From: Candidatus Aenigmatarchaeota archaeon | Lineage (GTDB): Archaea > Aenigmatarchaeota > Aenigmatarchaeia > PWEA01 > JACQIF01 | Direction of reading: 5' to 3' | Assembly (NCBI GenBank): GCA_016432325.1 | Contig: CP066684.1 | Coordinates: 329,018-393,017, forward strand | Length of the DNA stretch: 64,000 nucleotides | Part shown: piece by piece, positions 1 through 64,000 of the stretch | Numbering within the stretch: the first letter of the stretch is position 1 | Layout: every line of letters begins with the position of its first letter | Notes under the pieces: model-generated | Databases searched by the model: none | What the model saw: only the letters and a program-made list of their open reading frames with translations | Told to the model about the DNA's origin: nothing | Made by a program: the position numbers and the translations under genes

Positions 1-34
1 AACAGGTGATTGCATCAAGAACCGACATGTCCTG

Positions 35-970
35 ATGGCGCTGTCCATTGTCCTTCTTGCGGCGCTGATATACTTCGCCGATGTGGACACAATGGCGCGC
101 GTGCTCTCTTCCGCGAATCTGGTCTATGTGGCAGCCGGCTTCGGCGTCTGGATTCCGATGACGGCCCTGCGCATATACAGATGGAAATACCTGCTCGAAA
201 AAGTCGATATCCGCCTGCCGTTCCACAAGATTTCAACGGTGTTTCTTGCAGGATTCTATCTTTCGAACATAACGCCGGCAAAGAGCGGCGACCCGATACG
301 TTCTGTGCTGCTGAGGAGGGCCTGCGGCGTCTCCTTCGCCAAGTCCCTTCCGTCGGTGCTGGTCGAAAGGCTGATTGACGTGACAGTGATGGTCCTTCTG
401 GCTCTTGTGGGCCTGCTATTCATACCGCAGGGTGCGTACACGAACTATCTCTACTCAACCGTTGGGCTCTTCATGGCCGCATCGCTTGTTGTAGTCTTCA
501 TAGTATCGTCGAGAAAGCGAACGTACGCCGTCGCCAAGACGTTCCACGGGCTGTTTTCATTCTTCCCAAAAATCAAATCTCTCGAGGGAGTCATCAAGTC
601 GCGCTCCAACGCGCTTTCGGACTCCTTCGTCACGTACGGGCACGTGCCATGGCTCATCTCCGCGGCCATAATGACGGCCTGCATCTGGTTTCTGGAAGGA
701 GTCGTGGGAAAGATTGCGTTCCTGTCTATAGGCGTAAACGTCCCTATAATGGCCGTGGTCGCTGTAATAGTCATATCAACGCTCATCGGCGTCCTCACCC
801 TTCTTCCGGGAGGCATCGGACCGACTGAAATATCTTCTGTCGCGATGTTCGTGGTTATCGGAGCCGCATCTTTGCAGGATGCCGCTGCCGCCGTCCTGCT
901 CATGCGACTCATGTCATATTGGATGTACGTAACAGCCGGTTCCGTTGTTCTCGCAACGAAAATCAAATGA
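35..970 (+). CDS. Flippase-like / UPF0104 (lysylphosphatidylglycerol-synthase TM-region-like) integral membrane protein
   Basis: 311 aa, ~8 TM segments, conserved UPF0104-type N-terminal region; ATG at 35 verified; frame open to window edge. Confidence 0.55.
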   Translation: MALSIVLLAALIYFADVDTMARVLSSANLVYVAAGFGVWIPMTALRIYRWKYLLEKVDIRLPFHKISTVFLAGFYLSNITPAKSGDPIRSVLLRRACGVSFAKSLPSVLVERLIDVTVMVLLALVGLLFIPQGAYTNYLYSTVGLFMAASLVVVFIVSSRKRTYAVAKTFHGLFSFFPKIKSLEGVIKSRSNALSDSFVTYGHVPWLISAAIMTACIWFLEGVVGKIAFLSIGVNVPIMAVVAVIVISTLIGVLTLLPGGIGPTEISSVAMFVVIGAASLQDAAAAVLLMRLMSYWMYVTAGSVVLATKIK

Positions 971-1019
971 TCGGGCCGCCGAGAGTTCACAGCAAGGGCC
1001 TTTGAAACCGAAGGTTTGA

Positions 1020-1724
1020 TTAGGCCCGCCCGAAGAAAAACAGCCTGAGAAGCAGCGCGATGTTTCCCAACAGGTCCTTGAACGCGTATTTCGGTGTGCC
1101 GGCCTCGCGCTTCCTGAAGGATATGGGAACCTCGCCGACGCGCCGCCCAGCGCGCATGAACTCGTATATCATCGCAGACTGGAAGGAAAAGTCGTTCGGC
1201 AATCTCGAAAGCTTTATTTTCGCCAGCGCGGAGGCCCTGAAGGCGCGGTAGCCTGACGTCGTGTCTGTGACAGGAAAGCCGAGGAGCTTTCTGTATAGCC
1301 AGTTGCCAACTACCGGGAATACCCGGCGATAGAAGGGGTCCAGACGGGCGCCGCCTTTGACATATCTGGAGCCCACGACAAGATCGTATCCCTTTTCCAG
1401 CTTGTCCAGGAAGCGCGGCAGTTCTCTTGGATCGTGTGAGAAGTCGGCATCCATCTCCACGACGTACTGCGTCTTGCACATCGGGAACGCAAATTTGTAC
1501 GCGGCGCCGATTCCTCTGCGTTCGGCGCGCACATAGAGCGTCACGTTTGTGTTTTTCTTCCGAAGCTCCCGAACTATCTGGGCCGTCCCGTCGGGCGACG
1601 AGTCGTCCACCACCATTATGCGGCCATCCGTCCTGTTTTCCCGAAAAACCTCCTGCAAGACGTTTACAAGTCTCGCGATGTTGTCTCTCTCGTTGTACGT
1701 CGGCACCACGACTGTCACGTTCAT
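1020..1724 (-). CDS. Dolichyl/polyprenyl-phosphate mannose (hexose) synthase, GT2 Dpm1-like
   Basis: VVVPTYNE...VVDDSSPDGT...DADFSHDP Dpm1 motifs, 234 aa; 4-nt overlap with upstream GT-C gene. Confidence 0.8.
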   Translation of the reverse strand: MNVTVVVPTYNERDNIARLVNVLQEVFRENRTDGRIMVVDDSSPDGTAQIVRELRKKNTNVTLYVRAERRGIGAAYKFAFPMCKTQYVVEMDADFSHDPRELPRFLDKLEKGYDLVVGSRYVKGGARLDPFYRRVFPVVGNWLYRKLLGFPVTDTTSGYRAFRASALAKIKLSRLPNDFSFQSAMIYEFMRAGRRVGEVPISFRKREAGTPKYAFKDLLGNIALLLRLFFFGRA

Positions 1725-3289
1725 GGTATTCCTTCCTTTCTCAATGCATATATTGTCCCGAGCTTGTTCCCCAACGGGCCATAATAATCGAACTCCCTGA
1801 CGCCCGCGTAGCCGTCAAGAACGCTGAACGAAATGACGTACGCGTCGCTGATGCTGTAGCCCCAGCCGTGCCAGCGAACGGCCGACGAACGCTCCGTGCA
1901 CCTCTCGAGGAAACGCGCGTCGTACTCGAGGCCGCCGTCTATCTGTTCGGGCGCAACGCCGCTGTCCAGAAGATAGTCTATCGCGTCCCATCTCGCCTCG
2001 TTCCATGCGAGGTAGTCGTACGTGCCGTACCATCCCCACGCCGCCGTCAGTATCAGACCGGCGACCAGCACGCGTTTGTCCAGCTTGAACTTGGCGACCG
2101 CAGGCAGGAGGAAGAGAAGCGCGAGCGGTATCAGGAAAAGGTAGTATCTGTCATAAAATGCCGTGAAGAGCAACGACTGCGCGGCCAGCGCTATTATCAA
2201 CAACGTCAGGAAGGCGCTGTCTCTGGGTCCCTTCAAAAGAACGGCGAACGCCACGAGCGCCGTGAATAAGGAGAGAGCGGTTATCGGAATCCAGAGGACC
2301 TCAGGAAAGAGAGGCGCCTTGTCCCCGGATATCGTGTAAGCGCCTACGCCGCGCGGCTCTGCAAGGCTCTTGTCGAAGGGATTGGCGTCAGGACCCGCGT
2401 AGCCACGAACGACGATGAACGAAAGCATCAGGAGCGCGACAACGAGCAGGGCGAGCTTCTTGGACCCGGCCATCTTCCCGAAGAGGGGCGCGATGCGTTT
2501 CCGCGCCGCGACAAAGGCCAGTCCGATGGGCATCAGGAAATATCCGGCGTAGATGAACAGTTGCGCGATGTTCTTGATTATGTGCGTCCCCAACGTCAGC
2601 GGATAGGGGCAGACATACGACAGGTCGCGCACCGCATAAAACCAGTAAGCCCAGCCCAGCACGCTCACCGCCGGCAGCAGAACCACAAGACCCAGCACGT
2701 CTGGCCTGAGCAGTTCCTTCCTTTTCGTCAGGAGCAGATACAGGAGCAGCGCTCCAAGAATCGTAATGACGTATTGCCTTACCCAAAAGCCGGCGACAGC
2801 CAAGAGAGAGGCGACTGCCAGATCGCGCGTCCTGCCGGCGTCAAGGAACCTTATCACGAATGTGGTGCTGGAGACGACGAAGAAAAGAGCCAGCACGTCG
2901 GTCATGAACGTGTGGGTTAGATTGTAGAAGATTGGATTGGCCAGAAGCACGCACGCTCCCAGAACGGAATATTTTCTGTCGAGCCGGGTCCTGAGCATGA
3001 AATAGGAAGCGACGACGACCGCGACTCCGGCCACCATCATCGACAGCATGAGCGTGCTATGGCTGAGACCGAAAACCGCGGCGAAGACAGAGCCGTAGAG
3101 CACCTGCAGTATGAGCGAAACCGTATAAGGCTGGTCGCTGTTCAGGTCGCCTGTTTCGATGTAATCATACACGCTCTCGTAGTACATTATATCGTCGTTG
3201 AGCGGCACGTCAGCAGGCGCTATCGAGAAGATGAGGGTTATAGACACCGCCGCAAGGAGGGCGACGCACGCGAGCTCCTTTCTATCCAT
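1721..3289 (-). CDS. GT-C fold glycosyltransferase (PMT/ArnT-like, GT39/83 family), paralog 1
   Basis: ~12 TM, 523 aa from internal ATG (listed start 3412 collides with divergent gene at 3362); paralogous to 12916-14490 (shared DVPLN[DE]D motif). Confidence 0.6.
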   Translation of the reverse strand: MDRKELACVALLAAVSITLIFSIAPADVPLNDDIMYYESVYDYIETGDLNSDQPYTVSLILQVLYGSVFAAVFGLSHSTLMLSMMVAGVAVVVASYFMLRTRLDRKYSVLGACVLLANPIFYNLTHTFMTDVLALFFVVSSTTFVIRFLDAGRTRDLAVASLLAVAGFWVRQYVITILGALLLYLLLTKRKELLRPDVLGLVVLLPAVSVLGWAYWFYAVRDLSYVCPYPLTLGTHIIKNIAQLFIYAGYFLMPIGLAFVAARKRIAPLFGKMAGSKKLALLVVALLMLSFIVVRGYAGPDANPFDKSLAEPRGVGAYTISGDKAPLFPEVLWIPITALSLFTALVAFAVLLKGPRDSAFLTLLIIALAAQSLLFTAFYDRYYLFLIPLALLFLLPAVAKFKLDKRVLVAGLILTAAWGWYGTYDYLAWNEARWDAIDYLLDSGVAPEQIDGGLEYDARFLERCTERSSAVRWHGWGYSISDAYVISFSVLDGYAGVREFDYYGPLGNKLGTIYALRKEGIP

Positions 3290-3361
3290 GTGTATCGGCC
3301 ACCCGTACGCGAAAGGAATATATAGAGCTGGTTGAGTAGTGTGCCTATATTGTGATATCCA

Positions 3362-4366
3362 ATGAAAACGCCCGTTCTTATAATCGGCGGAAGCGGCTTC
3401 CTCGGAGGCCATCTCTCGGCAGCGTTAAGGTCCCGGGGGATTGACACGAAGGTCGTCGACGTGGTCCCGTCCGAGGGCTACATCCGCGGAGACGTCAGGG
3501 ACTACAAGACAGTCCTGGAACTCACCCGCGATGCGGGAACCGTATTCCACCTTGCAGGCGAGCTGCCTCCCCACGGCTGGTCCAAGGGCAAGAAAGGCCA
3601 GATGTGGGACATAATGGTCAACGGCACGGAGAACGTGCTCAAAGCGTCTCTGGAAAACAAGGTCAAAAAGGTCGTCTACCTGTCCAGCTCGGCCGTCTAT
3701 GGCGTGCCGCTGCAAACGCCTGTCTCTGAAAACGCTCCAAAGAAACCGCTGGACGAATACGGCCGCGCAAAGCTGCGGGCCGAGGAGCTGTGTCTCGCGT
3801 ACGCGTCAAAAGGCCTCGACGTGACGATGATACGCCCGATGACGATTCTCGGGGAGGGGTTTGTCGGCATTCTGCGCGCCGTCATGGAGTTTATCTGCAG
3901 CGGCAAGCCCGTCTACATCCTGGGAAGCGGCAAAAACAGCATTCAGATGGTTCACGTGGACGACATCGTCCGGGGTTGCCTGCTGGCCGCGGACAAGGGA
4001 CGCGCCGGAGAGGCCTACAACATGGCGGCCGGGGCGCCAATCCCCACGGTCAGGGAGGAGATGGAACACATGATAAAACACGCGGGAACGAAGTCCGGCG
4101 TGCGTCCGGTGCCCGCGTTCATCGTGCGGCCTGCGCTCGCCATGGTCAAGGCCGCGGGCGTGGCCGCCGTGGGAACCGAAGTGTACAACCTCGCGGACAA
4201 GACTTTCGTGCTTTCCACGGAGAAGGCCAGGCTCGAACTGGGGTGGAAACCGACGCGCGAGATGCTTGAGTCCCTAGACGAATCGTATGACTGGTACGCG
4301 AAAAACCGGAACGCCGTAAAGCCGACGTTGAGCCCGTGGCTCAGACTGGCGATGATGCTGCCCTGA
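3362..4366 (+). CDS. NAD-dependent sugar epimerase/dehydratase (SDR, UDP-glucose 4-epimerase-like)
   Basis: GGSGFLG Rossmann motif, YxxxK region, 334 aa; TATA ~3336. Confidence 0.8.
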   Translation: MKTPVLIIGGSGFLGGHLSAALRSRGIDTKVVDVVPSEGYIRGDVRDYKTVLELTRDAGTVFHLAGELPPHGWSKGKKGQMWDIMVNGTENVLKASLENKVKKVVYLSSSAVYGVPLQTPVSENAPKKPLDEYGRAKLRAEELCLAYASKGLDVTMIRPMTILGEGFVGILRAVMEFICSGKPVYILGSGKNSIQMVHVDDIVRGCLLAADKGRAGEAYNMAAGAPIPTVREEMEHMIKHAGTKSGVRPVPAFIVRPALAMVKAAGVAAVGTEVYNLADKTFVLSTEKARLELGWKPTREMLESLDESYDWYAKNRNAVKPTLSPWLRLAMMLP

Positions 4367-4367
4367 C

Positions 4368-5243
4368 GTGATGCACATGACCTCCTCCTTCAGGAAACTG
4401 AGAAACGAACTCGTCAGAGGTTTGATATTCGCGCTGCGCGACAGGCGGATGGTCTCGCTGCTTCTGAAGAAGGACTTCTACTGGGCGTTGGCGAAACTTT
4501 CGGCCTCGTTCAGGAAGGCTGCCCAAAGATGCACAGACGCGTACGTCAGGCGACTGAACGCCGACATGGTTACGTCCATTAACGGGCGCCCGTTCCGTCA
4601 CAGGGTGCGCGACCTCGAAACAATTTGGGAGCTCACGCGCGAATGCGACTATGCGCTGAGAAAGGACTACGAGCCGCGGCAGGGCGAGTGCGTCATAGAC
4701 GCGGGGGCCGCCGTTGGCGAATATACCGTTCTTGCGTCTTCTGCTGTTGGTCCATCAGGCAAAGTGATAGCGATAGAGGCGAGCGCCGAACCGTTTGAAT
4801 ATCTGGCGAAGAATGCAAAGACGTTCAAGAACGTCATTGCGTTCCGCGCCGCCCTGAGCGGCAACGAAGGCAAGCTCAAGCTCTTCAGGCCTGCCGGCAC
4901 GGCGTTTGTGGACTCCGTGCACAAATCGTGGGACGGGCCGACCGTAGGCTACACGGTAAACGCCGTTACTGTCGATGGTCTTGTGAAGAAATTGAAGCTA
5001 CAGAACGTCGATGTTCTCAAACTCGACATAGAAGGAGCCGAACGCATGGCCCTTGCAGGCGCCAAAAGGACGTTGGCCGTGATGAAACCGAGGATAATGA
5101 TGGAGACCCACGGCGCCGACGTGCATCGCCAATGCGTCGCCCTTCTGCGCAAATCTGGATACAGGATAGATATAGAACGCATAAAGACGCGCGAACCGTT
5201 CATAGCTCTTGTCTACGCGTCGGCGAAAACGCGAACCGATTGA
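4368..5243 (+). CDS. FkbM-family SAM-dependent methyltransferase
   Basis: VIDAGAAVGEYT...KLDIEGAE FkbM motifs; GTG 4368 / ATG 4371 overlapping upstream stop. Confidence 0.7.
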   Translation: MMHMTSSFRKLRNELVRGLIFALRDRRMVSLLLKKDFYWALAKLSASFRKAAQRCTDAYVRRLNADMVTSINGRPFRHRVRDLETIWELTRECDYALRKDYEPRQGECVIDAGAAVGEYTVLASSAVGPSGKVIAIEASAEPFEYLAKNAKTFKNVIAFRAALSGNEGKLKLFRPAGTAFVDSVHKSWDGPTVGYTVNAVTVDGLVKKLKLQNVDVLKLDIEGAERMALAGAKRTLAVMKPRIMMETHGADVHRQCVALLRKSGYRIDIERIKTREPFIALVYASAKTRTD

Positions 5244-5245
5244 TT

Positions 5246-6787
5246 CTACGTGTCGCGCACGTAACGCCCAAGAACTCTGCGGGCGGCCGCGAACAGACCG
5301 CGGCCCACCGTGGCCTTGTTCGAGAGATATTCCAGCACGCGGAGATCCTCCTTCCTGTAGAAGCGCAGGGGGATGAGCGCCAAGGCGTAGACGACTGACG
5401 CAACAGCCGCCCCGGCGGCTTGCCACGCGGCGCCTGCCGTAACATAGTTCACTGCCAGGAGGGTTGCGGCGAATATCGACGTAGCGATGGCAATCTTGAA
5501 AAGCGCCCAAAGGTCAAGATTTACGCCCAGCCGCCGTTTCACGTAGACGGCGTTTGCCACGAAGAAAACCAGCGTGGCTCCCAGATAGGACCATGCCATC
5601 CCGAACTCGGCAAAACGCATCGTCAACGGCACGGCCAGCAGCAGGAACGCCACCAACGCCAGTATCGTTATGTTGCGGCTCGCGACTGGCCTGCGCATCG
5701 CATATATTGTAGTGTTAATCATCCCTCCGATTCCCAGCAGGAAGACGGCTATCGATATGAACGGCAGAAGCCTGGCCGCGGGGAGATATGCGGGGCTTGC
5801 AAAGAACAGTATGACCGTTTCCGACAGAACCAGCAGCAGCGCTATCGCAGGCATAGTTATGAACGCGGCGTACCTGATCACTATGTTCAGCAGTTCCGTT
5901 TGCCTGGCGCGTCCACCCTTCTCCGCAGAGAGCCCGGACGCGATTGGAAAGAGGGCCGCCGTGAGCACTCCGGGTATCGATATGAGCGGCGAAGTCAGCG
6001 TAATGCCTACCGCAAAAAGACCAGTGGCCACGGAACCGGCCACACTGTTGAGCACGATGTTCGGCGTGTTGGAAAATCCCAGCATGGCTATGCTGGCCGC
6101 GAATGCGGAAAGGGAGTAGGTGAACACCTCCTTGCCGTTGGGGGCGACGGAATCTTTTCTGAAAGCCATCATCAGCGTGTCGCCGCGCATGCATACGACA
6201 ACAAGCACGCTCGACAGGAGACCGGCCAGGGGTCCGAAATATTCGAAGCCCGCGAGCACGAGCGCGACAGCTACGACCAGCTTCGACACGTTGCCCGCGA
6301 AATTCGAGATGAGAACTCTCTTCATCGACTGGAGACCGTAAAGAACGGCCGTCGTCAGTCCCAGCATGGCGAACAGAACCACGCCTGCCGCGACCAGCGC
6401 TATCGTACCGACAGGCAGGTTCAGTATCGGCGCGAAGGTGCCCGCGAAAAATACAAGAACAGCGGCGATGGCCATGCTTGTCGTTGCGGCGACTTTCAGC
6501 GACAACCTGACGATGCCGTGCGTCCTCTTCGGTTTCCTTATTCTGTCGTATTCTGAGACCATTTTGGAGAGAGTCGTCTGCAGACCCAGAAGCGCCAGAC
6601 CCGACAGGAGTATCATCATGCTTATGGCGGTGGCGACAACGCCGTAGGCCCCGCTGTCAAGCGTCTTGGCCATGAAAAGCCAGAAAATCAGGGAGAAGAC
6701 GGTTGTCGTCATCCAGTCGAGGAACAGATAGGCCGAGTTTCCTACGAGTCGCTTTCCTTCTGCCATGCGCTTCACCAACATCTGCAT
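5246..6787 (-). CDS. Wzx-like oligosaccharide flippase (MOP superfamily polysaccharide biosynthesis protein)
   Basis: 513 aa, ~14 TM, polysaccharide-biosynthesis-protein N-terminal signature. Confidence 0.75.
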   Translation of the reverse strand: MQMLVKRMAEGKRLVGNSAYLFLDWMTTTVFSLIFWLFMAKTLDSGAYGVVATAISMMILLSGLALLGLQTTLSKMVSEYDRIRKPKRTHGIVRLSLKVAATTSMAIAAVLVFFAGTFAPILNLPVGTIALVAAGVVLFAMLGLTTAVLYGLQSMKRVLISNFAGNVSKLVVAVALVLAGFEYFGPLAGLLSSVLVVVCMRGDTLMMAFRKDSVAPNGKEVFTYSLSAFAASIAMLGFSNTPNIVLNSVAGSVATGLFAVGITLTSPLISIPGVLTAALFPIASGLSAEKGGRARQTELLNIVIRYAAFITMPAIALLLVLSETVILFFASPAYLPAARLLPFISIAVFLLGIGGMINTTIYAMRRPVASRNITILALVAFLLLAVPLTMRFAEFGMAWSYLGATLVFFVANAVYVKRRLGVNLDLWALFKIAIATSIFAATLLAVNYVTAGAAWQAAGAAVASVVYALALIPLRFYRKEDLRVLEYLSNKATVGRGLFAAARRVLGRYVRDT

Positions 6788-6863
6788 GATGGAATCGAAA
6801 TCTCAATTTCATGGTCTCCCGTTGGGAGATTTGGAATAGCAATTTCATGTTCGGCCATGCGCG

Positions 6864-7853
6864 CTACACCTTTTTCGTCCAGTTTCCTGCCGCGCGGAAC
6901 GGGTTGCCCACGTATAACGTCAGGTAAGAGAGCCCACCCCGCCGCGGAACAGAGACGCGGTCGCGGTTGAGCACGAACTCCGTCAAGCCGCGCAGCGTCG
7001 AGAGGACGAACTCCGGATTGCCGTCGATTATGGTCTGCTTCATCGATTTGACGGCATCGAACGCGAGCATGAAAGGCAGCACCAGCGCGAAGTCCGCCAC
7101 GCGCAGGTTCCTCCAGTACGTGAGATATTTGTTGCGCGCTATAAGCTTCTGCTTGCCCGCGTGGGCGTTGTTGGCCGTGAGAGACGCGGAGCCCTTGTGG
7201 TAGATTATCGATTTGGGGGCATATACAATCCTGAATCCCGCGTTGTGGGTCCGCCACGCAAGGTCCAGGTCCTCGAAGAAGAGTCCGTAGTACGGAGGGA
7301 ATATTTCCTTCAGCTCGTCGAGCACGCGCCTCGGAAACGCGAAGCACCCGCCTGTCGCGCATGCCAGTTCCGTCACATCGCGATGGAAGATTCCCTTCAC
7401 CATCTCCTCGTTCACGAGCGTTCCGTAGAAGGTCAGGGTTCCTCCAACCGGTTGGACCTCTTCGGTAGGACCGTTGACCCACGACCTGACCTGCGGCACG
7501 ACGCAGCCGATGCGCGCGTCGCGCGAGAAAGCGGCCATCACTTCTTTCAGCGCGTCTCTGTCAACTATCATATCGTTGTTCATGAAAAGCACGTACTCGC
7601 CTTTTGCGAATGGGAATCCGTAGTTCATGCCGCCGCATATGGCGATATTCGGGTACACGCGCTTGAGCACGACGTTGTCCATCCCGAGCTTCCCGACGCC
7701 GTTCTTGAGCTTCAGGTAGTCCTCTTCGGTAGAACCGTTGTCCACGACAATAACCTCGAAGTCGCCGAACGTCTGGCTCTTCATCGATTCCAGGCATTGC
7801 AGAGTGTGTTCAGAGGTATTCCATGATAGCATGAGTACGCTGAGCTTTGGCAT
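6864..7853 (-). CDS. Glycosyltransferase family 2
   Basis: VLMLSWNTSEHT...VIVVDNGS...DxD GT-A motifs. Confidence 0.8.
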   Translation of the reverse strand: MPKLSVLMLSWNTSEHTLQCLESMKSQTFGDFEVIVVDNGSTEEDYLKLKNGVGKLGMDNVVLKRVYPNIAICGGMNYGFPFAKGEYVLFMNNDMIVDRDALKEVMAAFSRDARIGCVVPQVRSWVNGPTEEVQPVGGTLTFYGTLVNEEMVKGIFHRDVTELACATGGCFAFPRRVLDELKEIFPPYYGLFFEDLDLAWRTHNAGFRIVYAPKSIIYHKGSASLTANNAHAGKQKLIARNKYLTYWRNLRVADFALVLPFMLAFDAVKSMKQTIIDGNPEFVLSTLRGLTEFVLNRDRVSVPRRGGLSYLTLYVGNPFRAAGNWTKKV

Positions 7854-7859
7854 GAACGG

Positions 7860-8588
7860 TCACCTGACCCTCTTCAGCCAACCGCCGGGGTGCATCGTAA
7901 GCAACAGCCTTTCGCGCCTGAGGTCTGCCACGAAATCGTTTCGTCCCTTCAGGAACTCCCTGACGGCTTCCATCGGCCCGGGTCCGAACAGCGGATCAAC
8001 CGGATGGCCGTTGATGTTGGTGTCCTCGACCACCATGTAGCCTCCTATTGGCACAAGGGCGGCGTACGATTCCATCTCTTTCAGGACGTGCGCCATGCCG
8101 TGGTCCGAGTCCAGGATAACAAGGGCCTTCTTCCCGTCGGCCATCTTTTTAACCTTCTCCACTATCGACGGGTCTGTCGAAGAGCCTATCAGTTTTGTGA
8201 CGCGCGGATGGGACGCCTTGCAGGGAAGGATGTCTATCGTCACAATCTCTCCCCTCTTACGGAGATCGAACAGGGAAGCGAAAAACATCGCGGATCCGCC
8301 GTCGGCCGTGCCCGTTTCCACGATGACATCGGGATTTGTCTCGTGTATTATCTCCTGGTACATCCAAAGGTCCGAGGGGAGCTTCTGCACCTTTGTCCCG
8401 AACCAATGGACGCCCTGAACGGTGTCGGGTTTGTTATAATAGATTTTGTGGAACTGGGCCGTGTAGTATCTTTCCAATAGCTTTAGGCGTGCCCTGTCCG
8501 CACGCAGCCACATCTTCACGAGAAGTCCGCGGATTCCCTTCTCCTTCAGGATTCTCCTTGATCTGGACATTATGCTGGAGCTGCTCAT
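7860..8588 (-). CDS. CmcI-family (cephalosporin-hydroxylase-like) class I SAM methyltransferase, sugar O-methyltransferase-like
   Basis: QEIIHETNPDVIVETGTADGGSAMFFA...VILDSDH typical CmcI/MtfB signature. Confidence 0.7.
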   Translation of the reverse strand: MSSSSIMSRSRRILKEKGIRGLLVKMWLRADRARLKLLERYYTAQFHKIYYNKPDTVQGVHWFGTKVQKLPSDLWMYQEIIHETNPDVIVETGTADGGSAMFFASLFDLRKRGEIVTIDILPCKASHPRVTKLIGSSTDPSIVEKVKKMADGKKALVILDSDHGMAHVLKEMESYAALVPIGGYMVVEDTNINGHPVDPLFGPGPMEAVREFLKGRNDFVADLRRERLLLTMHPGGWLKRVR

Positions 8589-8692
8589 GGTATCCGCCCG
8601 CTCTGGACGAAGATGTCTTATCGCGGCCCGGAGGGCCGGTCGACGTTCCTAGAAACTACGCGCTTAAATACCCGCAATCGAAGGGAATCGTT

Positions 8693-9388
8693 ATGTATAA
8701 AGGCAGGACCGTTTCCGTCGCCATTCCCGCCTACAACGAAGAGAAGGCCATAGCCCGCGTTATCAGGGACTTCAAGAAACCTTATGTCGACGAACTCATT
8801 GTCGTGGACAACAACAGCAAGGACAGAACGGCGGATTTTGCCAGGAGAGCCGGAGCGCGCGTTGTTCGGGAGACAAAGCAAGGCTACGGACACGCCATCA
8901 TGCGCGGCATGCGTGAAGCGAAGGGCGACTGGATTGTCGTCGTGGACGCCGACTCGACGTACGTGGCAGACGACATGGAAAAGCTGTTCGCATATACGGA
9001 TGTGGCCGACCTGGTCCTCTGCACCAGAGTCACGCGCGAATTGGTCGAGCCCGGAGCAAGCATGGGCCCGTTCCTCTTCTACGGAAACCTGTTCATCGGG
9101 AAGCTCATGGAACTTCGTTTCGGCAGGAAAATCAAATGCACGGACCTCGGATGCACGTTCCGCCTGGTAAAGAGGACCGCCCTGAAGAAAATCATAAGCA
9201 AGCTCTACGTGGGCGGAGCGCATTTTTCACCGCATATGAGAATCGTCGCCATGGAAAACGGTCTGAAGGTGATCGAGATACCGATACGTTACAGGGCGCG
9301 CGTCGGCGAGTCGAAACTGTCCGGAACAAACATACCACGATCATTCATGCTCGGCCTGAAGATGATAAAATTGATCCTCACGACGTAG
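8693..9388 (+). CDS. GT2 Dol-P-hexose synthase-like glycosyltransferase (second Dpm-like)
   Basis: SVAIPAYNEE...VVDNNSKD...VVDADSTY; internal ATG 8693 (listed ORF over-extended into divergent promoter). Confidence 0.75.
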   Translation: MYKGRTVSVAIPAYNEEKAIARVIRDFKKPYVDELIVVDNNSKDRTADFARRAGARVVRETKQGYGHAIMRGMREAKGDWIVVVDADSTYVADDMEKLFAYTDVADLVLCTRVTRELVEPGASMGPFLFYGNLFIGKLMELRFGRKIKCTDLGCTFRLVKRTALKKIISKLYVGGAHFSPHMRIVAMENGLKVIEIPIRYRARVGESKLSGTNIPRSFMLGLKMIKLILTT

Positions 9389-9522
9389 TCTGGCCGCCGA
9401 ACGCGTAAACGCCGGACCATGGTAAGCAGACTGCGAATTCCAAAACCGGGCAGCTGCTGGGACACCTCCAGGTAAGTATAAATAGCTGGGTCGGCGGTAG
9501 GTTCGTAACGGTGACCCGCCTA

Positions 9523-10416
9523 ATGAAGATTCTTGTAACAGGAGGCTCCGGTTTTGTGGGGCGCAACCTGATTCCCAGGCTGTGGGACAGTCACGAGATA
9601 ATCAACCTTGATATCGCCGGAATGGACGATCCGCTGTTCAATTCAAAGGTTACGACCGTTCTTGCCGACATGACAGACTTCTCCAGCCTGCAAAAAGCCC
9701 TCGGAGAGCACATGAAAGGCGTGGACGTCGTTGTCCATCTCGCGGCCCTTTCCAGAGAGGCGCAGAGCAACACCATGCCGGACGATTACTTCAAAGTAAA
9801 CGTCGGCGGCACTTACAACCTGCTTCGTCTCGCGAAGGCCAACAATATCAAGAAATTCGTCTTCGCCTCGTCCTTCCTCATATACGGAAACCACGCGACG
9901 GATCGCATCACAGAACAGCATACGCCGCAACCGTCCACCGTCTATGCGGCGACAAAGGTGGCCGGCGAGGCGCTGGTGAGATCTTTCGGGACCCAGTACG
10001 GATTTGACTACGTGATTCTCAGGAAGGGCAACATATACGGCCACAAAGACACCCACAAGAGGATAATAGACATCATGATAGACAGGGCCAAGAAGGGCGA
10101 AGACGTCGTCTTGTTCGGCGACAAGACGCTGGATTTCGTGCATATCGACGACGCCGTAAAGGCGTATCTGGCCGCGATAGGCCTTCAGGGCTCGGGCACA
10201 TTCAACGTGGGCTCCGGAAAGGGCATGAGGCTCGAGGACATGGCAAACATGATAATAGGCGGACTCAAGTCCACGTCTGCCATCAGGAAGGCCGGGCCTG
10301 TCACCGGCGACTCGATGCATTTCGTCGCAGACCTGGCCACGACAGGCAACCATCTGGCGTATCGGCCAACGGGCGACGTCAGGAATTTCATACTGGAGAA
10401 GATATCCGATGCTTGA
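9523..10416 (+). CDS. NAD-dependent epimerase/dehydratase, candidate CDP-4-keto-3,6-dideoxyhexose 4-reductase (RfbJ/RfbS-like)
   Basis: MKILVTGGSGFVG..., ~297 aa SDR, immediately upstream of and overlapping E1 gene. Confidence 0.65.
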   Translation: MKILVTGGSGFVGRNLIPRLWDSHEIINLDIAGMDDPLFNSKVTTVLADMTDFSSLQKALGEHMKGVDVVVHLAALSREAQSNTMPDDYFKVNVGGTYNLLRLAKANNIKKFVFASSFLIYGNHATDRITEQHTPQPSTVYAATKVAGEALVRSFGTQYGFDYVILRKGNIYGHKDTHKRIIDIMIDRAKKGEDVVLFGDKTLDFVHIDDAVKAYLAAIGLQGSGTFNVGSGKGMRLEDMANMIIGGLKSTSAIRKAGPVTGDSMHFVADLATTGNHLAYRPTGDVRNFILEKISDA

Positions 10417-11725
10417 GGAAAAAAAGAGGCAGCTCTTCGAACTGCTCAAAGAGATAGCGAAAGAGAGGAACGCGCAGAAGCGATTCGCCCCAGGGGAAAC
10501 GCTGGTACAGTATTCGGGAGACCTCGTGGACGAGAAGGAGCTCATAGCCGCCGTGGACTCTCTGATAGGGGGAAGGCTCGCGTTCGGCCAGAAGGTCGAG
10601 GAGTTCGAGAAGGAATTCGCTTCTTATCTCGGCGCCAATGAGGCCATTGCCGTCAGCACGGGTTCAGACGCCTGTCTCCTCGCGATGCAGACCATGATGA
10701 ACAAGCACATCGACAACCCGATAAAACCCGGCGACGAGGTTGTCGTTTGCGCCCTGAACTTCGCGACTCCTGTCAGTTCCCTGGTATTCAGCGGCCTTAC
10801 GCCCGTCTTCGTGGACACCACGCTGGGCAACTACACCATCAACACAGACCTGATAGAGGACGCCATAACGGACAAGACCCGAATGATCATAGCAACGCAC
10901 CTTTTCGGAAACGTTGCCGGCATGAAGAAGATAATGGAACTGTCCAAGAAACACAACCTGCGCGTCCTGGAGGACTGCTGCGACGCTCATGGTTCAATGT
11001 ACGGCGACAGGCAGGTCGGTTCGATGGGAGACGCCGGAGCGTTCTCGTTCTATCCGGCTCATGGAATGACGATGGGAGGCGAGGGAGGCATCATATCGAC
11101 CAGTGACGAGGCGCTGGCGTATACGGCCCGTTCAATCCGCATGTGGGGCCGCGCCCTTCCGTGCAAGTACTGCGGCAACGACCTGTCGAAGGAGTGCAAG
11201 CTCAAACACAATCTCGACTTGGCCGGAATGGAGGACTACGACATAAACTATCTATTCGTCAATCTCGGATTCAACTCGAAGATAACCGAAGTGCAGGGAG
11301 CGTTCGGCATAGAACAGCTGAGGAAACTGAACGCGTTCAACAGGATAAGAGAAGACAACTTCAATTTCGTAGTGAAGGCTCTCAAGCCGTACGAAGACGT
11401 CCTGATACTCCCCGAAGCGACGCCCGGTTCCAAGCCGGCATGGTATAACATCCCGCTCACGATAAGAAAGGGTGCAGCGTTCACCCGCAAAGATATCCTC
11501 GACACGCTGAAGAAGGCCAGGATAGAATACAGGAACCTTTTCGCCGGGAACATCCTGAGACAGCCCGGCTACAAGAATATCAAGCACAGGGTCGCGAGTT
11601 CCCTGGAGAACGCGGATTTCACGACAGACAACTCCTTCTTCGTGGGATGTTATCAGGGAATGACTCCCGAGATGCGCGACCACATGGTGCAGACCATCAC
11701 GCGTTTCCTGGACTCGCGCAGGTGA
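10409..11725 (+). CDS. ddhC: CDP-6-deoxy-D-xylo-4-hexulose-3-dehydrase (E1, DdhC/RfbH-like; DegT family with His replacing PLP-Lys)
   Basis: 438 aa DegT-fold; SFYPAHGMTMGGEGG (His in Lys position); Cys cluster EDCCD...CKYCGNDLSKEC resembling E1 [2Fe-2S] ligands. Confidence 0.8.
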   Translation: MLEEKKRQLFELLKEIAKERNAQKRFAPGETLVQYSGDLVDEKELIAAVDSLIGGRLAFGQKVEEFEKEFASYLGANEAIAVSTGSDACLLAMQTMMNKHIDNPIKPGDEVVVCALNFATPVSSLVFSGLTPVFVDTTLGNYTINTDLIEDAITDKTRMIIATHLFGNVAGMKKIMELSKKHNLRVLEDCCDAHGSMYGDRQVGSMGDAGAFSFYPAHGMTMGGEGGIISTSDEALAYTARSIRMWGRALPCKYCGNDLSKECKLKHNLDLAGMEDYDINYLFVNLGFNSKITEVQGAFGIEQLRKLNAFNRIREDNFNFVVKALKPYEDVLILPEATPGSKPAWYNIPLTIRKGAAFTRKDILDTLKKARIEYRNLFAGNILRQPGYKNIKHRVASSLENADFTTDNSFFVGCYQGMTPEMRDHMVQTITRFLDSRR

Positions 11726-11772
11726 GTAACGCCATTTTTCTTCTTATTTAAGCGGGGACGTTATCCATTCGT

Positions 11773-12858
11773 ATGCAAAAAATCTGGCTCGGACGACTTG
11801 TACTGGTCCTGTTTACCGTTGCCGTTCTGACTGTAACGATTGAAACGGCGATAAATGAGTTCCCGATAATGGAAACCGATAGAAGAAGCGTTCCTCTGGC
11901 ATTCACGGGGGACGCGTACCTCCAATCGAAAGCGGTCAAAACGGACAGCAGCTTCTACACAGAAGACCTGAGAAAATACAGGGTTATAACGAACCCTCTT
12001 GCGTCGGGGGACGCGGACGCAACGATGAAAGAATATTACATCAGGGACGACACGCCGCAACGCGAGGTATTCGCCGTTGCCATCGGCGACTCTTTCACGT
12101 GGGGAACCAAGATGGATGTCGAATACGGCTACCCCAGGCTCCTGGAAAATACGGCGGGCCAGGACGTGGTGAATTTCGGGGTGCCCGGCGCAGGCCCCAT
12201 CGCGGAGTCGCGGATTCTGGAAACTTACGCCCTTAAACTCAGGCCCAAGGTTGTAATATGGCAGTTCATGACAAACGACATGAACGACGTCGTCCTGTTC
12301 CACTCCAGAGAAAACGTGACGCCTCCATTCTACAACGTCAGAAGATTTCTTGCGGGCAACTCCAACATCTACAACCTTGTCAAACGCGCGCATGCAACGC
12401 TCGTAATGGGACAGGACGAAGAGATGCCCGAAATAAGCGTCGGTGGTCGGAGATTCCTGCTGGAGAGCCGCGCCACGATAAAGCGGATGAATGACCACTG
12501 CAACACGCCCGCCGGCAGCGAAACCAAAGAACTGATCAGAGACGCCAAGGAGGCGAGCGAATCGAACGGCGCAAAGTTCGTTCTGCTGATGATACCTTCC
12601 AAAGCGGAGGTCTACCTGAACGAAACGAAAAGCCTCACGGGGCTGCCGGAGAACGAGATAACGTGCGTCACCGCCGAGATGAAGGAGTTCGCCTCGGAGA
12701 ACGGCATAGAATATATTGACATGGTTCCGGTGTACAGAAAAGCAATCTCCGAGGGAAGCGGCGTCTACCTGCCTCTCGACGGCCATCTGGGCGTGGAAGG
12801 CAACAACGTCACGGCACGCGCCATCTACGATTTTATCGTGCAGAACGGGTATGCGTAG
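11773..12858 (+). CDS. Membrane-anchored SGNH/GDSL-family hydrolase (candidate glycan O-acetyl esterase/transferase)
   Basis: N-terminal TM anchor; AIGDSFTWG (block I) and PLDGHL (block V) motifs. Confidence 0.6.
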   Translation: MQKIWLGRLVLVLFTVAVLTVTIETAINEFPIMETDRRSVPLAFTGDAYLQSKAVKTDSSFYTEDLRKYRVITNPLASGDADATMKEYYIRDDTPQREVFAVAIGDSFTWGTKMDVEYGYPRLLENTAGQDVVNFGVPGAGPIAESRILETYALKLRPKVVIWQFMTNDMNDVVLFHSRENVTPPFYNVRRFLAGNSNIYNLVKRAHATLVMGQDEEMPEISVGGRRFLLESRATIKRMNDHCNTPAGSETKELIRDAKEASESNGAKFVLLMIPSKAEVYLNETKSLTGLPENEITCVTAEMKEFASENGIEYIDMVPVYRKAISEGSGVYLPLDGHLGVEGNNVTARAIYDFIVQNGYA

Positions 12859-12915
12859 GCCCCGTCCTGAAGGGTTTATATAAGGAAACCGGAGAATCGA
12901 TTCGGGGACGGCAAG

Positions 12916-14490
12916 ATGAAGATTAACATCGACATGATGGGGGACAGGCGCGTCGCGTTCGCCCTTCTGATGGTAAGTTACGTCTTTCTCCTGTCGATAC
13001 CTCTTGTCGACGTTCCGTTGAACGAGGATTCGATGGCGTCTCTTCCCATAAAAATCTTCTTGAGCGAGAACAGGCTGGAATTCGTGCCTTTCATGTCGTT
13101 TACCTACTTCGCGCAGTTCGCCTACGGCCTGGCGTTCGCCGGTATCTTTGGGTTCAGTTTCGCCAACCTGCAGTTGGCCACGATAGTGCTATCGGGCCTG
13201 ACAGTAACCGCGTTCTATTTCCTTCTGCGAAGGTATGTGGGCAAGACAGAGTCCGCGCTTGGAGCATTGCTTCTTCTCACCAATCCGATATTCATCAACT
13301 ACAGCCATAGCTTTGCGTCCGACTTGCATGCGCTTTTTTACATAGTCCTTGCAACATACTTCGGCGCGCGGGCCGTCGAGACAAACAGCAACCGCCATCT
13401 CTTCATGTGCGTTCTGGCATCAACGGCCGGCTTCTACGTCCGCCAATACTCGATAGCCATTCTCGGCGGCGTCTTTTTGTACTACATCCTCGTCCAGAGA
13501 AAGAACCTGACAGCCAAGAAATTTGCCATAATGACGGTCATTCCTTCCATTGCCGTGATCGCCTGGCTGTACTGGGCGTTCTTCGTCAGTCCCAGAATAG
13601 TGCTCGACATCTACCATACGCCCGGACTTGGGTTGACGCAGCTCGCCAACGTTTCAAGGAGCCTCTTCTTCATGTCGCTGTTTTTCCTGCCGTTTGGGCC
13701 TGCCGTACTGGCGAATATAAAAACTGTCTTCGCGCGCGTGGACAGGAGAGCCTTTTGGGTGGGCGGTGCGGCAGTGGGAATATCCATCGCATGGCTGGCG
13801 CAACGCGCAATAACCGGAAAATATCTGCTGTATGGGGTTAGCGTAATCAATCAGAAGGGGATTGGCAACATAGGCATACTCGGCAGAGACGCGAGGGCGC
13901 CGATTTTCCCGGAGATGCTGTGGATACCGATTGTAGCGATGTCTCTCGTATGTCTGTTCTACCTTGCAGTCACCGTATACAACAACCGCAAAGACGCGAA
14001 GACTCTTCCCCTGATTTTCATAGCGCTGGCCTACCTCGTGGCGACAGATATCTCAAGGCTGACGATAGACCGTTACTTCATAGCCATGATGATTCCTCTG
14101 ACGCCGTTGTTGATGCGTGAACTGTCCAAAATGAGAAATTACCGTCTCCTGTTAGGAGGCGCTCTCGTCCTTATGGCCGTGTGGGGGTGGTATGGAACGT
14201 ACGAGCACGTGACGATAAACAAGGTGGGTTGGGACGCGACGCAGGAACTTGTGCGGAACGGGGTGGATGTTCAGGCCATCGACGGTTCCGTCGACTTCAA
14301 CGTATTTTACAGCACGTGCACAACGCAGAAGGTGTTCTGCGAGCTGAATTACGCGTGCGTTCCTGAAAAAACCGAATGCGACTACACGCTCACGTTCATT
14401 CCGGACGACGATGTTGTAACGTCGAGAGACTATTTCTCTCCGTTTGGCAACAAGAGAGGAACGTTATACGTGGTCCGTGCGAACGAATAG
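12916..14490 (+). CDS. GT-C fold glycosyltransferase (PMT/ArnT-like), paralog 2
   Basis: 524 aa polytopic; N- and C-terminal similarity to 1721-3289 protein; TATA 12876-12886. Confidence 0.6.
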   Translation: MKINIDMMGDRRVAFALLMVSYVFLLSIPLVDVPLNEDSMASLPIKIFLSENRLEFVPFMSFTYFAQFAYGLAFAGIFGFSFANLQLATIVLSGLTVTAFYFLLRRYVGKTESALGALLLLTNPIFINYSHSFASDLHALFYIVLATYFGARAVETNSNRHLFMCVLASTAGFYVRQYSIAILGGVFLYYILVQRKNLTAKKFAIMTVIPSIAVIAWLYWAFFVSPRIVLDIYHTPGLGLTQLANVSRSLFFMSLFFLPFGPAVLANIKTVFARVDRRAFWVGGAAVGISIAWLAQRAITGKYLLYGVSVINQKGIGNIGILGRDARAPIFPEMLWIPIVAMSLVCLFYLAVTVYNNRKDAKTLPLIFIALAYLVATDISRLTIDRYFIAMMIPLTPLLMRELSKMRNYRLLLGGALVLMAVWGWYGTYEHVTINKVGWDATQELVRNGVDVQAIDGSVDFNVFYSTCTTQKVFCELNYACVPEKTECDYTLTFIPDDDVVTSRDYFSPFGNKRGTLYVVRANE

Positions 14491-15600
14491 TCACGATGCG
14501 GCTTCCTCGTATATTCTCCTGAGCCTGGCGTTGCGCGCCTTTATCGAAACGGGGCCGTTCCTTACTCTGCGCAGACCCTCCCTCGCCATCTTCTTGCGCG
14601 CGGACGGGCTTTCGAGAAGCGCTGTCATGGTTTTAACCAGTTTGTCCTCGAACTTGGGGAAGCGATGGTTCCGTACGTATTCCCCAAAAGACTTCCAGCT
14701 GTCCCATTTGAACAGGTTCTTGTCGTTGTAGTAGGAAACCGGTGCGCGAACGTACGAACCGGCGTCTCCGAGAATCTCTGGGATAGCAAAGACGTCTGTC
14801 GCGACCACAGGCGTGGCCGTGGCCATCGCCTCCTCGTACACCATCCCAAACGTATCGTGGTACGAAGGAAGCACGAACAGGTCGGCTGTCGCATAGAACT
14901 CGTTGATAATGCGCGAGCGCGGCATTATGGGTTCACAGAATTCGACGACGTCTCCGTACTTCTCCACGAACTCCCGGGGAGCCCACGAAACGATTCTCAG
15001 CCGCGCGTCCATGCTCTTGCGCACGCGCAAGAACGCGTTTACGACTTCCCGCGCGCCTTTCTCATAGAAGTTGTTGCCGATGTAAAGCATGGTCGGCACA
15101 TCGTGTTTTTTCTTCCTGAAGTTTTTCAACGGCGCCATCGCAGGATAGACGACCTCAATCTTGTGCGCGAACGCGCGCGTGTCGAGACCGTTCAGCACGG
15201 AGCGCTTGGCCGCCTCAGACCACGGGAGTATCTTCCTGCAGTAGTCGGACGCCAGATACCGTTCCACCTTGCCCTTCACCTGATCGAGCCTGCGACCGGC
15301 CTCGAAACCCACAAACGAATTTACATGCTCCATGTCTATCACCCACGGCGACGCGTTCAGAGGTATGATACCGCTGCACGCGTGTATCAGCTGCGAACCG
15401 CGCTTCTGCGGCACGTAGACGGACTGCGGCGAACGCGTGAGCTTCAGGTAGTTGACAAAGACGCGCTTCTTCACGTATGTAACGAGGTCGTTTTTGCGCA
15501 CAGTCACGCTTCCTGGTATGTCATAGTTCACGCCGGCAGGCGGATAGCGAACGAGGTCGTCAAACGCGCTGTGATTGCCTTTCCTGAGTGTAACAATCAT
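14491..15600 (-). CDS. Glycosyltransferase family 4 (GT-B)
   Basis: C-terminal EX7E-type motif LPSYHDTFGMVYEEAMATATPVVATD. Confidence 0.8.
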   Translation of the reverse strand: MIVTLRKGNHSAFDDLVRYPPAGVNYDIPGSVTVRKNDLVTYVKKRVFVNYLKLTRSPQSVYVPQKRGSQLIHACSGIIPLNASPWVIDMEHVNSFVGFEAGRRLDQVKGKVERYLASDYCRKILPWSEAAKRSVLNGLDTRAFAHKIEVVYPAMAPLKNFRKKKHDVPTMLYIGNNFYEKGAREVVNAFLRVRKSMDARLRIVSWAPREFVEKYGDVVEFCEPIMPRSRIINEFYATADLFVLPSYHDTFGMVYEEAMATATPVVATDVFAIPEILGDAGSYVRAPVSYYNDKNLFKWDSWKSFGEYVRNHRFPKFEDKLVKTMTALLESPSARKKMAREGLRRVRNGPVSIKARNARLRRIYEEAAS

Positions 15601-16703
15601 CTATTCATCCTCTTTTCCAGCTCGTCGTAGAGGTCTATCAGCTTCTCTGCCTGCTTCTCATGATGGTACGTCTCATCGTAAACGCGTTTGGCGTTCTTGC
15701 CCAGCCTTTCCCGAAGCGCGCGGTCGTCGGCCAGCCTCATGAGCGCATACTTCAGGGATTCAACGTCATTCGGCCTCACGAGCAGGCCCGCCTCGCCGTT
15801 CTGCAGAATCGTCGATATGTCGCCCAGCTCGCTCGCGACAATCGCGCGGCCCATGGCCATGGCCTCAAATATCTTCGCAGGCGTCTGCGCGCGCGTGTAC
15901 AAAGTGTCTCTTGTAGGTATCGCGTAAATGTCCGCCATGAGCGTATAGTCCAGCGACTTTTCCCCCGTACGTTTCTTCAGCCATATCGTTTCCGGGCCTG
16001 ACATGGCCTTATACTTGGCCGTCTCGGCTCCGAGCTCGAACAGAACGAGCTTTATGTCTTCGCGCCCTGTCGCCTGCACGGCCTTGATGAGAACGTCTAT
16101 GCCTTTCGTTTCAAAGAGCGTTCCTACATGCGTCACGACAATCTTGTCCTCGAGGCCGAGTTTTGCGCGCAGCGCGTCCGCCGTTTTCTGAGTCGGCCTG
16201 TCCCTGTCGGTGTCTATCGGCTGGTAGATGAGATGTCCGCCGTACGTTCTCTGCATGAACCGCGACATCACTATCTTCTCGTCGGCGAATCTGTGGAACC
16301 AGTCGGCAATCCCCAGAACGAACCTCTTCAGAACGCTCTTGGGAGAGGCCTTGTCATAATCGTCTATTGTAATGACAAGCGGCTTGCGGAGAACGAACTT
16401 GGCCAGCGCGGAGACTGGAGCAGTGTGCGGCAGGAGCTTAAAACAGAATATCACGTCGAAGTCGTTGCGCAAGAGGCGCGCAAAGTTGCGCGGTATCAGT
16501 GTGAACGCGCCGAGACTCTTAGGCTTGCTTATCCAAGGCTCAAGACGCTCGACACGCACGGAGTTATCGTTCACAAAGATGCCTTCACCGAACGTGGGCC
16601 CGACTATCGTGACGTCGTGCTTCTTTTCCAGTATCTTCGCGTACGTGTAAGGAATGAGATACGAGCTTCCGTTCAACGACGGCGCAAGCATCAATATACG
16701 CAT
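15597..16703 (-). CDS. Glycosyltransferase family 4 (GT-B)
   Basis: GT4 C-terminal domain FEAMAMGRAIVASELG; overlaps downstream gene by 4 nt. Confidence 0.8.
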   Translation of the reverse strand: MRILMLAPSLNGSSYLIPYTYAKILEKKHDVTIVGPTFGEGIFVNDNSVRVERLEPWISKPKSLGAFTLIPRNFARLLRNDFDVIFCFKLLPHTAPVSALAKFVLRKPLVITIDDYDKASPKSVLKRFVLGIADWFHRFADEKIVMSRFMQRTYGGHLIYQPIDTDRDRPTQKTADALRAKLGLEDKIVVTHVGTLFETKGIDVLIKAVQATGREDIKLVLFELGAETAKYKAMSGPETIWLKKRTGEKSLDYTLMADIYAIPTRDTLYTRAQTPAKIFEAMAMGRAIVASELGDISTILQNGEAGLLVRPNDVESLKYALMRLADDRALRERLGKNAKRVYDETYHHEKQAEKLIDLYDELEKRMNR

Positions 16704-16712
16704 CCGAACCCC

Positions 16713-17408
16713 TCAAGACTTTTTTATGGCTTCGGCATATATCTCCGCACTGCGCCGCGGAAACGTCTTGCCCAGTCCGCCAATCGTACGTGAAACAGGA
16801 ACAAAATGGTCGAGCAGTATCATAACCTTCATTCCAAGAGGCGGGTTGAAGCCTCTCATCTCGACGCGCTCTACGCGCACGCCTGACGCCTCAAGCAAAC
16901 CCAGCAATTGTTCTTTCGTATATTCGCGCAGGTGCGTGCGGTCTGTGAAACGCAGTTCGTTGGGCAGCCCCAACATCGAATGGAATGCCGTGTGCAGATT
17001 GCGCAGGTTAGGCACAACCACCTCCATGATTCCGTCTTTTTTGAGCGCGGCCTTCATCCCCTCGATTACGCCGGCGTCGTCAGGAACGTGCTCTATAACG
17101 TGACGGCAGTGCACGCTGTCAAACGCGCCGTCCCTGAAGGGCATGTTCTGCGCGTCTCCGATGACCATCATGAGTTCGCGTCCGTATTTCTTTGACAGTC
17201 GCGTTGCTTTCAGCGCGTTCTCCGCGTTTATCTCCAGGCCGTACGCATCGTACCCTTCGGACTCGCGCTTCAGGACTTCGAATCCGAAGCTGGCGCCGAC
17301 GTCAAGGAAGCGTCTTCCATTGTTCGGTTTTCGTGCGACGCCCGCGAGCTGCGCGTATATCTTCTCGAGGTCCTGGAACAGCAGGCGGCGATAGACGCGC
17401 CTCGGCAT
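16713..17408 (-). CDS. Class I SAM-dependent methyltransferase (Methyltransf_11-like)
   Basis: FLDVGASFGFE...GAFDSV motifs; ATG 17408 preferred over TTG 17435. Confidence 0.6.
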   Translation of the reverse strand: MPRRVYRRLLFQDLEKIYAQLAGVARKPNNGRRFLDVGASFGFEVLKRESEGYDAYGLEINAENALKATRLSKKYGRELMMVIGDAQNMPFRDGAFDSVHCRHVIEHVPDDAGVIEGMKAALKKDGIMEVVVPNLRNLHTAFHSMLGLPNELRFTDRTHLREYTKEQLLGLLEASGVRVERVEMRGFNPPLGMKVMILLDHFVPVSRTIGGLGKTFPRRSAEIYAEAIKKS

Positions 17409-17427
17409 ACCAACTCTCTCCGCGCGT

Positions 17428-18444
17428 TCACTCAATGAAACCGGCCTCCTTGTAGAAATTTTGGAACGTCTTCTTCACGACTGGATAGTCGAACTGCTTG
17501 GCGATTAGTTTCGCCGCGGACGCGTGTTTTATGGCAGTCTCCCTGTCTTCCAGATACGCGCTTATGTTCTTCGCAAGCGCGTCTGCGTCGGTATTCTTGT
17601 GGAAGAGCGCCGCGCCTTCGAACGCCTCGAAAACCCCGAAATCCGGGAGGCAGAGCGGCACGCCGGCCGCAGCCGCCTCGTAGGCGCTCAAACAGAAGCA
17701 CTCGGGCCCGTCGTCAGACGAGTTCACGTAAACGGACGCAGCGCCGTACGCGGCGCGCAGTTCGGGCCATCCTATGTGGCCGGTGAGGACGAGGCCGTCA
17801 CCCTCCTGCTCGGCGAACTCCTTCGGAGGCAGCAGCCATTCCAGATTCTTGCCGGTCTCTAACGCCTTGCTCGTCTTCAGCTCGTCCGCATTCTTGAATC
17901 CGGTGGCGACCAACGTGACGCCTGCCTTCCTGCACGCCTCAAGAATCACAAGCGGGTTTTTCATCGCGCGTATTCCGACGCACAATGCAAACGGCTTGTC
18001 GCCAAGTCCGTACTTCCTGCGGAACTTTTCTCCGTCAACGGGTTTGGAAAAGTATCCGTAGTCCACCGGGATGGGCAGGACGCGTATCCGCCGCGCGTCG
18101 ACTCCATCCTGCATGTATCGTCTTTTCGCGTACGCGGTCTGCGCTATCACATAGGTAAAACGGTTGAACAGGAACCTGCGCACGAAGCGCGCGAGACCGC
18201 TGCTGCCGACCGTATTGAAGTGGGGCGTATATACGGAACGCCGTGCGAACAGGCCGGCCATCTCAGGGAAGGGAAAGCCGCGGCCGTGCGCGTGAACGCG
18301 CTGGCCAAGAACGGAGCGGACGTTTCCAAAGAAGTCTCCTTTCCTGACGACAACGATGTCCCCTCCTGCCGCGTCTGCGCAGATTTTCATGTAGTCTTCC
18401 CGCGGAAGGACGTCTATCGGATAGAAGTTCACGAGCGTGCGCAC
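17428..18444 (-). CDS. GT-B glycosyltransferase (GT4-like)
   Basis: C-terminal AYEAAAAGVPLCLPDFG motif; GTG start. Confidence 0.55.
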   Translation of the reverse strand: MRTLVNFYPIDVLPREDYMKICADAAGGDIVVVRKGDFFGNVRSVLGQRVHAHGRGFPFPEMAGLFARRSVYTPHFNTVGSSGLARFVRRFLFNRFTYVIAQTAYAKRRYMQDGVDARRIRVLPIPVDYGYFSKPVDGEKFRRKYGLGDKPFALCVGIRAMKNPLVILEACRKAGVTLVATGFKNADELKTSKALETGKNLEWLLPPKEFAEQEGDGLVLTGHIGWPELRAAYGAASVYVNSSDDGPECFCLSAYEAAAAGVPLCLPDFGVFEAFEGAALFHKNTDADALAKNISAYLEDRETAIKHASAAKLIAKQFDYPVVKKTFQNFYKEAGFIE

Positions 18445-18448
18445 GCAA

Positions 18449-19393
18449 TCACCAGAGCGCCAGCTGGCGCAGGCTGCCGTTCTTGTATTTCCTGACCTTC
18501 GGATACAGCTCCGCGAAGGCCTTTATGGCGCCTATGTAGTAGCTGAAGAAGCCGCCTCCCCGCTTGAGGGAGCGCGCGAAGTCGAAACCCAGCACAAGAG
18601 GAAACACCAGCGCGGCCTGCCACGTCGGCAGGTTTCTCCAGAACGTCAGGTACTTGTTGCGCATCGTGTACCAGTCGGACTTGCCCATGGCCTTGTTGGC
18701 CTTTATGCTCATGGAGCCCTTGTGGTATATGACAGAAGCCGGGCAGAATACTATCCTGTATCCGTTGTTGCGCAGTCTCCAGCAAAGGTCCAGCTCCTCG
18801 CCGTAAGTGAAATAGTGGGGGCAGATGTATTCCGGCATCTCGTCCAGCGCGGATTTCCTCAGCAACACCGAAACTCCCATCGCCCAGAACGTCTCCTTGC
18901 GCTTGCTGAACGCCGGACCGTCCTTCTCGCCGAAGCCGTCGTGATGCGAGACGCCGAATATGCACAGCCGTCCGCCTGCGAACTGTATCTTGTCATTGTT
19001 AACGCCGTCGTAAAATATCACCTTCGAAGCCGTCATCGCCACCCGAGGGTCGCTCATCGGCTCCATCAGCTCAGAAAGCCAGAGGCCGTCGCGTATTATG
19101 ACGTCGTTGTTCAGCAGCAGCACGAACGGACTCTTGGCTTCGCGCAGTCCGATGTTGGCCGCTCCAGAGAAACCGCAGTTGTCCTTTATGTCGTGGTAGC
19201 GTATCTCGAACGCCGCCTCCTTGCGAACGTCTTTTAGGCCCTCTTGGAGAGCGCGCTTGTTCTCCGGCGCGGAACCGTTGTCTATGAGAAGGACTTCGAA
19301 ATCTTCGAAACGCTGCTTTCTTATGGATCTCAGGGCGTCGAGCGTCTCTCCGTGCGTATTCCAGTTGATTATCGCTACCGTAATTTGTGCCAT
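18449..19393 (-). CDS. Glycosyltransferase family 2
   Basis: TVAIINWNT...VLLIDNGS...LLLNNDV GT-A motifs. Confidence 0.8.
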   Translation of the reverse strand: MAQITVAIINWNTHGETLDALRSIRKQRFEDFEVLLIDNGSAPENKRALQEGLKDVRKEAAFEIRYHDIKDNCGFSGAANIGLREAKSPFVLLLNNDVIIRDGLWLSELMEPMSDPRVAMTASKVIFYDGVNNDKIQFAGGRLCIFGVSHHDGFGEKDGPAFSKRKETFWAMGVSVLLRKSALDEMPEYICPHYFTYGEELDLCWRLRNNGYRIVFCPASVIYHKGSMSIKANKAMGKSDWYTMRNKYLTFWRNLPTWQAALVFPLVLGFDFARSLKRGGGFFSYYIGAIKAFAELYPKVRKYKNGSLRQLALW

Positions 19394-19456
19394 AGGACAG
19401 CCTTTCGACGCCTAAAGGGCGCGAAAGCAGGTATTTAAGGTTTTTACGGCCCAGAT

Positions 19457-20296
19457 ATGCAGGGTCTGAAGATGGAACAGATGAAAGTGGTCATATTCTG
19501 CGGAGGCACAGGAACGCGCCTCAGGGAACACACTGAACAGATGCCGAAACCGATGGTGCCGATAGGCAACAAACCCATACTGTGGCACATAATGAAAACG
19601 TATTCGCAGCACGGTTTCAAGGACTTCATACTGTGTCTCGGATACAAGTCCGAAGCGATAAAGCAGTACTTCCTGAACTACGAATGGCTGCATCACGACT
19701 TCACGATGAAGGTCGGGGACCGCCACCAGTGGACTCGCCACAACAACCATGAGATGGAAGACTGGAACATCACGTTCGCTTTCACAGGACACGACACGCT
19801 GACGGCCGGACGCTTGCTGCAGGTAAAGACGTATCTGGAAGGCCAGAAGAGCTTCATGTTCACATACGGGGATGGCGTTGCCGACATCGACTTGCGCGCA
19901 TTACTGGACTTCCACAAGAAGACGGGCAAGGTCGCCACGATAACAGGCGCGCATCCGACGTCGAAGTACGGAATGATTCAGGCGCGCGACGATCAGGTCA
20001 TCACAGGCTTCCAGCAGAAGCCCGCCCTGAGCGACTACATCAACATCGGCTTCGGCGTGGCGGAGAGCTCGATATTTGACAATATCAAAGGCAGGCGTCT
20101 CGTGATGACCGACGCGCCGGGCGCGGAAGAAACGGAAGACAGGATGATAGAAGACGTCTTCCTCGACCTGATAAACAAGCAGCAGCTCGCGATGTTCCAG
20201 CACGAAGGCTTCTTCCATCCGATGGACACTCACAAGGACTACGAAGATTTGAACAAGATGTGGAGCCGCGGCAACGCGCCGTGGAAGGTGTGGTGA
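19457..20296 (+). CDS. rfbF: Glucose-1-phosphate cytidylyltransferase
   Basis: Near-colinear match to RfbF/DdhA: KVVIFCGGTGTRL...KPMVPIGNKPILWHIMK...FMFTYGDGVADIDL...APWKVW; alternative start 19481. Confidence 0.9.
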   Translation: MQGLKMEQMKVVIFCGGTGTRLREHTEQMPKPMVPIGNKPILWHIMKTYSQHGFKDFILCLGYKSEAIKQYFLNYEWLHHDFTMKVGDRHQWTRHNNHEMEDWNITFAFTGHDTLTAGRLLQVKTYLEGQKSFMFTYGDGVADIDLRALLDFHKKTGKVATITGAHPTSKYGMIQARDDQVITGFQQKPALSDYINIGFGVAESSIFDNIKGRRLVMTDAPGAEETEDRMIEDVFLDLINKQQLAMFQHEGFFHPMDTHKDYEDLNKMWSRGNAPWKVW

Positions 20297-20300
20297 GCGC

Positions 20301-21266
20301 ATGACTTTCTGGACGGGAAAAAACGTGGCCGTTACGGGCGGAGCAGGCTTCATCGGCTCATGGCTCTGTAAAGGACTGGCAGATGCCGGCGCCAATGTGT
20401 TCGCTATGGACCTTCACGACCGCGGCCTCAAGATTCACGGCCTTGCGAACGTGCAGTACCTGAATTGCGACATCCGGGATGCGCACGCGATGCAACAGGC
20501 GCTGGGCTACCATGAAATCGAATACGTCTTCCATTTGGGCGCGCAGGCCATTGTAACGGTCGCGAACCGCGCGCCGGCGCTGACGCTGGATACGAACATC
20601 CGCGGCACGTGCAACGTACTGGAAGCGGCGCGAACGCTCGGAACCATCAAGGGAATCGTAATCGCATCGAGCGACAAGGCATACGGCGAGCACGAGACGC
20701 TTCCTTATTCCGAAGAGGCGCCTCTGATCGGGCGGCACCCTTACGACGTCTCCAAGTCGTGCACAGATTTGCTCGCACAGGCCTATCACAAGACATACAA
20801 GCTTCCTGTCGCTATCACACGCAACGGCAACGTCTACGGCGGAGGGGACGTGAACTGGAGCCGCATCATTCCCGGAACGATCCGCTCTGTCCTTCAGGGC
20901 GAGCGCCCGATAATCCGCAGCGACGGCTCGCCTACGCGCGACTATGTTTACGTGAAAGACATCGTAAACGCGTACATGCTCGTCGGCGAAAACATAAGCA
21001 AGACCGCAGGCCACGCCTTCAACTTCGGCTACAACGACCCGAAGAGCGTCCTGCAGATAGCAAATCTTCTCCTGAAAGCCGCCGACTCGGCGCTGGAACC
21101 GGTGGTCCAAGGCAACGCTCCCAACGAGATACAGAACCAGTACCTTTCATCCGAGAAGGCGCGGAGCGTGTTGGGATGGAAGCCTCAGTACGGGCTGGAC
21201 GCCGGGCTGAAGGAGACGATTGCGTGGTACCGCGATTATTTCGGAAAGACGACGCGTCAGGTTTAA
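20301..21266 (+). CDS. rfbG: CDP-glucose 4,6-dehydratase
   Basis: FWTGKNVAVTGGAGFIGSWL N-terminus and SDR catalytic region typical of RfbG/DdhB. Confidence 0.85.
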   Translation: MTFWTGKNVAVTGGAGFIGSWLCKGLADAGANVFAMDLHDRGLKIHGLANVQYLNCDIRDAHAMQQALGYHEIEYVFHLGAQAIVTVANRAPALTLDTNIRGTCNVLEAARTLGTIKGIVIASSDKAYGEHETLPYSEEAPLIGRHPYDVSKSCTDLLAQAYHKTYKLPVAITRNGNVYGGGDVNWSRIIPGTIRSVLQGERPIIRSDGSPTRDYVYVKDIVNAYMLVGENISKTAGHAFNFGYNDPKSVLQIANLLLKAADSALEPVVQGNAPNEIQNQYLSSEKARSVLGWKPQYGLDAGLKETIAWYRDYFGKTTRQV

Positions 21267-21291
21267 ATAGTTAACACTCGCTGGTGAAGAC

Positions 21292-22326
21292 ATGGCAAAA
21301 CGCATCGACTTACTTACGGTTCCGGCAACGTACGTGGACGATGTTTTCATTGCGCGCAAGGACGAAATGGTTATTCTCGGTGATCATCCGAACACAAGCG
21401 GGATGCCTCTCGTGGATCTGGGCATAGATGTAAGAAAGATAGCCCCGGACTTCAATCCTCGACATCCCCGCCAGAACACATACGTTCCAAATGTAATAGA
21501 TATGAGCACACGCGATGGCTCCGTTTATCTCAAACACGGCTGGACAGACATGCAGAGCCAGTTCAACCTGCGCGACCTGTACCAAAAGACACAAGAGGGC
21601 TCCAAAGAAAGGGAGATTCTTGAGACGCGCGTAAATCCCGTAGGCGCCATAATGGTCACGACAGCAACAAGCGAAGACGGCCAGAACTACATTCTCGCAG
21701 AGATGAGAAGCAAGAACGTTCAGGTTCCTGGAAAGGTGATGCCGGCTCCGGCAGGCGGCTGGGAAGGCTTGCTCACGGAGAAGCCAGTATTGCCCGGCAA
21801 ATCCGAGCCTGTGTGGCGCGACGTCTATTCAAACAAGGTATCGATAGACACCATGGGAGACGCCATACAGATAGAGGCCTACGAGGAAACAGGAATGCTG
21901 CGCGGCGACTACTCGAAGCCAAAGCTCACAGGAATCGGCAGGGACCTTTGGATGGCGTTCAACCCGACACTCTTCTACATGACGGAGAGCAACCTTACAT
22001 TCGAACAGCTCAAGGAACGCGCGAGAACTGCACCAGAGGCTGCGGAGCACGAACTCACATTTGGCATAATAGCCGACGAAGAGGGCGTGAGCAAGTTCCT
22101 TTTGGAAGAGCGCGACGAACGCAACAAGACGCTCCCAGACGTAGACTTCAAAGGCCAAAACATAGGAACCGGCGACGCAGCGATGTTGGCGTGGGGCTGG
22201 AATACCTTCGGAATCACGTGGTCGAGTGAGACTGTCAAGGCCATGGAATCAAAACGCGATCTGCATGTTCGCAGGACACGCTCGTACCCGAGGGACGAGG
22301 TTCTAGACGTATCCGAAGTCGCGTAG
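21292..22326 (+). CDS. Hypothetical protein (344 aa, cysteine-free) embedded in CDP-dideoxyhexose operon
   Basis: Tight spacing between rfbG and RmlC-like gene; no recognisable family motifs. Confidence 0.5.
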   Translation: MAKRIDLLTVPATYVDDVFIARKDEMVILGDHPNTSGMPLVDLGIDVRKIAPDFNPRHPRQNTYVPNVIDMSTRDGSVYLKHGWTDMQSQFNLRDLYQKTQEGSKEREILETRVNPVGAIMVTTATSEDGQNYILAEMRSKNVQVPGKVMPAPAGGWEGLLTEKPVLPGKSEPVWRDVYSNKVSIDTMGDAIQIEAYEETGMLRGDYSKPKLTGIGRDLWMAFNPTLFYMTESNLTFEQLKERARTAPEAAEHELTFGIIADEEGVSKFLLEERDERNKTLPDVDFKGQNIGTGDAAMLAWGWNTFGITWSSETVKAMESKRDLHVRRTRSYPRDEVLDVSEVA

Positions 22327-22390
22327 AAACGTGCGATGGCTGCCCAGTCGCCTTTTTAAACTTTGTCTCATATCTCTGTCTTGTGATGCA

Positions 22391-22954
22391 ATGCCCTTCG
22401 CCTTTGAGAAACTAGCAATACCCGACGTCGTACTGGTGACACCTCACATCTTCGAGGACGCGCGCGGATTCTTCATAAAGTTCTATCACAGGGGCGAATA
22501 CGCAAAGAACGGAATCGCGTGCACGTTCGTCGAGGACAGCCACTCGCGCTCGCAGTACGGAGTGCTCCGCGGACTGCACTTCCAGAAAGGCGCGGCTTCG
22601 GAAGCGAAGCTCGTGCGCTGCATACGGGGGAGCGTCTACGACGTCGCCGTCGATTTGCGCAAGGGCTCGTCCACGTTCGGCAAGCATGTGGCCGTGGTTC
22701 TATCCGAACAGAACAAGAAGCTTCTCTTCATTCCGCGCGGCTTCGCACATGGCTTCTTGGTTACGAGCAAAGAAGGCGCGGAGATGCAGTACAAGATGGA
22801 CGCGCCCTACGCGCCGGACGCGGACGCGGGCCTCGCATGGAACGACCCGCGCGTCAGCGTACAATGGCCTATAAAGGCTCCAACGCTTTCAGAGAAGGAC
22901 AAGAAGCTGCCCGAATTGGCGGAACTGAAGGACGAGGAATTGCCTAAGCCATAA
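22391..22954 (+). CDS. Cupin sugar-nucleotide 3,5-/5-epimerase (RmlC family)
   Basis: PHIFEDARGFF...GLHFQ...RGFAHGF RmlC motifs; ATG 22391 with TATA at 22357-22367. Confidence 0.8.
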   Translation: MPFAFEKLAIPDVVLVTPHIFEDARGFFIKFYHRGEYAKNGIACTFVEDSHSRSQYGVLRGLHFQKGAASEAKLVRCIRGSVYDVAVDLRKGSSTFGKHVAVVLSEQNKKLLFIPRGFAHGFLVTSKEGAEMQYKMDAPYAPDADAGLAWNDPRVSVQWPIKAPTLSEKDKKLPELAELKDEELPKP

Positions 22955-23825
22955 GCTCGCGCATCGCCTGGGCGCCTTCGACAACACCGCGCATCTTTAT
23001 CTTCAGTTTTGTTATCTTTTCTATAGAGAGCTTGACGCGCTGGCGCTTCGCGGGCAGTCCGAAAGCCGAGCTGTCGACGGCCTCTATCAACTTCGCATCG
23101 AGACCGAACACGCCCGCTACGGCAACGGCCCAATCATAGCGGTTGACGAAGTCGGAACCAACGACGTTGTATGTTCCCATCCTTCCTTTATCGATAAGAT
23201 CCAGAACCGCGTTTACGAAGTCAGGAATGTATGTCGGCGAGTTGTACCAGTCGCGCGGCTCGCGCACGCTCTCGCCTGCGCGCATCTTCTCGACCGCGCG
23301 CAAAACGGTGTTCGTCTTGTGCCACGGTTCCACGAGCCCGTAGGGCTGGGACGTACGAACGATGAGATGTTTGAGGCCCGACGCACGCACGAGCTCCTCG
23401 CCTTTGAGTTTCGTGGCGCCGTAATAGTTTATCGCGTTAGGGATGTCATCCTCTGCGTACGCGTCCTTGGAACCATCGAAGACCGCTTCGGTAGAGACGT
23501 AGACGATTTTCGCGTTTGCCGTTTTGCAGGCGTTTATCACGTTTTCTGTTCCTTGCACGTTCACAGCATCGGCCAGCGCGCGATCCGTCTCGCACAGGTC
23601 GACGTTCGTCAATGCGCTGCAGTGCACCACGACACGCGGCTTGACCATCGATATCAGTTCAGAAACGGCCTTCGCGTCACGAATGTCCAAGGGGTGCGCG
23701 ACAACTGTGCTCTGCCGCGGGTTGCGGCTCGCGTACGTGACGATGGCCTCGTCCCCCCGCGCGGCGAACGCCTTGGCCAACGCGTAACCGAGCGTGCCGC
23801 TGCCTCCTGTGATGAGTACGCGCAT
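22944..23825 (-). CDS. NDP-4-dehydro-6-deoxyhexose reductase (RmlD family)
   Basis: MRVLITGGSGTLG...; internal ATG 23825; TATA ~25 nt upstream on minus strand. Confidence 0.8.
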   Translation of the reverse strand: MRVLITGGSGTLGYALAKAFAARGDEAIVTYASRNPRQSTVVAHPLDIRDAKAVSELISMVKPRVVVHCSALTNVDLCETDRALADAVNVQGTENVINACKTANAKIVYVSTEAVFDGSKDAYAEDDIPNAINYYGATKLKGEELVRASGLKHLIVRTSQPYGLVEPWHKTNTVLRAVEKMRAGESVREPRDWYNSPTYIPDFVNAVLDLIDKGRMGTYNVVGSDFVNRYDWAVAVAGVFGLDAKLIEAVDSSAFGLPAKRQRVKLSIEKITKLKIKMRGVVEGAQAMRELMA

Positions 23826-23876
23826 ACAAGAGGAACGGCTGTAGGCTTTATATTGCTTGCGCACGAAGCTTCTGCC
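23826..23876. promoter_or_regulatory. 51-bp divergent promoter with shared near-palindromic TATA (CTTTATATTGC) for RmlD-like and C-methyltransferase genes
   Basis: TATA centred ~25 nt from both leaderless start codons. Confidence 0.5.
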
Positions 23877-25130
23877 ATGAAAATCGGCCGCTACAAAAAG
23901 AACGACCGCTGCCGCGCCTGCGACAGCACGAGCCTCAAGATGTTCCTCGATTTGGGGCTGATGCCTCTGATAAACAACATGCTGAACGAAGAGCAGCTCA
24001 AGGACGCCGAGAACGAACCACATTATCCTCTCGAAGTGTATCTTTGCACCAACTGCGGGCTCGTCCAGCTCATACACGTCGTGCCGCCGGAAGACATGTT
24101 CTCTCATTACGTGTACCTCACGTCGACGTCTTCAACGATGGTCGCGCATCTGAAGGGGATGACAGACGACATCTACGAACGCTTCCTGAAGAGCAAGACC
24201 GAAGCGATGGCCGTGGACATAGGCAGCAACGACGGCACGCTCCTGAAGGGCTACCTTCCGCACGGCGTGGACGTGCTGGGCATCGACCCGGCCGTTAACG
24301 TGGCTGAACTCGCAAACAAGTCCGGCGTGCGCACGATGGTGGCATTCTTCGGCGAGCAGACGGCAAAAGACGCGGCCAAGGCTTTCGGCAAGGCAGACGC
24401 GATAACGGCCACGAACGCCTTCGCGCACATAGACGACTGGGCGTCCGTGATACGCGGCGTCGACGCTCTCCTGAAGGACGACGGAGTGTTCGTGATAGAA
24501 GCGCCGTACCTCGTCGACCTGATAGACCACACCGAATTCGACACGATATACCACGAGCATCTTTCGTATGTCTCTCTCACGCCGCTCACCAAGCTCTTCC
24601 CCAAGTTCGGCATGGAGGTCTTCGATGTAAAGCGCCTCCCCATCCACGGCGGCTCTCTCAGAATCTTCGTCTGCAGGAAGGACGCGCACAAGATTACGAA
24701 GAACGTCACAGCGATGCTCGAGGACGAGGAGCAGCGCAAGCTGACGGAACTCGAAACCTACAAGCAGTTCGCCAAGCGCGTCGAGGACCTGAAGACGGAC
24801 TTCGTCAAGATTCTCCAAGGCTTCAAGAAACAGGGTAAGCGCGTGGCAGGCTACGGCGCGGCCGCCAAGGGGAACGTCCTCCTGAACTACTTCAAGGTCG
24901 GCCCGGAGACAATAGACTTCATCGCCGACAAGAATCCGCTGAAACAGAATCTATATACGCCGGGAATGCACATACCCGTTTACGCGCCGTCAAAGATAGC
25001 AGAGGAAGAGCCCGACTATCTGGTCGTGCTGGTCTGGAACATCGCCAAGGAGATTATGGAAGAGCAGCGGGCGTACAAAGAAAACGGCGGCAAGTTCGTC
25101 GTCCCGATACCGAAGCCGACGGTCGTTTGA
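23877..25130 (+). CDS. NDP-hexose C-methyltransferase-like (TylC3/NovU-type: Zn-ribbon + SAM MTase + C-terminal C-MT domain)
   Basis: N-terminal CRAC...CTNC zinc motif, class I MTase core (DIGSNDG), C-terminal domain; listed ORF 23319 is over-extended. Confidence 0.65.
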   Translation: MKIGRYKKNDRCRACDSTSLKMFLDLGLMPLINNMLNEEQLKDAENEPHYPLEVYLCTNCGLVQLIHVVPPEDMFSHYVYLTSTSSTMVAHLKGMTDDIYERFLKSKTEAMAVDIGSNDGTLLKGYLPHGVDVLGIDPAVNVAELANKSGVRTMVAFFGEQTAKDAAKAFGKADAITATNAFAHIDDWASVIRGVDALLKDDGVFVIEAPYLVDLIDHTEFDTIYHEHLSYVSLTPLTKLFPKFGMEVFDVKRLPIHGGSLRIFVCRKDAHKITKNVTAMLEDEEQRKLTELETYKQFAKRVEDLKTDFVKILQGFKKQGKRVAGYGAAAKGNVLLNYFKVGPETIDFIADKNPLKQNLYTPGMHIPVYAPSKIAEEEPDYLVVLVWNIAKEIMEEQRAYKENGGKFVVPIPKPTVV

Positions 25131-25196
25131 TTCCTCTTCGAACTGCGTTCCGGTGTCCTATTTAAAACTTTCTCCCGTTATACCTTATTGGTAATC

Positions 25197-25856
25197 ATGC
25201 CTTTCGTAAAGCGCGTAATTTTCGACATGGACGGCACGCTGGTGAACAGCATGCCAACGTACACAGGCGCCTTCGCGGATGTTATGGGGAAACGCGGTGT
25301 TCCCCGCGACGAGGCTGGCTCTTTTCTCATAAACTCGGCTGGAACGCCACTGCAGCAGCAGTTCTACGCATTGATCGGAAAGCACGACATCAAGGCAGAT
25401 ATCGATGAGTGCACAGCCGAGTTCTGGGAGATAGTTAAAAGGTCGACTCCTGTCGCTTTTGCAGATACGGAAAGCGTCGTACGCACGCTGCGCAACCAAG
25501 ACCGCAGGCTGTACATAACCACAGGCACCAAGACAGAAGAGGCGAAATTGCGCCTCGGGGCCGTGGGTATAGCACATTATTTCGATTTGATTCTGGGAGA
25601 CGGCGGAGGCCTGACGAAAGGGCCGGAACACATGGAAGCCATAAGGAAGCATCTTGGAGAAGACAACTTCGAGAGGTCCGCTGTCTACGTCGGAGACGGC
25701 CCCGCCGACATGCGGTTCGCGACAGAAGCGCGCATAATCCCCATAGGGATCACGCACACAGTGCAACGGCAGAGACTGGAAGACGCAGGAGCCCTCCGCG
25801 TCATAGACTCTCTGGACGAACTGCCGCCGCTGCTCGCAGAACTTGACGTGGCCTAA
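25197..25856 (+). CDS. HAD-superfamily hydrolase (phosphatase)
   Basis: FDMDGTLV motif I, HAD fold motifs; TATA 25158-25168. Confidence 0.7.
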   Translation: MPFVKRVIFDMDGTLVNSMPTYTGAFADVMGKRGVPRDEAGSFLINSAGTPLQQQFYALIGKHDIKADIDECTAEFWEIVKRSTPVAFADTESVVRTLRNQDRRLYITTGTKTEEAKLRLGAVGIAHYFDLILGDGGGLTKGPEHMEAIRKHLGEDNFERSAVYVGDGPADMRFATEARIIPIGITHTVQRQRLEDAGALRVIDSLDELPPLLAELDVA

Positions 25857-25892
25857 ACGCGCTTTTATAGGCTTCTTCTGTATTTTGGTTGT

Positions 25893-26579
25893 TTGGGTGT
25901 GCATTTGAGAATCTACGCTATAATACCTGGGCTCAACGTGGCCGGAACAGTGGGCCCTGTCGTCAGGGAAACCAGAAGACATGTCAACCGCGTCATTTTC
26001 GTCGACGACGGCTCTACTGACAAGAGCGGCGCCGTCGCCAAGAAGGCGGGCGCGCATGCCATCGTACTGGATAGAAACTACGGAAAGGGCTTCGCTCTTC
26101 GCGCAGGAATGAAGCAGGCGCTCAGGGAAGGCGCGGACGTAATCATTACTCTGGATTCCGACGGCCAGCACTATCCGAAATACATTCCGGCGTTTCTCCG
26201 GGCGTTGCGCGACGCGGACGTCGTGATAGGCTCGCGATACGCGGGACGCTTCTACACCCTCACGAGAAACGTCATAGGCAATTACGGGTTGAGTTTCATC
26301 ACAAACATCCTCGCGTCAGGCCCGCAGGGATTCTTGCGCCACAGGTGGATAGCCGACACGGAGTCAGGCTTCCGCGCCTTCCGCGCTGGCGCCCTCCGCA
26401 GGATGGACCTTCGGGGGATGAGATACGAAATAGAGGCCGAATGTGTCTACGAAGCCATGAGAAAGGGCTTAAAGGTCGTGGAAGTGCCGATCGTCACGCG
26501 TGCGCGCATAAAGGGAGTGCGCATCCGCGACGGTGTCAGCAACGGCCTATATTTATTCAAGAAGGCGTTTAGGCTGTGA
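25893..26579 (+). CDS. GT2 Dol-P-hexose synthase-like glycosyltransferase (third Dpm-like)
   Basis: AIIPGLN...VDDGSTD...TLDSDGQH motifs; TTG/GTG start near 25893-25905. Confidence 0.7.
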   Translation: MGVHLRIYAIIPGLNVAGTVGPVVRETRRHVNRVIFVDDGSTDKSGAVAKKAGAHAIVLDRNYGKGFALRAGMKQALREGADVIITLDSDGQHYPKYIPAFLRALRDADVVIGSRYAGRFYTLTRNVIGNYGLSFITNILASGPQGFLRHRWIADTESGFRAFRAGALRRMDLRGMRYEIEAECVYEAMRKGLKVVEVPIVTRARIKGVRIRDGVSNGLYLFKKAFRL

Positions 26580-26587
26580 GTGGTTGA

Positions 26588-28150
26588 ATGGAAATAAGGA
26601 AAGAGACCCTCAAGAACGTGGCGTGGCTGTCCTTGCTGTTCATATGCCTCGGTTCGATATTCTACTCAGAGGCGCTGGTAAGTGAGCGCACGACGATACT
26701 GTTCGGCGACGAGGGGTATTGGGGCGTTCTGGGCAAATGGACGGCCCAAACGATGAAATTGCCGACAGACCCCATCTATTCGGGCGGCACGAACGTCTAC
26801 ACTGAAAAGTTCACCAACACGTACCTGCACGCGCTGTTCACGGCCGGCCTGTTCAGGCTTGGAGGGGAGCCGCTCGTCAAAGCGTCCAGTCCGTTGCTGG
26901 TGTTGATGACGTCTCTTCTTGTGTTCGTATTCGTCAGGCGCATGTACGGCATAGAGGCGGCCTCTTTCTCTACCATCCTGTTCGCGTCCTTGCCATCCGT
27001 CGTAACGCACGGCGTCTTGCTGTACTCAGACATGCTCCTGACGCTGTTCGTTCTCGCCTCCTTCGTGCTTCTTCACAGAGGTCTTTCTGGCAACAGCTCC
27101 AAACACCTGCTCCTTGCAGGAATATTCGGAGGCCTTGCCATGCTGACCAAGGAGAGCGGCTTCCTCCTGATGCCGCTGTATGCGCTGGCGATCCTGACGT
27201 TCGACAAGAAACTCGACGCGCCGTTCCTGAAGAAGTGCGCCGTTGTCGCCGGCGCAGCGCTTCTGGTAGCGCTGCCTTGGTACGGCATCCACAACTACCT
27301 GCAGTTCGGTACTCTGGGATCCATCCCGATAGTAGGCAGCGCTGTGGTGGAGTACACAGGCACAGGCCTCCAGTCCGCGGCAGAGTTCGCCGGCCGAACC
27401 GCGGGAGGCGGCACAGAAGCGTCGGTGACAGGATACGGCCTTCTGAACTACGCGTCGTTTGCGTACACGATAGGCGTATTCTTCCTCGCGATAGGCGGCT
27501 TCTCTTACATGGCATACAGCAAGCGCAAGCAGGATTACTTGTGGCTCCTTTTCACACTTCTGCTCTTCGCAATCCCGCTCTATCTCGGCAACTGGAGGGC
27601 GGAGGACGCCGCGCGTTTCACGCTTCCGGCCGCACTCGGCTTCGGCGCGGCGGCAGGGCTCTTCTGCAGTGAGATATACAAGAACCTCAGGACCTTCGGC
27701 GGAACCGCGGGCAAAATCGCCGCCGTATCGTTCGTGCTGGTACTGACGCTCACTACCGCGCTGACCGGCGTGGCCAAGGCGGACGGTCTCGCCGGAATAA
27801 AGGTCTTTCCCCAGGGATTCTACGACGGATGCGATTGGATAAGAGAGAACACGCCGCAGGACGCCGGGTTCATGACCCTCTGGTCGAGCCGCGCCGCCTA
27901 CCACTGTGAACGCGATTTCTACTGGTCTCACCTGCCGGACTTCAACGACATAATCCTCGGCGACGCAGACCTGACATACACGAAGCTCAACGAGCATGGA
28001 ATAGACTACATATACATACAGAAGTTCTCGATAAGCTTCCAGCCCCTCGTGGAGTCTTACCCACTGGAGTTCGTAAGGAAACTGGAAGATACAGACAAAT
28101 ACGAGAATGTATACGAGAACGCAGACGTCATAGTGTTCAAGGTGAAATGA
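26588..28150 (+). CDS. GT-C fold glycosyltransferase (PMT_2/ArnT-like), paralog 3
   Basis: 520 aa polytopic, ArnT/PMT-like N-terminal region; 8-nt gap after Dpm-like gene. Confidence 0.6.
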   Translation: MEIRKETLKNVAWLSLLFICLGSIFYSEALVSERTTILFGDEGYWGVLGKWTAQTMKLPTDPIYSGGTNVYTEKFTNTYLHALFTAGLFRLGGEPLVKASSPLLVLMTSLLVFVFVRRMYGIEAASFSTILFASLPSVVTHGVLLYSDMLLTLFVLASFVLLHRGLSGNSSKHLLLAGIFGGLAMLTKESGFLLMPLYALAILTFDKKLDAPFLKKCAVVAGAALLVALPWYGIHNYLQFGTLGSIPIVGSAVVEYTGTGLQSAAEFAGRTAGGGTEASVTGYGLLNYASFAYTIGVFFLAIGGFSYMAYSKRKQDYLWLLFTLLLFAIPLYLGNWRAEDAARFTLPAALGFGAAAGLFCSEIYKNLRTFGGTAGKIAAVSFVLVLTLTTALTGVAKADGLAGIKVFPQGFYDGCDWIRENTPQDAGFMTLWSSRAAYHCERDFYWSHLPDFNDIILGDADLTYTKLNEHGIDYIYIQKFSISFQPLVESYPLEFVRKLEDTDKYENVYENADVIVFKVK

Positions 28151-29160
28151 CGATGGCCCTCGAAATTCTGTCCGTGGCGCTGCTGGCGTTTCTCACGACG
28201 CTCTTTTTGCTGCCGCGCTTCAAGGCGTACTTGGAGAATTCGGGCGTCGTAGGCACGGACGTTCAGAAGGCCGACAAGCCGTGGATGGCCTCTTCTGGCG
28301 GGCTGCCCGTCGTATTCGGCTTCCTCGCAGGCGTCCTGGCGTTCGTCTTTTTCGACGGGTTCCTGCTGTTCTTCAAGACAGACCTTGCCAAGATATTCGC
28401 CGGCACGCTGTCTGTTGTTCTGGCGATGCTTGTTGGACTTCTCGACGACATACACTCGCGACGCAGGGGCTCGAGGCGTCTCGGCGTCCATGTCGGTCTC
28501 AGGCAGTGGCAGAAGCCTCTCCTGACGCTCGCCGCGGCCGTGCCTCTCATGGTCTCGAAAGCCGGAGTGACGCTGATATCCGTCCCGTTCTTCGGCAACG
28601 TGGACTTTGGCGTCTTGTATCCCCTGTTCCTCGTGCCTGTGGCCGTCGTCTGCGTCACGAACGCGGCAAACATGCTGGCAGGCATGAACGGCCTTGAGGC
28701 AGGCATGGGTTCTGTGGCGCTGCTGGGCGCAGGGACTTACGCCCTCATCTCAGGCAATCTCGAAGGCGCGGCCATAGGACTCTCCGCTGGCGCCGCGCTG
28801 CTGGCCTTCCTCGTCTTCAACTTCTATCCGGCGCGCATACTCCCCGGAGACAGTTTGACGTACCTGATAGGCGCCGCCTTCATTGCAACCATAATCGTCG
28901 GCAACATCGAAAAGTTCGGAGCCATCGTCTTCATGCCTTGGATCGCGGAAGCGTTCCTCAAACTGCGCTCGGGCTTCCGGGCTGAATCCGTGGGAGTGCT
29001 GCAGCCGAACGGCACGCTCAGGTCAAAGCACGACAAGATATATTCGCTGACGCACGTCGGAATGAGACTCGGTCTCACCGAGAAACAGATAACGACATCC
29101 CTGATACTTCTGGAACTCGCGCTCGTGCTGCTGGCGTTCAGATTCGTAACAACCGTTTAA
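28147..29160 (+). CDS. UDP-GlcNAc:dolichyl-phosphate GlcNAc-1-phosphotransferase (AglH/GPT, MraY/WecA family)
   Basis: VTNAANMLAGMNGLEAG (MraY/WecA signature), 10-11 TM. Confidence 0.75.
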   Translation: MTMALEILSVALLAFLTTLFLLPRFKAYLENSGVVGTDVQKADKPWMASSGGLPVVFGFLAGVLAFVFFDGFLLFFKTDLAKIFAGTLSVVLAMLVGLLDDIHSRRRGSRRLGVHVGLRQWQKPLLTLAAAVPLMVSKAGVTLISVPFFGNVDFGVLYPLFLVPVAVVCVTNAANMLAGMNGLEAGMGSVALLGAGTYALISGNLEGAAIGLSAGAALLAFLVFNFYPARILPGDSLTYLIGAAFIATIIVGNIEKFGAIVFMPWIAEAFLKLRSGFRAESVGVLQPNGTLRSKHDKIYSLTHVGMRLGLTEKQITTSLILLELALVLLAFRFVTTV

Positions 29161-30100
29161 CGATGCCCATGGAGACTCCAAGCAATATCGCATATGTCCT
29201 GAGAACCGATATCATAGGCGACGCCAGTCCCACCAGAGGGTCTTTCTGCAGGGAGTAGAGCGCGAGGGGGAGCGTCCCCAAAAGAAGGGCCAGAACGGCT
29301 GTCGCAAATGGAAAAGGACTCATTACGCGCAACGTCCATCCGATGAACAGAAGGGGGATGACGCCTGCCAAGGCTATCTCAAACAACAGGGAGGGCGGCT
29401 TGTAGGTGTCCTTCCCGAGGTTGCCCGGGTGTTTGGAATAGAGCGACGCTCCCCAGTATCCGCGACGGAACTTCTGGGAAAGATATTTGTGCAACGTCTG
29501 CGGATGCCTGTGCGCTACGCGCGCTCTCGGATTAAACGCGATCACGTATCCCTTCTTCGTCAGCCTGTACGAGAGTTCCGCGTCTTCGGCCTCCTTCTGC
29601 GCGGGGTCGAATCCGCCCATGTCCCGCAGCGCGGCGCGCCTTATCGCCGCGGAGTATGTGGCCAACGAATTGATGCCCTTCCTTTCGAAACGCCTGTAGC
29701 GAAGTTCTATCTCGTACTGGGCGTACCGCGACACCACCGTTCCCTTCGAGCCTGCGTATACTCCCTGAACGGCGTCCGCCCCCTTCTCCACTGGCCTCAG
29801 CATCTCCCTGAGCCAGCCGCGTTCAGGCACGCAGTCAGCATCCAGAAATACCACCGTGTCCCCGCGGGCGCGCGACCAACCTTCGTTTCTTGCGACGGCA
29901 ACGCCTTCCCGCTTCGTACGTTTGATGTGAACGACGCCGCGGCGCGCACGCACAATGCGTTCTGTATCGTCGTCAGAGGGATCCGTCACTACAATGACTT
30001 CGTAGCCTCTCCGCGGGTAGTCCTGCCTCAGGACCGCGTCAAGGCACTGGCCCAGCGTGCGGGCCGCATTGTATGCCGGAATTATGACAGAAGCTTCCAT
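29138..30100 (-). CDS. Glycosyltransferase family 2 with C-terminal TM segments
   Basis: VIIPAYNAAR...VIVVTDPSDD...DADC GT-A motifs. Confidence 0.8.
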   Translation of the reverse strand: MEASVIIPAYNAARTLGQCLDAVLRQDYPRRGYEVIVVTDPSDDDTERIVRARRGVVHIKRTKREGVAVARNEGWSRARGDTVVFLDADCVPERGWLREMLRPVEKGADAVQGVYAGSKGTVVSRYAQYEIELRYRRFERKGINSLATYSAAIRRAALRDMGGFDPAQKEAEDAELSYRLTKKGYVIAFNPRARVAHRHPQTLHKYLSQKFRRGYWGASLYSKHPGNLGKDTYKPPSLLFEIALAGVIPLLFIGWTLRVMSPFPFATAVLALLLGTLPLALYSLQKDPLVGLASPMISVLRTYAILLGVSMGIVKRLLRI

Positions 30101-30116
30101 ACACTAAGAGCGGAGG

Positions 30117-30170
30117 CAACGCTTTTAAGGCTTTGCATGGAGCGAAGCCTAAAACAACGCTTTTAAGGCT
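30117..30170. promoter_or_regulatory. Tandem duplicated promoter module CAACGCTTTTAAGGCT (two copies, 38-bp period) between divergent GT2 and WecB-like genes
   Basis: Exact 16-nt repeat at 30117-30132 and 30155-30170, each TATA ~20-28 nt from one of the divergent starts. Confidence 0.45.
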
Positions 30171-30190
30171 CTCGATGCCCAATCGCTGGT

Positions 30191-31276
30191 ATGATAGTGA
30201 TAACCTACGGCACCATAGGCGAGCTCGTCAAGCTGTCTTCCCTGATACGTCACTTGAAGGCGCACGGAACAGAATTCGTGACAGCCAACCTCAACCAGCA
30301 CGGCTTCTCAGGGACGCATGAGGCTCTCGGCCTGCCAAAGCCCGACTATCAGGTTGGGGTTTCCCTTCGCGAGCTCACGTCGTCGCGACTGAGACTCCTG
30401 CCCGGCCTTTTGAAATGGCGTTCGGAAGCGATGCGCCTGCTGGCGGCAGCAATGGGCATGCACGAACGGTCTGTGGTGGTCGTGCACGGCAATACCCTTT
30501 CGGCCACGACGGCGATGGACGCGTATAGAAAGAGAAGGCGCCTCAACGACCGTCTCGTTCACGTCGAGGCAGGCGTCCGCGCCATATATCCGCGAAAACC
30601 CGACATCAACAACTGGAGGCGCGCGGCTCTGGCAGACCGCATGTACCGCAAAGGCGACCGTCTGGCAGATCTTAATCTCGCCGTGATGAAGAGCAGCGTG
30701 AAGAACCTCCGCAAAGAGGGAATAGGAAACGTCGTTTACGCGCAGGACCCGATGGTTGAAATCGTCCGCGACGCCCTTGCCAGAAAGTCCACCATGCGCA
30801 TTCCGAAGGAAAGGTACGTTCTGGTCAACGTCACAAGAAGCGTGGACAGCAGGAAAAAGGCGCGTGAGATGCTGAGAGTCATGGAACGTTCGCGCTTCCG
30901 CTTCGTCTTCACATCGCGACCCAAGCTCATGGACAAGCTCAAGTCTTACGGTTTGTACGAGGCGTGGCACGCCCTGCCAAACCTTCATATGGCAGGTTCG
31001 GTGAGTTTTGCAGACATGATACACTTGCGCGCGCGGGCCGCGGCGTCGATGACGGACAGCAACTCGATGCAGGAGGAGTGCGCCGTTCTGCGCAACCCTT
31101 GTATCGTCACGAACGACTTCATCCAGTTCCCCGAACTGCTGAATAGCATGCACGTGACAGGCGTTGATACGGAAGCGATGCTGAACGCGTTGGAAAGCCC
31201 GCGCAAGAAATGGCCGAAGATAGGGGACGGCCGCGCGACAGCGCGCATGGCGCAGGCTATAGAGGGACTCGAATGA
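30191..31276 (+). CDS. UDP-N-acetylglucosamine 2-epimerase-like (WecB/Epimerase_2 family, non-hydrolysing)
   Basis: HGNTLSATTAMDAY...HVEAGVR motifs; 361 aa. Confidence 0.65.
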   Translation: MIVITYGTIGELVKLSSLIRHLKAHGTEFVTANLNQHGFSGTHEALGLPKPDYQVGVSLRELTSSRLRLLPGLLKWRSEAMRLLAAAMGMHERSVVVVHGNTLSATTAMDAYRKRRRLNDRLVHVEAGVRAIYPRKPDINNWRRAALADRMYRKGDRLADLNLAVMKSSVKNLRKEGIGNVVYAQDPMVEIVRDALARKSTMRIPKERYVLVNVTRSVDSRKKAREMLRVMERSRFRFVFTSRPKLMDKLKSYGLYEAWHALPNLHMAGSVSFADMIHLRARAAASMTDSNSMQEECAVLRNPCIVTNDFIQFPELLNSMHVTGVDTEAMLNALESPRKKWPKIGDGRATARMAQAIEGLE

Positions 31277-32364
31277 GAATAGTGATGACAGGCTACACGA
31301 CCCCGAACAGCGGCGTGACTGGAATGGGCCTCGGCATCAGCAAGTACACGTACAACGTGGCCCGCGAACTCGTCGGCATGGGCCACGACGTCACGCTCTA
31401 CGTTCGCGCCGATTACGAACCCAAGGAGGACTGGATTAAAACGGTCAAGACGCCGACCAAGGTGTGGCTCGCCTACCCAACGTTCCTCCAAAAAGCGGTC
31501 GCGCACGAACGCGCAGACGTCTTCCACGGAGACTACATCCACACAGGCATGGCACTCCTCAAGGCAAACAAGCACCCGCTTGTCGTGACGGTTCACGATG
31601 TGATACCTTTCATAGAACCGCATCCGCTGAAGGACGCTTTCTACGTCTGGTTGCACAAGAGACGCCACATGATTCTCCAGCGCGAGGCAGAGGCGCTTAT
31701 CGTGCAGACGGGTTACATGAAGAAAAAGACGGTCGAAACGACGCGCGCCGACCCATCGAAGGTATTCTACGCGTTCTCCGGCGTCGATCTGGACTACTAC
31801 TATCCTAAAACGATCGCAAAAAAGAAGGGCATAATAAAGATAGGATACCTGGGCGGAATAGACGGACGGAAGAATGCCGTTCTTCTGGTCCGCGCGTTCG
31901 CCCTGCTCTCGAAGAAGTATAAAAACATCGAGCTGCACATAGGAGGGTCAGGACGCACGCTCGATGCGCTGAAGGCGTTGGGCGTCGAGCGCGCCTATTT
32001 CCACGGCCGCATTCCGCAGGGCAAGGAGAACGATTTTTTGAACGCTCTCGATATTTTCGTCTTCCCGTCGCTGCAGGAAGGCTTCGGCCTGATGCAGATA
32101 GAAGCGATGGCCGCCGGCCTGCCTGTCGTGGGCACGACGGCCTGCACGTCCCCGGAACTAGTGGACGGCGCGGGCCTCATGGCCGAGCCGACGCCCGAGG
32201 ACGTCGCCGCAAAAGTCGAGACGCTCGTCAATGATGAGACACTGCGCAAGAGTCTGGGCCGAAAGGGCCGCGAGCGTGCGCGCCTGTTTTCGTGGAGGAA
32301 AATAGCGGAGGGGACGCTTGAAATCTACAAAACCGTCATTGAGCGCTACGCGTCTACCACTTGA
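31273..32364 (+). CDS. Glycosyltransferase family 4 (GT-B)
   Basis: FPSLQEGFGLMQIEAMAAGLPVV EX7E motif; ATGA overlap with upstream gene. Confidence 0.8.
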   Translation: MRIVMTGYTTPNSGVTGMGLGISKYTYNVARELVGMGHDVTLYVRADYEPKEDWIKTVKTPTKVWLAYPTFLQKAVAHERADVFHGDYIHTGMALLKANKHPLVVTVHDVIPFIEPHPLKDAFYVWLHKRRHMILQREAEALIVQTGYMKKKTVETTRADPSKVFYAFSGVDLDYYYPKTIAKKKGIIKIGYLGGIDGRKNAVLLVRAFALLSKKYKNIELHIGGSGRTLDALKALGVERAYFHGRIPQGKENDFLNALDIFVFPSLQEGFGLMQIEAMAAGLPVVGTTACTSPELVDGAGLMAEPTPEDVAAKVETLVNDETLRKSLGRKGRERARLFSWRKIAEGTLEIYKTVIERYASTT

Positions 32365-33223
32365 GCTCGTTCCTTTGTATCTTGCCCGTCAGGAATTCCC
32401 ACGTCGCTGTGAAATAGTTCTTGTCAAAGCGCACGATATAGTATCCTGTTATCACTATCATCATCGGGAACGAGCGGAGCCACATCAGTGGCGTCCAGTG
32501 CTTGAGCAGGAAGCGGTAACGGTTGCGGTGCGCACTCAACGAAAGACCGGCGCCCCACCGTTTCATCGAGCCGCCGTGCTTGTGGTACACGCGCGCTTCA
32601 GGGCAGTAGTACATCTTGTAACCGGCCTCTTTCAATCTCCACGTCAAATCCGCGTCCTCGTAGTAACCGGGGAAGAAACTCTCGTCGAAATATCCGAGCT
32701 TTTTCAGAACTTCCATGCGGAATATGACTCCTCCTCCTCCGACGTGCTCTATGTACTCGTGCTCGCCGTAAGCGTCCGCAGGCGCGCCTGCGCCGCGGCG
32801 GGCAATCATCGAGCCGTAGGTGAGCTGCGTCCCTATCATGTCAATCTTCGTGCCATCCCAGCTGAGAATTTTGCTCTGCACGACCGCCACGTCCTGGTGT
32901 TCGTCCAGTTCGCGCACAAGAATCTCCACGTAGTTCGGCATGAGTTTCATGTCGTCGTTCAGGGCGAGAACGTATGGCGTCTTGGCCGCGCGAAGGGCGG
33001 CGTTGATTCCACCCGCAAAGCCGAGGTTCTTGCCGTTCTCGATGAGTACGATCTTCTTTTGCCCGGCGAGCTTGCGCAGTTCTTCTGTGCTGCCGTCCGT
33101 TGAACCGTTGTCTGCGATAATGACATCGAAGTCCCTGTACGTCTGCGTTTCCAACGACTCCATGAGCACCTTGACGTTCTCGAAGCCGTTCCAGCAGACC
33201 AAAGCAACTGAAACCTTGTTCAT
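32354..33223 (-). CDS. Glycosyltransferase family 2
   Basis: VSVALVCWNG...VIIADNGSTDGS...LALNDD motifs; internal ATG 33223. Confidence 0.8.
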   Translation of the reverse strand: MNKVSVALVCWNGFENVKVLMESLETQTYRDFDVIIADNGSTDGSTEELRKLAGQKKIVLIENGKNLGFAGGINAALRAAKTPYVLALNDDMKLMPNYVEILVRELDEHQDVAVVQSKILSWDGTKIDMIGTQLTYGSMIARRGAGAPADAYGEHEYIEHVGGGGVIFRMEVLKKLGYFDESFFPGYYEDADLTWRLKEAGYKMYYCPEARVYHKHGGSMKRWGAGLSLSAHRNRYRFLLKHWTPLMWLRSFPMMIVITGYYIVRFDKNYFTATWEFLTGKIQRNELKW

Positions 33224-33230
33224 GGAATTG

Positions 33231-33881
33231 TCACTGCCGCACTTCTTCCTTTCTCTCGAGTAAATAATAGATCTCGTAAGCCAACATATTGGACCACAGA
33301 CGGGCAAAGCGCGCGGCGAAGGGCAGATGCCTCAACGGACCCCTCACGACGTAGTGAGTGCGCACGACGGAAAACTCGGGAGCGAAATTCTCCCTGACAA
33401 ATTTCTCTGCCAGAGGCACGTTGAACATGTAGTGGTGACCGAACTGGCTCACTCCTATCGTGGACCTGCCTGCGAGAATGAGGAGCCTTTGGAAGTAGAC
33501 GACCTCGTTGGGCAGGCCGACGACGATGTGGCGACGCGCGATTCTCTTGGACTCTTTTATGATGCGCTGCTGCGCGTCGAAGTTCAGGTGCTCGAGTATC
33601 TGGGACAGCACAACAACGTCGTAACTCCTGCCATCCGCAGGAAGCCTCTTCACTTCGTTGAGGTCGCAGTCGATGTCAGGCGTCGCGTTTCCGTCTCCGG
33701 CCCCCTCGGGTTCCCCGCGTTCGCCGGAGTAGACGCGCTTGTTGACGTTCACGTACGTCCGCGGTTTCAGTATGCGCTCCACTTCAGACTGGCCCCCTCC
33801 TATGTCAATGACGCTTTCCGGCTTCTCCTCCGGAAAGAAAGACGAAAATACGTCGCGGAAGACTTCCTCTCTCCATTTCAT
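33231..33881 (-). CDS. Class I SAM-dependent methyltransferase
   Basis: VIDIGGGQ and VVVLSQILEHL motifs. Confidence 0.55.
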   Translation of the reverse strand: MKWREEVFRDVFSSFFPEEKPESVIDIGGGQSEVERILKPRTYVNVNKRVYSGERGEPEGAGDGNATPDIDCDLNEVKRLPADGRSYDVVVLSQILEHLNFDAQQRIIKESKRIARRHIVVGLPNEVVYFQRLLILAGRSTIGVSQFGHHYMFNVPLAEKFVRENFAPEFSVVRTHYVVRGPLRHLPFAARFARLWSNMLAYEIYYLLERKEEVRQ

Positions 33882-33893
33882 ACAGACCTTTGG

Positions 33894-34577
33894 TCAGCCG
33901 AGATTATTTAAATGCAGACGGGGGCGAGCCTGCTCAGACACGTCCTTCACGCACACCATCTCAAAGGCGCGTTCCGGGCGGTTGCGCACGAACAGTTGCG
34001 TGACGTCAGATACGACAAGCCAGAAGAGCGACGGCCAGAAACGCAGGCGAGCGCACTCGCCACGCAAAGGTTTCCAACCGTTGAGGCCTATCACGCGATA
34101 GCCGCGCCTGCGCATCTCTGCAACGGTCCACCCGGATTTGTGCTCCTGCCAGGGGTTGCCCTCCTCAGGGCCCTGGGGCAGGAAGCCTACAGGCGTCTGT
34201 ATTATCACGCGCTTTTTTGCGAGCTTCTCCATCATCTCTATCAGGCGCACGCCGTCCCTCTTCTTCAGGTGCTCGACGACGGCCGAAGCGAGCACGCAGT
34301 CAAAGGACTTGGGCCCGAACTTCCTGCCTGCCGCGAGGATGTCCATCCTGTAATATTTCTTGTGGATGCGCTTGCGCCTGCTCTCTTCAATGCTCGGGCC
34401 GAAGGCGTCTATGCCGACGGTCTCCATTCTCCCCGAGAACCGTTTTATCGGCGAGTCGTCGCCGCATCCCACGTCAAGAAGGCTCTTGCAGTCCCCGACA
34501 GCCTTTTCAAGCTCGACCGGGTAATTTGGCAGTATCTTCACGTAAACCGCGTCGTACAGGCTCTTGAGCAAACCCAT
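33894..34577 (-). CDS. Class I SAM-dependent methyltransferase
   Basis: LLDVGCGDD...FDCVLASAVVEHL; ATG 34577 chosen (listed 34601 abuts TATA). Confidence 0.55.
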   Translation of the reverse strand: MGLLKSLYDAVYVKILPNYPVELEKAVGDCKSLLDVGCGDDSPIKRFSGRMETVGIDAFGPSIEESRRKRIHKKYYRMDILAAGRKFGPKSFDCVLASAVVEHLKKRDGVRLIEMMEKLAKKRVIIQTPVGFLPQGPEEGNPWQEHKSGWTVAEMRRRGYRVIGLNGWKPLRGECARLRFWPSLFWLVVSDVTQLFVRNRPERAFEMVCVKDVSEQARPRLHLNNLG

Positions 34578-34630
34578 AGCGTTCCGTTCGTGAAGTTCCA
34601 TTTAAATGCGTTGCGGGGCAACGTGGAATT

Positions 34631-35365
34631 ATGATGCTGATAACAGGCGCAAGCGGCAAGCTGGGGAAAGAACTGGTCAGGCTGTTTCCAGAAAGCCTGA
34701 CGCCGTCCCATTCGGAGTTGCCTATTGAAGACAAGGCCGCGGTGTCGAAATACATTGCTTCCCACAAACCCGACACAACAATACACCTGGTCGCCATGAC
34801 CAGCGTACCGGGCTGCGAGACCGACAAGGAGAAGGCGTGGAAGATAAACGTCGAAGGCACGCGAAACATGGTGGAAGCCCTGAGATTGCACTCTCCGGGA
34901 TGCCGTTTTGTACTGATGAGCACGCCGTGCGTATTCGACGGCGACGACGAATCTCCGAAAGACGAGTCGTGCGTACCCTCACCAGACAACTTCTACGGGT
35001 TGACCAAAACCGTTCAGGAGGCCGTCGTCTCCTCAAGCGGCCTGAAGCACCTGATTGTCCGCGCCAATTTCATCCCGTATGAGAAATATCCGCACGCAAG
35101 GGCGTTCATTGACAGAAAGTCGACGTATCTATTCGCCCACAATGTCGCGCGCGGCATACGCGACGTGATGGACGCGGGTCTCACAGGCATCGTGCACATA
35201 ACAGGCGACCGCGTGCTTTCGATGTACGAACTGGCGAAGATGTGCCCGGACTCCGCGGACGTAGAACCGACAACAATGGAAGAATATTACAAGACCAACA
35301 GCCACAGGCTCACGAAGTCGATGATAATAACAAGTGATAGATGGAATGCCTACAGGATAGGCTAG
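34631..35365 (+). CDS. NAD(P)-dependent sugar-nucleotide reductase (RmlD-like SDR, short form)
   Basis: MLITGASGKLG Rossmann start; shares palindromic TATA CATTTAAATG (34599-34608) with divergent MTase. Confidence 0.55.
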   Translation: MMLITGASGKLGKELVRLFPESLTPSHSELPIEDKAAVSKYIASHKPDTTIHLVAMTSVPGCETDKEKAWKINVEGTRNMVEALRLHSPGCRFVLMSTPCVFDGDDESPKDESCVPSPDNFYGLTKTVQEAVVSSSGLKHLIVRANFIPYEKYPHARAFIDRKSTYLFAHNVARGIRDVMDAGLTGIVHITGDRVLSMYELAKMCPDSADVEPTTMEEYYKTNSHRLTKSMIITSDRWNAYRIG

Positions 35366-35366
35366 C

Positions 35367-36275
35367 TCATATCTCGCTGGGCACGGTTTGCGAGCCGGGC
35401 AACCATTCTCCTATCAGTTCCTTTATCCGGGCCTGCGTCAGGCGGTCCGTGTTGTGGCTGCCGTATTCCCAGCGCTTGCCGCCCTGGTGCTTGGGCGTGA
35501 CTATGAAGTGCCCGTCCTCTTCCACGGTCTTCGGCATCTCGTCCTCGCTGACCAGGAGTTCGTGGAGCTTTTCTCCGGGACGCTCTCCTACGACGCGTAC
35601 GTCTGCAGAGAAGCAGGCCGCAAGGTCCCCGACAGTACAGGCCGGCGATTTCTTGACGAAGACGTGGCCGTTCGGTTCGCTCTTCATCGCCTTGTCTATG
35701 AGGCCAACCGCCTCTTCCAGCTTCATCAGGAAGCGTGTCATGTCCGGATTCGTGATTGTCAGAGGCTTGCCCTGCGCGACGAGCTTGTGGAACATCGGTA
35801 TGACGCTGCCGCGCGAGCCGATGACGTTTCCGTAGCGAACGCAATTGAAACCGGCGTTGATGAAGAGCTTTTCCTGCAGGGCCTTGGAAATGCCGTAAGT
35901 GTTCACGGGCTTGACGGCCTTGTCAGTGCTTACGCCAACGACCGGCACGCCGAACTCGTGGCACACGTCCAGCACGTTCTTCGCGCCGAGGACTTCGGTC
36001 TGTATGGCCTGCCACGGATTGGCTTCGCACACCTCTATGCGCTTCATCGCGGCCGCGTGTATGACGAATTCTGGTTTGTGGACACGGAACGCGGAGCGCA
36101 GGCTGTACTTGTCGCGGACGTCGCCTATCACGTACGAGAACTCCGGGTACTTGCTGTGCATCTGGGACTGCTTGAACTCGTCGCGGCTGAAGACTATCAT
36201 GTCCCACTTGCCCATGTACTGCTCGGCCAGCTGGTGACCGAGACTGCCGCTGCCCCCGGTGATGAGTACGCGCAT
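35367..36275 (-). CDS. UDP-N-acetylglucosamine 4,6-dehydratase (PseB/FlaA1/CapD family)
   Basis: MRVLITGGSGSLG...VSTDKAVKPVNTYGISK signature; ATG 36275 preferred over 36287. Confidence 0.75.
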   Translation of the reverse strand: MRVLITGGSGSLGHQLAEQYMGKWDMIVFSRDEFKQSQMHSKYPEFSYVIGDVRDKYSLRSAFRVHKPEFVIHAAAMKRIEVCEANPWQAIQTEVLGAKNVLDVCHEFGVPVVGVSTDKAVKPVNTYGISKALQEKLFINAGFNCVRYGNVIGSRGSVIPMFHKLVAQGKPLTITNPDMTRFLMKLEEAVGLIDKAMKSEPNGHVFVKKSPACTVGDLAACFSADVRVVGERPGEKLHELLVSEDEMPKTVEEDGHFIVTPKHQGGKRWEYGSHNTDRLTQARIKELIGEWLPGSQTVPSEI

Positions 36276-36392
36276 GTTACCAAACATGTCTCGAATGCAA
36301 GATTTAAATAGGGATATTGGTGCCTTGTGGCCCTTTCCCGGAGTGAAGACGCGGACGTCTTCTTTTATAAGCCTTTTCTACAAACCCTCTTC

Positions 36393-37499
36393 ATGAAGAT
36401 AACGTACGTCCTCGAATACTTCCCGCCGCACATAGGAGGCGTCGAAACGCTCTTCGACAACCTGACGCGCGGCGTGGCGCGCTACCACGACGTCGACGTC
36501 TTCACGATGGCCGTTCCTGGAGCGCCCGCTATCGAACGCACGGGTCGCCGCACAGTGCGTCGCGTGCACGCGCGCTCGCGCCATGCGTTCATAACAAAGT
36601 TCCCTGCGGCCGCGAAGCTCGTGCGCAACGCGGATATCATACATACCACGACGTTCGTCGCCGCTGGAACTGCGTGGTGGGCGAACCTCCTCGTCAAAAA
36701 GCCTCTCGTGCTTACCTTCCACGAATCGTGGGGCCGGCGCTTCTTCGAAGTGCAGCCTCCGCACAAGGCCGTTGTAAACTACGTGTTAGAATCGTTGATT
36801 AGGAAGCTATACAGGAACTCTGCAATCGTGACGCCGAGCGAATACTCGCGCAACACTCTCATCGGCCACGGTATCCCAGGGCGCAACATCCGTGTGATAT
36901 CACACGGAATAGACCACGGGATTTTCAACACGTCCGTACAACCTCTTGCGCGCTTCGATTTCCCCACGTATCTCTTCTTCGGTCGGGCCGGCATCTCGAA
37001 AGGACTGGAGTATCTTCTGGACGCCGTTCCGTTCGTTGTCAAGGCGGTGCCGAACGCGAAGCTGCTTCTCATGGTGAGCCGCGACAGGGACTACAGGCGC
37101 GTCGCCGGGAAGATACGCGCTCTGGTGTCTGCAGGAATGGCCATAGAGCTCGAGCCGCGCACGTCCGCGCAAGAGGTCGCGTCCGCGATACGCTCCGCGG
37201 ACGTGGTCTGCGTTCCCTCGATATCGGAAGGGTTTGGCTTCAGCGCCGTCGAAGCACAGGCGTGCGGCGTTCCTGTCGTTGCAAGCGATGCAGGAAGTTT
37301 GCCCGAGGTCGTGGAAGGCGGCGTGCTCGTAGAACCGCGCAATCCAAAGAAATTGGCACAGGGCATCGTGAGGCTTCTCAAAGACGAGTCTCTGCGCAAG
37401 CGGCTCGGCGAACGAGGCGCGCGTCACGTGAAGCGTTACACGTGGGAAGCCTGCGTGCGCGAGCATCTGAAACTCTATAAGGAGGTCGTGAAGGGATGA
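36393..37499 (+). CDS. Glycosyltransferase family 4 (GT-B)
   Basis: SISEGFGFSAVEAQACGVPVVASD motif; ATG 36393 with TATA at 36364-36371. Confidence 0.8.
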   Translation: MKITYVLEYFPPHIGGVETLFDNLTRGVARYHDVDVFTMAVPGAPAIERTGRRTVRRVHARSRHAFITKFPAAAKLVRNADIIHTTTFVAAGTAWWANLLVKKPLVLTFHESWGRRFFEVQPPHKAVVNYVLESLIRKLYRNSAIVTPSEYSRNTLIGHGIPGRNIRVISHGIDHGIFNTSVQPLARFDFPTYLFFGRAGISKGLEYLLDAVPFVVKAVPNAKLLLMVSRDRDYRRVAGKIRALVSAGMAIELEPRTSAQEVASAIRSADVVCVPSISEGFGFSAVEAQACGVPVVASDAGSLPEVVEGGVLVEPRNPKKLAQGIVRLLKDESLRKRLGERGARHVKRYTWEACVREHLKLYKEVVKG

Positions 37500-38476
37500 A
37501 CGAACGCAAAGTGTCCGTACTTATCGTAGGCAGAAACGAAGAGGCGAATCTTCCAAGGCTTTTCGATTCTCTAAAGAAGCTGACCTATCCGAAGAAGAAC
37601 TACGAAATCGTGTACATAGACGACGCATCTTCGGATAAGAGCGCCGCAATCGCAAAACGCTACGGCGCGCGCATCTTCCGCACGCGCGCGCGTCTGGGCC
37701 GCGGGGGCATCAGGAACTTCGCTCTGACAAAGGCTCGCTATCCTGTAATCGCATGGATAGACGCGGACTGCGAGGTCGTGGATGCAGACTGGATACAGGA
37801 TATGCTCGTGCACCTCCGCGGCCGCACTGTGGGCGTGTCAGGCCACCAGTTGCGACCGAAAGGCGGGCTGCCGCGCCTGATATCGTATCTTCCAGGCATG
37901 CTCATCGAGACCGAACGCGTCGGCACCGCGCAATGGGCCCCTACCACGAGCAGCGCGTTTCTCAGGAAGCCCCTGCAAGACATAGGAGGCTACAGGAACG
38001 ACCTCATCACCGCAGAAGACCTCGAAATATGCGCGCGGCTGCGCAAGCGCGGATACACCTTCGTCCACACGCCCCGCGCGCGCATTGTGCACCACTTCCG
38101 CGCCACGCTTCCCGGCTTCATCAAACAGCAGTACGAACGCGGGGTTTTCGGAGCCGCGCTGAAGAGGAACTCTGAACGCAAGACCCTGTTTGACGTCGCC
38201 TTTAACGCGAGTTATCTCATCGCGGCTCTGACAACTGTTCTTGGTTTCGCCTATCCGGTCCTTTTCATACCGTCGCTAGTCGCGCCCGCGCTGTTCTACA
38301 CCGGACTTGACGGAGTCGGCTTCTTCCCCAGAATCGTGTGGAGATACATGAAAGAGGAGAAGAGTCCTCTGGGAGCCGGCGCGCTTGTCGCGCTGAACTA
38401 CATAAAAAACGCCGCGCTCTTCGCCGGCGTGCTCGCATACCAGTTAACCCACGCCGGCCGTGGCGTTGGCAAGTGA
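37496..38476 (+). CDS. Glycosyltransferase family 2 with C-terminal TM segments
   Basis: VSVLIVGRNEE...IVYIDDASSD...DADC motifs; ATGA overlap. Confidence 0.8.
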   Translation: MNERKVSVLIVGRNEEANLPRLFDSLKKLTYPKKNYEIVYIDDASSDKSAAIAKRYGARIFRTRARLGRGGIRNFALTKARYPVIAWIDADCEVVDADWIQDMLVHLRGRTVGVSGHQLRPKGGLPRLISYLPGMLIETERVGTAQWAPTTSSAFLRKPLQDIGGYRNDLITAEDLEICARLRKRGYTFVHTPRARIVHHFRATLPGFIKQQYERGVFGAALKRNSERKTLFDVAFNASYLIAALTTVLGFAYPVLFIPSLVAPALFYTGLDGVGFFPRIVWRYMKEEKSPLGAGALVALNYIKNAALFAGVLAYQLTHAGRGVGK

Positions 38477-40945
38477 ATCCATCCGGAGCTCGTATATCTT
38501 TATGACGCCGTTGTCGTACACCTGCGTGAAGCGGTCGAACGTGTCTTCGTAGAAGTACATGCGCGTGAGCATCGTATTCTCCAGCTGCGGCGGTATCCAG
38601 ACAAGATACGAGTAACCCGGGTGGACCCAGACCGTGCCGGACAGGGTGGCATTGGACTGGGAGCTGAGAGATATGGCAACGGGCTTCCCGTCCATGTCGA
38701 CTATCTCTTTCGAAAAGACCGTGGGTTTGCCTCCGATGCCTGCGATGACAACCGGAATCTCCCTGCCGCCCACCTCCTGGAACGTTACGTTGATGTTCTG
38801 CTCATAGCGATAAACGTTCGGCTGCAACGTCGCGGCGTCGTACTGCACGGACTGGAGATTAAACTGCCCGTAGAGGGTGCAGTCGCCTCTGCTTGCAGAG
38901 GATATGGCGCCGGATGCGTCGCAGCCCGTGCCGAAGAACTGCAGCCACTGGAACTTGCCTATCAGGTCGTCTGACGTAATCCAGTACATCTCACTCGCGT
39001 CTCCGCGGTATTTGAGCAGCGTCTGCGCGGCCGCGTTCTCGTCGGTGGTGGAGAATATGGATCCCAGGTCCACTATCCTTGTATTAAGGCCCGGCCTGCA
39101 ATCGCCTTCCGCACAGTGAGCCCCGTCGGCTATGACGCGCCTGTGGGCAAAACCCGTTATCTGGTGGCCCGGGTCCCACCACGTTCCCACGACCGCGTCT
39201 GCGCTCGTGCTGTCGCGCAGCCATGTGAGAGCGGCTTCCCAGTTGCCGTCGAGCTCTCCGCCTCCTGACATAGATGCAAACTGGACGCCCCCCGAAACGG
39301 CTATCACCGTCGCCACGGCCATCGTAGCAAACATAAGCGCCTTTGGGAACACGTCTGCCGTCTCTCCTTCCTTGAAGCCGCGCATCGCATACGCGATGAG
39401 GAAAACGATCGCATGCACGGCCACGTTCCATGTGGGGTCCAGGCCGAAACCGAGACGCGCCCACGCGACGAAGTTCAACAGCATCGACAAGACAATCGCC
39501 GCCAGGATTAGCCAGCGCTTGCGGAAAGACAGAGAGAGCACGGCCATCGACGTGAGCGTCACCAGCATCAGGGCGGCCATGGGATTGTAGAACACCATCC
39601 ACATCGCGGAAAAGAAGACGGCTGCCACAGGAAATGCGTAGCGGCCCAGCTTGATGACGTCCCTGTGCATCTCGGACAGTGCGACGCCGGCGGCCACGGC
39701 AGCCGCAGGGGCGAACACGAGCATGAAACGAACGCCCTGCGTGATGGACACCAAGCTCAGCGCAGACCACGTCAGTAAAAGGGAGCCGAGCATCCGTTCC
39801 CTCTTCAGCATCAATATCGCGCCTGCCAGCGTCAGCACAACGGAGATCGACAGGTTGGCAAACAGCGGGGCGATGTTGTTGGAGAATATCGCAGTGTGCT
39901 GCAGTTCCGCGACTGAGATGTTGACTATCAGAACGCTCGTTGGGTCCTGGGAAAACTTGAACAGGAATTCGAACTGCTGCCACGCGGAGTAGCCGAGCAG
40001 CTGGGCCGCCGTAAGGCCGATAGCCATCGCCACAGCGAGCGGAGAGGCTTTCTCCACCAGCGCCTGGAAGTTCTTGGGGTTTACGTGCCTGACCACGACC
40101 AAGAAGGCACCTGCTCCGAGCGCGATGGCGACGAAAAGACCGACAACGCCCAGCGCCGCCGTTGCGGGAACGAGCCAGAAGAGCGTTGCGGCCCCGATGA
40201 ATGCCCCGCCAGCCGCAAGGGCTCCCAGAGAGGCCCACCGCCCGTGCGCGGCCTCTTCGAGCAAAGCGTACAAAAAGACAGACGCGATGGCTATGAACGG
40301 GACGTATACGCCGGGTCCCCACGCGAGCGCGAAGAGCATCATTCCGATTGCCGCTATCAGGACTTCAGACCATGCGACGCGGCCGCGTTCGAGCAGGCCT
40401 TTCAACGTCGCCCGCTTGAGCACCCGGACAAACAGGTACATCGTGAATATTGAAAAGAAGATGACGACCGTGTCGGTATCGTAGAAGCCGGCCATCGTAC
40501 GTGACAGAATCGCAGGACTTATCCCCACGAAAAGCGCCGACAGCACGCCTGCGTTCTTGCCTGAAAGTTCCCGGCCGAGGAAATACGCCGGGACGACAGC
40601 AATCGCCCCGTAGAACGCCGTGAGATATTTGACGAACGCGAAGAGGTCGACAGAAGGCGCGAAGACCGCAAACAGCTTGTAGAGGTACGCGGACACGTAG
40701 TACATGAGAGGCGGCGCGTTCGTCGGACGCCCGGGCGGATAGTACGAGAGTCCGTCCCAGTCGGGCAGCACGCCGTGCTCGACTATGTCTTCCGTGTACC
40801 TGTAGTGGAAAAACGGGTCGAAGGCCTGTATATATTTCATGTCCGCTGTCGCGAGACGAACCTGGAACGAGAGCAGGAGTATCAGAACCAGCAGCCCGGC
40901 CTTCCAGTGGTTGCGAACGAACGCCTCGGCTTTCTTCAATTCCAC
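38444..40945 (-). CDS. aglB: Oligosaccharyltransferase AglB (STT3 family)
   Basis: 833 aa, 13 TM N-terminal domain with FDPFFHYR and DGLSYYPPG loop motifs, WWDPG variant of WWDYG catalytic motif; GTG start, TATA ~37 nt upstream. Confidence 0.85.
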   Translation of the reverse strand: MELKKAEAFVRNHWKAGLLVLILLLSFQVRLATADMKYIQAFDPFFHYRYTEDIVEHGVLPDWDGLSYYPPGRPTNAPPLMYYVSAYLYKLFAVFAPSVDLFAFVKYLTAFYGAIAVVPAYFLGRELSGKNAGVLSALFVGISPAILSRTMAGFYDTDTVVIFFSIFTMYLFVRVLKRATLKGLLERGRVAWSEVLIAAIGMMLFALAWGPGVYVPFIAIASVFLYALLEEAAHGRWASLGALAAGGAFIGAATLFWLVPATAALGVVGLFVAIALGAGAFLVVVRHVNPKNFQALVEKASPLAVAMAIGLTAAQLLGYSAWQQFEFLFKFSQDPTSVLIVNISVAELQHTAIFSNNIAPLFANLSISVVLTLAGAILMLKRERMLGSLLLTWSALSLVSITQGVRFMLVFAPAAAVAAGVALSEMHRDVIKLGRYAFPVAAVFFSAMWMVFYNPMAALMLVTLTSMAVLSLSFRKRWLILAAIVLSMLLNFVAWARLGFGLDPTWNVAVHAIVFLIAYAMRGFKEGETADVFPKALMFATMAVATVIAVSGGVQFASMSGGGELDGNWEAALTWLRDSTSADAVVGTWWDPGHQITGFAHRRVIADGAHCAEGDCRPGLNTRIVDLGSIFSTTDENAAAQTLLKYRGDASEMYWITSDDLIGKFQWLQFFGTGCDASGAISSASRGDCTLYGQFNLQSVQYDAATLQPNVYRYEQNINVTFQEVGGREIPVVIAGIGGKPTVFSKEIVDMDGKPVAISLSSQSNATLSGTVWVHPGYSYLVWIPPQLENTMLTRMYFYEDTFDRFTQVYDNGVIKIYELRMDSLANATAGVG

Positions 40946-41222
40946 CCGTTCACCACCGCTTTGTGCACATCCGCAGGATTTAAATGGTTACTGCCCCCAA
41001 GGGCGGTATTTGCGAACCCTCGGTTCGCAAACTTACGAACCGCTGTTCGTAAGAACTTTAAAACGGCGCACGGTTTTAAATATCCGATATGCGATAATAC
41101 AGCAGGGCACTGGCATGAGACCCATTCTCCATCTCGACGAGGACACTGGTCCAGAGGACTATCCTGACGGAGTAGACCCAGAACCGCAGCCCGACGAAAA
41201 CGTATGATACGGTGGACACCAG

Positions 41223-41384
41223 ATGCTTGACAAAGACTACGTCGAAGTGGTTCTCAAATATCCCATGAAGATGGAACGGAAACTCCTCACACAGATAATG
41301 GAATATTCGGACTTCGTCGTGGTGCAGGAGCGCTACTCATGGTATTCGGGGAGGAAGGATATCCAATCCGAATGGCTTACCTGA
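41223..41384 (+). other. Possible 53-aa small ORF (MLDKDYVEVVLKYPMKMERKLLTQIMEYSDFVVVQERYSWYSGRKDIQSEWLT) in AT-rich spacer
   Basis: ATG..TGA open frame in AT-rich aglB/rpl44e spacer; no homology recognised. Confidence 0.15.
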
Positions 41385-41501
41385 ATGCCGCACAAATAAC
41401 GCTTATAAATAGCTTACTTCTACACCTACAATTCCGGCGAGACGCATGATAATCCTGTAACCGTCGGTTCCGGATTATCACGAGTATATTGGTGAAGTTC
41501 G

Positions 41502-41795
41502 ATGATAATACCCAAAACGATGCACCGCTACTGCGAGAAGTGCAAGAAGCACACCGAGCAGAAGGTCAGGCGCGAGAAGGTGGGCGCCACGAAGAGGCGC
41601 ACGATGGCCGGCGGCCAGCGACGCTATCTGAGACTCATGAAAGGCTATGGAGGCTTCCCGCGCCCGGATCCGAAAGGCCGCGAAAAGCCGACTCGCAAAG
41701 TGGACATCCGCTACGCATGCCTGGTCTGCAAGAAAGAGCACATCATAGGACAGGGCTTCCGCGCCAAGAAATACGAGATAGGAAAGGGTGAATAA
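41502..41795 (+). CDS. rpl44e: 50S ribosomal protein L44e (eL42)
   Basis: CEKCKKHT...CLVCKKEH zinc ribbon, GQRRY motif. Confidence 0.9.
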   Translation: MIIPKTMHRYCEKCKKHTEQKVRREKVGATKRRTMAGGQRRYLRLMKGYGGFPRPDPKGREKPTRKVDIRYACLVCKKEHIIGQGFRAKKYEIGKGE

Positions 41796-41985
41796 TATTC
41801 CAATACAACAGCGCGTCACGAGTTCAAAGTTCGTGGAAGTCGAGTGCCAGAAATGCAAGAACGAGCAGGTCGTCTTTTCGAAGCCGTCCGCTGACATAAA
41901 GTGCCTTGTTTGCGGAGAAGTCCTTGCCAAAGCGACGGGCGGCATCGCCGACTTCCAAGCCAAGATAAAGAGTCTTCTGGATTAG
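41788..41985 (+). CDS. rps27e: 30S ribosomal protein S27e (eS27)
   Basis: FVEVECQKCKNEQVVFS...CLVCGEVL C4 zinc finger; GTG start overlapping rpl44e stop. Confidence 0.85.
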   Translation: MNNIPIQQRVTSSKFVEVECQKCKNEQVVFSKPSADIKCLVCGEVLAKATGGIADFQAKIKSLLD

Positions 41986-42986
41986 ACGTACGCGGTCTCC
42001 CACGTCTTCAGCCCTTCGTAGTCGAACGACACAGTCATCGTCTCGAATCCTTTCCTTTTCAGGTCCCGCGCAAGCAGAGGCCTTTTTCCGGGGCCGCATA
42101 GGAACAACATAAAACCGCCGCCTCCGGCTCCCGTAACTTTACCTCCGAGGACGCCGTTGTCGCGAGCGTGCCTGTAGAGGTCGTCCAGATGTCTGTTCGA
42201 TATCTTGGCGCTGAATCTCTTCTTCGTTTCCCATCCTTCGTGGAGCAGTTCCCCCAACCTAATCAGGTTTCCTGACTCCAGAGCGTCGCGCGCAGAGAAT
42301 GCGATCCTCTTGGTCTTGTGAAACTCGTCTGTCGCACCTCTCTGGTCCTTGATTATGTCGCTGCCGCTTCCTATTGAGCGGCCTCCGGTATAGACGAGAA
42401 GCAGGTGCTGCTCCAAATCTAGGCGCGTCTGCTCATCCACGCGCAACGGAGTGACGCGCACGTTGTCCTTTCCGAACGTAATTCCGTTGAGTCCTCCATA
42501 CGCTGCGGCGTACTGGTCCTGCTTGCCTCCTGCAACCTTCAGCTCTTCCCTCTCAAGACGCAGCGCGGTCTCTGCCATGCCGTGGCGCGACATCCCCCTG
42601 CCGTCGAGTCCGTCAAATGCTCCGACAAGAGAGACGAAGGCTGACGCGGAGCCTCCCAAACCCGACGCAGGAGGCACCTCTGTGAAGAAGGAAACGTCGA
42701 CGCCGCGGCCTTTTGTGTTCATCCCCCGCACAGCAGCCTTGAGGAGGTCCATGTCTTTGTTGCTAGTCATGCTTTCCTGGGAAGCGAATCGACGAGTCTG
42801 CAAGAGGTCTCCAGATGTGATAACGATCTCTCTGTTACCCGTAGGCGCAAGAGTGGTGTGCGCGTAAAGTCTTATCGCGCCCGAAACGACGTAGCCGCCG
42901 TGCTCGTCGCAGTACGGAGGGACGTCAGTGCCGCCGCCTGCGAAAGAGATTCTCATGGGCGCGCGGCTGCGAATGGGCATGCGCAT
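41982..42986 (-). CDS. GHMP-family sugar kinase (COG2605; heptose-7-P kinase/fucokinase-like)
   Basis: PMRISFAGGGTDVPPY N-terminal signature and GHMP ATP motif PPASGLGGSASAFV. Confidence 0.65.
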   Translation of the reverse strand: MRMPIRSRAPMRISFAGGGTDVPPYCDEHGGYVVSGAIRLYAHTTLAPTGNREIVITSGDLLQTRRFASQESMTSNKDMDLLKAAVRGMNTKGRGVDVSFFTEVPPASGLGGSASAFVSLVGAFDGLDGRGMSRHGMAETALRLEREELKVAGGKQDQYAAAYGGLNGITFGKDNVRVTPLRVDEQTRLDLEQHLLLVYTGGRSIGSGSDIIKDQRGATDEFHKTKRIAFSARDALESGNLIRLGELLHEGWETKKRFSAKISNRHLDDLYRHARDNGVLGGKVTGAGGGGFMLFLCGPGKRPLLARDLKRKGFETMTVSFDYEGLKTWETAYV

Positions 42987-43033
42987 TGGACTGCTTGTCC
43001 AAGTTATTTATACGTTGCGCGCCAGTTCATTCC

Positions 43034-43804
43034 ATGGTATTCAGACGCAACAGGTTCCCCCAGACAAGCGAAATCGTCATAGGCACTGTGAAGGCCGTCA
43101 ACCCGTATTCGGTTTTCGTAAGACTTGACGAGTACCCTGCAGAAGGCATGGTCCATGTCTCAGAGGTCGCCAGAAAGTGGGTGCGCGACATCCGCACCTT
43201 CGCCAAGGAGGGCGGCAAGGTCGTCTGCGTTGTCATGGGCGTCGACGAACAGAAGGGGCACCTCGCCCTTTCGATGAAACGCGTTTCCGACGGCGAGAAG
43301 AACCGCCGCCTGCAGGAGTGGAAACGCGACCAGAAGGGAGAGAAGCTGCTTGAGAAAGTCGGGGAGAAAAAAGGGCTGAAACTCAATGAAGTATACGAGA
43401 GCGTCGGCTTCGACATACAGGACGCATTTCGCGACATGCTCGAGGCGTTCGAGACCGCGCAGAAGGACGTAACGCTCTTGGAACGCAAGGGCTTTACAAA
43501 GGAATGGGTTTCTGTTCTCAGGGAAATCGCCGATGAAAATCTCGAGATAAAGGAGAAGGAGATAAGGGGCGTCCTGGAAGCGAAGCTCTACACTCCTGAC
43601 GCCATCGACACGCTGAAGCGCGCGTTCGGGGACGCGGCCAAGAAGCACGGCGTCTCGATACGCTACGTCTCTGCGCCCCGTTACTCAATAACGTTCACGA
43701 CTGCCGACCCGAAGAAGGGGGACAAGCTGGTGAACGGGGCCGCCGAAGAAATAATGAAGGCCGTGCGTTCGCAAGGCGGCGAGGCTTCGTTTGAGATGGA
43801 GTGA
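43034..43804 (+). CDS. eif2a: Translation initiation factor 2 subunit alpha (aIF2alpha)
   Basis: S1 domain start EIVIGTVKAV..., 256 aa from internal ATG. Confidence 0.85.
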   Translation: MVFRRNRFPQTSEIVIGTVKAVNPYSVFVRLDEYPAEGMVHVSEVARKWVRDIRTFAKEGGKVVCVVMGVDEQKGHLALSMKRVSDGEKNRRLQEWKRDQKGEKLLEKVGEKKGLKLNEVYESVGFDIQDAFRDMLEAFETAQKDVTLLERKGFTKEWVSVLREIADENLEIKEKEIRGVLEAKLYTPDAIDTLKRAFGDAAKKHGVSIRYVSAPRYSITFTTADPKKGDKLVNGAAEEIMKAVRSQGGEASFEME

Positions 43805-43810
43805 GCACGC

Positions 43811-43963
43811 ATGAAGAAATGCTTCTCTTGCGGGCGTTACACGTTCAAACCCGCCTGCCCGGCCTGCGGCACGAAGACGCGCGACCCCAAACCGGTGCGC
43901 TTTTCTCCCGAAGACCGCTACGGAAAGTACAGGAGAATGGCGAAGGCGGCACGGAAGGACTGA
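43811..43963 (+). CDS. nop10: H/ACA ribonucleoprotein subunit Nop10 (not in ORF track, 50 aa)
   Basis: [50 protein letters not shown]: Zn-ribbon + conserved PxRFSPxDxY Nop10 motif; conserved position after eif2a. Confidence 0.8.
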
Positions 43964-44007
43964 TGTAACATATTTATAACCTACTGGGCAACTCTCATCG
44001 GATTTCC

Positions 44008-44793
44008 ATGCAAACCTATATCCGCGTTCTGGAGAAACCAAAACTAAAGAACCCCATACTAATCGAGGGTCTGCCCGGAATAGGCAACGTCGGCCGCATC
44101 GCCGCCGGATACCTCATCGAAGAGCTGAAGGCCAAGAAGTTCGCCGAGCTCTATTCTCCTCACTTCCTGCCTTACGTGCTGCTGCACGACAACGTGGCCG
44201 AAGTCCTCAAGAACGAATTCTACTTCTGGAAAAACCCGAAAGGCGACGACATCATAATACTCGTCGGCGACTCGCAGGCAGGGGACCCCAGCGGCGTCGG
44301 CCACTACGAGGTTGTCGAGAAGATACTGGATTTCTGCCAGGAGCTCGGCGTCAAGAAGATATTCACCCTTGGAGGATTCGCCACCGGCGAGATAGAGGAG
44401 ATGAAGGGCATCGAAGTGCTGGGAGCCGTCAATGAGGCCAAGCTCGCCAAGACGTACGCGTCCGCAGGCGTGAACTTTTCAGACACCGCCTCGCGCATCG
44501 GCATGATAGTGGGCGCGACAGGCCTGCTGATAGGTCTCGCGAAGCAAAGGAACATGGAAGGGGTCTGCCTGATGGGCGAGACCGCGGGCTTCCCGATTCT
44601 GACGGACCCGAGAGCCGCGGAGAAGGTCCTGCAATCCCTCGCCAAGATGCTCGGCGTCGCGGTCGATTTGGGAACCCTCGACAAGCGCGTCAAGGAGATG
44701 GAGGAGTTCCTCAAGAAGATAGAGAAGATGCAGCAGAAGGCCATGAAACAGCTCACGACCAAGGAGGGCGAGAAGCTGTCGTACATCGGCTAG
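44008..44793 (+). CDS. Proteasome assembly chaperone family protein (PAC2, COG1938)
   Basis: ILIEGLPGIGNVGRIAAGYL signature. Confidence 0.7.
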   Translation: MQTYIRVLEKPKLKNPILIEGLPGIGNVGRIAAGYLIEELKAKKFAELYSPHFLPYVLLHDNVAEVLKNEFYFWKNPKGDDIIILVGDSQAGDPSGVGHYEVVEKILDFCQELGVKKIFTLGGFATGEIEEMKGIEVLGAVNEAKLAKTYASAGVNFSDTASRIGMIVGATGLLIGLAKQRNMEGVCLMGETAGFPILTDPRAAEKVLQSLAKMLGVAVDLGTLDKRVKEMEEFLKKIEKMQQKAMKQLTTKEGEKLSYIG

Positions 44794-44837
44794 GCCTGAA
44801 AACTGCGTTTAAATACTTGTCTGCGGGTCAGGGTGTT

Positions 44838-45074
44838 ATGACTGCAACAGAGGGGCTCATCGGCCGCGTTTTCAATCCGGAACGCGTCACCAAGTTCGAG
44901 AAGACCAGAATCATAGGAGCGCGTGCGCTGCAGATAGCCGTGGGAGCGCCGCTGCTCATGGAGATAAAGGGAAAGCTCACCGAGCCCATAGACCTTGCAA
45001 AGATGGAGTTCGCCGAAGGCGTGATACCAATATCAGTCCGCAGGGCCATGCCCAAGAAGCTGGAGAAGAAGTGA
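44838..45074 (+). CDS. rpoK: DNA-directed RNA polymerase subunit K (Rpo6/RpoK)
   Basis: TKFEKTRIIGARALQIAVGAP core motif; ATG 44838 with TATA 44808-44818. Confidence 0.85.
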   Translation: MTATEGLIGRVFNPERVTKFEKTRIIGARALQIAVGAPLLMEIKGKLTEPIDLAKMEFAEGVIPISVRRAMPKKLEKK

Positions 45075-45078
45075 ATTC

Positions 45079-45282
45079 ATGGAACCTCAGGAAATTAGCG
45101 AACACGACCGCAATATTATCAGAGCTCTTCGAATCCCCCACGTGCACGGGTGCACCCTTGTCGCAGAGTTTGGTGAGCCCGAAGATAGGTCGTGCTGCGA
45201 CGCGCGCAGAGAGCTCAGGGATTATCTTAGAAAGAAGGGCCTTGTCAGAGACGGCTTCGAACAGGACATACCATACAAGTGA
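45079..45282 (+). CDS. Small hypothetical protein (67 aa), paralog A of tandem pair
   Basis: Shares RNI..IP..GCT...GLVxDG...DIPxK pattern with downstream ORF. Confidence 0.4.
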   Translation: MEPQEISEHDRNIIRALRIPHVHGCTLVAEFGEPEDRSCCDARRELRDYLRKKGLVRDGFEQDIPYK

Positions 45283-45482
45283 TGCAAATGGTTGTACTAA
45301 GCGAGAGCGTCCGTAACATCAGAGTCGCAATGATTCCTCTAGGAGATGACGGCTGCACAGTCTTCAGCGAATACAACAACGGAGAATATTCCGCCGGAGA
45401 CGACTTCCTGCAGGACTTGATCTACGATGGCCTGTTGGTAGACGGACTGCGAAAGCGCTCTGATATTCCAGGAAAATGCTAG
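45282..45482 (+). CDS. Small hypothetical protein (66 aa), paralog B of tandem pair
   Basis: Start overlaps stop of paralog A (GTGATG); homologous to 45079-45282. Confidence 0.4.
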   Translation: MQMVVLSESVRNIRVAMIPLGDDGCTVFSEYNNGEYSAGDDFLQDLIYDGLLVDGLRKRSDIPGKC

Positions 45483-45589
45483 CCGTGTTCTTTCTTCTGC
45501 CGCGCTTCAAGCCAGTTCCATGCTATCAGGGCAATCATCAGGAACGTGCCGCCGAATATCGCTATCGCGGTGCCCAACTGGTTTGGCAT
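45479..45589 (-). CDS. Putative 36-aa single-TM peptide (MPNQLGTAIAIFGGTFLMIALIAWNWLEARQKKEHG)
   Basis: ATG 25-30 nt from palindromic TATA CGTTTAAATACG shared with rps2; hydrophobic core. Confidence 0.25.
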   Translation of the reverse strand: MPNQLGTAIAIFGGTFLMIALIAWNWLEARQKKEHG

Positions 45590-45656
45590 GCGATAGGTGC
45601 GGAAAAAGCGTTTAAATACGTGACTAATACACCAACAGTGTGATTGCGTGAGTGAA

Positions 45657-46244
45657 ATGACAGAACTTGCAGACAGAAACTTGTATCTCGCGGCAGGCGT
45701 GCACATCGGCATGCGCGAGAAGAACAAGGAGATGCTCGAATACGTGTTCAAGAGGCGCGCGGACGGCTTGAGCGTACTGGACATCGAGAAGACCGACGTG
45801 AAGATAAAGGCCGCGGGCTCCTTCCTCGGGCGCTTCACTCCTTCAAAAGTTCTGGTCGTGAGCAGGAAAGCCGCGGGACACAAGGCCGCGATGCGCTTCT
45901 CAGACGCAACGGGCGCGCGAAACATCGTAGGCCGCTTCATGCCCGGCGCGTTGACCAATCCTTCTTTCAAGGACTATTTCGAAGCGGACGCCGTAATACT
46001 CATAGATCCTGCGTCAGACAAGCAGGCTCTCAAGGAAGCGATTCAGCGCGGCATCCCCGTGGTGGCGCTCTGCGATACGTACAACGGCGTGGAGTTCATA
46101 GACCTCGTGATTCCGACCAACAACAAGGGCAAGAAGGCGGTCGGACTCGTTCTCTACCTCTTGGCAAAGGAGATGATCAAGGCGCGCGGAGCGGACGACG
46201 CCACTGTCGCTTCTCTTAATCTAGAAAGGTTCCAGGAAGAGTAG
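45657..46244 (+). CDS. rps2: 30S ribosomal protein S2 (uS2)
   Basis: LYLAAGVHIGM...PVVALCDT archaeal S2 motifs. Confidence 0.9.
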   Translation: MTELADRNLYLAAGVHIGMREKNKEMLEYVFKRRADGLSVLDIEKTDVKIKAAGSFLGRFTPSKVLVVSRKAAGHKAAMRFSDATGARNIVGRFMPGALTNPSFKDYFEADAVILIDPASDKQALKEAIQRGIPVVALCDTYNGVEFIDLVIPTNNKGKKAVGLVLYLLAKEMIKARGADDATVASLNLERFQEE

Positions 46245-46287
46245 GCCCGATATACGCCAATTTAAACTCGTTTATCAAACCAATCCC

Positions 46288-46872
46288 ATGCAAAAAGACA
46301 ATCCAGCAGACATGTACCCCAGGCTGAAGCGCGGCCCGCAGACTCTCTTGCAGAAAGACATCGGTCTCATCCTCGCCTACACAGGCGTCTCTGACGGCTG
46401 GCGCGTCATCGAGGGCGGCACAGGCTCAGGCGCTCTGACAATCTATCTGGCCAACGCCGTGCGTCCGTCAGGCAAGGTCTACTCCTACGACTGGCGGCCA
46501 GAACACCAGAGCGTGGCCAAGCACAACATCAATCCCACGTCGTTGAAGAGTTTCGTGGTTTTCAAAGAGGCCGACATCTACGAGACGGATTTCACAGAGA
46601 AGGACGTGGATATGGTGACGCTGGACGTCGCAGAACCGTGGCACGTCTACAAGGCCGCCAAGAACTCCCTGAGAAGCGGCGGTTTTCTCGTCACGTTCAT
46701 ACCCACGTACGAGCAGCTGAAGAAGTGCACGCGTTCTTTGGCGCGTTCCAAGTTCCGCGACATCAAAGTCGTCGACTGCCTGTTGAGGGAATACAAAGCC
46801 GAAGAAAACTCCACGCGCCCGGAGAGCACAGGAATAATGCACACGGGATTCCTGATATTTGCGAGGAAGTGA
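46288..46872 (+). CDS. tRNA (adenine-N1)-methyltransferase TrmI/GCD14-like class I MTase
   Basis: RVIEGGTGSGALTIYLANAV SAM motif; TATA 46257-46268. Confidence 0.55.
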   Translation: MQKDNPADMYPRLKRGPQTLLQKDIGLILAYTGVSDGWRVIEGGTGSGALTIYLANAVRPSGKVYSYDWRPEHQSVAKHNINPTSLKSFVVFKEADIYETDFTEKDVDMVTLDVAEPWHVYKAAKNSLRSGGFLVTFIPTYEQLKKCTRSLARSKFRDIKVVDCLLREYKAEENSTRPESTGIMHTGFLIFARK

Positions 46873-46906
46873 TGCAGAGGACTGTTGTGGCGCACGCGCC
46901 CTCGTA

Positions 46907-47371
46907 TTACCCGCCACCGCCGCCTCCGTCGCCAATCGGTTCTGTTGAAGACAGAGCGCCCATAAGCGCGTCGTACGCCTGCGGGAAACTCTCTCCGACA
47001 AAGGGTAGGACTGATTTGTCCGTTGCGTCGTATTTTATTCCCAAGTAGACCTTGTTGTCTCCACCTTCGGCGAAGATATGCCTGCCTTTCATAATCCAGT
47101 CGTCCACAGGATCCGACGCATACTCTTGGCCGCGTTCGTATCGAGGGTGCCTGAGACCCTCCCATGATAGGTAGTCGAAGGATACGGCCGCCAGCGCGCT
47201 CTCGACAGTCGGCATTCTCGCGCCGGCCTTTACACGAGTCCTGGCCCGCGGATTGGGGCTAACGAGCACGGCTTCTCTCAAGTCGTTGCCGACCTTGCGT
47301 ACCTTGAGGGCGAGGCCCTTTTGCAGGGCCGCATCGATGCCGCCGAAAAGGTATCTTGCATGATGGGTCAT
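46907..47371 (-). CDS. Hypothetical protein (154 aa, Gly-rich C-terminus)
   Basis: ATG verified; likely co-transcribed with upstream hypothetical. Confidence 0.4.
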   Translation of the reverse strand: MTHHARYLFGGIDAALQKGLALKVRKVGNDLREAVLVSPNPRARTRVKAGARMPTVESALAAVSFDYLSWEGLRHPRYERGQEYASDPVDDWIMKGRHIFAEGGDNKVYLGIKYDATDKSVLPFVGESFPQAYDALMGALSSTEPIGDGGGGGG

Positions 47372-47418
47372 TCTACATCACCAGTGACGCGCATATTACA
47401 CTATCGATGAAAATCTAT

Positions 47419-47898
47419 TTATAGAACGTAATCGTGAAGCACGTCCGTTCGCCCTGTGAACGCCTCTCCAGTCGCGGGCTGCGGCTTGTACGAAGGAATC
47501 ATGTGCAGAATCTTCCTGACGAACGGCTCCTTTGGTTCCTTCGGTTCCCGCGGCTTCATCTTCGTGAGCAGCCACGACGCGTGCGCCGAGCCGAGAGCTA
47601 TGCCGGGCGCAGCGTCGCGGAACAGGTCATTGAAGAAGTACAAAGGAAGGTCATATGCAGGGTTAACGACTTCAATTGCCTTTTGCACCGCATAATCGAA
47701 CACGTACACCGTCCCCTCTGCGGCGGCTGTGGCGACGGCACTCGTACCAACCGCGCGCAGCGACTTTTCTACTCGGCTCGTCACGGCGTCACCCGCCCTG
47801 CGGTTGATCAATTCGGCCCATCCGCCGCCGTACATGAGACCGAACACGTAACCGAAGACGTTCTGAGCTCCGTAATGCACGAGCTTCCCTTCCTCCAT
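47419..47898 (-). CDS. Hypothetical protein (159 aa)
   Basis: ATG 47898 sits 30 nt from TATA GCATTTAAATTG; listed TTG 47928 abuts the TATA. Confidence 0.4.
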   Translation of the reverse strand: MEEGKLVHYGAQNVFGYVFGLMYGGGWAELINRRAGDAVTSRVEKSLRAVGTSAVATAAAEGTVYVFDYAVQKAIEVVNPAYDLPLYFFNDLFRDAAPGIALGSAHASWLLTKMKPREPKEPKEPFVRKILHMIPSYKPQPATGEAFTGRTDVLHDYVL

Positions 47899-48058
47899 GA
47901 AATCAACAGAGCAATTGGACGAAAACAATTTAAATGCTTAACCATTCCAAACGTTTTGGGTGCAATTCATTACAACTACGAAAGCCGACTTCACTCCTTT
48001 CCGCGAGTACGCGGAGACGCACGAGAGTCAGAACAGACGAACTTGTCTGGAAAGATGA

Positions 48059-49279
48059 TTACATTCGCAAACCAGTCTGTTCCAAGTGAACCCGTCCTCC
48101 AACCATGACAAACAGCACAACTGCCGCGACAAGCGCGCACATCATGAACACCGCGCTTTCCCCGGAAATCACCATGGCGGCGCCTAGGGCTGTCGGTCCC
48201 ACCACGCTTCCCGCGGTTTCTATGACCTGCATCGCGCCCTCAACCCTGCCGTAGTGCGAACTTTGCGCCAAGCGTGTCACGATGCCCTGCGACGAGAGCG
48301 TGACCAACTGAGTGACCACGCCTATCAGGAAGGCCAGAGCGAGTTGGGCCTCGTACGCCACGAACCCGAGCGCGGCAATCAGCGGCACCAGCAGGGCCGT
48401 GCCGATGAATATGGAGTTCGTTCCCAGCCTGTCCGCAATCCCTCCCAGCCAGCGGGAGAAAAGCGCGGGAATCGTGAAGACAGCGGTGATGAGTATGACC
48501 TGCTGGAGAGTGCCTCCTTCGGTGTAGACGTATATGGGAATGAAGAACGAGACTATCGTTCCGAGAAATCCCAAAAAGAGGACGAAAAATCCGGCGTACT
48601 TCAATCCCTTATTCCATTTCATCACCGCGGGCACGAAGGACCCGTATGTTTCCAACAAGTTCGTGCCTGAGGTTTTCTTCATGTCAGGCGGCAGGCCGAA
48701 ATAGATTATGAGCAACGCGGCGACGGCCATTATGGATACGGCCGCAAACATCATGTGAAGCGGCACGTAGGCGACGGCGAAAAGGCTCAGCAGGAGAGCC
48801 GCCACCCACCAAAAGTTCGACACTGTGTCAAAATACCCGAAGGTCGTGGCTATGATTTTCCGCCGGGCGTGCCTTCGTATGTAGGTATTTCTTCCCACGA
48901 CGTCAAGCGCATAAGCAGGTCCGTTCAGGAATCTTGCGGCTATGACCAATGAGACCGAACCGAACACCCCGGCCAGAACGTATCCCAGTCCGATGATGGG
49001 ATAGAGAAGCAGTCCGATGAGAACCAGCGTTCTGGCGCTCGTCCTGTCGCCCAGCGCTCCGGCAAAGGGCAGGAACAGAAGAAACGAGACGTAGTAGGCC
49101 GCGGTCAGGAGGCCCGCCGAAAGATAATCCTGGGTGAACTGGTAGAGGAATATGGGTATCAGTGCCTCCACGAATCCCCATCCGAACCATCGCACGCCAG
49201 TCGCCCACGAGAGGACTTTGATGCCGTTGGGAATTTGTTTCATGAGATGGCCTCGATGGTTATGGCGCCCCTTATTCAA
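48059..49279 (-). CDS. MFS transporter
   Basis: 12 TM, MFS loop motifs; start TTG 49279 or ATG 49243. Confidence 0.75.
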   Translation of the reverse strand: MNKGRHNHRGHLMKQIPNGIKVLSWATGVRWFGWGFVEALIPIFLYQFTQDYLSAGLLTAAYYVSFLLFLPFAGALGDRTSARTLVLIGLLLYPIIGLGYVLAGVFGSVSLVIAARFLNGPAYALDVVGRNTYIRRHARRKIIATTFGYFDTVSNFWWVAALLLSLFAVAYVPLHMMFAAVSIMAVAALLIIYFGLPPDMKKTSGTNLLETYGSFVPAVMKWNKGLKYAGFFVLFLGFLGTIVSFFIPIYVYTEGGTLQQVILITAVFTIPALFSRWLGGIADRLGTNSIFIGTALLVPLIAALGFVAYEAQLALAFLIGVVTQLVTLSSQGIVTRLAQSSHYGRVEGAMQVIETAGSVVGPTALGAAMVISGESAVFMMCALVAAVVLFVMVGGRVHLEQTGLRM

Positions 49280-49296
49280 ATAGCGTGCGCCGGATT

Positions 49297-49866
49297 CTAT
49301 TTAGGCCCGGGAAGCGGCACGCGCCTGAACTTTGCCCTTTCGACGCACGAATTGTTGGTCATATTCTGGTGCCGCAGGAGGGCCAGCGCCTCCTTATGCA
49401 GTGTGCGGGTGGAGCTGGACTCGACGCACTCCTCTATCACGTAGGTGAACATCCCCAAATCGAAGGCCTCGTATGCGGTGGCGATTATGCAGTCGTTCGT
49501 GTCATAACCCGCGACGTGGACCTCATCTATCTTATGCTTCCTGAACAGGGCGGCAAGGTCCGGCTTTCCCTTGAACGCGGATTTGGTCTCCTTTTCTATG
49601 CGCACCGACCCCAGCGTGCGCAATGCCTCGGCCAAGACAGGGACCGTGAAAAAGCCTGCGTTCCTAGGGCATGTCCATTTCTGCTGCCTGTCCCAGATGC
49701 CGCCGCGTTCCGCGTGGAACAGCGCCTCCGCATAAAGATTGTAATCGACGCCGTCAAGAAGGCGCCTGATGTTTTGTATTACGTGCCTGTTTCCGCGGTT
49801 GACGAAGGCCGGCTGGACGTCGACAACAATCAACGCGCGCCTTCTGCCCGTGTCTGGTATCCGCAT
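49297..49866 (-). CDS. Isochorismatase-family cysteine hydrolase (nicotinamidase-like)
   Basis: ALIVVDVQ...HVAGYDTNDCI motifs. Confidence 0.8.
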   Translation of the reverse strand: MRIPDTGRRRALIVVDVQPAFVNRGNRHVIQNIRRLLDGVDYNLYAEALFHAERGGIWDRQQKWTCPRNAGFFTVPVLAEALRTLGSVRIEKETKSAFKGKPDLAALFRKHKIDEVHVAGYDTNDCIIATAYEAFDLGMFTYVIEECVESSSTRTLHKEALALLRHQNMTNNSCVERAKFRRVPLPGPK

Positions 49867-50041
49867 GCAAGTAGCATCACTCGCGGTCTTAATAAGACTG
49901 CGGAAACGAGATGCACAAGTCCGCTTCGGTCATCGGTGGCTGGAGCAATCGAATGGGCTACAAGAAGATATTGTGGGCGGTGGCGAGAAAGTAATGTTTA
50001 GACGCAGTTGCAGCGATCAATCAAGTATTTAAGTTTGCACG

Positions 50042-50734
50042 TTGAACCTGACAGAGGCGAAAGATGTGGGTTCCAAAGCCGCGGTTATTGAACGAACGAA
50101 TGTTCTGAAAGATGATTATAAAACGATTGCAAACCGGGGAGGCATACGAATCGTTCTGAACTACTTCGGTTTTCCAACTGTGTCCAGAGAAGCGGAATCT
50201 CTTGGACCGACGAAGCTTGTTGCATACCCATACGTCACGCTTGGCGGGCCTCTCGGAATCAGCGGCGAATCTCTAGCCTTCTGGACGAACGAAAGTAATG
50301 GAGAAGCGAGTTTGGAGGCGGCAATGCAATCCTCCATCGAGCAGTCAGCAGGATTACAATCCTTAAGACTCAGAACGCCAACATCCCTGTCTTACCACAA
50401 GAACGACTGGTCTTCTGTCCAAGCGCCGTGGATGCTTCACCCCTTCTTCGAAGAAGAGTGGGTAAAAAACGACGGCACGACCGTTGAAGATGTATTGGTG
50501 CCGTTCCTAGCACATAGAATGAATACCAAATTGGACCATGATGGAAAAGGCCCTGTTACTCTTTATGTCCTCGATCCGTCATGGGCGGACGTCTTGGAGA
50601 AAATGGAGGCTGGGTTGGGTTCCAAAATGCGCTATGAGAAAACTGTTAATCTTCTCCATTCGCCTGTCACAGAAGAAATAACGTTGGAAAGGTTTAAGCA
50701 AAATTTAGAAGCACACAGAAAAGGTTCGCGCTAA
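50042..50734 (+). CDS. Hypothetical protein encoded by low-GC segment (230 aa)
   Basis: Marked GC drop versus flanks; no ATG start (TTG 50042 or GTG 50066); TATA 50020-50029. Confidence 0.4.
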   Translation: MNLTEAKDVGSKAAVIERTNVLKDDYKTIANRGGIRIVLNYFGFPTVSREAESLGPTKLVAYPYVTLGGPLGISGESLAFWTNESNGEASLEAAMQSSIEQSAGLQSLRLRTPTSLSYHKNDWSSVQAPWMLHPFFEEEWVKNDGTTVEDVLVPFLAHRMNTKLDHDGKGPVTLYVLDPSWADVLEKMEAGLGSKMRYEKTVNLLHSPVTEEITLERFKQNLEAHRKGSR

Positions 50735-50846
50735 CCATTTAGTCTAATTTACAGCATTCTGCTCATCCAGACGAACTCGTGCCCTCAGGATATCTCAGGC
50801 CGGATGTCTTTAGCGCCATTTTATTCTCCTTCGCCAATTCTATCCC

Positions 50847-51683
50847 ATGATACTCCGCCACCCTTCAGCCGCAGGCCAGTACTATCCGCGCGACCGCGTC
50901 TCTCTGGAACAGACGCTGACGGCGCTCACGCGCCGCGTGCGAACTCCTAAAAGAACGGTCCTCGGGGCTCTGGTGCCGCACAGCGGTGTTACGTACTGCG
51001 GAGAAACGCAGGCTTACGCGTACAAGTCCTTCGCCGGCTCGCCAATCTTCGTCATAATCGGCGCGAACCACGCGCGTCTGGGCGCACCCTACGCGATAAT
51101 GACTCAGGGAACATGGGCCACGCCTCTGGGGAACGTCGGCATCGACAGCGAGCTTGCGAAAGCGATTGCGTCCAAAGCGCCCATCCTCGCCAACGACATT
51201 CAAGCCTTCACGCAGGAACATTCCATAGAGACGCAGCTCCCGTGGCTGCAGCACCTCTTCCGCGACGTCGCATTCGTGCCGATAAGCATCTACGGCGATG
51301 ACGCCACCGCTTACAGGACGATCGGCGTTGCGATTCGTGCGGCCGCGAAGGAGACGGGCCGTTCCATCGCCGTGATTGCATCTTCGGATCTGACGCGCTA
51401 CGGCGCGTCTTTTGCGTTCGCGCCGGTAGAAGGCGATGCCGCTCTCGACTGGATAAAGGAAACCGATCAGGCTGTGCTGGAAGCAATCGCGAAGATGGAC
51501 GTCGAAACGCTTCTTAACGCCGCGGAAAGGACGAACTTATGCGGTCTCGGAGCGATAGCAACGATGCTCTACGCCTGCATGGAGGTCTCTACAGGAGGCA
51601 CGCTGCTCCAGTACGCGACGTCTTTTCCCATAACACGCACGACGAGCGCCGTTACGTCGTACGCGGCTGTCGTGATGGAATAA
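50847..51683 (+). CDS. AmmeMemoRadiSam system protein B (MEMO1 family)
   Basis: AAGQYYP...VPHSG...IIGANH Memo motifs. Confidence 0.8.
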   Translation: MILRHPSAAGQYYPRDRVSLEQTLTALTRRVRTPKRTVLGALVPHSGVTYCGETQAYAYKSFAGSPIFVIIGANHARLGAPYAIMTQGTWATPLGNVGIDSELAKAIASKAPILANDIQAFTQEHSIETQLPWLQHLFRDVAFVPISIYGDDATAYRTIGVAIRAAAKETGRSIAVIASSDLTRYGASFAFAPVEGDAALDWIKETDQAVLEAIAKMDVETLLNAAERTNLCGLGAIATMLYACMEVSTGGTLLQYATSFPITRTTSAVTSYAAVVME

Positions 51684-52562
51684 TCAAGCCGTCAGCACCG
51701 CGAGCGTTATCGCGGCGGCGAGCGTGACGACGAGACCTATCTTCTGGTGATTGAGCAGACGCTCCTTGTTGACCAGCAAACCGAGCAGCGCAGCAAGCGC
51801 GATATAACTCTCGGACAGCGCGACAGATATTGCGATGGGTATGAGGCTTGTCGCGTAAGCGAACAGCACCCACGCGCCGTTGTCCAGAAGCGTGGAAGAG
51901 AGAACGAGCCTCGGATTGTGGCCGACGTCGCTTATCAGCTTCGCTATGCGACGTTTATCCGAGAATATGTAAGCTCCGCAGAGCATTGCGATAATGCCGT
52001 GCGCGAACCATATCGTCACGAGGGGGTCCGTGACGCGCGACGCAAGGCCGACGAGGAATGTTCCGATGCTCATGAAGAATGCGCCTGCAACGGCCAGCCA
52101 CACGCCGCGTTCGAGCCACGCCTGCTTGGACAGGTGGTGCGCCTTGACAGCTACCATCACTATGCCTGCCAATATCAGGCCGCTCAAGCCGAGTTGCACA
52201 GGCGTAAGCGACTCTCTCAGTATGCTGAAAGCCAAGAGTATCGTAATCGGCACCTCAAGCGCCAGAACGGGCTCGACAACGGCTATCTTGCTCTTTTTCA
52301 AAGCCTCGAAATAGAAGATGCCTGCGAGGAACAGAGTCAAGCCGGCCCCGGACAGAACGGGCAGATCCGCGCTCTGGAAAGAGAAGAGCGAAGGTATTTC
52401 TTTGTAGATGAAGGGAAGCAGCGCGACCGTGCTGAATGCCGTGATGGCGAACAGCTCTTCCCAGTCGCCTATCCTGCGCGTCGTTCTCTGTATCAGGAAG
52501 TCTCCGAAACCCCAGAACAGCATCGCTCCGAAAGCCGCCAGCACTCCCAGTTCCAAAACCAT
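51684..52562 (-). CDS. EamA/DMT-family transporter
   Basis: 10 TM, duplicated EamA domains (AAFGAMLFWGFGD). Confidence 0.8.
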   Translation of the reverse strand: MVLELGVLAAFGAMLFWGFGDFLIQRTTRRIGDWEELFAITAFSTVALLPFIYKEIPSLFSFQSADLPVLSGAGLTLFLAGIFYFEALKKSKIAVVEPVLALEVPITILLAFSILRESLTPVQLGLSGLILAGIVMVAVKAHHLSKQAWLERGVWLAVAGAFFMSIGTFLVGLASRVTDPLVTIWFAHGIIAMLCGAYIFSDKRRIAKLISDVGHNPRLVLSSTLLDNGAWVLFAYATSLIPIAISVALSESYIALAALLGLLVNKERLLNHQKIGLVVTLAAAITLAVLTA

Positions 52563-52612
52563 GCGCTGCGTACGTGTTAAGCCTTTTTATTCGTATCGTC
52601 CGCACGTGTTCC

Positions 52613-54286
52613 ATGGACCTCGATACCGAAATACTCATGCACGCGCTGCGCAACGCGCTCATGCACAAGGGCCGCGCGAACGAGGGCGCCGTGATATCAA
52701 AGATAATCGGCGCGCATCCGGAACTGCGCAAGGACGCCAAGCGTACGGGCGAACTCGTGAAGCGCGTGGTCGGGGAGGTAAACTCATTGAGCGAACCGGC
52801 GCAGATGGAAGAGGCGTTGCGTCTTGGCGTCTCGCTTGAACATGAGGCGAAGCCCGAACGGGAAGGCTTGCCCGACCTTCCGAACGCGCAGGAGGGCGCG
52901 GTCGTCACGCGCTTCGCCCCGAATCCCAGCGCACCCCTGCACCTCGGACACTCGCGCGCTCTCCTGCTGTCGGGACTCTACGCAAAGAAGTATAACGGAC
53001 GCTTCATCCTGCGCTTCGACGACACGGATCCCCGCACGAAAACGCCAATGAAAGAAGCGTACGACTGGATTCTAGAGGACGTGCGCTGGTTCGGATTTGA
53101 GCCTGACGCAATCGTGCACGCCTCAGACCGGATGGATACTTACTACAAATACGCCGTGGAACTCCTGCGCAAGAGCCACGCCTACGTCTGCGACTGCGAC
53201 ACGGAGAAATGGAAGGAGCTCACGCTCGCGAAGACGGCGTGCCCGTGCCGCGCGCGAGACGCAGGCGCCCAGCATGAACGCTGGCTGAAGATGATTAACG
53301 GCGGTTACAAAGAAGGAGAGGCTGTCGTGCGCATCAAAACCGACTTGAACCACGCTGACCCTGCGATGCGCGACTGGCCGGCCCTGAGAATAATCGACGT
53401 TCCGCACACGCGAACCGGAACTGAGTATAGGGTCTGGCCCCTCTACAACCTCGCGTCTGCGATAGACGACCATGAGTTCGGCGTCACGCACGTATTCCGC
53501 GGACAGGAGCACCAGGCCAACGCGGAAAAACAGGCCTATCTCTTCAAACACATGGGATGGAAAGAACCTGACGTAGCAACGTACGGACGACTCTTCGTCA
53601 AGGGCATCGCGTTGTCAAAGAGCGAAATCGTCAAAGGCATGAAGGCCGGAACGTACAACGACTGGGAAGACCCGCGATTGGGGACGCTGCGCGCGTTGCG
53701 GCGCCGCGGCTTCCAGCCGGAAACGCTCGTGCATTTGATAGAGCATGTCGGCATAAAACCGAACAACGCGACAATATCCATGGAGAATCTTGCGGCGGAG
53801 AACAAGAAGTTCGTCGATTTCCGCGCGAATAGATACTATTTCGTCGCGAGTCCTGTCGAGTTCACACTCTCCGGAAAGTTCACGAAGAAAACCGCTGAAG
53901 TGGCTCTGCATCCGGAAGACGAGGCGCGTGGAGCGCGCACGCTGAACGTGAAGAGTAAGATTCTTCTCGACGAAAAAGACGTCGACGCGTATGGAGGCAA
54001 AGAGGTCCGTCTCAAGGGACTTTTCAACGTGAAGGTCGACGTGAAAAACAAGACATTGACTTATACGGGCGAAGCGCTGGAGCGCGAGACTCCGAAGATA
54101 CACTGGCTGCCGGCCGAGGAAACGGTCGCGTGCACCATCGTTATGGACGATGCAAGCGTCCTCCAAGGCAAGGCCGAAAAAGGCGTAACGAACGAACTGA
54201 TAGGCAACACCGTCCAGTTCGAGCGTTTCGGTTTTGTGCGCATCGACAACAAGGAGCCGTTCGCAGCGTACTTCAGCCACAAATAG
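52613..54286 (+). CDS. gltX: Glutamyl-tRNA synthetase (archaeal class I GluRS)
   Basis: HLGHSRALLLS HIGH motif, archaeal GluRS architecture; ATG 52613 with TATA 52583-52595. Confidence 0.9.
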   Translation: MDLDTEILMHALRNALMHKGRANEGAVISKIIGAHPELRKDAKRTGELVKRVVGEVNSLSEPAQMEEALRLGVSLEHEAKPEREGLPDLPNAQEGAVVTRFAPNPSAPLHLGHSRALLLSGLYAKKYNGRFILRFDDTDPRTKTPMKEAYDWILEDVRWFGFEPDAIVHASDRMDTYYKYAVELLRKSHAYVCDCDTEKWKELTLAKTACPCRARDAGAQHERWLKMINGGYKEGEAVVRIKTDLNHADPAMRDWPALRIIDVPHTRTGTEYRVWPLYNLASAIDDHEFGVTHVFRGQEHQANAEKQAYLFKHMGWKEPDVATYGRLFVKGIALSKSEIVKGMKAGTYNDWEDPRLGTLRALRRRGFQPETLVHLIEHVGIKPNNATISMENLAAENKKFVDFRANRYYFVASPVEFTLSGKFTKKTAEVALHPEDEARGARTLNVKSKILLDEKDVDAYGGKEVRLKGLFNVKVDVKNKTLTYTGEALERETPKIHWLPAEETVACTIVMDDASVLQGKAEKGVTNELIGNTVQFERFGFVRIDNKEPFAAYFSHK

Positions 54287-54319
54287 CCGTTTATAAAGCA
54301 GCTCTCACAGGAGATTTTC

Positions 54320-54883
54320 ATGGTAGGACGCATGTGGTGGAAGGTAAAGGCCTCTCTGATGGAACCTTCAAAGATGTTCAATACGGTCTCCAAGGAAAGG
54401 GGCCTCGGCGAGCCCGTGAAATATCTGGCTGTCGTGTCTCTGGTCTCTTCGTTTCTCGCATCCGTGCTCGCCTTTCCCGGCGACGTCGCGATGATATCAT
54501 TGGTCTTCGCGGCGTTCTACGCGATGACCGTCGCGGGTTCGTTTTTTGTCGCGCTACTGACGCACGCGTGCTCGATGCTCCTCGGAGGCAAGGGAACGTA
54601 CGAAGCCACGTACAAAGCCACGGCCTACGCATATACGCCGAGCGCGCTGTTCGGGTGGATACCCGTCGCCGGTTTCCTTGCCCACGCGTACGGTTTGTAC
54701 GTGTATGCCAAAGGGATATCGCGCCTTCACAAGGTCACGATGGGAAAGGCTGTTGCGATAGTCGTAGTTCCCCTGGTTCTGGTATACATAGTATTCGTCG
54801 TGTTCCTCGCCGTTCTCCTCCTGGCTTACGCGCCTTACCTCAATGCCGGCGGGCTCCAGCCCGGATTCACCGGCTTGGTGTAG
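54320..54883 (+). CDS. Yip1-domain membrane protein
   Basis: 5 TM, Yip1-like topology. Confidence 0.5.
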   Translation: MVGRMWWKVKASLMEPSKMFNTVSKERGLGEPVKYLAVVSLVSSFLASVLAFPGDVAMISLVFAAFYAMTVAGSFFVALLTHACSMLLGGKGTYEATYKATAYAYTPSALFGWIPVAGFLAHAYGLYVYAKGISRLHKVTMGKAVAIVVVPLVLVYIVFVVFLAVLLLAYAPYLNAGGLQPGFTGLV

Positions 54884-55214
54884 GCGACTGCTGTTCTGTC
54901 ATGTAAGACCACACAGGCGGCTGTTCGCTTTTCCTCTTCTCCAGAATTGACATGATCCCCGAGACGAGCGTTATGAGACCAACCAAAGCTATGACGATTC
55001 CTGCGGCGCGTATCGTTCCTGCCGACCCCTGTATGCCTTGCAGTATCGGAACAACTTCTGGCGCGAACTCGGTCGCTCGCGGTATTGCGACAGGAGCCTG
55101 CGTCTCGACGGCGCCTGCGACGCTGAAAAGTCCGACTCCGATGACAATCAGGAGAATCCCTATCAGAACAAGCGCCACATATCGAAGCAGTTCCGCGTCG
55201 AACTTGAGGGGCAT
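54867..55214 (-). CDS. Small 2-TM membrane protein (115 aa)
   Basis: ATG verified; TATA TTTAAAGG ~25 nt upstream on minus strand. Confidence 0.4.
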   Translation of the reverse strand: MPLKFDAELLRYVALVLIGILLIVIGVGLFSVAGAVETQAPVAIPRATEFAPEVVPILQGIQGSAGTIRAAGIVIALVGLITLVSGIMSILEKRKSEQPPVWSYMTEQQSPTPSR

Positions 55215-55279
55215 GGATATACGTGCCCGTTGTTGCCTTTAAAGCTTCTGCTTTAGGCTTCCCTCCGCGGTCGCAAAGC

Positions 55280-55411
55280 CTTTAAATACCTTACCTTCGT
55301 TCCTAGACTACCAATGAACAATGATGTGCGTCTTAACGCGCTGAAGGAGGCGTTTGAAACTGCGGTTTCGCGCCTCCCGGTTCGTATTAACGCACTGAAG
55401 GAGGTGTTCGT
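55280..55411 (+). promoter_or_regulatory. rpl7ae promoter and structured 5' leader with C/D-box-like K-turn element
   Basis: TATA 55280-55289; AATGATG (55320-26), hairpin GCGTcttaACGC, CTGA (55341-44), hairpin GGAGGCG...CGCCTCC (55346-55377), second CTGAAGGAGG. Confidence 0.45.
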
Positions 55412-55825
55412 ATGGCTGAAGATTTGAGTAAGATTTCCGAACAGAATGTTCGGAATACTTCGAAAGAGGACCTTTCGAAGAAAGCGCTTGAAGCGGTCGA
55501 ACTTGCAAGGAGCACCGGTTCCCTCAGAAGGGGAACGAATGAAGTTACAAAGGCGGTAGAACGCGGACAAGCAGAACTGGTCGTTATAGCAAAAGACACG
55601 GATCCGCCTGAAGTGGTCATGCACTTGCCGCCGCTCTGCGAGGAGAAGAACATTCCGTACGTTCACGTGCCTAACAAGGAAGAGCTCGGACGCGCTTCTG
55701 GGATAGAAGTCAAGTGCGCCGCTATCGCAATAGCCAAGGCAGGCGAAGCGAAGAAACTGATAGACGAAATAAGAAAGGCGAATGGCATGGAGAGCAAATC
55801 GCCTAAGGAAAAAAAGAAAGAGTAA
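55412..55825 (+). CDS. rpl7ae: 50S ribosomal protein L7Ae (K-turn binding)
   Basis: [25 protein letters not shown] signature; GGAGGTG SD 5 nt upstream. Confidence 0.9.
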
Positions 55826-55835
55826 GGTGATTTGA

Positions 55836-56039
55836 ATCCCAGTCGATGCCGTTCCGGCCGAAGTCGTTCAGTTGCTCGGACGCAGCGGCGTCAAGGGAGT
55901 CTTCAAGGTTCGGGCGAAGGTATTGGAAGGACCGGACAAGGGAAAGATTCTCCTGCGCAACGTCATGGGCCCCATACGCAAGGGCGACATACTGATGCTT
56001 CGCGAGACTGAGATGGAGAGCGCCGGCGGGTTCGGTTAA
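55836..56039 (+). CDS. rps28e: 30S ribosomal protein S28e (eS28), no canonical start codon (not in ORF track)
   Basis: ...[61 protein letters not shown] matches S28e; in-frame GTG 55827 followed by TGA 55833. Confidence 0.65.
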
Positions 56040-56048
56040 GGCGATTTT

Positions 56049-56231
56049 ATGGACTGCACATTCTGCGGCGAAACAATGCAACGGGGAAAGGGAAAGATTG
56101 TCGTCAAGAAGACCGGCGAAACGTCCGCATACTGCTCTTCAAAATGCGAGCACAACGCGCTTCTGGGCCGCAGCGCAAGAAAGATTCAGTGGACGCGCGT
56201 GTCGCGCGTCGCCAGAGGCAAGGAGAAGTAA
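56049..56231 (+). CDS. rpl24e: 50S ribosomal protein L24e (eL24)
   Basis: CTFCGETMQRGKGKIVVKKTGETSAYCSSKCEHN zinc-ribbon L24e. Confidence 0.85.
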   Translation: MDCTFCGETMQRGKGKIVVKKTGETSAYCSSKCEHNALLGRSARKIQWTRVSRVARGKEK

Positions 56232-57734
56232 TCAAGACACTCTTCTGACCAACGGCGTTGGAATGCGCTGCGGGACTTCGAGCGTTAGCGCACCAGACGC
56301 ATCCGTCTTCTCGATGAATTTGTGTGTTCGCCTGCCCATGTCATCGATTCCTGTCAGCATCCATTCATTTTCCGGTTCAACTATGGGATCCATCGGTTGG
56401 TCCGAGTGTCTGTGGAGCAGCGAGTACTCGTCCATCGTCAGCATGCGAACGCGGTCGTCTTCGATGCTCATTCTCCACGCCACGTTTCTCCATCCCGGCG
56501 CGACCTTGCCGATGGTCACTATCGCCTCGGCCCCGCTGCCGTAGAATCCCAGTCCCACGTATTTGCCTTCTAGGCGCTCTCCGTGAATCGCGGCTTGCTT
56601 GAACATGGAAGCGAGGGCGATGGGCTGAGACGCCGTATAAGCGTTTCCTGTGGACCGCGACCATACGACCGAGTCCTCAAAAACGCTGTCCATGTAGTTC
56701 CTGAACGGCTTGACCTGCCTGAGCTTCTTCATATGATCGCTCATCGCCTTGTCAAAAGCCTTCACAGAAGAGAACGACTCCAAAAGCGGTTCCTTCCCTA
56801 TTTCCGCTTCTATCTCTTCGCCTTCGGCCGTGCCGCGGATGTCGTGGAGGAACCATCTCGCCATTCCCTTGCGTCCCATGTCAGGGAACGGTATGTGCAG
56901 AGCCGCCTTTCTCATTACGTCTTTCATCGGTTGGTTTTTGCCGACAATTCCCTTCCTTCTCGCAATTGTGCGCGCGGCGTCAGCGGCGTCGCGCATTGTA
57001 TCCTGATAAACGTCTATTGACAACTGGCTGTCGACGAGAGGCATCTCCGCGTGGGATTCGAAACTCGTCGCGCCTCCCGGACTCCTGACGGCCATCTTGG
57101 TGGGCTTCCAGAAATCGTATGCGTCCCTCGAACTGTAGCCGCGCACTTCCGGGTCGAGCACGAGCAGTCTCGGATCTTGCTTTATCCGTATGGCGACTCC
57201 GCCGAACCCGCCTGTTATCTCTCCTGCGCTGCCGAGAGGATATTTGCCATGGTCGACGGCCACTACGATGGCCTCTCTCCCGCTGACTCCCGGAGACGGA
57301 TCCGCGAGTATCCAGTCCGCGCAGTCCAGAATGGCCGCGCCTGCGGCGTTGCACGCGAACTTGTACTCCATGGTATGCCAATGGTTCGTCCTGCTGGAAC
57401 CAAGGTTCTGTCCAAGCATTCCCTTTACGTCTGTGGTGAACGGTTTGGCGTTATCGTAAGAACTCTCGGTGGCGCCGTACAGCCTGCCGATTTGCTCGGG
57501 CTGTATGTCGTTCTGAGCCATCAGCCGATAGACCGCTGTCGCGCCCACCGTCGCGATCGTTTGGCCTCCATCGGGAACTGCCGCATGCTGCACTCCGAGA
57601 TGACGCAATTTCCCTTCGAACTCTTCGGCAGAAAGCTTTCCGCGTCTCGCCTCGATAAACTCCTCGCCCAAAAGGTCCAAACGCGTGGCTGGTACGTAGA
57701 CGTAGATATCGTCGATACCGACAGACCTTGACAA
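56232..57734 (-). CDS. Hydroxymethylglutaryl-CoA synthase, long (MvaS/eukaryote-like) form
   Basis: GIDDIYVYVP, ATESSYDNAK, EYKFACNAAG (catalytic Cys), YDFWKPT motifs colinear with MvaS; TTG 57734 start inferred (listed ATG 57944 overlaps infB start); ~110 aa C-terminal extension. Confidence 0.7.
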   Translation of the reverse strand: MSRSVGIDDIYVYVPATRLDLLGEEFIEARRGKLSAEEFEGKLRHLGVQHAAVPDGGQTIATVGATAVYRLMAQNDIQPEQIGRLYGATESSYDNAKPFTTDVKGMLGQNLGSSRTNHWHTMEYKFACNAAGAAILDCADWILADPSPGVSGREAIVVAVDHGKYPLGSAGEITGGFGGVAIRIKQDPRLLVLDPEVRGYSSRDAYDFWKPTKMAVRSPGGATSFESHAEMPLVDSQLSIDVYQDTMRDAADAARTIARRKGIVGKNQPMKDVMRKAALHIPFPDMGRKGMARWFLHDIRGTAEGEEIEAEIGKEPLLESFSSVKAFDKAMSDHMKKLRQVKPFRNYMDSVFEDSVVWSRSTGNAYTASQPIALASMFKQAAIHGERLEGKYVGLGFYGSGAEAIVTIGKVAPGWRNVAWRMSIEDDRVRMLTMDEYSLLHRHSDQPMDPIVEPENEWMLTGIDDMGRRTHKFIEKTDASGALTLEVPQRIPTPLVRRVS

Positions 57735-57929
57735 GCAGCTCCCTCGAAAGGACTCCCGATTAGGCGTGAACGCGATATATACGCGGCTTCGGCCATTGAC
57801 GAACGCGACGTCGCTTGGTGCTAGAGGGCCGTATAGCCGTCCGTTGGGCACGAAAACGGGCCCATAGGACCTTTCTTGAACACGATGCGTTTTTAAGCAT
57901 GCGCTCCCACCAAGAAATCGGGTATCCTT

Positions 57930-59654
57930 ATGCCAATCCGCCAACCCATCGTATCAGTACTTGGCCACGTCGACCATGGAAAGACAAGCCTGCTGGACCG
58001 CATTCGCACATCGTCCGTTGCAGCGAAGGAAGCCGGCGGCATCACGCAGCACATCGGCGCCACTGAGGTGCCGCTCTCCACGATAAAAGAGATTTGCGCG
58101 TCGCTGCTCAGGGAACAGCAGATTAAGATTCCGGGCCTCTTGTTCATCGACACGCCGGGACACGAAGCGTTCACGACGCTGCGTCGCCGGGGCGGTTCCA
58201 TCGCCGATCTGGCCGTTCTGGTCGTCGACGTAACAGAAGGCTTCCAGCCGCAGACCATCGAATCGCTGACGTTCCTGCGCGAGTTCCGCGTGCCGTTCAT
58301 CGTAGCCGCAAACAAGATAGACAAAGTCCGGGGTTGGGTTCGCCACGCAGGCACGTTCGCGGATTCATACAAGAAACAGAACAAGGAGACGCGCGAACTG
58401 CTCGACAACAAGATATACGAGCTGATGGGGCAGCTGAGCGAGCACGGCTTCGTGGCCGACCGCTACGACCGCATCTCGGACTTCAGGTCAACCGTCATTA
58501 TCGTGCCTGTATGCGCGGCGAATGGCGAAGGCGTCCCGGAATTGATGGCGATGCTTATCGGTCTCGCGCAGCAATTTTTGACGCAAAAGCTCGAAATAAA
58601 GGGCGACATAGGCGCCGGTTCTGTCTTGGAGATAAAGGAGGTCAAAGGCCTCGGAACGACGATAGATGTGATACTTTATGACGGCGTCGCGCGCAAGGGC
58701 GACTTCCTGGTCATTGGAGGAGAGACGCCGATAGTGACGACGGTCAAAGGCATATTCAAACCGCGGCCGCTCGCCGAGATGCGCGTTGAGAGGCAGTTTG
58801 CTCCAGTCGATGAAATCATCGCGGCGGCCGGCAGCAAAATGGTCGCGCCGAATCTTGAGGGAGTCATACCGGGCTCGCCCATACGCGTCGTTCCGCACAA
58901 GAGCGACGTGGATGCGGCTGTGCGCGAACTCAAGCGTGAGGTCGAAACGGTGACGTTCGAGAGCAGCAACGACGGCGTGCTCGTCAAGGCGGACACTCTC
59001 GGCGCTCTTGAAGCGATGATAAAGATTATCACATCCAAGGGAATTGCGATAAGGAAGGCCCGTATAGGCCCCGTATCGCGCACGGATGTGATGGAGCAGC
59101 GCGGCGTGGCCGAACCGTACAACGTGGTAATCTTCGCGTTCAACGTTCCTGTCGCGCCGGAAGCCGAGGCGCTCAGGGAGAGCGTCCATATCTTCGCCGG
59201 CAACGTGATTTACAGGCTCATCGAGGACTACGTCGCGTGGACGCACACCAGAAAGGAGGAGCTCAAGCTTGCGCGCCTTGAAGGAGTGGTGCGCCCAGGG
59301 AAGATAAGGCTCCTGCCCGGGATGGTCTTCCACGCGGCCAAACCCGCCATAGTCGGCGTTGAAGTTCTCGGGGGTCTGATAAAACCGGGATACTCATTAG
59401 TGAAGGAAGGACGCATCGTGGGCCGTTTGTTGCAGGTGCAACACGAAGGCGCGAACGTTCAGGAGGCAAAGACCGGCGACCGTGTCGCCGTATCGATAGA
59501 GGGAGCCACCGTAGGCCGCGGTTTGGAAGAACGCGACGTTCTATACACTCTGCAGAGCAAGGAGAACGTCAAGAAGCTCGAAGAGCTTAAAGACCTGCTC
59601 ACGCGCGACGAGATTGACGTGCTGGAAGAGATAAAGGGGCTCATGGGCGGCTAG
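57930..59654 (+). CDS. infB: Translation initiation factor aIF5B (IF-2)
   Basis: IVSVLGHVDHGKTSLLD G1, DTPGH G3, NKID G4 motifs; 574 aa. Confidence 0.9.
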   Translation: MPIRQPIVSVLGHVDHGKTSLLDRIRTSSVAAKEAGGITQHIGATEVPLSTIKEICASLLREQQIKIPGLLFIDTPGHEAFTTLRRRGGSIADLAVLVVDVTEGFQPQTIESLTFLREFRVPFIVAANKIDKVRGWVRHAGTFADSYKKQNKETRELLDNKIYELMGQLSEHGFVADRYDRISDFRSTVIIVPVCAANGEGVPELMAMLIGLAQQFLTQKLEIKGDIGAGSVLEIKEVKGLGTTIDVILYDGVARKGDFLVIGGETPIVTTVKGIFKPRPLAEMRVERQFAPVDEIIAAAGSKMVAPNLEGVIPGSPIRVVPHKSDVDAAVRELKREVETVTFESSNDGVLVKADTLGALEAMIKIITSKGIAIRKARIGPVSRTDVMEQRGVAEPYNVVIFAFNVPVAPEAEALRESVHIFAGNVIYRLIEDYVAWTHTRKEELKLARLEGVVRPGKIRLLPGMVFHAAKPAIVGVEVLGGLIKPGYSLVKEGRIVGRLLQVQHEGANVQEAKTGDRVAVSIEGATVGRGLEERDVLYTLQSKENVKKLEELKDLLTRDEIDVLEEIKGLMGG

Positions 59655-59765
59655 GCTGTCCGGGACTCGGCCGCGAAGCCTATAAATCATTTCGTTCTCC
59701 ATTCAGTGCATGGACGCCGGGAAACCATTGGTTTCAATCGTCCATTGAGTAGACGGTGAAGTTCA

Positions 59766-60374
59766 ATGGACGTACTTGACGCTATCCAGAAAAGGCGCTC
59801 TGTCACGGAGTTCCAGGAAAAGAAGGTGGAAATGGAGAAGGTAGGAGTCCTTCTGGAAGCGATACGATGGGCTCCTTCTGCCGGCAACAGGCAGCCATGG
59901 GAAGTCGTCGTTATCGATGACCGGAAAACCATAGAGGATCTCGCGGATATCGCCCACAACCAACATTGGTTAAAGAAGGCGCCTCTGGTCATGGTGGTCT
60001 GCATCAACCACAAGCTGGCCGAAGGGACCTTCGGTGTCCGCGGAAAGAACCTTTACGCCATCCAGGCCACGGCCACGGCCGCCGAGAATGCGATGCTCAC
60101 GGCGACCGAACTGGGACTGGGAACGTGCTGGATTGACGTCTACGATGAAGAGAAGGCGTCACGGCTTCTGGCCTGTCCCAAGCACACTGTGCCTGTGATT
60201 GCGTTGGCCGTCGGATATCCGCTGGCTGTCCCAAAGCCTCCTCCCCGCTATGAGATAGCGTCCTTCTCCTACTACAACGGCCACGGCAAGCTGCTCGAGT
60301 TCGAGTGGAAGGGCATTGCAGAGCACCTGAAAGAGTTCAAGGAGAGATTGCTGAAGAGCCTTGAGAAGTACTGA
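59766..60374 (+). CDS. Nitroreductase-family flavoprotein
   Basis: RRSVTEF...PSAGNRQPW nitroreductase motifs. Confidence 0.8.
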   Translation: MDVLDAIQKRRSVTEFQEKKVEMEKVGVLLEAIRWAPSAGNRQPWEVVVIDDRKTIEDLADIAHNQHWLKKAPLVMVVCINHKLAEGTFGVRGKNLYAIQATATAAENAMLTATELGLGTCWIDVYDEEKASRLLACPKHTVPVIALAVGYPLAVPKPPPRYEIASFSYYNGHGKLLEFEWKGIAEHLKEFKERLLKSLEKY

Positions 60375-60398
60375 AGACGGAACCGACGTCTGCTAAAA

Positions 60399-60488
60399 TC
60401 AGATGAAGACTGCTATAAGCATAACCATTATCCCGGCCAAGACCAAGAGCCTCTGGTTCTGCCTGGCGTACCAACCCATACTGTTCAT
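60399..60488 (-). other. Possible 29-aa hydrophobic peptide (MNSMGWYARQNQRLLVLAGIMVMLIAVFI)
   Basis: ATG ~35 nt from palindromic TATA at 60518-60527 on minus side. Confidence 0.15.
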
Positions 60489-60607
60489 AGGTCTCGCACT
60501 AGTTTAGTAAATGATAGTTATTTAAGCGCGTTGTGTCTGCTCCACAACGAATTGATAAGCCATTCTCTCGTGAACGCAGAATAGTAGGAAGGGCGTTCCA
60601 TACTTAC

Positions 60608-60753
60608 CTGCCTTGGGGTAGGTTGGGTAAATGATGGAAGGGGTTCTTCCATACTTACCTGCCTCGAATTAGGTTGGGTAAGTGATGGAAGGGCGGGGTG
60701 TGGGGTGGTAGAATAGGATCGATCCGCCCTTCCAGTGTGGGGGTGTGTCATTG
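60608..60753. repeat. Structured tandem repeat locus: 51-nt direct repeat (x2) of TTCCATACTTACCTGCC-N6-TAGGTTGGGTAARTGATGGAAGG, flanked by GGAAGGGCG...CGCCCTTCC inverted repeat
   Basis: Units at 60616-60661 and 60667-60712; GGAAGGG x3 direct plus 1 inverted copy; TATA TTATTTAAGC at 60518-60527. Confidence 0.6.
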
Positions 60754-60856
60754 AATGACAATGATGATGCGGTTTGTTCATTTTTCCGCATACACTGGAC
60801 ACACTTGATTCATCCCGTGCAAAATAACGGGATAGGAGCGTACAACATTCTGTACG

Positions 60857-60876
60857 CCCCTCGTTGAAACAATGGG
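60857..60876 (-). terminator. Putative ftsZ terminator hairpin followed by T-tract
   Basis: GCGTACA-acattc-TGTACGC directly after ftsZ stop; minus-strand reading continues into TTATTTT. Confidence 0.3.
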
Positions 60877-60877
60877 T

Positions 60878-62011
60878 TTACCTTATCATGGGTATTCCGA
60901 GGCTGTCGGAGTACGACACCGAGGAGCTCTCCCTGGTTTCCGCGCGGCCCAGCACGTACGGGCTCTTCACGCCGGTCACAATCGTTATGACCTGCACGCG
61001 GCCGTTGAACTCAGGCAGTACGCGCGCTCCCCAGATGACCTGCGCTTCAGGGTTGAGGTGCTTTATCACGTACTCTCCAATGGTGTTGATCTCTTCCAGC
61101 TTCAGGTCTTCTCCGCCGATGACCTGCACAATCGCCCCGTTGCCTCCTGCAATGTCCGCTTCGAGCAAGGGGTGCTTCAGGGCTTTTGCCACGGCCTGCG
61201 AGGCGCGTGCGCCAGAGTCGTCGTCTCCTATGCCTATCAGAGCTACGCCACCCGAGTGCATTATCGCCTTCACGTCAGCGTAGTCCAGGTTCACGAGCGA
61301 CGGCTGCGTTATGGTCTCTGTAAGACCCTTTATCATCGTCGATACGAGCTCGTCTGCGACAGCGAACGCCTGCTTTACGGGCAGGTCGCCTGCGTACTGC
61401 AGCAGCTTCTGGTTCTCTATCACGATTACCGTGTCTGCAGCCGCGCGGAGCCTTGAAAGGCCGTCTTCTGCCTTGTTTATGCGGGTTCCTTCCATCTTGA
61501 ACGGCATCGTCACCGTCGCTATTACGATGGCGCCCATCTGTTTCGCGATTTCGGCCACAACAGGCGCGCAACCCGTTCCTGTTCCGCCACCGAGCCCTGT
61601 CGTTATGAAGAGCATGTCGCAGCCGTCGAGGGCTTCCTTTATCTCGCGCCTGCTCTCCTCCGCGGCCTTGCGGCCTACCTCAGGATATCCTCCTGCTCCG
61701 AGACCCTTGGTAAGTTCCTTTCCTATCAGAATCTTCTTGTGGGCCTTTATCGAAGACAAGTGTCTGGCGTCTGTGTTCAGCGCTATCGTGGACGCTCCTG
61801 ATATTCCCATTTCGGTAAGCGTGTTTATCGTGTTTGAACCGCCGCCTCCGCAACCCGCAACAAGTATGCGTGCCTGGTGCATCTCGAGTCCGAACTCCTC
61901 GCTTATCTTCTGGGCGTCAGAGCCTGTCGGTCCGCCTGCCAGAGAAGCCTGCTTCTGTGTTCCAGCGGCGCCGAATGTTTTTTCGAATGCGTTCTGTATT
62001 ATTGAATCCAT
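60878..62011 (-). CDS. ftsZ: Cell division GTPase FtsZ
   Basis: GGGTGTG tubulin motif, GLGAGGYPEVGRKAAEES; SD GGAGGGAGGA ~8 nt upstream. Confidence 0.9.
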   Translation of the reverse strand: MDSIIQNAFEKTFGAAGTQKQASLAGGPTGSDAQKISEEFGLEMHQARILVAGCGGGGSNTINTLTEMGISGASTIALNTDARHLSSIKAHKKILIGKELTKGLGAGGYPEVGRKAAEESRREIKEALDGCDMLFITTGLGGGTGTGCAPVVAEIAKQMGAIVIATVTMPFKMEGTRINKAEDGLSRLRAAADTVIVIENQKLLQYAGDLPVKQAFAVADELVSTMIKGLTETITQPSLVNLDYADVKAIMHSGGVALIGIGDDDSGARASQAVAKALKHPLLEADIAGGNGAIVQVIGGEDLKLEEINTIGEYVIKHLNPEAQVIWGARVLPEFNGRVQVITIVTGVKSPYVLGRAETRESSSVSYSDSLGIPMIR

Positions 62012-62152
62012 TTCAAATCCTCCCTCCTTTGTTTTTGATGACTTTTGGTGATCGTGAAGTTCTCACGGTCCCCCGATTTGTAGACTGTAAAATATACTTT
62101 CGAGCGTAGATACGCTTTTTAAGTACCTTTTACAGACTATCCTCTAGAAGTT

Positions 62153-62299
62153 GTTTGCCCAAACTCTTCCGGACACTTGCCCAAGTGTTCTTCGTTACCA
62201 AATTCGGTGCGTGAAGGTTTCACGTGAACCCGTTGCCCAACGGGTGCAGTCCAATCGTTTGCCCGAACGAAGCGGATTGCGAGTGTGAAACACGGTTTC
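62153..62299. repeat. Array of six inverted-repeat elements upstream of ftsZ (GTTTG-CC-CAAAC, CACTTG-CC-CAAGTG, ACCCGTTG-CC-CAACGGGT, CGTTTG-CC-CGAACG, GTGAA-GGT-TTCAC, GAAAC-ACG-GTTTC)
   Basis: Read directly in sequence at 62153, 62175, 62211, 62228, 62256, 62287. Confidence 0.55.
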
Positions 62300-62476
62300 T
62301 GCACGGTTTTAGTGTTTTTACTACCCGTGAGGACGCCTTATAAACATTTGTATAATGGAGAATATACATCCGACTAGACGAATTGCAAATCGACAACTTA
62401 CGAAGTTCTTGGAAAGCGAGGAAGTTCGAAACGCGTGCACATTCCGACAAAACGTGAAGGTTGCCGTCGCGCGGTC

Positions 62477-63052
62477 TTACTGTTTCTTCGGCCTTTCGAG
62501 CGCGTTGATTCTCTTGAGTTCACGCTCTATCTTGTCTATCGCGCGCTCGACGTCCGCGACGTTGCGCCCGCCTGTGCAAACTATCTTCCCAGAGCCGAAA
62601 AGAAGGAACGCAACGTTGGGTTCGTCCATCCTGTAGACGAGGCCCGGGAACTGTTCGGGTTCGTATTCTGCATTCGGCAGGGAAAACGCTATCTCGTTAA
62701 GCTTGAGCGTGCCTTCGATGCGGGCCGAAGCCACTATATTCTCTATCCGTATCTTGGGCTTGTCGTTGATTTCGACCCCGATGCTCTTTATCGCTTCGAT
62801 AACCTTGCCCATCGCTTTCCGCGCGAGCGCAGGCGAGCGGGCGCCTGTGCAGACGACCTTGCCGGAAGTGAATATCAGGGAAGCGGCCTTGGGCTCCTTC
62901 ATGCGATAGACGAGGCCGGGGAACTGTTCGGGTTCGTATTCTGTGCCGGGAACCCTGGCGACAAGCTTGTTGAGCGGGACCTTGACGTTCAGAGTAGCTG
63001 ACGCAACCACGTTTTCTATCCGAATATCCTTTGCCGTACGGATGCACCCCAA
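62477..63052 (-). CDS. tbp: TATA-box binding protein
   Basis: Two direct repeats with EYEPEQFPGLVYRM in each; TTG start. Confidence 0.9.
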   Translation of the reverse strand: MGCIRTAKDIRIENVVASATLNVKVPLNKLVARVPGTEYEPEQFPGLVYRMKEPKAASLIFTSGKVVCTGARSPALARKAMGKVIEAIKSIGVEINDKPKIRIENIVASARIEGTLKLNEIAFSLPNAEYEPEQFPGLVYRMDEPNVAFLLFGSGKIVCTGGRNVADVERAIDKIERELKRINALERPKKQ

Positions 63053-63060
63053 AGAACTGA

Positions 63061-63089
63061 GGGTATATAAAGGGTAGGGTATTTAAAGG
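63061..63089 (-). promoter_or_regulatory. tbp promoter with two tandem TATA boxes (GGGTATATAAAGG / GGGTATTTAAAGG)
   Basis: Direct 13-mer repeat 10 bp apart, proximal box ~20 nt upstream of TTG start. Confidence 0.45.
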
Positions 63090-63154
63090 CCGCGGACGGG
63101 CATGATTTGACCACTTACAAATGACTATTTAAGCGTTTGGTTGTTCTTTAAGCT

Positions 63155-63541
63155 GTGGCAAAACCGCGATCGAACAGACACCTGAAAATGAACGAACTCT
63201 TGCGTCAAGAAGGACCTATGTTCCACGACGACCTGTCAAAAGCACTCGGTATTAACACGGTCTCCCGCCTGTCTCAGGTGTTCATGGATGGCAGGCTGGA
63301 AGGCCTGCATGTGGACCGCTTCCTCTACACAATAGGCAAGCAGTTTGGGATTTACTGGTCTACCGGCAACGGCTCTTACAATGAACGGATGGATAACGTT
63401 AACCGTGCCGATGCCGCGGATATGGTGGAACGCAGGATAGGCGCGCCGATAAAGGGCTACCGCGAAAGCCACTTTGCATATCTAATCCGCGGTCTCAAAC
63501 GCACCGAAAGCGGCGTGTGGGTCGTGGATGAAGAAGCCTAA
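63155..63541 (+). CDS. Hypothetical protein (128 aa)
   Basis: TATA 63124-63131 ~27 nt upstream of ATG. Confidence 0.4.
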   Translation: MAKPRSNRHLKMNELLRQEGPMFHDDLSKALGINTVSRLSQVFMDGRLEGLHVDRFLYTIGKQFGIYWSTGNGSYNERMDNVNRADAADMVERRIGAPIKGYRESHFAYLIRGLKRTESGVWVVDEEA

Positions 63542-63924
63542 GTCTCGTCAGCAAAGTCCTTGAGCGTCCGCTCACCAAGAAACTTCTTCCTCGCGCCTTC
63601 CATCGTTCCGGATACGCCCAGAGAGTGGGGTATCACGCGGACGCCGCCTATGCTCGTTATCAGGGCCAGCGCGACGCGCACGTTCTCTACCTGCACATGG
63701 CCACAACGCACGAGGCCGCGCTGCCGCTTCTCGTCCCAGGCGTCCTTGACGAACCATACGTTCGTGCGCGCTGTCCCGAGCTCGCCCAGAAGAGTCAAAA
63801 GCGCATTCCAGAAGGCGTCCACTATCGCATCAAACCTGAGAGGCTTCTCGCTTATGATTTCAAAAGCCAGGTAGCGCTTCTTCTCGCGCAGGGTAGGAGG
63901 AAGCGTTTTCGGTTTGTCCGCCAT
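63538..63924 (-). CDS. rnp2: RNase P protein component 2 (Pop5/Rpp14-like)
   Basis: LREKKRYLAFEI N-terminal Pop5 motif, 128 aa. Confidence 0.7.
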   Translation of the reverse strand: MADKPKTLPPTLREKKRYLAFEIISEKPLRFDAIVDAFWNALLTLLGELGTARTNVWFVKDAWDEKRQRGLVRCGHVQVENVRVALALITSIGGVRVIPHSLGVSGTMEGARKKFLGERTLKDFADET

Positions 63925-64000
63925 TTACTGGTCACCTCTAATTCTTCCGAGCTGTAAAATTGAAACCGAAGGTTTCATATTACTCCTCGACCTCCACGCC

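Follow-up and report, generated by a model that had tools for sequence, protein, structure and literature searches.

The window, meaning the whole 64-kb stretch of DNA that was analyzed, belongs to an archaeon, because it contains archaeal marker genes (STT3/AglB, aIF2-alpha, PAC2, aIF5B, Trm61/GCD14, mevalonate kinase and HMG-CoA synthase) and because NCBI assigns QQG40202.1, which is identical to the E1-type protein described below, to Aenigmatarchaeota (DPANN). Positions 35-40945 form a glycan cluster of ~40 kb, with GT2, GT4 and GT-C enzymes, a flippase, an initiating Glycos_transf_4 enzyme and methyltransferases throughout. The genes considered were:

9523..10416, plus strand: extended SDR; 297 aa when counted from the called start, upstream of which the ORF begins with GTG at 9511; Pfam Epimerase, 8e-53
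10409..11725, plus strand: predicted E1-type 3-dehydrase of the RfbH/DdhC/AscC family, 438 aa; PF01041, 3e-80
11773-12858, plus strand: SGNH/AlgX-like acyl-modifying enzyme (Pfam)
12916-14490, plus strand: PMT_2 GT-C enzyme (Pfam)
14491-15600, minus strand: first GT4 (Pfam)
15597-16703, minus strand: second GT4 (Pfam)
16713-17435, minus strand: class I methyltransferase (Pfam)
17428-18444, minus strand: third GT4 (Pfam)
18449-19393, minus strand: GT2 (Pfam)
19457..20296, plus strand: rfbF, which opens its operon; RfbF/DdhA-type glucose-1-phosphate cytidylyltransferase; TIGR02623, 1TZF
20301..21266, plus strand: rfbG, CDP-glucose 4,6-dehydratase (RfbG/DdhB), short 'SSDKAYG' subtype, 321 aa; TIGR02622
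21292..22326, plus strand: NUDT22-like two-domain Nudix protein between rfbG and rmlC (HYS81_02275, annotated hypothetical)
22331..22954, plus strand: RmlC-type NDP-4-keto-6-deoxyhexose 3,5- (or 5-) epimerase; TIGR01221
22944..23825, minus strand: RmlD-type NDP-4-ketohexose 4-reductase; PF04321, 6e-61; PDB 1VL0, 2e-31
23877..25130, plus strand: SAM-dependent NDP-4-ketohexose 3-C-methyltransferase of the TylC3/MtmC/TcaB9/KijD1 family; PF08421, PF13489 and PF08484
25197..25856, plus strand: HAD_2-family hydrolase/phosphatase adjoining the C-methyltransferase gene on its 3' side; motif DMDGT; PF13419, 3e-19
38444..40945, minus strand: AglB/STT3 oligosaccharyltransferase at the end of the glycan cluster, likely the last enzyme to use the lipid-linked glycan; PF02516, 6e-41

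All genes named in the original prediction were present at their predicted coordinates as intact ORFs with coding-type codon bias (GC3 0.64-0.77), and they fall into two loci as proposed: the SDR and E1 ORFs, which share 8 nt (SDR end over E1 start), and rfbF onward, 8 kb away, with seven glycan-assembly genes (11773..19393) between. The rfbF, rfbG, Nudix and rmlC genes form one plus-strand operon with gaps of 4, 25 and 4 nt; the Nudix ORF (21292-22326), a ninth gene, had been missed. rmlD runs toward rmlC, the two overlapping by 11 nt, and away from the C-methyltransferase gene, from which it is separated by a 51-nt intergenic region that includes TTTATATT; the starts used for these two genes (23825 and 23877) make them shorter than the longest ORFs. 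A minus-strand ORF at 25185-26171, longer than the HAD gene, was rejected, having no family match and a translation that is not protein-like.

By sequence, rfbF clearly belongs to the glucose-1-phosphate cytidylyltransferase family: it scored 270 bits with TIGR02623 (cut-off 300) and 84 bits with the next family, matched PDB 1TZF at 5e-67 with the next match ~49 orders of magnitude away at 2e-18, and is 42-47% identical to rfbF in rfbF-rfbG-E1 operons. For rfbG, TIGR02622 gave 211 bits (cut-off 278) and the dTDP-type model 163; the best PDB match, 1WVG (3e-41), was nearly tied with the UDP-glucose 4-epimerase GalE 4ZRM (1.5e-40). Its motifs SSDKAYG/YDVSK (S-D-K, YxxSK) recur in all rfbG genes detected next to rfbF and E1 and are unlike STDEVYG (D-E) of dTDP-type dehydratases, and the protein is 47-52% identical to rfbG in the rfbF-rfbG-E1 operons of Bryobacterales, Planctomycetota, Anaerolineae and Patescibacteria. 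These results uphold the view that neither enzyme is of the dTDP or UDP type. Both proteins, as well as RmlD and E1, score below their NCBIfam equivalog cut-offs.

Judged by its sequence, and as part of the whole-pathway reading given below, the 438-aa protein is probably an E1-type PMP-dependent NDP-4-keto-6-deoxyhexose 3-dehydrase. It scored 419.8 bits against NCBIfam RfbH, 3 bits under the cut-off of 423, which accounts for its generic pipeline name. The best solved relative is Yersinia E1 (PDB 3BCX; E = 6e-94, 318 bits, 38% identity), with which it is colinear across residues 3-433; the same search gave 7e-47 for the SpnQ-like entry 9WVY and 6e-45 for ColD. The His reported at the position of the PLP-binding lysine was confirmed, since in the motif SFYPAHG His218 pairs with Yersinia His220 (HMMER alignment to 3BCX), no Lys appeared on realignment, and the His is invariant in the 32 relatives aligned; His218 is the predicted catalytic base. 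The reported Cys pattern is likewise present, as CC(190/191)...C252-x2-C255-x7-C263, with C191, C252 and C263 invariant in the 32 relatives and the fourth position always Cys or His. In the closest clade, whose members bearing names are archaeal, the loop reads WGRA-x-P-C-x2-(C/H)-x7-C, the second Cys being replaced by His in some members. Cys191, Cys252, Cys255 and Cys263 are candidate [2Fe-2S] ligands; cluster binding is termed putative because the loop differs from that of Yersinia E1 (C-x2-C versus C-x-C, with the first Cys shifted) and because of the Cys-to-His changes.

The proposed RmlC, RmlD, SDR and Zn-ribbon C-methyltransferase were each borne out by family profile matches. RmlC scored 226.5 bits with TIGR01221 (over the cut-off of 155.75), matched PDB RmlC structures at E values down to 7e-50 and is closest in similarity to true dTDP-rhamnose epimerases, while RmlD scored 194 bits with TIGR01214, under the cut-off of 224. 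The C-methyltransferase has an N-terminal Cys4 zinc ribbon and matched MtmC (4RV9, 6e-95), KijD1 (3e-82) and TcaB9 (1.5e-78) over its full length. C-methyltransferases of the TylC3/MtmC family act on 2,6-dideoxy or 3-amino substrates, as PDB entry names also indicate; we know of no 3,6-dideoxy substrate for this family. The SDR has the S...YxxxK triad and lacks a D-E or D-K dehydratase motif; it matched no specific NCBIfam equivalog, and its top PDB match was the generic 6DNT. Orthologues with 41% identity lie immediately 5' of E1 in L004/L007, and L002/L006 carry one in the cluster as well. The SDR is a candidate 4-ketoreductase or epimerase acting on the E1 product. The Nudix protein, which had no Pfam match, is probably a nucleotide-sugar pyrophosphatase/hydrolase of a rare type. 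Whether the HAD hydrolase is a pathway member is uncertain.

The absence of E3 had been singled out, and within the 64 kb it was seen: Fer2, FAD_binding_6 and NAD_binding_1 domains were absent from the window ORFs scanned, and a regex search of the window turned up no ferredoxin motif in any real gene. As an oddity it did not stand, because nearly all of the 88 related loci, including an annotated Azospirillum rfbFGH operon, lack E3 in cis, and because SpnQ is reduced by ferredoxin/ferredoxin reductase or flavodoxin/flavodoxin reductase instead of E3 (PMC8987622); a missing cis E3 is a common arrangement. Two relatives, L021 and L087, carry a short FNR-like reductase gene directly 3' of E1.

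Related loci show the same genes in other arrangements. L005, whose E1 is 68% identical, has E1-GT2-RmlC-RmlD-C-methyltransferase-flippase-rfbG-rfbF inside 8.5 kb; Woesearchaeota L082 has a single operon rfbF-rfbG-RmlC-RmlD-E1, and the order in Thermoplasmatales L087 is E1-FNR-like-rfbF-SDR-RmlC-rfbG. E1 lies <10 kb from a C-methyltransferase orthologue in nine distinct loci (L004/L007, L005, L022, L046, L048, L073, L081, L084 and L086), synteny that supports the suggestion of a C-methyl-branched product. In L004/L007, the closest relative from Aenigmatarchaeota, neither rfbF nor a D-K rfbG lies within 10 kb of E1, so another nucleotide carrier is possible for this E1 clade.

We consider it probable that the window encodes an archaeal CDP-3,6-dideoxyhexose pathway within a ~40-kb dolichol-linked/N-glycan assembly cluster. 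Points that weigh against this reading are the sub-cut-off NCBIfam scores, the near tie of rfbG with GalE, the 8 kb between the SDR-E1 and rfbF/rfbG loci, the gene content of L004/L007, the altered Fe-S loop, the similarity of RmlC to dTDP-rhamnose epimerases and the substrates known for the C-methyltransferase family. By its family, RfbF would convert Glc-1-P and CTP to CDP-D-glucose, and RfbG, of the short S-D-K type, would by motif and orthology convert this to CDP-4-keto-6-deoxy-D-glucose. E1 would build a PMP-ketimine at C4, His218 would take the C4' proton and the 3-OH would leave; the glucoseen intermediate would then gain two single electrons through a [2Fe-2S] cluster on Cys191, Cys252, Cys255 and Cys263, yielding CDP-4-keto-3,6-dideoxy-D-glucose. 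This cluster and chemistry are proposed because of the Yersinia E1 precedent, residue conservation being what was observed. As with SpnQ, a general electron donor of the cell, for example a ferredoxin system, may supply the electrons. The MtmC/TcaB9-type methyltransferase would methylate C3, which is alpha to the 4-keto group; C5 epimerization would fall to RmlC and C4 reduction to RmlD, giving an ascarylose-type CDP-3,6-dideoxy-L-hexose, probably 3-C-methylated, with step order and stereochemistry as presumed here. The SDR overlapping E1 may offer an alternative 4-reduction or epimerization. The assignment of tailoring steps to the E1 product, and with it the identity of the sugar, is our inference. 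Going by fold, the Nudix protein, perhaps with the HAD hydrolase, may trim or recycle CDP-sugar pools.

The first three enzyme families are those of Yersinia pseudotuberculosis and Salmonella (DdhA-D / RfbF,G,H,I; AscA-F), with a D-K-motif CDP-glucose 4,6-dehydratase and a PMP/[2Fe-2S]-type E1 that has His for Lys, and the RmlC-fold epimerase and SDR 4-reductase recall the ascarylose branch. Unlike those systems, the window cluster has no E3 (AscD/DdhD/RfbI), is divided between two modules with 8 kb between them, has the C-x2-C-x7-C E1 loop with its shifted first Cys and a short rfbG (321 aa), and adds genes for a 3-C-methyltransferase, a NUDT22-like Nudix protein and a HAD protein; its host is archaeal, and the acceptor is likely a dolichol-linked N-glycan, not LPS O-antigen. 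SpnQ, the TDP-4-keto-2,6-dideoxyglucose 3-dehydrase of the spinosyn forosamine pathway, is also an E1-type enzyme with the His and [2Fe-2S] motif and, being served by general reductase systems, has no dedicated E3 (PMC8987622). Its substrate is a dTDP-2,6-dideoxy sugar and its gene belongs to a secondary-metabolite cluster, whereas the window E1 lies near CDP-glucose genes. Compared through 9WVY (a putative NDP-4-keto-6-deoxyglucose-3-dehydratase, the sole SpnQ-like solved entry), the similarity is 163 bits versus 318 for Yersinia E1. L-mycarose/D-tetronitrose-type pathways (TylC3, MtmC, TcaB9, KijD1) share the full-length homologous Zn-ribbon SAM C-methyltransferase, and there too it is accompanied by an epimerase of the RmlC fold and a 4-reductase of the RmlD fold (TylK/TylC2-type). 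Their sugars are dTDP-linked and lose the 2-OH through a Nudix-fold 2,3-dehydratase (EvaA/TylX3), whereas in the window CDP is the predicted nucleotide, C3 would be deoxygenated by E1, and the Nudix protein resembles NUDT22, not the 2,3-dehydratase. Identity to human NUDT22, a UDP-glucose/UDP-galactose hydrolase, is only ~15%, and unlike that enzyme the window protein does not conserve the Nudix-box Arg, is archaeal and lies within a CDP-sugar operon.

A possible but less likely reading is that two products are drawn from one CDP-4-keto-6-deoxyglucose pool, with E1 and the SDR making a plain paratose- or abequose-type CDP-3,6-dideoxy-D-hexose and RmlC, the C-methyltransferase and RmlD making a separate vinelose- or evalose-type CDP-6-deoxy-3-C-methyl-L-hexose in which the 3-OH is retained. 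The overlapping SDR-E1 pair and the tight rmlC/rmlD/C-methyltransferase unit are two physical modules 10 kb apart, the former conserved as a pair in L004/L007 and the latter found again as a unit in L005, and the cluster's glycosyltransferases are numerous enough for several different sugars. MtmC, TcaB9 and KijD1 methylate a heteroatom-bearing C3, as their PDB names also indicate, which counts for two products. Against this, in Woesearchaeota L082 E1, RmlC and RmlD belong to one operon and E1 lacks an SDR partner of its own, E1 is only 1-3 kb from the C-methyltransferase gene in L005, L022 and L046, and L005, which lacks the SDR orthologue, still keeps E1 with RmlC, RmlD and the C-methyltransferase.

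It is improbable that the E1-like protein needs no redox partner and works in the manner of ColD, by PMP-dependent dehydration followed by enamine hydrolysis, with PMP regenerated from glutamate and the cysteines serving as structural or non-redox metal ligands. The lack of E3 and ferredoxin genes in the 64 kb, the remodelled Fe-S loop with its second Cys changed to His in several clade members, and the His-for-Lys substitution of ColD itself (PMC8987622) would fit, but similarity is 318 bits to E1 versus 157 to ColD, C191, C252 and C263 are invariant in archaeal and bacterial relatives alike, the fourth position holds one of two good Fe-S ligands, the cluster motif is wholly absent from ColD (PMC8987622), and the FNR-like reductase after E1 in L021 and L087 argues for a redox-dependent family. 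Least credible is an ordinary sugar aminotransferase making a 4-amino-4,6-dideoxyhexose, for which the NCBI label 'aminotransferase class V-fold PLP-dependent enzyme', the DegT/DnrJ/EryC1 fold, the sub-cut-off RfbH score and in vitro transamination by SpnQ without reductase (PMC8987622) can be cited, but against which stand His218 in 32/32 relatives, the finding that Lys at the Yersinia E1 site confers transamination, and then only non-catalytically (PMC8987622), and PDB scores of at most 158 bits for true aminotransferases versus 318 for E1.

In the original prediction, no report of such a pathway in archaeal glycans was known. Of the 80 loci with E1 relatives returned by a reference-genome scan, 22 are archaeal, and several archaeal E1 relatives carry the automatic RfbH name; CDP-dideoxyhexose genes are not rare among uncultured archaeal genomes, and therefore the novelty lies not in gene presence but in the chemistry and literature, which are missing. 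Under the favored reading of a CDP-3,6-dideoxyhexose pathway, this tiny, uncultured organism is likely to produce a rare sugar of the O-antigen type, perhaps with a methyl branch, which, from its genomic context, the GT2, GT4 and PMT_2 enzymes, the flippase and AglB would put onto surface glycoproteins.

The genes of 9.5-25.9 kb, including all those named in the original prediction, were found intact in the window, with a codon usage typical of genuine coding sequence (GC3 0.64-0.77). They are listed below in window coordinates; E1 denotes the RfbH/DdhC/AscC family, SDR the gene overlapping E1, and C-MT the Zn-ribbon C-methyltransferase.

9511/9523-10416, + strand, module A: extended SDR with an 8-nt overlap with the start of E1
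10409-11725, + strand, module A: 438-aa DegT-fold E1 candidate (PF01041, 3e-80)
Between modules A and B: seven glycan-assembly genes, namely an SGNH/AlgX-like enzyme, a PMT_2, three GT4, a methyltransferase and a GT2
19457-20296, + strand, module B: rfbF-like, first gene of a + strand operon
20301-21266, + strand, module B: rfbG-like, 4 nt 3' of rfbF
21292-22326, + strand, module B: 344-aa ORF without family, 25 nt after rfbG
22331-22954, + strand, module B: rmlC, 4 nt after the 344-aa ORF
22944-23825, - strand: rmlD, convergent with the rmlC operon
23877-25130, + strand: C-MT, divergent from rmlD
25197-25856, + strand: HAD_2 hydrolase with motif DMDGT, directly 3' of C-MT

The divergent spacer between rmlD and C-MT is 51 nt and includes TTTATATT. 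The longest ORF at the HAD_2 locus, on the minus strand at 25185-26171 (328 aa), matched no family and had a Cys/His/Arg-rich translation; the real gene there is probably the + strand HAD_2, and the minus-strand ORF probably not a gene. An 87-nt tRNA-Asp (anticodon atc) predicted by ARAGORN within the E1 coding sequence, at 10597-10683 (+), is likely a false positive; Rfam had no match there and found nothing in the window as a whole.

The window DNA is archaeal and carries the markers STT3/AglB, aIF2-alpha, PAC2, aIF5B, Trm61/GCD14, mevalonate kinase, HMG-CoA synthase and FtsZ. An identical E1 was found at NCBI as QQG40202.1, on a contig of 874,869 bp, under the name 'MAG: aminotransferase class V-fold PLP-dependent enzyme [Candidatus Aenigmatarchaeota archaeon]'; the phylum is placed in kingdom Nanobdellati (= DPANN). 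The modules lie in a continuous glycan cluster at 35-40945, whose ~39 genes take up ~41 kb or some 4.7% of that contig and which contains a flippase, an initiating Glycos_transf_4, many GT2/GT4/PMT_2 enzymes and several methyltransferases, with AglB/STT3 at its end. Four of its enzymes are PMT_2-type GT-C, and a CmcI/rhamnosyl-O-methyltransferase homologue lies at 7860-8588 (-). Recent transfer from bacteria was rejected, as base composition does not shift (GC 0.54-0.56 versus 0.55-0.59 in the flanks) and the top ten E1 relatives, ranked in a scan of reference genomes, are all archaeal.

E1 has the DegT scaffold, and its residues 3-433 are colinear with 4-432 of the Yersinia E1 (PDB 3BCX) at 38% identity. 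Among solved structures 3BCX was far ahead (E 6e-94, 318 bits), compared with 163 bits for a SpnQ-like dehydratase, 157 bits for ColD and at most 158 bits for true aminotransferases. Against the NCBIfam RfbH equivalog NF011936 it scored 419.8 bits, 3 below the cut-off of 423, and because of this narrow miss it bears the generic NCBI name 'aminotransferase'. The original prediction had placed a His at the PLP-lysine position, and this was borne out: His218 falls in the column of Yersinia E1 His220, which is Lys in the H220K mutant entry 3BB8, and is kept in 32 of 32 aligned relatives, as are C191, C252 and C263. Correct alignment restored no lysine to E1, so the reading as a dehydrase was not refuted.

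E1 carries four Cys that are candidate ligands (C191, C252, C255 and C263), but in a spacing and with a first loop position that differ from those of Yersinia E1. The spacing here is C-x60-C-x2-C-x7-C; in Yersinia E1 the [2Fe-2S] ligands are, in the numbering of the original prediction, C193, C251, C253 and C261 (C-x57-C-x1-C-x7-C). Relative to bacterial E1, the loop Cys at WGR +2 is gone and a new Cys stands at +7, so that the bacterial motif WGRD-C-x-C-x7-C becomes WGRA-x-P-C-x2-C-x7-C in the closest clade of the window's E1, whose named members are archaeal. Four members of that clade (alignment rows P0007, P0008, P0009 and P0014) have His for the second loop Cys, giving C-x2-H-x7-C, which would form a 3Cys-1His [2Fe-2S] site. 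The intermediate sequences P0017-P0019 combine the bacterial Cys position with the archaeal one. Four potential ligands are thus always kept, and the predicted Fe-S site is a variant one.

For rfbF, TIGR02623 gave 270.3 bits over profile positions 1-255 of 255, below the curated cut-off of 300.25 bits, with the next family at 84 bits; around residue 215 the protein has some 10 inserted aa. Among PDB entries its solved relative 1TZF matched at 5e-67 and the next at 2e-18. The family assignment, as a predicted glucose-1-phosphate cytidylyltransferase, is unambiguous. By score alone the assignment of rfbG as a predicted CDP-glucose 4,6-dehydratase is less clear: TIGR02622 was its top model at 211.5 bits, yet below the cut-off of 278.45 (dTDP-glucose dehydratase model, 163.5), and 1WVG matched at 3e-41 with GalE close behind at 1.5e-40. 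The protein carries the motifs SSDKAYG and YDVSK. In the fetched loci every SDR adjoining rfbF and E1 has [ST][ST]DK.Y, dTDP-type dehydratases have STDEVYG, and epimerase-like SDRs have neither; the Ser/Thr-Asp-Lys motif has a catalytic role in the Yersinia and Salmonella structures of CDP-glucose dehydratase, with Asp-Glu in its place in dTDP-glucose dehydratases and no such acid/base pair in epimerases. Moreover, rfbG shares 47-52% identity with its counterparts in tight rfbF-rfbG-E1 operons of Bryobacterales, Planctomycetota, Anaerolineae and Patescibacteria (loci compared: L017, L019, L020, L023, L026, L029, L033, L034, L036, L038 and L039). Given the 1TZF gap, the S-D-K motif and the identity to rfbG of these operons, neither gene groups with dTDP or UDP enzymes.

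The tailoring genes were assigned in the same way. RmlC scored 226.5 bits with TIGR01221, above the cut-off of 155.75, and matched PDB RmlC structures at 7e-50; RmlD is a clear RmlD_sub_bind protein, and no RmlA or RmlB was found in the window. A second RmlD-like ORF of 244 aa at 34631-35365 (+) covers only positions 3-151 of 287 of the RmlD_sub_bind profile (the N-terminal half) and may be truncated or diverged. C-MT matched PF08421, PF13489 and PF08484 (Zn-ribbon, class I SAM and C-terminal Methyltransf_14 domains), is a full-length homologue of three sugar 3-C-methyltransferases, MtmC (4RV9, 6e-95), KijD1 and TcaB9, and has a Cys4 ribbon (C-x2-C...C-x2-C) that aligned with that of MtmC; by homology it is a putative NDP-hexose 3-C-methyltransferase. 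The SDR adjoining E1 is generic, with an S/Y/K triad and without the dehydratase motif. It gave no specific match to RfbS, RfbJ or TyvE and, at 24% identity, is not orthologous to the reductase 3' of Azospirillum rfbH.

The original prediction had also singled out an E1 without its usual reductase partner, E3. In the Pfam-scanned ORFs of the 64-kb window there was indeed no Fer2, FAD_binding_6 or NAD_binding_1 domain; the absence is not distinctive, as E3 is missing in cis from most related loci. A classical E3 was not found across 88 related loci (regex in 85 loci, Pfam lists for five, and PGAP annotation), the regex combining the plant-type Fer2 motif with FNR motifs and, as it had no positive control, being used only alongside Pfam and PGAP. 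Nor was one found within 9 kb of the rfbF-rfbG-rfbH-oxidoreductase genes of a PGAP-annotated Azospirillum plasmid. SpnQ, an E1-type enzyme, works with general pairs of a reductase and either ferredoxin or flavodoxin (PMC8987622). Because most related loci and the Azospirillum operon lack E3 and SpnQ runs on general pairs, absence of E3 in cis is ordinary. Directly 3' of E1, a Thermoplasmatales MAG (L087, 1887-2567, +) and a Planctomycetia MAG (L021, 11335-12051, +) encode a short FNR-like protein of ~230 aa, with NAD_binding_1, with or without FAD_binding_6, and without a ferredoxin domain; the two are homologous (25% identity, E 1e-6) and may represent a 'mini-E3'.

The 344-aa ORF between rfbG and rmlC (HYS81_02275, named 'hypothetical') had no match in Pfam or NCBIfam, and a word-indexed protein search returned only itself. 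Its family is very rare, with 11 other proteins at E <= 0.001 among 1.84 billion representative proteins, about 8 of them alignable. The Woesearchaeota locus L082 has a homologue (14136-15038, -) 3 kb away from its E1 operon, and another homologue adjoins a CmcI-type methyltransferase gene. The ORF carries a Nudix-like box, and AlphaFold with a 9-sequence alignment gave pLDDT 72 and pTM 0.77 (single sequence, pLDDT 30), the predicted fold agreeing with that of the two-domain UDP-glucose hydrolase NUDT22 of humans much more closely than with other Nudix folds. We read it as a putative nucleotide-sugar pyrophosphatase that would regulate or proofread the CDP-sugar pool; with the HAD_2 hydrolase it could form a route from NDP-sugar through sugar-1-phosphate to free sugar. 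Identity as an EvaA/TylX3-type Nudix 2,3-dehydratase, which would have meant a mycarose-like pathway, was rejected on the far better match to NUDT22. A role as an E3 substitute was rejected on the same fold and the lack of Fe-S or flavin motifs.

Relatives of E1 were sought in GTDB species representatives with peptide patterns that biased the scan to this E1 subtype; 22 of the 80 loci were archaeal, as were all of the top ten ranked. The 22 come from Aenigmatarchaeota, Iainarchaeum, Pace-, Woese- and Nanoarchaeota, AR10, Bathyarchaeia/Bathyarchaeota (nine loci), Halobacteriales and Methanosarcinales. Among close relatives, L005, whose E1 is 68% identical, has the order E1-GT2-RmlC-RmlD-C-MT-flippase-rfbG-rfbF within 8.5 kb; another Aenigmatarchaeota MAG (L004/L007, E1 55% identical) keeps the SDR-E1 pair, in the order SDR-SDR-C-MT-PMT_2-SDR-E1. 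Other archaeal loci are Woesearchaeota L082, a single operon rfbF-rfbG-RmlC-RmlD-E1, and the Thermoplasmatales L087, which reads E1-FNR-like-rfbF-SDR-RmlC-rfbG. At seven Bathyarchaeia loci (L012, L014, L015, L018, L025, L032 and L035) E1 is flanked by an STDEVYG 4,6-dehydratase and an SSCE[IV]YG SDR, without rfbF, which suggests dTDP-linked, SpnQ-like use. Since E1 is there paired with a D-E dehydratase and no rfbF, the E1 family is probably not confined to a single nucleotide carrier. In nine distinct loci, Marinobacter L086 among them and L004/L007 (one locus under two ids) counted once, E1 has an orthologous C-MT no more than 10 kb away. In an uncultured archaeon whose E1 is 71% identical (L002), the E1 locus is followed, at 13953-21320 (-), by very large RHS/YD-repeat and TcdB/SpvB-like toxin-type genes (729 aa and >1562 aa), an unusual cargo beside an archaeal glycan cluster.

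From the family assignments and conserved residues observed here we infer the chemistry, step order and stereochemistry of a pathway. RfbF would convert Glc-1-P and CTP to CDP-Glc, and RfbG would convert CDP-Glc to CDP-4-keto-6-deoxy-Glc. A PMP adduct would then form on E1, the 3-OH would be eliminated by His218, and two single electrons passed from a general donor through the variant [2Fe-2S] site would give CDP-4-keto-3,6-dideoxy-Glc. C3-methylation, C5-epimerisation and C4-reduction would yield an ascarylose-type CDP-3,6-dideoxy-L-hexose, probably 3-C-methyl; the SDR linked to E1 would be another option for reduction or epimerisation. The main rival holds that there are two products, E1 and the SDR making a plain 3,6-dideoxy-D-hexose while RmlC, C-MT and RmlD make a 6-deoxy-3-C-methyl-L-hexose. 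We consider this unlikely. Extended to its full scope, the single-product pathway would mean that DPANN and other uncultured archaea make a CDP-3-C-methyl-3,6-dideoxy-L-hexose, undescribed in any organism, through an E3-independent E1 with a rebuilt C-x2-C/H-x7-C loop fed by the general ferredoxin pool, that a hitherto unrecognised NUDT22-like Nudix polices the CDP-sugar pool, and that the sugar, the first archaeal 3,6-dideoxyhexose, is borne on the surface glycoproteins by which these episymbionts touch their hosts. Taken jointly, these propositions are doubtful and we put them forward tentatively.

3,6-Dideoxyhexoses are textbook O-antigen determinants of bacteria. A survey that covered 303 genomes of archaea and 12,636 of bacteria counts them among rare sugars, seen for the most part in Salmonella and Yersinia, and notes that Archaea lack most rare sugars (PMC7725333). 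The original prediction knew of no report of this pathway in archaeal glycans, and full-text literature searches likewise found no paper linking archaea to a CDP-3,6-dideoxyhexose pathway. None of the literature matches named a 3,6-dideoxy-3-C-methylhexose; by title and abstract they deal with drugs or extracts containing 2,6-dideoxy sugars such as mycarose. Archaeal homologues of E1 are already auto-named RfbH in databases; the pathway kind itself is already known, and the variant features here are the Fe-S loop, the C-MT association and the Nudix gene. The known mechanism is unaltered and the significance is therefore moderate.

NCBI under-annotates this E1 as a generic aminotransferase, and the rare NUDT22-like Nudix family found in the operon merits characterisation. 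For the chemo-enzymatic preparation of CDP-deoxy sugars, these enzymes would be a compact source. The locus and its 22 archaeal relatives suggest that the view of these sugars as rare reflects sampling and E3-dependent definitions of the pathway, E1-type deoxygenation genes occurring across DPANN, Bathyarchaeia, Thermoplasmatales and others. That an episymbiont genome of ~0.87 Mb devotes ~40 kb to glycan assembly, with a predicted Fe-S radical deoxygenase and a C-MT, points to the importance of the surface glycan in contact with the host.

Follow-up and report, generated by a model that had tools for sequence, protein, structure and literature searches.

A tandem pair of small orphan genes between rpoK and rps2 in an Aenigmatarchaeota genome

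Introduction

In a metagenome-assembled genome of Candidatus Aenigmatarchaeota (DPANN), two small ORFs are packed between rpoK, encoding RNA polymerase subunit K/Rpb6, and rps2, encoding uS2. In GenBank, ORF1 and ORF2 are annotated as the hypothetical proteins HYS81_02410 and HYS81_02415 on a contig of 874,869 bp. Are they genes at all, and if so, how did two of them come to lie in this place? The original prediction, made by reading the sequence, was that they form a tandem pair of paralogs of no recognisable family, in a slot that holds other conserved genes in many archaea. I performed a bioinformatic analysis of the pair, its neighbours, and the corresponding loci of relatives. In the following, the window is the whole stretch of 64 kb that was analysed, and positions are counted from its first nucleotide.

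Results

Locus map and gene packing

The features of the locus are as follows.

44008-44793, plus strand: PAC2 gene
44805-44816, plus strand: BRE/TATA promoter-like motif GCGTTTAAATAC, 5′ of rpoK
44838-45074, plus strand: rpoK (RNA polymerase subunit K/Rpb6), 78 aa; Pfam PF01192 Rpb6, E = 3e-9
45079-45282, plus strand: ORF1 (HYS81_02410), 67 aa, with an SD-like GTGA at -8 to -5
45282-45482, plus strand: ORF2 (HYS81_02415), 66 aa, paralog of ORF1, with an ATG sharing its A with the TGA of ORF1; alternative starts are GTG 45279 (67 aa) and ATG 45288 (64 aa, the GenBank call)
45479-45589, minus strand: membrane-peptide gene, 36 aa, single-pass, convergent with ORF2, with orthologs in the related loci L005, L007, and L009
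45608-45619, plus strand: second copy of GCGTTTAAATAC, between the membrane-peptide gene and rps2, with the palindromic core TTTAAA
45657-46244, plus strand: rps2 (uS2), 195 aa from ATG 45657 or 198 aa from GTG 45648; Pfam PF00318, E = 1e-22

The genes are packed almost base to base. The stop codon of rpoK is followed after 4 nt by the start of ORF1, an ATG of ORF2 has one base in common with the TGA of ORF1, and the CTAG palindrome at 45479-45482 provides the TAG stop codons of both ORF2 on the plus strand and the membrane-peptide gene on the minus strand. Since one CTAG serves both convergent stops, the transcripts of these two genes must overlap at their 3′ ends. The cassette of about 404 bp fills the interval from the rpoK stop to the stop of the membrane-peptide gene. 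Further along the window, two adjoining minus-strand genes (46907-47371, 154 aa, and 47419-47898, 159 aa) downstream of a GCD14-type methyltransferase gene have no Pfam family on record.

Paralogy of ORF1 and ORF2

ORF1 and ORF2 can be aligned by BLASTP over their full length with 32% identity (pairwise E = 8e-6). A MAFFT alignment has 22 invariant columns and yields the common pattern SE..RNI..A.IP..GCT..E...GL..DG..DIP.K, so that the shared residue pattern pointed out in the original prediction is real. In shuffle tests on ORF2, the local alignment score was reached by 4 of 20000 shuffles and the global score by none of 20000. When the whole window was searched by six-frame tblastn, the match between ORF1 and ORF2 had an E value of just 0.07, the same score being reached by one unrelated match; thus, the case for paralogy is built on adjacency, equal length, and end-to-end collinearity in addition to the score. 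Similarity between the two ORFs at the DNA level is not significant, the identical residues use the same codon in 8 of 22 cases, and no further copy of either ORF was found elsewhere in the window. The coordinates and the content of the predicted pair between rpoK and rps2 hold, and ORF1 and ORF2 are confirmed as adjacent collinear paralogs, in all appearance products of a tandem duplication of one small gene.

Coding status and selection

Two paralogs can be compared codon by codon. In a protein-guided alignment, ORF1 and ORF2 are 50%, 65%, and 35% identical at the first, second, and third codon positions, respectively. The third positions are at shuffle level (595 of 3000 codon shuffles reach the observed identity), while the second-position identity is reached by 28 of 3000 shuffles. 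By the Nei-Gojobori method, pS is 0.84 (saturated) and pN is 0.41, and the test for constraint gave p = 0.008 (Fisher) in a single 62-codon pairwise comparison; having no independent ortholog, the pair offers this one comparison as its evidence of protein constraint. The two frames are equally long and uninterrupted. These results indicate, with moderate strength, an old duplication in which both copies have apparently been held under protein-level constraint, rather than a decaying repeat.

Codon usage is less telling. The log-odds scores of ORF1 and ORF2 are 0.12 and 0.18 bits per codon, which corresponds to the 11th to 14th percentile of real-gene windows (ORF1 at the 11th) and to the top 4-6% of non-coding (wrong-frame) windows. 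Their GC3 values of 0.60 and 0.58 are at the low edge for the genes of this genome (0.69 ± 0.07), and one antisense frame in the ORF1 region scores slightly above the sense frame. Four other assemblies (Logan contigs) have the locus and are 100% identical to the window, and are thus uninformative for a population-level selection test. A structured RNA in place of a protein was rejected, as there is no Rfam match and the folding is no better than that of shuffled sequences (z = +1.2). Overall, I put the probability that ORF1 and ORF2 are real, lineage-specific, duplicated coding genes at roughly 0.65, judging from the sequence.

Promoter and translation signals

The exact 12-mer GCGTTTAAATAC occurs in the window only 5′ of rpoK and 5′ of rps2; with at most one mismatch, the window has 5 matches, where 0.18 would be expected. 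The copy before rpoK is placed 22-33 nt upstream of the ATG, and genes heading transcription units in the window have such a box 20-35 nt upstream of their ATG. A 23-nt direct repeat, AAANNGCGTTTAAATACNTGNCT, was found at 44800-44822 and 45603-45625, upstream of rpoK and of rps2. With a palindromic TTTAAA core and a position between rps2 and the membrane-peptide gene divergent from it, the second repeat copy may act as a promoter in both directions.

No copy of GCGTTTAAATAC was found inside rpoK-ORF1-ORF2. Genes that are operon-internal or leadered (Nop10, L44e, rps2, and the 154-aa ORF) have (G)GTGA(T) at about -11 to -5 instead, and the SD-like motifs of ORF1 and ORF2 match those of Nop10, L44e, rps2, and others in their spacing. 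In ORF2, GTGAT is found at -9 to -5 of ATG 45288, where it overlaps the stop codon of ORF1. Because of this placement, the true start of ORF2 may be 45288, which I infer to be the likelier one, and a 5-nt spacer would then follow ORF1 rather than a start/stop overlap. The overlap that was originally described is thus present in the sequence, in that ATG 45282 shares a base with the ORF1 TGA, but it may not involve the start codon that is used. Since the pair has no promoter motif of its own and an SD-like GTGA before both starts, it is probably co-transcribed with rpoK, and its translation would be SD-dependent or coupled.

Homolog searches

Does the pair have homologs anywhere? A word-indexed search of 5.8 billion clusters returned only the self matches of ORF1 and ORF2. 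A full HMMER profile search of 1.84 billion representatives found no homolog; besides self, there were only two extra matches (P0003 and P0004), which are internally repetitive proteins matched over short stretches and were discarded as spurious. No family match was found for ORF1 or ORF2 in Pfam, NCBIfam, PHROGs, or PADLOC, and the scans of metagenome contigs and viral contigs gave nothing for the pair. At E ≤ 10, tblastn found no match to the pair in 50,697 phage genomes or in a plasmid collection, and each ORF alone found nothing in the PDB. The prediction that the two ORFs belong to no recognisable family thus agrees with all of Pfam, NCBIfam, PHROGs, PADLOC, and PDB, and the homology search that it had proposed as a check gave significant matches only to self across protein, profile, and contig searches.

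Some candidate relationships were rejected. Membership in a defence, anti-defence, or phage family has no PADLOC or PHROG match behind it. The protein eS12, the third PDB match of the two-sequence profile, aligns non-collinearly at E = 0.6 and was taken as chance. By eye, 'RNIIRALRI' of the pair resembles 'RIIGARALQI' of RpoK, and a derivation of the pair from duplicated rpoK was considered; hhalign of the pair alignment against a six-sequence RpoK alignment gave a probability of 0.1%, and there is no match to PF01192. The pair is most likely an orphan restricted to one species-level lineage, as far as can be judged from these sequence searches.

Synteny in relatives and origin of the pair

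Relatives were located through their rps2 proteins, and the loci L005-L012 were compared. In the following list, the rps2 identities of L007, L005, L009, and L008 are from the tree alignment; the corresponding BLASTP figures are 83, 81, 77, and 75%.

L007, rps2 84%: rpoK, membrane peptide (minus strand), rps2; without the pair
L005, rps2 80%: rpoK, membrane peptide (minus strand), rps2; without the pair
L009, rps2 78%: rpoK, membrane peptide (minus strand), rps2; without the pair
L008, rps2 76%: enolase, DUF488 (minus strand), rps2
L012, rps2 56-60%: PAC2-rpoK-enolase-rps2
L010, rps2 56-60%: PAC2-rpoK-(280 aa, minus strand)-enolase-rps2
L011, rps2 56-60%: enolase-(121 aa)-rps2
L006, rps2 49%: rpoN-rpoK-rps2, directly adjacent

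Orthologs of rpoK were found in L005, L007, L010, L012, and L006. Enolase appears to be the usual occupant of the slot between rpoK and rps2, judging from the loci compared here; a literature search on the rpoK-eno-rps2 gene order yielded nothing usable. The statement that the slot holds other conserved genes is borne out for related archaea by the enolase genes of L010, L012, L011, and L008. Enolase is absent from the slot in the window, L005, L007, and L009, and is also absent from the whole 64-kb window. A remnant of enolase or DUF488 was looked for and rejected, since tblastn of the enolases of four relatives and of other slot occupants gave no match at 45000-45600 (E ≤ 10).

The pair is absent from the slot in all of the relatives compared. 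In L007, L005, and L009, the distance from rpoK to the membrane-peptide gene is 0-3 nt, or the two genes overlap; thus, there is no room for the pair. An hmmsearch of the pair profile against six-frame translations of loci L005-L012 gave nothing better than E = 2. According to the original prediction, a lack of homologs with a conserved frame in relatives would refute it. Taken literally, this is what was found, the relatives being without the pair altogether. However, the paralogs test the frame of each other, in that positions 1 and 2 are kept and position 3 is randomised, so that the absence points to lineage restriction rather than to spurious ORFs.

A neighbor-joining tree of rps2 has the topology ((window, L007), (L009, L005)), L008, with short internal branches, and is based on this single protein. 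With this topology and the absence of the pair from relatives, the most parsimonious account is that the window lineage gained it once. The pair thus most likely represents a lineage-specific addition of about 404 bp, the polarity depending on a single-protein NJ tree. A mobile element with terminal repeats or a target-site duplication is not supported, as the locus has just short repeats at chance level. Synonymous sites between the window and L007 are near saturation (pS 0.65-0.70). The membrane peptide has a pN of 0.38 between the window and L007, which is similar to the pN of 0.41 between ORF1 and ORF2; thus, the duplication could have taken place in situ after the gain, and the import of a pre-formed pair need not be assumed. 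The source may have been an unsampled mobile or viral element, or else the pair may have been born de novo.

Other insertions were seen in these loci. The interval between rpoK and rps2 includes unannotated genes in L011 (2029-2394, plus strand, 121 aa) and L010 (382-1224, minus strand, 280 aa), neither having a Pfam match. Lineage-specific genes seem to have landed in this interval repeatedly. Between Nop10 and PAC2, L005 has an extra 95-aa ORF (690-977, minus strand) containing HYYTCTHCGMPY, where the window has a 44-nt spacer; tblastn of this ORF found no similarity in the window. This ORF is a further small insertion, specific to its lineage, within the conserved string of genes. A further sequence, P0013, an archaeal-type uS2 with 59% identity to that of the window, carries the NCBI label 'Thermotogae bacterium'; its contig of 2,744 bp is probably mis-binned.

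The conserved membrane-peptide gene

The original prediction also placed a gene for a 36-aa transmembrane peptide divergently from rps2. This gene exists, shares the near-palindromic TTTAAA box with rps2, and is kept in three relatives, where the orthologs are located as follows.

L005 2122-2244, minus strand
L007 3821-3931, minus strand; not called as a gene
L009 108-224, minus strand

Four related Aenigmatarchaeota lineages, exactly those without enolase in the slot, thus encode a membrane peptide of 36-40 aa between rpoK and rps2. The four-way alignment shows 47-53% identity, with M1, Q4, I11, F12, G13, G14, L17, W26, L27, and R30 invariant and the pattern M[PT][NS]Q...IFGG.(F/L)L...W.WL..R+. 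The codon score of the gene in the window is 0.49, the best of the six frames. No significant family was found for the peptide; Ost4 (E = 0.11) and NF052408 (E = 0.012) are both far below cutoffs. On this sequence evidence, the case for a conserved gene is stronger for the membrane peptide than for the ORF1-ORF2 pair.

Protein properties and structure models

The predicted products of ORF1 and ORF2 are both acidic, ORF2 strongly so (pI 5.9 and 4.3, respectively), and no hydrophobic membrane segment was recognised on reading either sequence. They are best explained as small acidic soluble proteins of the cytoplasm. The AlphaFold2 model of ORF1 (pLDDT 63.7, pTM 0.49) has helices at residues 8-17, 25-31, and 39-52, while the AlphaFold model of ORF2 (pLDDT 39.4) is unusable. 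With models of such low confidence, no stable fold is demonstrated and no fold can be assigned. A Foldseek search of the model against the PDB returned only matches with E > 1, the weak top ones including the HTH proteins 5duk, DosR, MecI, and DeoR. The third helix of ORF1 is basic (ARRELRDYLRKKG), and its counterpart in ORF2 is acidic (DDFLQDLIYDG). This contrast, together with the paralogy and the coupled expression, leads to the guess that the two proteins form a heteromer.

Discussion

How could the pair have arisen, and what could it do? In the account that I propose, one small gene would have been duplicated in tandem to give ORF1 and ORF2, orphan genes of one lineage, as a cassette placed between the rpoK stop and the membrane-peptide stop, in the slot that enolase occupies in other Aenigmatarchaeota. 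Transcription would occur by read-through from the rpoK promoter, with the motif at 44805-44816 as the presumed promoter, and translation from the SD-like GTGA 5-9 nt upstream of each start. ORF1, near-neutral with a basic C-terminal helix, and the strongly acidic ORF2 would most likely work as a hetero-oligomer with an accessory, dispensable function. Since the closest relatives do without the pair, it is not a core component, and my best guess is a non-essential accessory pair whose members bind each other.

Three other accounts were weighed against this one. It is conceivable that the ORFs are non-functional, the 404-bp insert being selfish or junk DNA or a decaying duplication whose frames are open by chance and were annotated because they are open. 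Such an account would agree with the lack of homologs anywhere, the absence from close relatives, the codon scores and GC3 values at the low end, the poor structure predictions, and the marginal ORF1-ORF2 match in the whole-window search (E = 0.07). However, neutral decay would erode all codon positions equally, while positions 1 and 2 keep 50-65% identity and position 3 is randomised. Both copies are open over 64-67 codons in a genome of 56% GC, they fit base to base into the space from rpoK to the membrane-peptide gene and have SD-like motifs at the correct spacing, and the terminal repeats or target-site duplication of a mobile element are missing. I regard non-functional ORFs as unlikely. 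Somewhat more doubtful is that the genes were born de novo from non-coding sequence left after the loss of enolase and were then duplicated in place, as a very young family. About 15 billion proteins include no homolog, the slot has been remodelled in the clade (enolase gone, a new membrane-peptide gene present), codon usage is weakly adapted, predicted foldability is low, and the similar pN values of the paralogs (0.41) and of the membrane peptide between the window and L007 (0.38) make an in-place duplication after the split feasible. All this fits a birth in situ, but L007, L005, and L009 have no spacer between rpoK and the membrane-peptide gene, so that no ancestral raw material is visible, and the pair retains no similarity to enolase, DUF488, other slot occupants, or rpoK.

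The position directly after rpoK raises another possibility, namely that the pair encodes factors of the transcription machinery, either a modulator of RNA polymerase resembling Xp10 P7 or a minimal HTH DNA binder, and is co-expressed with RpoK for that reason. Xp10 P7 (2mc5, 73 aa) is the best PDB match of the two-sequence profile (positions 11-58), its C-terminal helix aligns with the predicted ORF1 helix 39-52, and hhalign gave a pairwise P of 2e-5 against the aligned P7 fragment, a value that re-scores a pre-selected best match and is no longer significant when the size of the PDB is allowed for. The match has an E value of 0.31 against the PDB and is not significant, single ORFs find nothing in the PDB at E ≤ 10, the phage tblastn was empty, and P7 targets bacterial β′ and β-flap elements. 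As for HTH proteins, which are among the weak top Foldseek matches, those matches all have E > 1 from a low-confidence query model, and no Pfam HTH family was found (the best, RecX_HTH1, has E = 0.054 over 12 residues, below the cutoff). Both proteins are acidic, ORF2 with a pI of 4.3, unlike DNA binders, and close relatives with the same rpoK are without the pair. A role in transcription is accordingly improbable on these results. The most far-reaching version would be a lineage-specific heterodimeric transcription accessory factor, functionally like Xp10 P7, recruited into the rpoK operon of an episymbiotic DPANN lineage, or, as a variant, a de novo family caught shortly after its birth and duplication in a core operon; I consider this a long shot. 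Neither RNA polymerase binding nor de novo birth is made likely by the present findings. If one of them were true, the pair would be a tidy example of how core operons acquire new small proteins in reduced genomes of archaea.

The reading of ORF1 and ORF2 as duplicated, lineage-specific coding genes has a value of its own. That the ORFs are real genes is supported from within by the two diverged copies, the gain is placed precisely in the conserved string PAC2-rpoK-[enolase]-rps2, and a stepwise remodelling is visible across relatives, in which enolase was lost, the membrane-peptide gene was gained, and then the pair was gained.

Comparison with known systems

The resemblance to Xp10 P7, an RNA polymerase inhibitor and antiterminator (2mc5), is one of size, the P7 protein being 73 aa, and of a weak collinear match over about 48 residues, including an amphipathic C-terminal helix with ...YL+K/R.G at its end. 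A link to RNA polymerase exists in both cases, through the gene neighbourhood for the pair and through function for P7. P7 has a β1-β2-β3-β4-α1 fold and binds to bacterial-specific elements, the β′ N-terminal element and the β-flap (PMC3985653). The pair is chromosomal and archaeal, and its low-confidence model is all-helical, whereas P7 is a phage protein and the match has E = 0.31. The likeness to winged-helix/HTH proteins consists of three helices in the low-confidence ORF1 model (pLDDT 63.7) and an 'L...GLV' at the end of the third helix; the pair differs from them in having no Pfam or NCBIfam HTH match and in being acidic (pI 5.9 and 4.3).

Type II toxin-antitoxin modules, like the pair, consist of two small genes that are coupled or overlapping, variable between lineages, and inserted between housekeeping genes. 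However, ORF1 and ORF2 are paralogs, which a toxin and its antitoxin are not, and no toxin or antitoxin family was found in Pfam or PADLOC; a toxin-antitoxin module was rejected on these grounds.

The closest likeness in kind is to the orphan small-protein genes of DPANN archaea, which share with the pair the lack of a detectable homolog, short products, confinement to one lineage, and absence from the syntenic site of relatives. The pair is a new orphan family, and orphan families are very common in DPANN genomes. Unlike most orphans, it has two diverged tandem copies, which provide internal evidence of protein constraint, and it is embedded in a highly conserved information-processing string, PAC2-rpoK-[eno]-rps2.

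Follow-up and report, generated by a model that had tools for sequence, protein, structure and literature searches.

Features of the ftsZ 3' flank

The window analysed here is a 64-kb stretch of DNA from a Candidatus Aenigmatarchaeota archaeon (DPANN). It contains an ftsZ gene, whose protein has homologs with Tubulin/FtsZ_C domains, and, downstream of the stop codon, three hairpins (H1 to H3), a conserved core made up of P1, a linker and P2, two tandem units and a small ORF (Table 1). The three closest relatives are L081, L082 and L161.

Table 1. Features at the 3' end of ftsZ; positions are those of the window
Feature	Position	Strand	Description
ftsZ	60878-62011	-	ORF; stop codon 60878-60880
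H1	60834-60861	-	inverted repeat directly 3' of the ftsZ stop; sense GGGGCGUACA...UGUACGCUCC
H2	60813-60832	-	hairpin UCCCGU...ACGGGA
H3	60767-60791	-	hairpin AUGCGG...CCGCAU; from folds
P1	60747-60759	-	5-bp hairpin or palindrome, GUCAUUCAAUGAC; GUCAUUCGAUGAC in most relatives
Linker	60735-60746	-	invariant C-rich single strand ACACCCCCACAC; plus strand GTGTGGGGGTGT
P2	60686-60734	-	11-bp helix, UGGAAGGGCGG (60734-60724) with CCGCCCUUCCA (60696-60686); 100% complementary
Two 51-nt tandem units	60596-60697	-	each a hairpin; absent from L081, L082 and L161
Distal CGCCCUUCC copy	60587-60595	-	alternative 3' partner for the P2 5' arm
94-aa ORF	60518-60802	-	open reading frame
TATA-like box	60518-60527	-	TTATTTAAGC; minus strand GCTTAAATAA; presumed orientation
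29-aa membrane-peptide ORF	60399-60488	-	MNSMGWYARQNQRLLVLAGIMVMLIAVFI; conserved downstream partner of ftsZ and the element

The GC content is 0.46-0.50 throughout the region, which folds better than its shuffles on both strands (z -4.7 on the plus strand and -10.0 on the minus strand). The hairpin that the original prediction had placed beside ftsZ is present at 60834-60861 (H1). Its structure is kept in L081 and L082, where the alifold consensus retains the pairs, and its single mismatch, which is A.C on the plus strand, reads G.U on the minus strand. H2 has compensatory changes in the same two relatives, with three pairs altered on both sides (alifold, positions 54-59 with 66-75), and at the position of H3 these relatives have a hairpin of other sequence (AGTAGGG/CCCTACT in L081 and GTAGGG/CCCCTAC in L082; by eye).

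The Rfam scan proposed with the original prediction matched no family. With Rfam 15, there were no matches at gathering score in the whole window, and when the window region, L007 and L001 were scanned permissively, the best scores stayed at chance level (12-24 bits against thresholds of 36-90). No tRNA or tmRNA was found in the region, and K-turn, H/ACA, split-tRNA and small-riboswitch readings were rejected because the defining boxes are missing (by eye). A C-box-like motif had also been noted, and the heptamer ATGATGA, as in archaeal box C/D sRNAs, does lie at 60761-60767 on the plus strand. Such RNAs have a conserved C box (RUGAUGA) and D box (CUGA) that a terminal stem joins, together with C'/D' boxes and 12-nt guides. 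However, the heptamer is not conserved, the closest relatives reading AAGGATA, AAGGATC and AATGAGA, and a D box in register with it is missing. Downstream of cGAUGA on the minus strand, the sequence found after 12-14 nt is CUGG or CCGG and not CUGA, and no Rfam C/D match was significant or came near the gathering score; a box C/D sRNA was rejected on these grounds. The prediction of a structured noncoding locus without a known RNA family is upheld; the locus adjoins the 3' end of ftsZ and probably works at the RNA level.

The same prediction saw no credible ORF here. This stands for the 94-aa ORF, which we regard as noncoding because the core does not keep a constant frame with respect to ftsZ and is often interrupted by stops. 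Read-through giving a coding extension of FtsZ was also rejected: across loci, the core occurs in all three frames and stops intervene in most, an open frame being found only in L005 and L007. What had been missed is the conserved 29-aa ORF, just outside the predicted interval. Its orthologs (in L001-L013, L081 and L184-L189) are co-distributed with the element, and a small membrane-peptide gene of 28-34 aa usually follows the core on the same strand. The small ORF matched no Pfam or NCBIfam family. It starts 20-35 nt after P2, often with a Shine-Dalgarno (SD)-like sequence, and this leaves no room for a promoter between the two.

A conserved core motif attached to ftsZ

The conserved core spans 60686-60759 (~75 nt) and adjoins the tandem units. 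Read on the minus (ftsZ-sense) strand, it leads from the P1 hairpin through an invariant, C-rich single-stranded stretch to the P2 helix, which is followed by a tail rich in pyrimidines or in U. P1, with the consensus GUCAUUCRAUGAC, is the near-palindrome that had been noticed before (GTCATTGAATGAC at 60747-60759), and its stem is invariant, all 5 of its 5 pairs never varying. The linker is unpaired in sense-strand folds, and its columns are invariant in a trimmed, gap-free alignment of the core (A3). P2 has the consensus arms GGGAAGGGCGG/CCGCCCUUUCC and a variable apical loop of 8-51 nt, and its stem is nearly invariant together with the 25 nt upstream. In the window, the loop is 27 nt long and holds the recurrent ACCACCCCA (60709-60701); the fold has an energy of -20.8 kcal/mol (z -5.0), within a range of -20.8 to -26.5 kcal/mol for P2. 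The original prediction had described a 10-bp terminal inverted pair at 60608-60616 and 60744-60753. These coordinates are wrong: the real arms, which match perfectly over 11 nt, are 60686-60696 and 60724-60734, and 60587-60595 can serve as an alternative arm.

By blastn and nhmmer, only 60723-60765 is detected as conserved, always shortly downstream of ftsZ. A covariance model of the core (R1) finds it at ~30 loci. Across 93 sources (724 kb), matches with E<1e-3 occur only at ~0-190 nt 3' of the ftsZ stop and on the ftsZ strand; the model also matched 7 of 7 additional FtsZ-relative loci. The core lies directly 3' of ftsZ in all examined members of one Candidatus Aenigmatarchaeota clade. A 17-mer scan of metagenomes returned 98 loci, among them 9 true homologs, which all share the core architecture; the others either matched by chance or represent an unrelated repeat found in metagenomes associated with mosses. 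The motif stays near-invariant while FtsZ identity falls to about 63-70%. In L007, it starts 2 nt after the ftsZ stop and would therefore have to be part of the ftsZ transcript. An archaeal ftsZ 3' element was not described in any literature that our searches found, and we consider the core a previously undescribed folded RNA motif.

That P2 is an RNA helix is supported by covariation. In A3, 100% of the P2 cells are paired, with changing pair types at three positions (GC/UA/AU, GU/GC/AU and GC/AU/CG/GU), and the covariation score was reached by 0 of 500 shuffles. Over 26 distinct sequences, 97.3% of the P2 cells are paired. In these two sets, 3-4 pairs covary. Conservation and covariation, by which the original prediction was to be judged, are both present in the 75-nt core. 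P1 and the C-tract never vary and so show no covariation; the pairing of the one and the single-strandedness of the other are predictions from folds.

The strand can be read from the wobble pairs: 22 cells are G.U on the ftsZ strand whereas 4 are A.C, and the same asymmetry is seen in H1, in unit 1 and in second P1 copies. Based on this asymmetry and on the position of the motif, we infer that the core RNA is on the minus, ftsZ-sense strand. The original prediction had pointed the other way, to a noncoding RNA that would start at the TATA-like box, run along the plus strand through the repeats and be antisense to the 3' end of ftsZ. The box itself is present at 60518-60527, TATA boxes are nearly symmetric, the plus strand folds well too (z -4.7) and an A-rich stretch ahead of P2 in relatives could mimic a TATA box. 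However, both the ratio of 22 to 4 and the position favor the minus strand. In addition, the box lies 29 nt upstream of the small-ORF ATG at 60488; in L081, ATTTAAATA lies 30 nt upstream of the orthologous ORF, and both are 1.1 kb from the element. The TATA box thus keeps its distance of 29-30 nt to the small ORF and moves with the ORF, not with the element. Moreover, AT-rich relatives have the small ORF where a plus-strand promoter would need to be. We therefore regard a plus-strand RNA as very improbable, and the TATA-like box, as judged from its spacing, would drive the minus-strand small ORF and not the structured region.

The P1 palindrome is equally compatible with a DNA-binding site, and the conserved block might work at the DNA level, as an operator (GTCAT-N3-ATGAC), as an ORB-like box (TTCCAGTG...GGGGGTG) or as a polymerase-stalling G-quadruplex or polypurine tract. 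The arms of this palindrome are invariant, P2 is a polypurine/polypyrimidine tract flanked by G-runs, and the plus strand CTTCCAGTGTGGGGGTG superficially recalls archaeal origin recognition boxes. Archaeal origins contain several ORB/mini-ORB repeats, some of them inverted, and an AT-rich unwinding element, and are usually found beside orc1/cdc6. By contrast, the block is present in one copy in 64 kb, without an inverted partner box or an AT-rich unwinding region, its CAGTG/CGGTG part differs between relatives, and the half-dyad is separated from the G-string by 2-4 nt and not by about 10. The compensatory changes and strand-specific wobble pairs in P2 also point to RNA. Thus, we find a DNA-level function improbable. 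An archaeal replication origin was rejected because of the single motif copy in 64 kb, the lack of an AT-rich stretch and the covariation that points to RNA.

The tandem 51-nt units

As judged by TRF and folds, the predicted 51-nt tandem repeat with hairpin units is real. It has 1.9 copies (60596-60693, 89% matches, TRF score 161), and the unit hairpins have stems of ~14 bp that are interrupted by a single bulged base, with energies of -15 to -24 kcal/mol (z -3 to -6). The three GGAAGGG motifs (at 60587, 60636 and 60687) and the inverted copy (CCGCCCTTCC at 60724-60733) were also correctly predicted. In the sense-strand minimum-energy fold, the distal CGCCCUUCC copy closes a helix around both unit hairpins, and the minus-strand fold of 60587-60736 reaches -52.5 kcal/mol (z -6.4).

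The repeat part of the original prediction does not hold in other respects, as the unit is single-copy and not conserved in relatives. The three closest relatives have one GGAAGGGCGG and zero units, and the 3' half of the unit aligns with their flank TAGGTTGCGGAAATTAGTGGAAGGGCGG, beside the main hairpin. The halves of the unit have no other match in the 64-kb window (shuffles predict 0.04 and 0.00). The prediction of a MITE-like element would imply that the two units are one or two MITEs inserted with a 9-bp target-site duplication, GGAAGGGCG. The units resemble MITEs in that each has internal inverted repeats, in that the ~100-bp block lies between identical, directly repeated GGAAGGGCG copies, and in that L081, L082 and L161 have an empty site at the orthologous position, which a local duplication predicts equally. 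However, dispersed copies are lacking: searches of the window, of 1.1 Mb of related loci and of collections of metagenomes, viruses, plasmids and phages (the last two by blastn) found no further copy. The flanking GGAAGGGCG belongs to the 51-nt period itself, and the units are separated by a third GGAAGGG, which is the pattern of a tandem duplication. Finally, homology links the 3' half of the unit to a local flank that pre-existed in the relatives. Because these searches found no further copies and because of this homology, we consider a MITE extremely unlikely and the units a window-specific local tandem duplication.

More precisely, the units are a recent, lineage-specific tandem duplication of the P2-flanking segment; they are not a mobile element, and they are not a gene of their own. 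The duplication leaves a P2-type closing helix with two additional hairpins inside. Whole elements are duplicated in tandem in L001, L004 and L008, and the P2 loops of L001, L006 and L178 hold nested hairpins; therefore, the site tolerates expansion. The tandem hairpins of the window are ordinary and show that the apical part of the helix can be expanded.

A proposed role at the 3' end of the ftsZ mRNA

Based on the sequence comparisons reported here, we suggest that the core probably works in cis, as an element of the ftsZ mRNA that is 3'-terminal or intercistronic. On balance, we favor the view that the whole interval corresponds to a 3' UTR or to intercistronic sequence of an ftsZ transcript that would be made from the minus strand. 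In this model, the motif would act in cis on the ftsZ mRNA, P2 and the U-rich tail would define and protect the mRNA 3' end and limit read-through into the small ORF, and the invariant P1 and C-tract would be a putative recognition site for a factor. The sequences show the conservation, the position, the strand, the P2 helix and the duplication; transcription, the 3'-end or attenuation role and the trans factor are what we infer.

As for an intrinsic terminator, P2 is a G+C-rich sense-strand stem, and in all loci its distance from the ftsZ stop is 0-190 nt. With bacterial-type intrinsic terminators it shares the stable G+C-rich sense helix just past the stop; in many relatives, UUUU(U) comes directly after this helix. 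At least four U are present within ~12 nt after P2 in ~11 of 21 distinct variants (our own count of tails), and the U run is missing in the window, L081, L001, L004 and L174. P2 differs from such terminators in its long variable loop, in the near-invariance of the stem and the upstream 25 nt, in that the window and about half of the variants lack a U-tract, and in its archaeal host. Because hairpin-plus-T sites are not enriched in the window (21 versus 20.6 expected from shuffles) or in L007 (8 versus 6.6), P2 is not simply the local type of terminator. U-tracts are a known termination signal in archaea, and by Term-seq the terminators of four archaea are U-tracts without hairpins (PMC8716108). 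The element has the pyrimidine- or U-rich tail at the gene end in common with archaeal U-tract or aCPSF1 (FttA)-dependent termination; however, its conserved parts are the hairpins and the C-tract and not the U-tract. The motif would be a hairpin-based 3' element in a domain of life in which terminators are thought to be hairpin-free.

In bacterial operons, mRNA can be stabilized by intercistronic stem-loops, for instance REP in malEFG and the hairpins of the puf operon. As in these operons, a stable hairpin here separates an abundant upstream cistron from a small one downstream, both being on the same strand, and by analogy the intercistronic hairpin could plausibly set differential expression of ftsZ and the small cistron. 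However, the REP and puf elements are generic or dispersed repeats, while the element described here is single-copy, ftsZ-specific and invariant in sequence. The 3' stem-loop of eukaryotic histone mRNAs, which is bound by SLBP, offers an analogy of logic only: in both cases, a short 3' stem-loop with invariant flanks belongs to a cell-cycle-linked gene, yet the two have no sequence or structural homology, occur in different domains of life, and in our case the binder is only a candidate.

Alternatively, the element could be, or be processed into, a trans-acting sRNA from the ftsZ 3' UTR, for which P2 would be a protective 3' hairpin. The unpaired C-rich ACACCCCCACAC, the loop ACCACCCCA and the tail ACCCCC would be seeds against G-rich SD regions; the C-rich motifs could also be decoys for a C-binding protein. 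The C-rich-seed small RNAs of the RsaE/RoxS type in Firmicutes likewise have several unpaired CCCC motifs beside a terminator-like hairpin. Up to three such motifs flank the stable hairpin here, the third, in the tail, in some lineages only; the L010-L013 group has the exact anti-SD-like UCACCUCC at the same place; and the seed-like invariance exceeds what a plain terminator needs. However, the analysis yielded no target. With the cognate ftsZ 5' UTR, the element forms duplexes that do not surpass those of shuffles, and the energies are similar for cognate and non-cognate partners (-15.9 versus -15.0 kcal/mol). For pairing between the element and the ftsZ SD sequence, most energies are within the shuffle range (z -2.6 to +1.2, four loci being near -2). 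Unlike RsaE/RoxS, the element is archaeal and has no promoter of its own, for which there is no room in L007, and we found no evidence of processing. Overall, we judge a trans-acting sRNA to be unlikely and prefer a cis-acting element.

To our knowledge, gene regulation in DPANN archaea is almost unexplored, and so is the control of archaeal cell division at the post-transcriptional level. In a more far-reaching reading, which we consider unlikely, the motif would be an element dedicated to controlling archaeal cell division post-transcriptionally: a 3'-UTR stem-loop with anti-SD-like C-tracts to which a specific protein or RNA binds. The element would set the stability and translation of the FtsZ mRNA and couple ftsZ to the co-conserved 29-aa membrane peptide. 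If so, it would be the first cis-regulatory RNA described for a DPANN division gene, and the peptide might be a new FtsZ-associated membrane factor. Because the motif is near-invariant, constantly attached to ftsZ and usually accompanied by the mini membrane protein, it provides a concrete and testable handle on 3'-end formation, on mRNA stability and on a possible new division factor.

An arrangement that counts against the favored model is seen in L040 and L044, two loci with weak R1 matches (E ~0.2), in which a classic hairpin followed by U6 precedes C-rich modules; this would fit a separate transcription unit at these loci.

A conserved helix downstream of ftsZ

By its FtsZ, the source organism is a DPANN archaeon of the Candidatus Aenigmatarchaeota. 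In the window, a 503-bp gap separates the cell-division gene ftsZ from a nitroreductase-like gene. This gap was compared across 80 species-representative loci, close relatives recovered through FtsZ homologs (L081, L082 and L083 with 90%, 87% and 72% FtsZ identity), seven further relative loci and metagenome contigs with the core 17-mer. DNA-level conservation in the gap is restricted to ~40 nt that lie directly downstream of ftsZ in every case.

In the ftsZ-sense orientation, the architecture common to the loci begins with a hairpin, P1 (GUCAUUCRAUGAC), followed by the invariant ACACCCCCACAC, in some loci with 1-3 additional nucleotides. Next comes a second helix, P2, with the arms GGGAAGGGCGG and CCGCCCUUUCC and an 8-51-nt loop, frequently ending in ACCACCCCA; the tail is pyrimidine-rich, often UUUUUAC(C/U)CC. 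The covariance model R1 was built on A3, a trimmed, gap-free alignment of 16 sequences. All significant R1 matches in 724 kb of loci are immediately 3' of ftsZ and share its strand, and the model detects the element in all seven of the additional relative loci. In A3, 100% of the P2 cells are paired, three positions covary (G-C/G.U/A-U; U-A/G-C/A-U; G-C/A-U/C-G) and the covariation score was reached by none of 500 shuffles; over 26 distinct sequences, 97.3% of the cells pair. These comparisons support well that P2 is a true helix. P1 and the C-tract show no variation and, therefore, covariation is silent on their pairing.

Single-side helix changes leave G.U on the ftsZ strand and A.C on the other. 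The alignment A4 has 22 G.U cells versus 4 A.C cells, and the G.U bias is also present in the hairpin beside the ftsZ stop (window, L081 and L082), in the first of the two 51-nt units and in degenerate second P1 copies. Moreover, in L007, the motif starts 2 nt after the ftsZ stop codon and is, therefore, necessarily part of the ftsZ transcript there. The fold of the region beats that of shuffles on both strands, more strongly on the minus strand (z -10.0) than on the plus strand (z -4.7).

Features of the gap and of related loci (window coordinates unless a locus is named)
Feature	Position	Strand
Nitroreductase-like gene	59766-60374	plus
ftsZ/nitroreductase-like gene gap	60375-60877	
29-aa small ORF	60399-60488	minus
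TATA-like box	60518-60527	
51-nt tandem repeat	60596-60693	
Perfect 11-nt inverted arms	60686-60696 and 60724-60734	
Second possible partner arm	60587-60595	
Predicted helix enclosing both unit hairpins	60733-60725 / 60595-60587	minus
Conserved stretch	60723-60765	
Palindrome GTCATTGAATGAC	60747-60759	
ATGATGA heptamer	60761-60767	
Hairpin beside ftsZ stop	60834-60861	
ftsZ	60878-62011	minus
ARAGORN tRNA-Asp call	10597-10683	plus
Tandem element copies, L001	5169-5238 and 5311-5418	
Tandem element copies, L004	5129-5199 and 5206-5284	
Tandem element copies, L008	5182-5228 and 5337-5415	
Element to nitroreductase gene, L081	6400-8165	
HTH_10 regulator gene, L081	6512-7201	
Weak R1 matches, L040	5125-5235	
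Weak R1 matches, L044	2432-2545	

Several variants were observed. In the L010-L013 subgroup, ~25-60 nt after the ftsZ stop, P1 is absent and 2-4 tandem ACACCCC(C) repeats, variable in number, and an exact anti-Shine-Dalgarno-like UCACCUCC ahead of P2 are present; compared with the main group, their P2 is short of one A-U pair, lost from both sides. Weak R1 matches (E about 0.2) in the distant relatives L040 and L044 may represent a diverged, separately transcribed form; in L040, the ftsZ stop is met directly by a classic hairpin plus UUUUUUAUUUUUU, the matches come after it, and several hairpin plus CACACCCC modules are next. The core 17-mer GTGTGGGGGTGTGTCAT recurs in a repeat of another kind, ...TTTCAAGGAGTGTGGGGGTGTGTCAT, which is found on numerous contigs of a few metagenome projects (Ga0116226-Ga0116231, Ga0209208 and Ga0209611; loci L098, L100, L102, L103, L107, L108, L112 and others). 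This repeat looks like a eukaryotic dispersed one and is unconnected with the archaeal element. Finally, L002, L003, L007, L009 and L011-L013 share a conserved TTTCGATAC-like box ~45-55 nt ahead of the ftsZ ATG (locus positions ~3945-3960 where ftsZ starts at 4001), and an A/T-rich, TATA-like stretch comes next. This box has TTCGAT in common with P1, and a role as promoter or regulator site is possible.

Origin of the 51-nt units

The predicted 51-nt tandem repeat is real (1.9 copies, TRF score 161), as are the hairpin within each unit, the three GGAAGGG copies with one inverted CCGCCCTTCC, the palindrome and the hairpin beside the ftsZ stop. The coordinates of the "terminal inverted pair" were wrong, and the arms are corrected in the table. 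The locus had also been considered MITE-like. We rejected this reading for the units: no copies were found elsewhere in the window, in 1.1 Mb of related loci, in metagenome and viral collections or in plasmids and phages, what might pass for a target-site duplication belongs to the repeating period, and the sequence ahead of the hairpin in the three closest relatives (TAGGTTGCGGAAATTAGTGGAAGGG) can be aligned with the 3' halves of the units (TAGGTTGGGTAARTGATGGAAGGG). A third and weaker copy occupies the stretch ahead of the first 51-nt unit. These relatives (L081, L082 and L161) read ...AATAGT-GGAAGGGCGG-(C)GTGGGGTGGTAGAAG...CCGCCCTTCC-AGTGTGGGGGTGTGTCATTGAATGAC, with one GGAAGGGCGG each and no 51-nt units, whereas the window has ~100 additional bases between two GGAAGGGCG copies. 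The units are an ordinary, lineage-specific duplication in tandem of sequence from this locus.

Of the five positions that distinguish one unit from the other, four are in the apical loop; the fifth is a stem position at which pairing is retained as G.U on the minus strand only. The minus-strand fold of the whole segment (-52.5 kcal/mol, z -6.4) encloses both unit hairpins in a helix with a distal arm, so that the duplication reads as if the conserved helix had been expanded in its apical part. Nested hairpins are present at the corresponding place in other lineages (L001, L006 and L178). The whole element is duplicated in L001, L004 and L008, and isolated extra GTCATYCGATGAC palindromes occur in L001, L003, L006 and L008. 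Thus, duplication is recurrent at this locus.

The TATA-like box and the small ORF

The small ORF (MNSMGWYARQNQRLLVLAGIMVMLIAVFI) has a basic N-terminus and a hydrophobic C-terminus, and its orthologs follow the pattern ...GAL.LF.A.V. after the basic N-terminus. Orthologs lie downstream of ftsZ in L001-L013, L081 and L184-L189, all of which carry the element. In L082, L083, L138 and L161, the element is present and the small ORF was not detected, nor was it found in more distant relatives. It has no family match in Pfam or NCBIfam; a small membrane protein with a link to cell division, so far unrecognised, is a possibility.

The TATA-like box, originally taken as the structured region's own promoter, lies 29 nt upstream of the small-ORF ATG. 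In L081, the HTH_10 gene and other DNA lie between the element and the small ORF, which retains a ATTTAAATA box 30 nt upstream. Because the box is kept despite this separation, we assign it to the small ORF rather than to the structured region. In L081, the closest relative, the stretch between element and nitroreductase gene measures ~1.7 kb as opposed to ~200 bp in the window, and holds the regulator gene as well as the relocated small ORF and that ORF's TATA. Among AT-rich relatives, a mere 20-35 nt separate P2 from the start of the small ORF, often behind an SD-like sequence, which suggests that it is co-transcribed with ftsZ.

Proposed role and alternatives

The best reading of the element is that of an RNA acting in cis, located where the ftsZ message ends and the small membrane-peptide gene is still to come. 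Formation or protection of the mRNA 3' end would be the task of P2, in many cases together with a U-tract, and P2 would also limit read-through; the invariant P1 and C-tract would be a putative binding site of a factor. A simple terminator is disfavoured on three counts: about half of the variants, and the window too, lack the U-tract, archaeal terminators described so far are hairpin-free (PMC8716108), and the sequence invariance goes beyond the needs of termination. A generic local terminator type was also rejected, as hairpin-plus-T sites are not enriched in the window or L007. The main rival to a cis-acting element is a trans-acting RNA derived from the ftsZ 3' UTR that would use C-rich seeds. 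Pairing with the ftsZ Shine-Dalgarno region was dropped as a reading: it was overall no better than in shuffles, and cognate duplexes were not superior to non-cognate ones. A plus-strand RNA, a DNA-level site and a MITE are less likely; an origin box was rejected because the window has a single copy, an AT-rich region is absent and the covariation is RNA-type. Coding or stop-codon read-through was dismissed because the frame of the core with respect to ftsZ differs among loci, with all three represented, and stops are frequent. The ATGATGA heptamer, noted as C-box-like, is present in the window; it is not conserved and a D box is absent, and the box C/D reading was dropped.

Neither Rfam 15 nor the literature searched has a description of the ftsZ-linked motif. 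Its type, an mRNA 3'-end or intercistronic stem-loop element, is already known; this one comes from a poorly studied archaeal phylum. The Rfam scan gave no family, tRNA included, at gathering score in the whole 64-kb window, or at permissive thresholds locally. ARAGORN nevertheless places a tRNA-Asp of 87 nt in the window, its anticodon the odd 'atc'; if this call is not a false positive, the tRNA is atypical and perhaps contains an intron.
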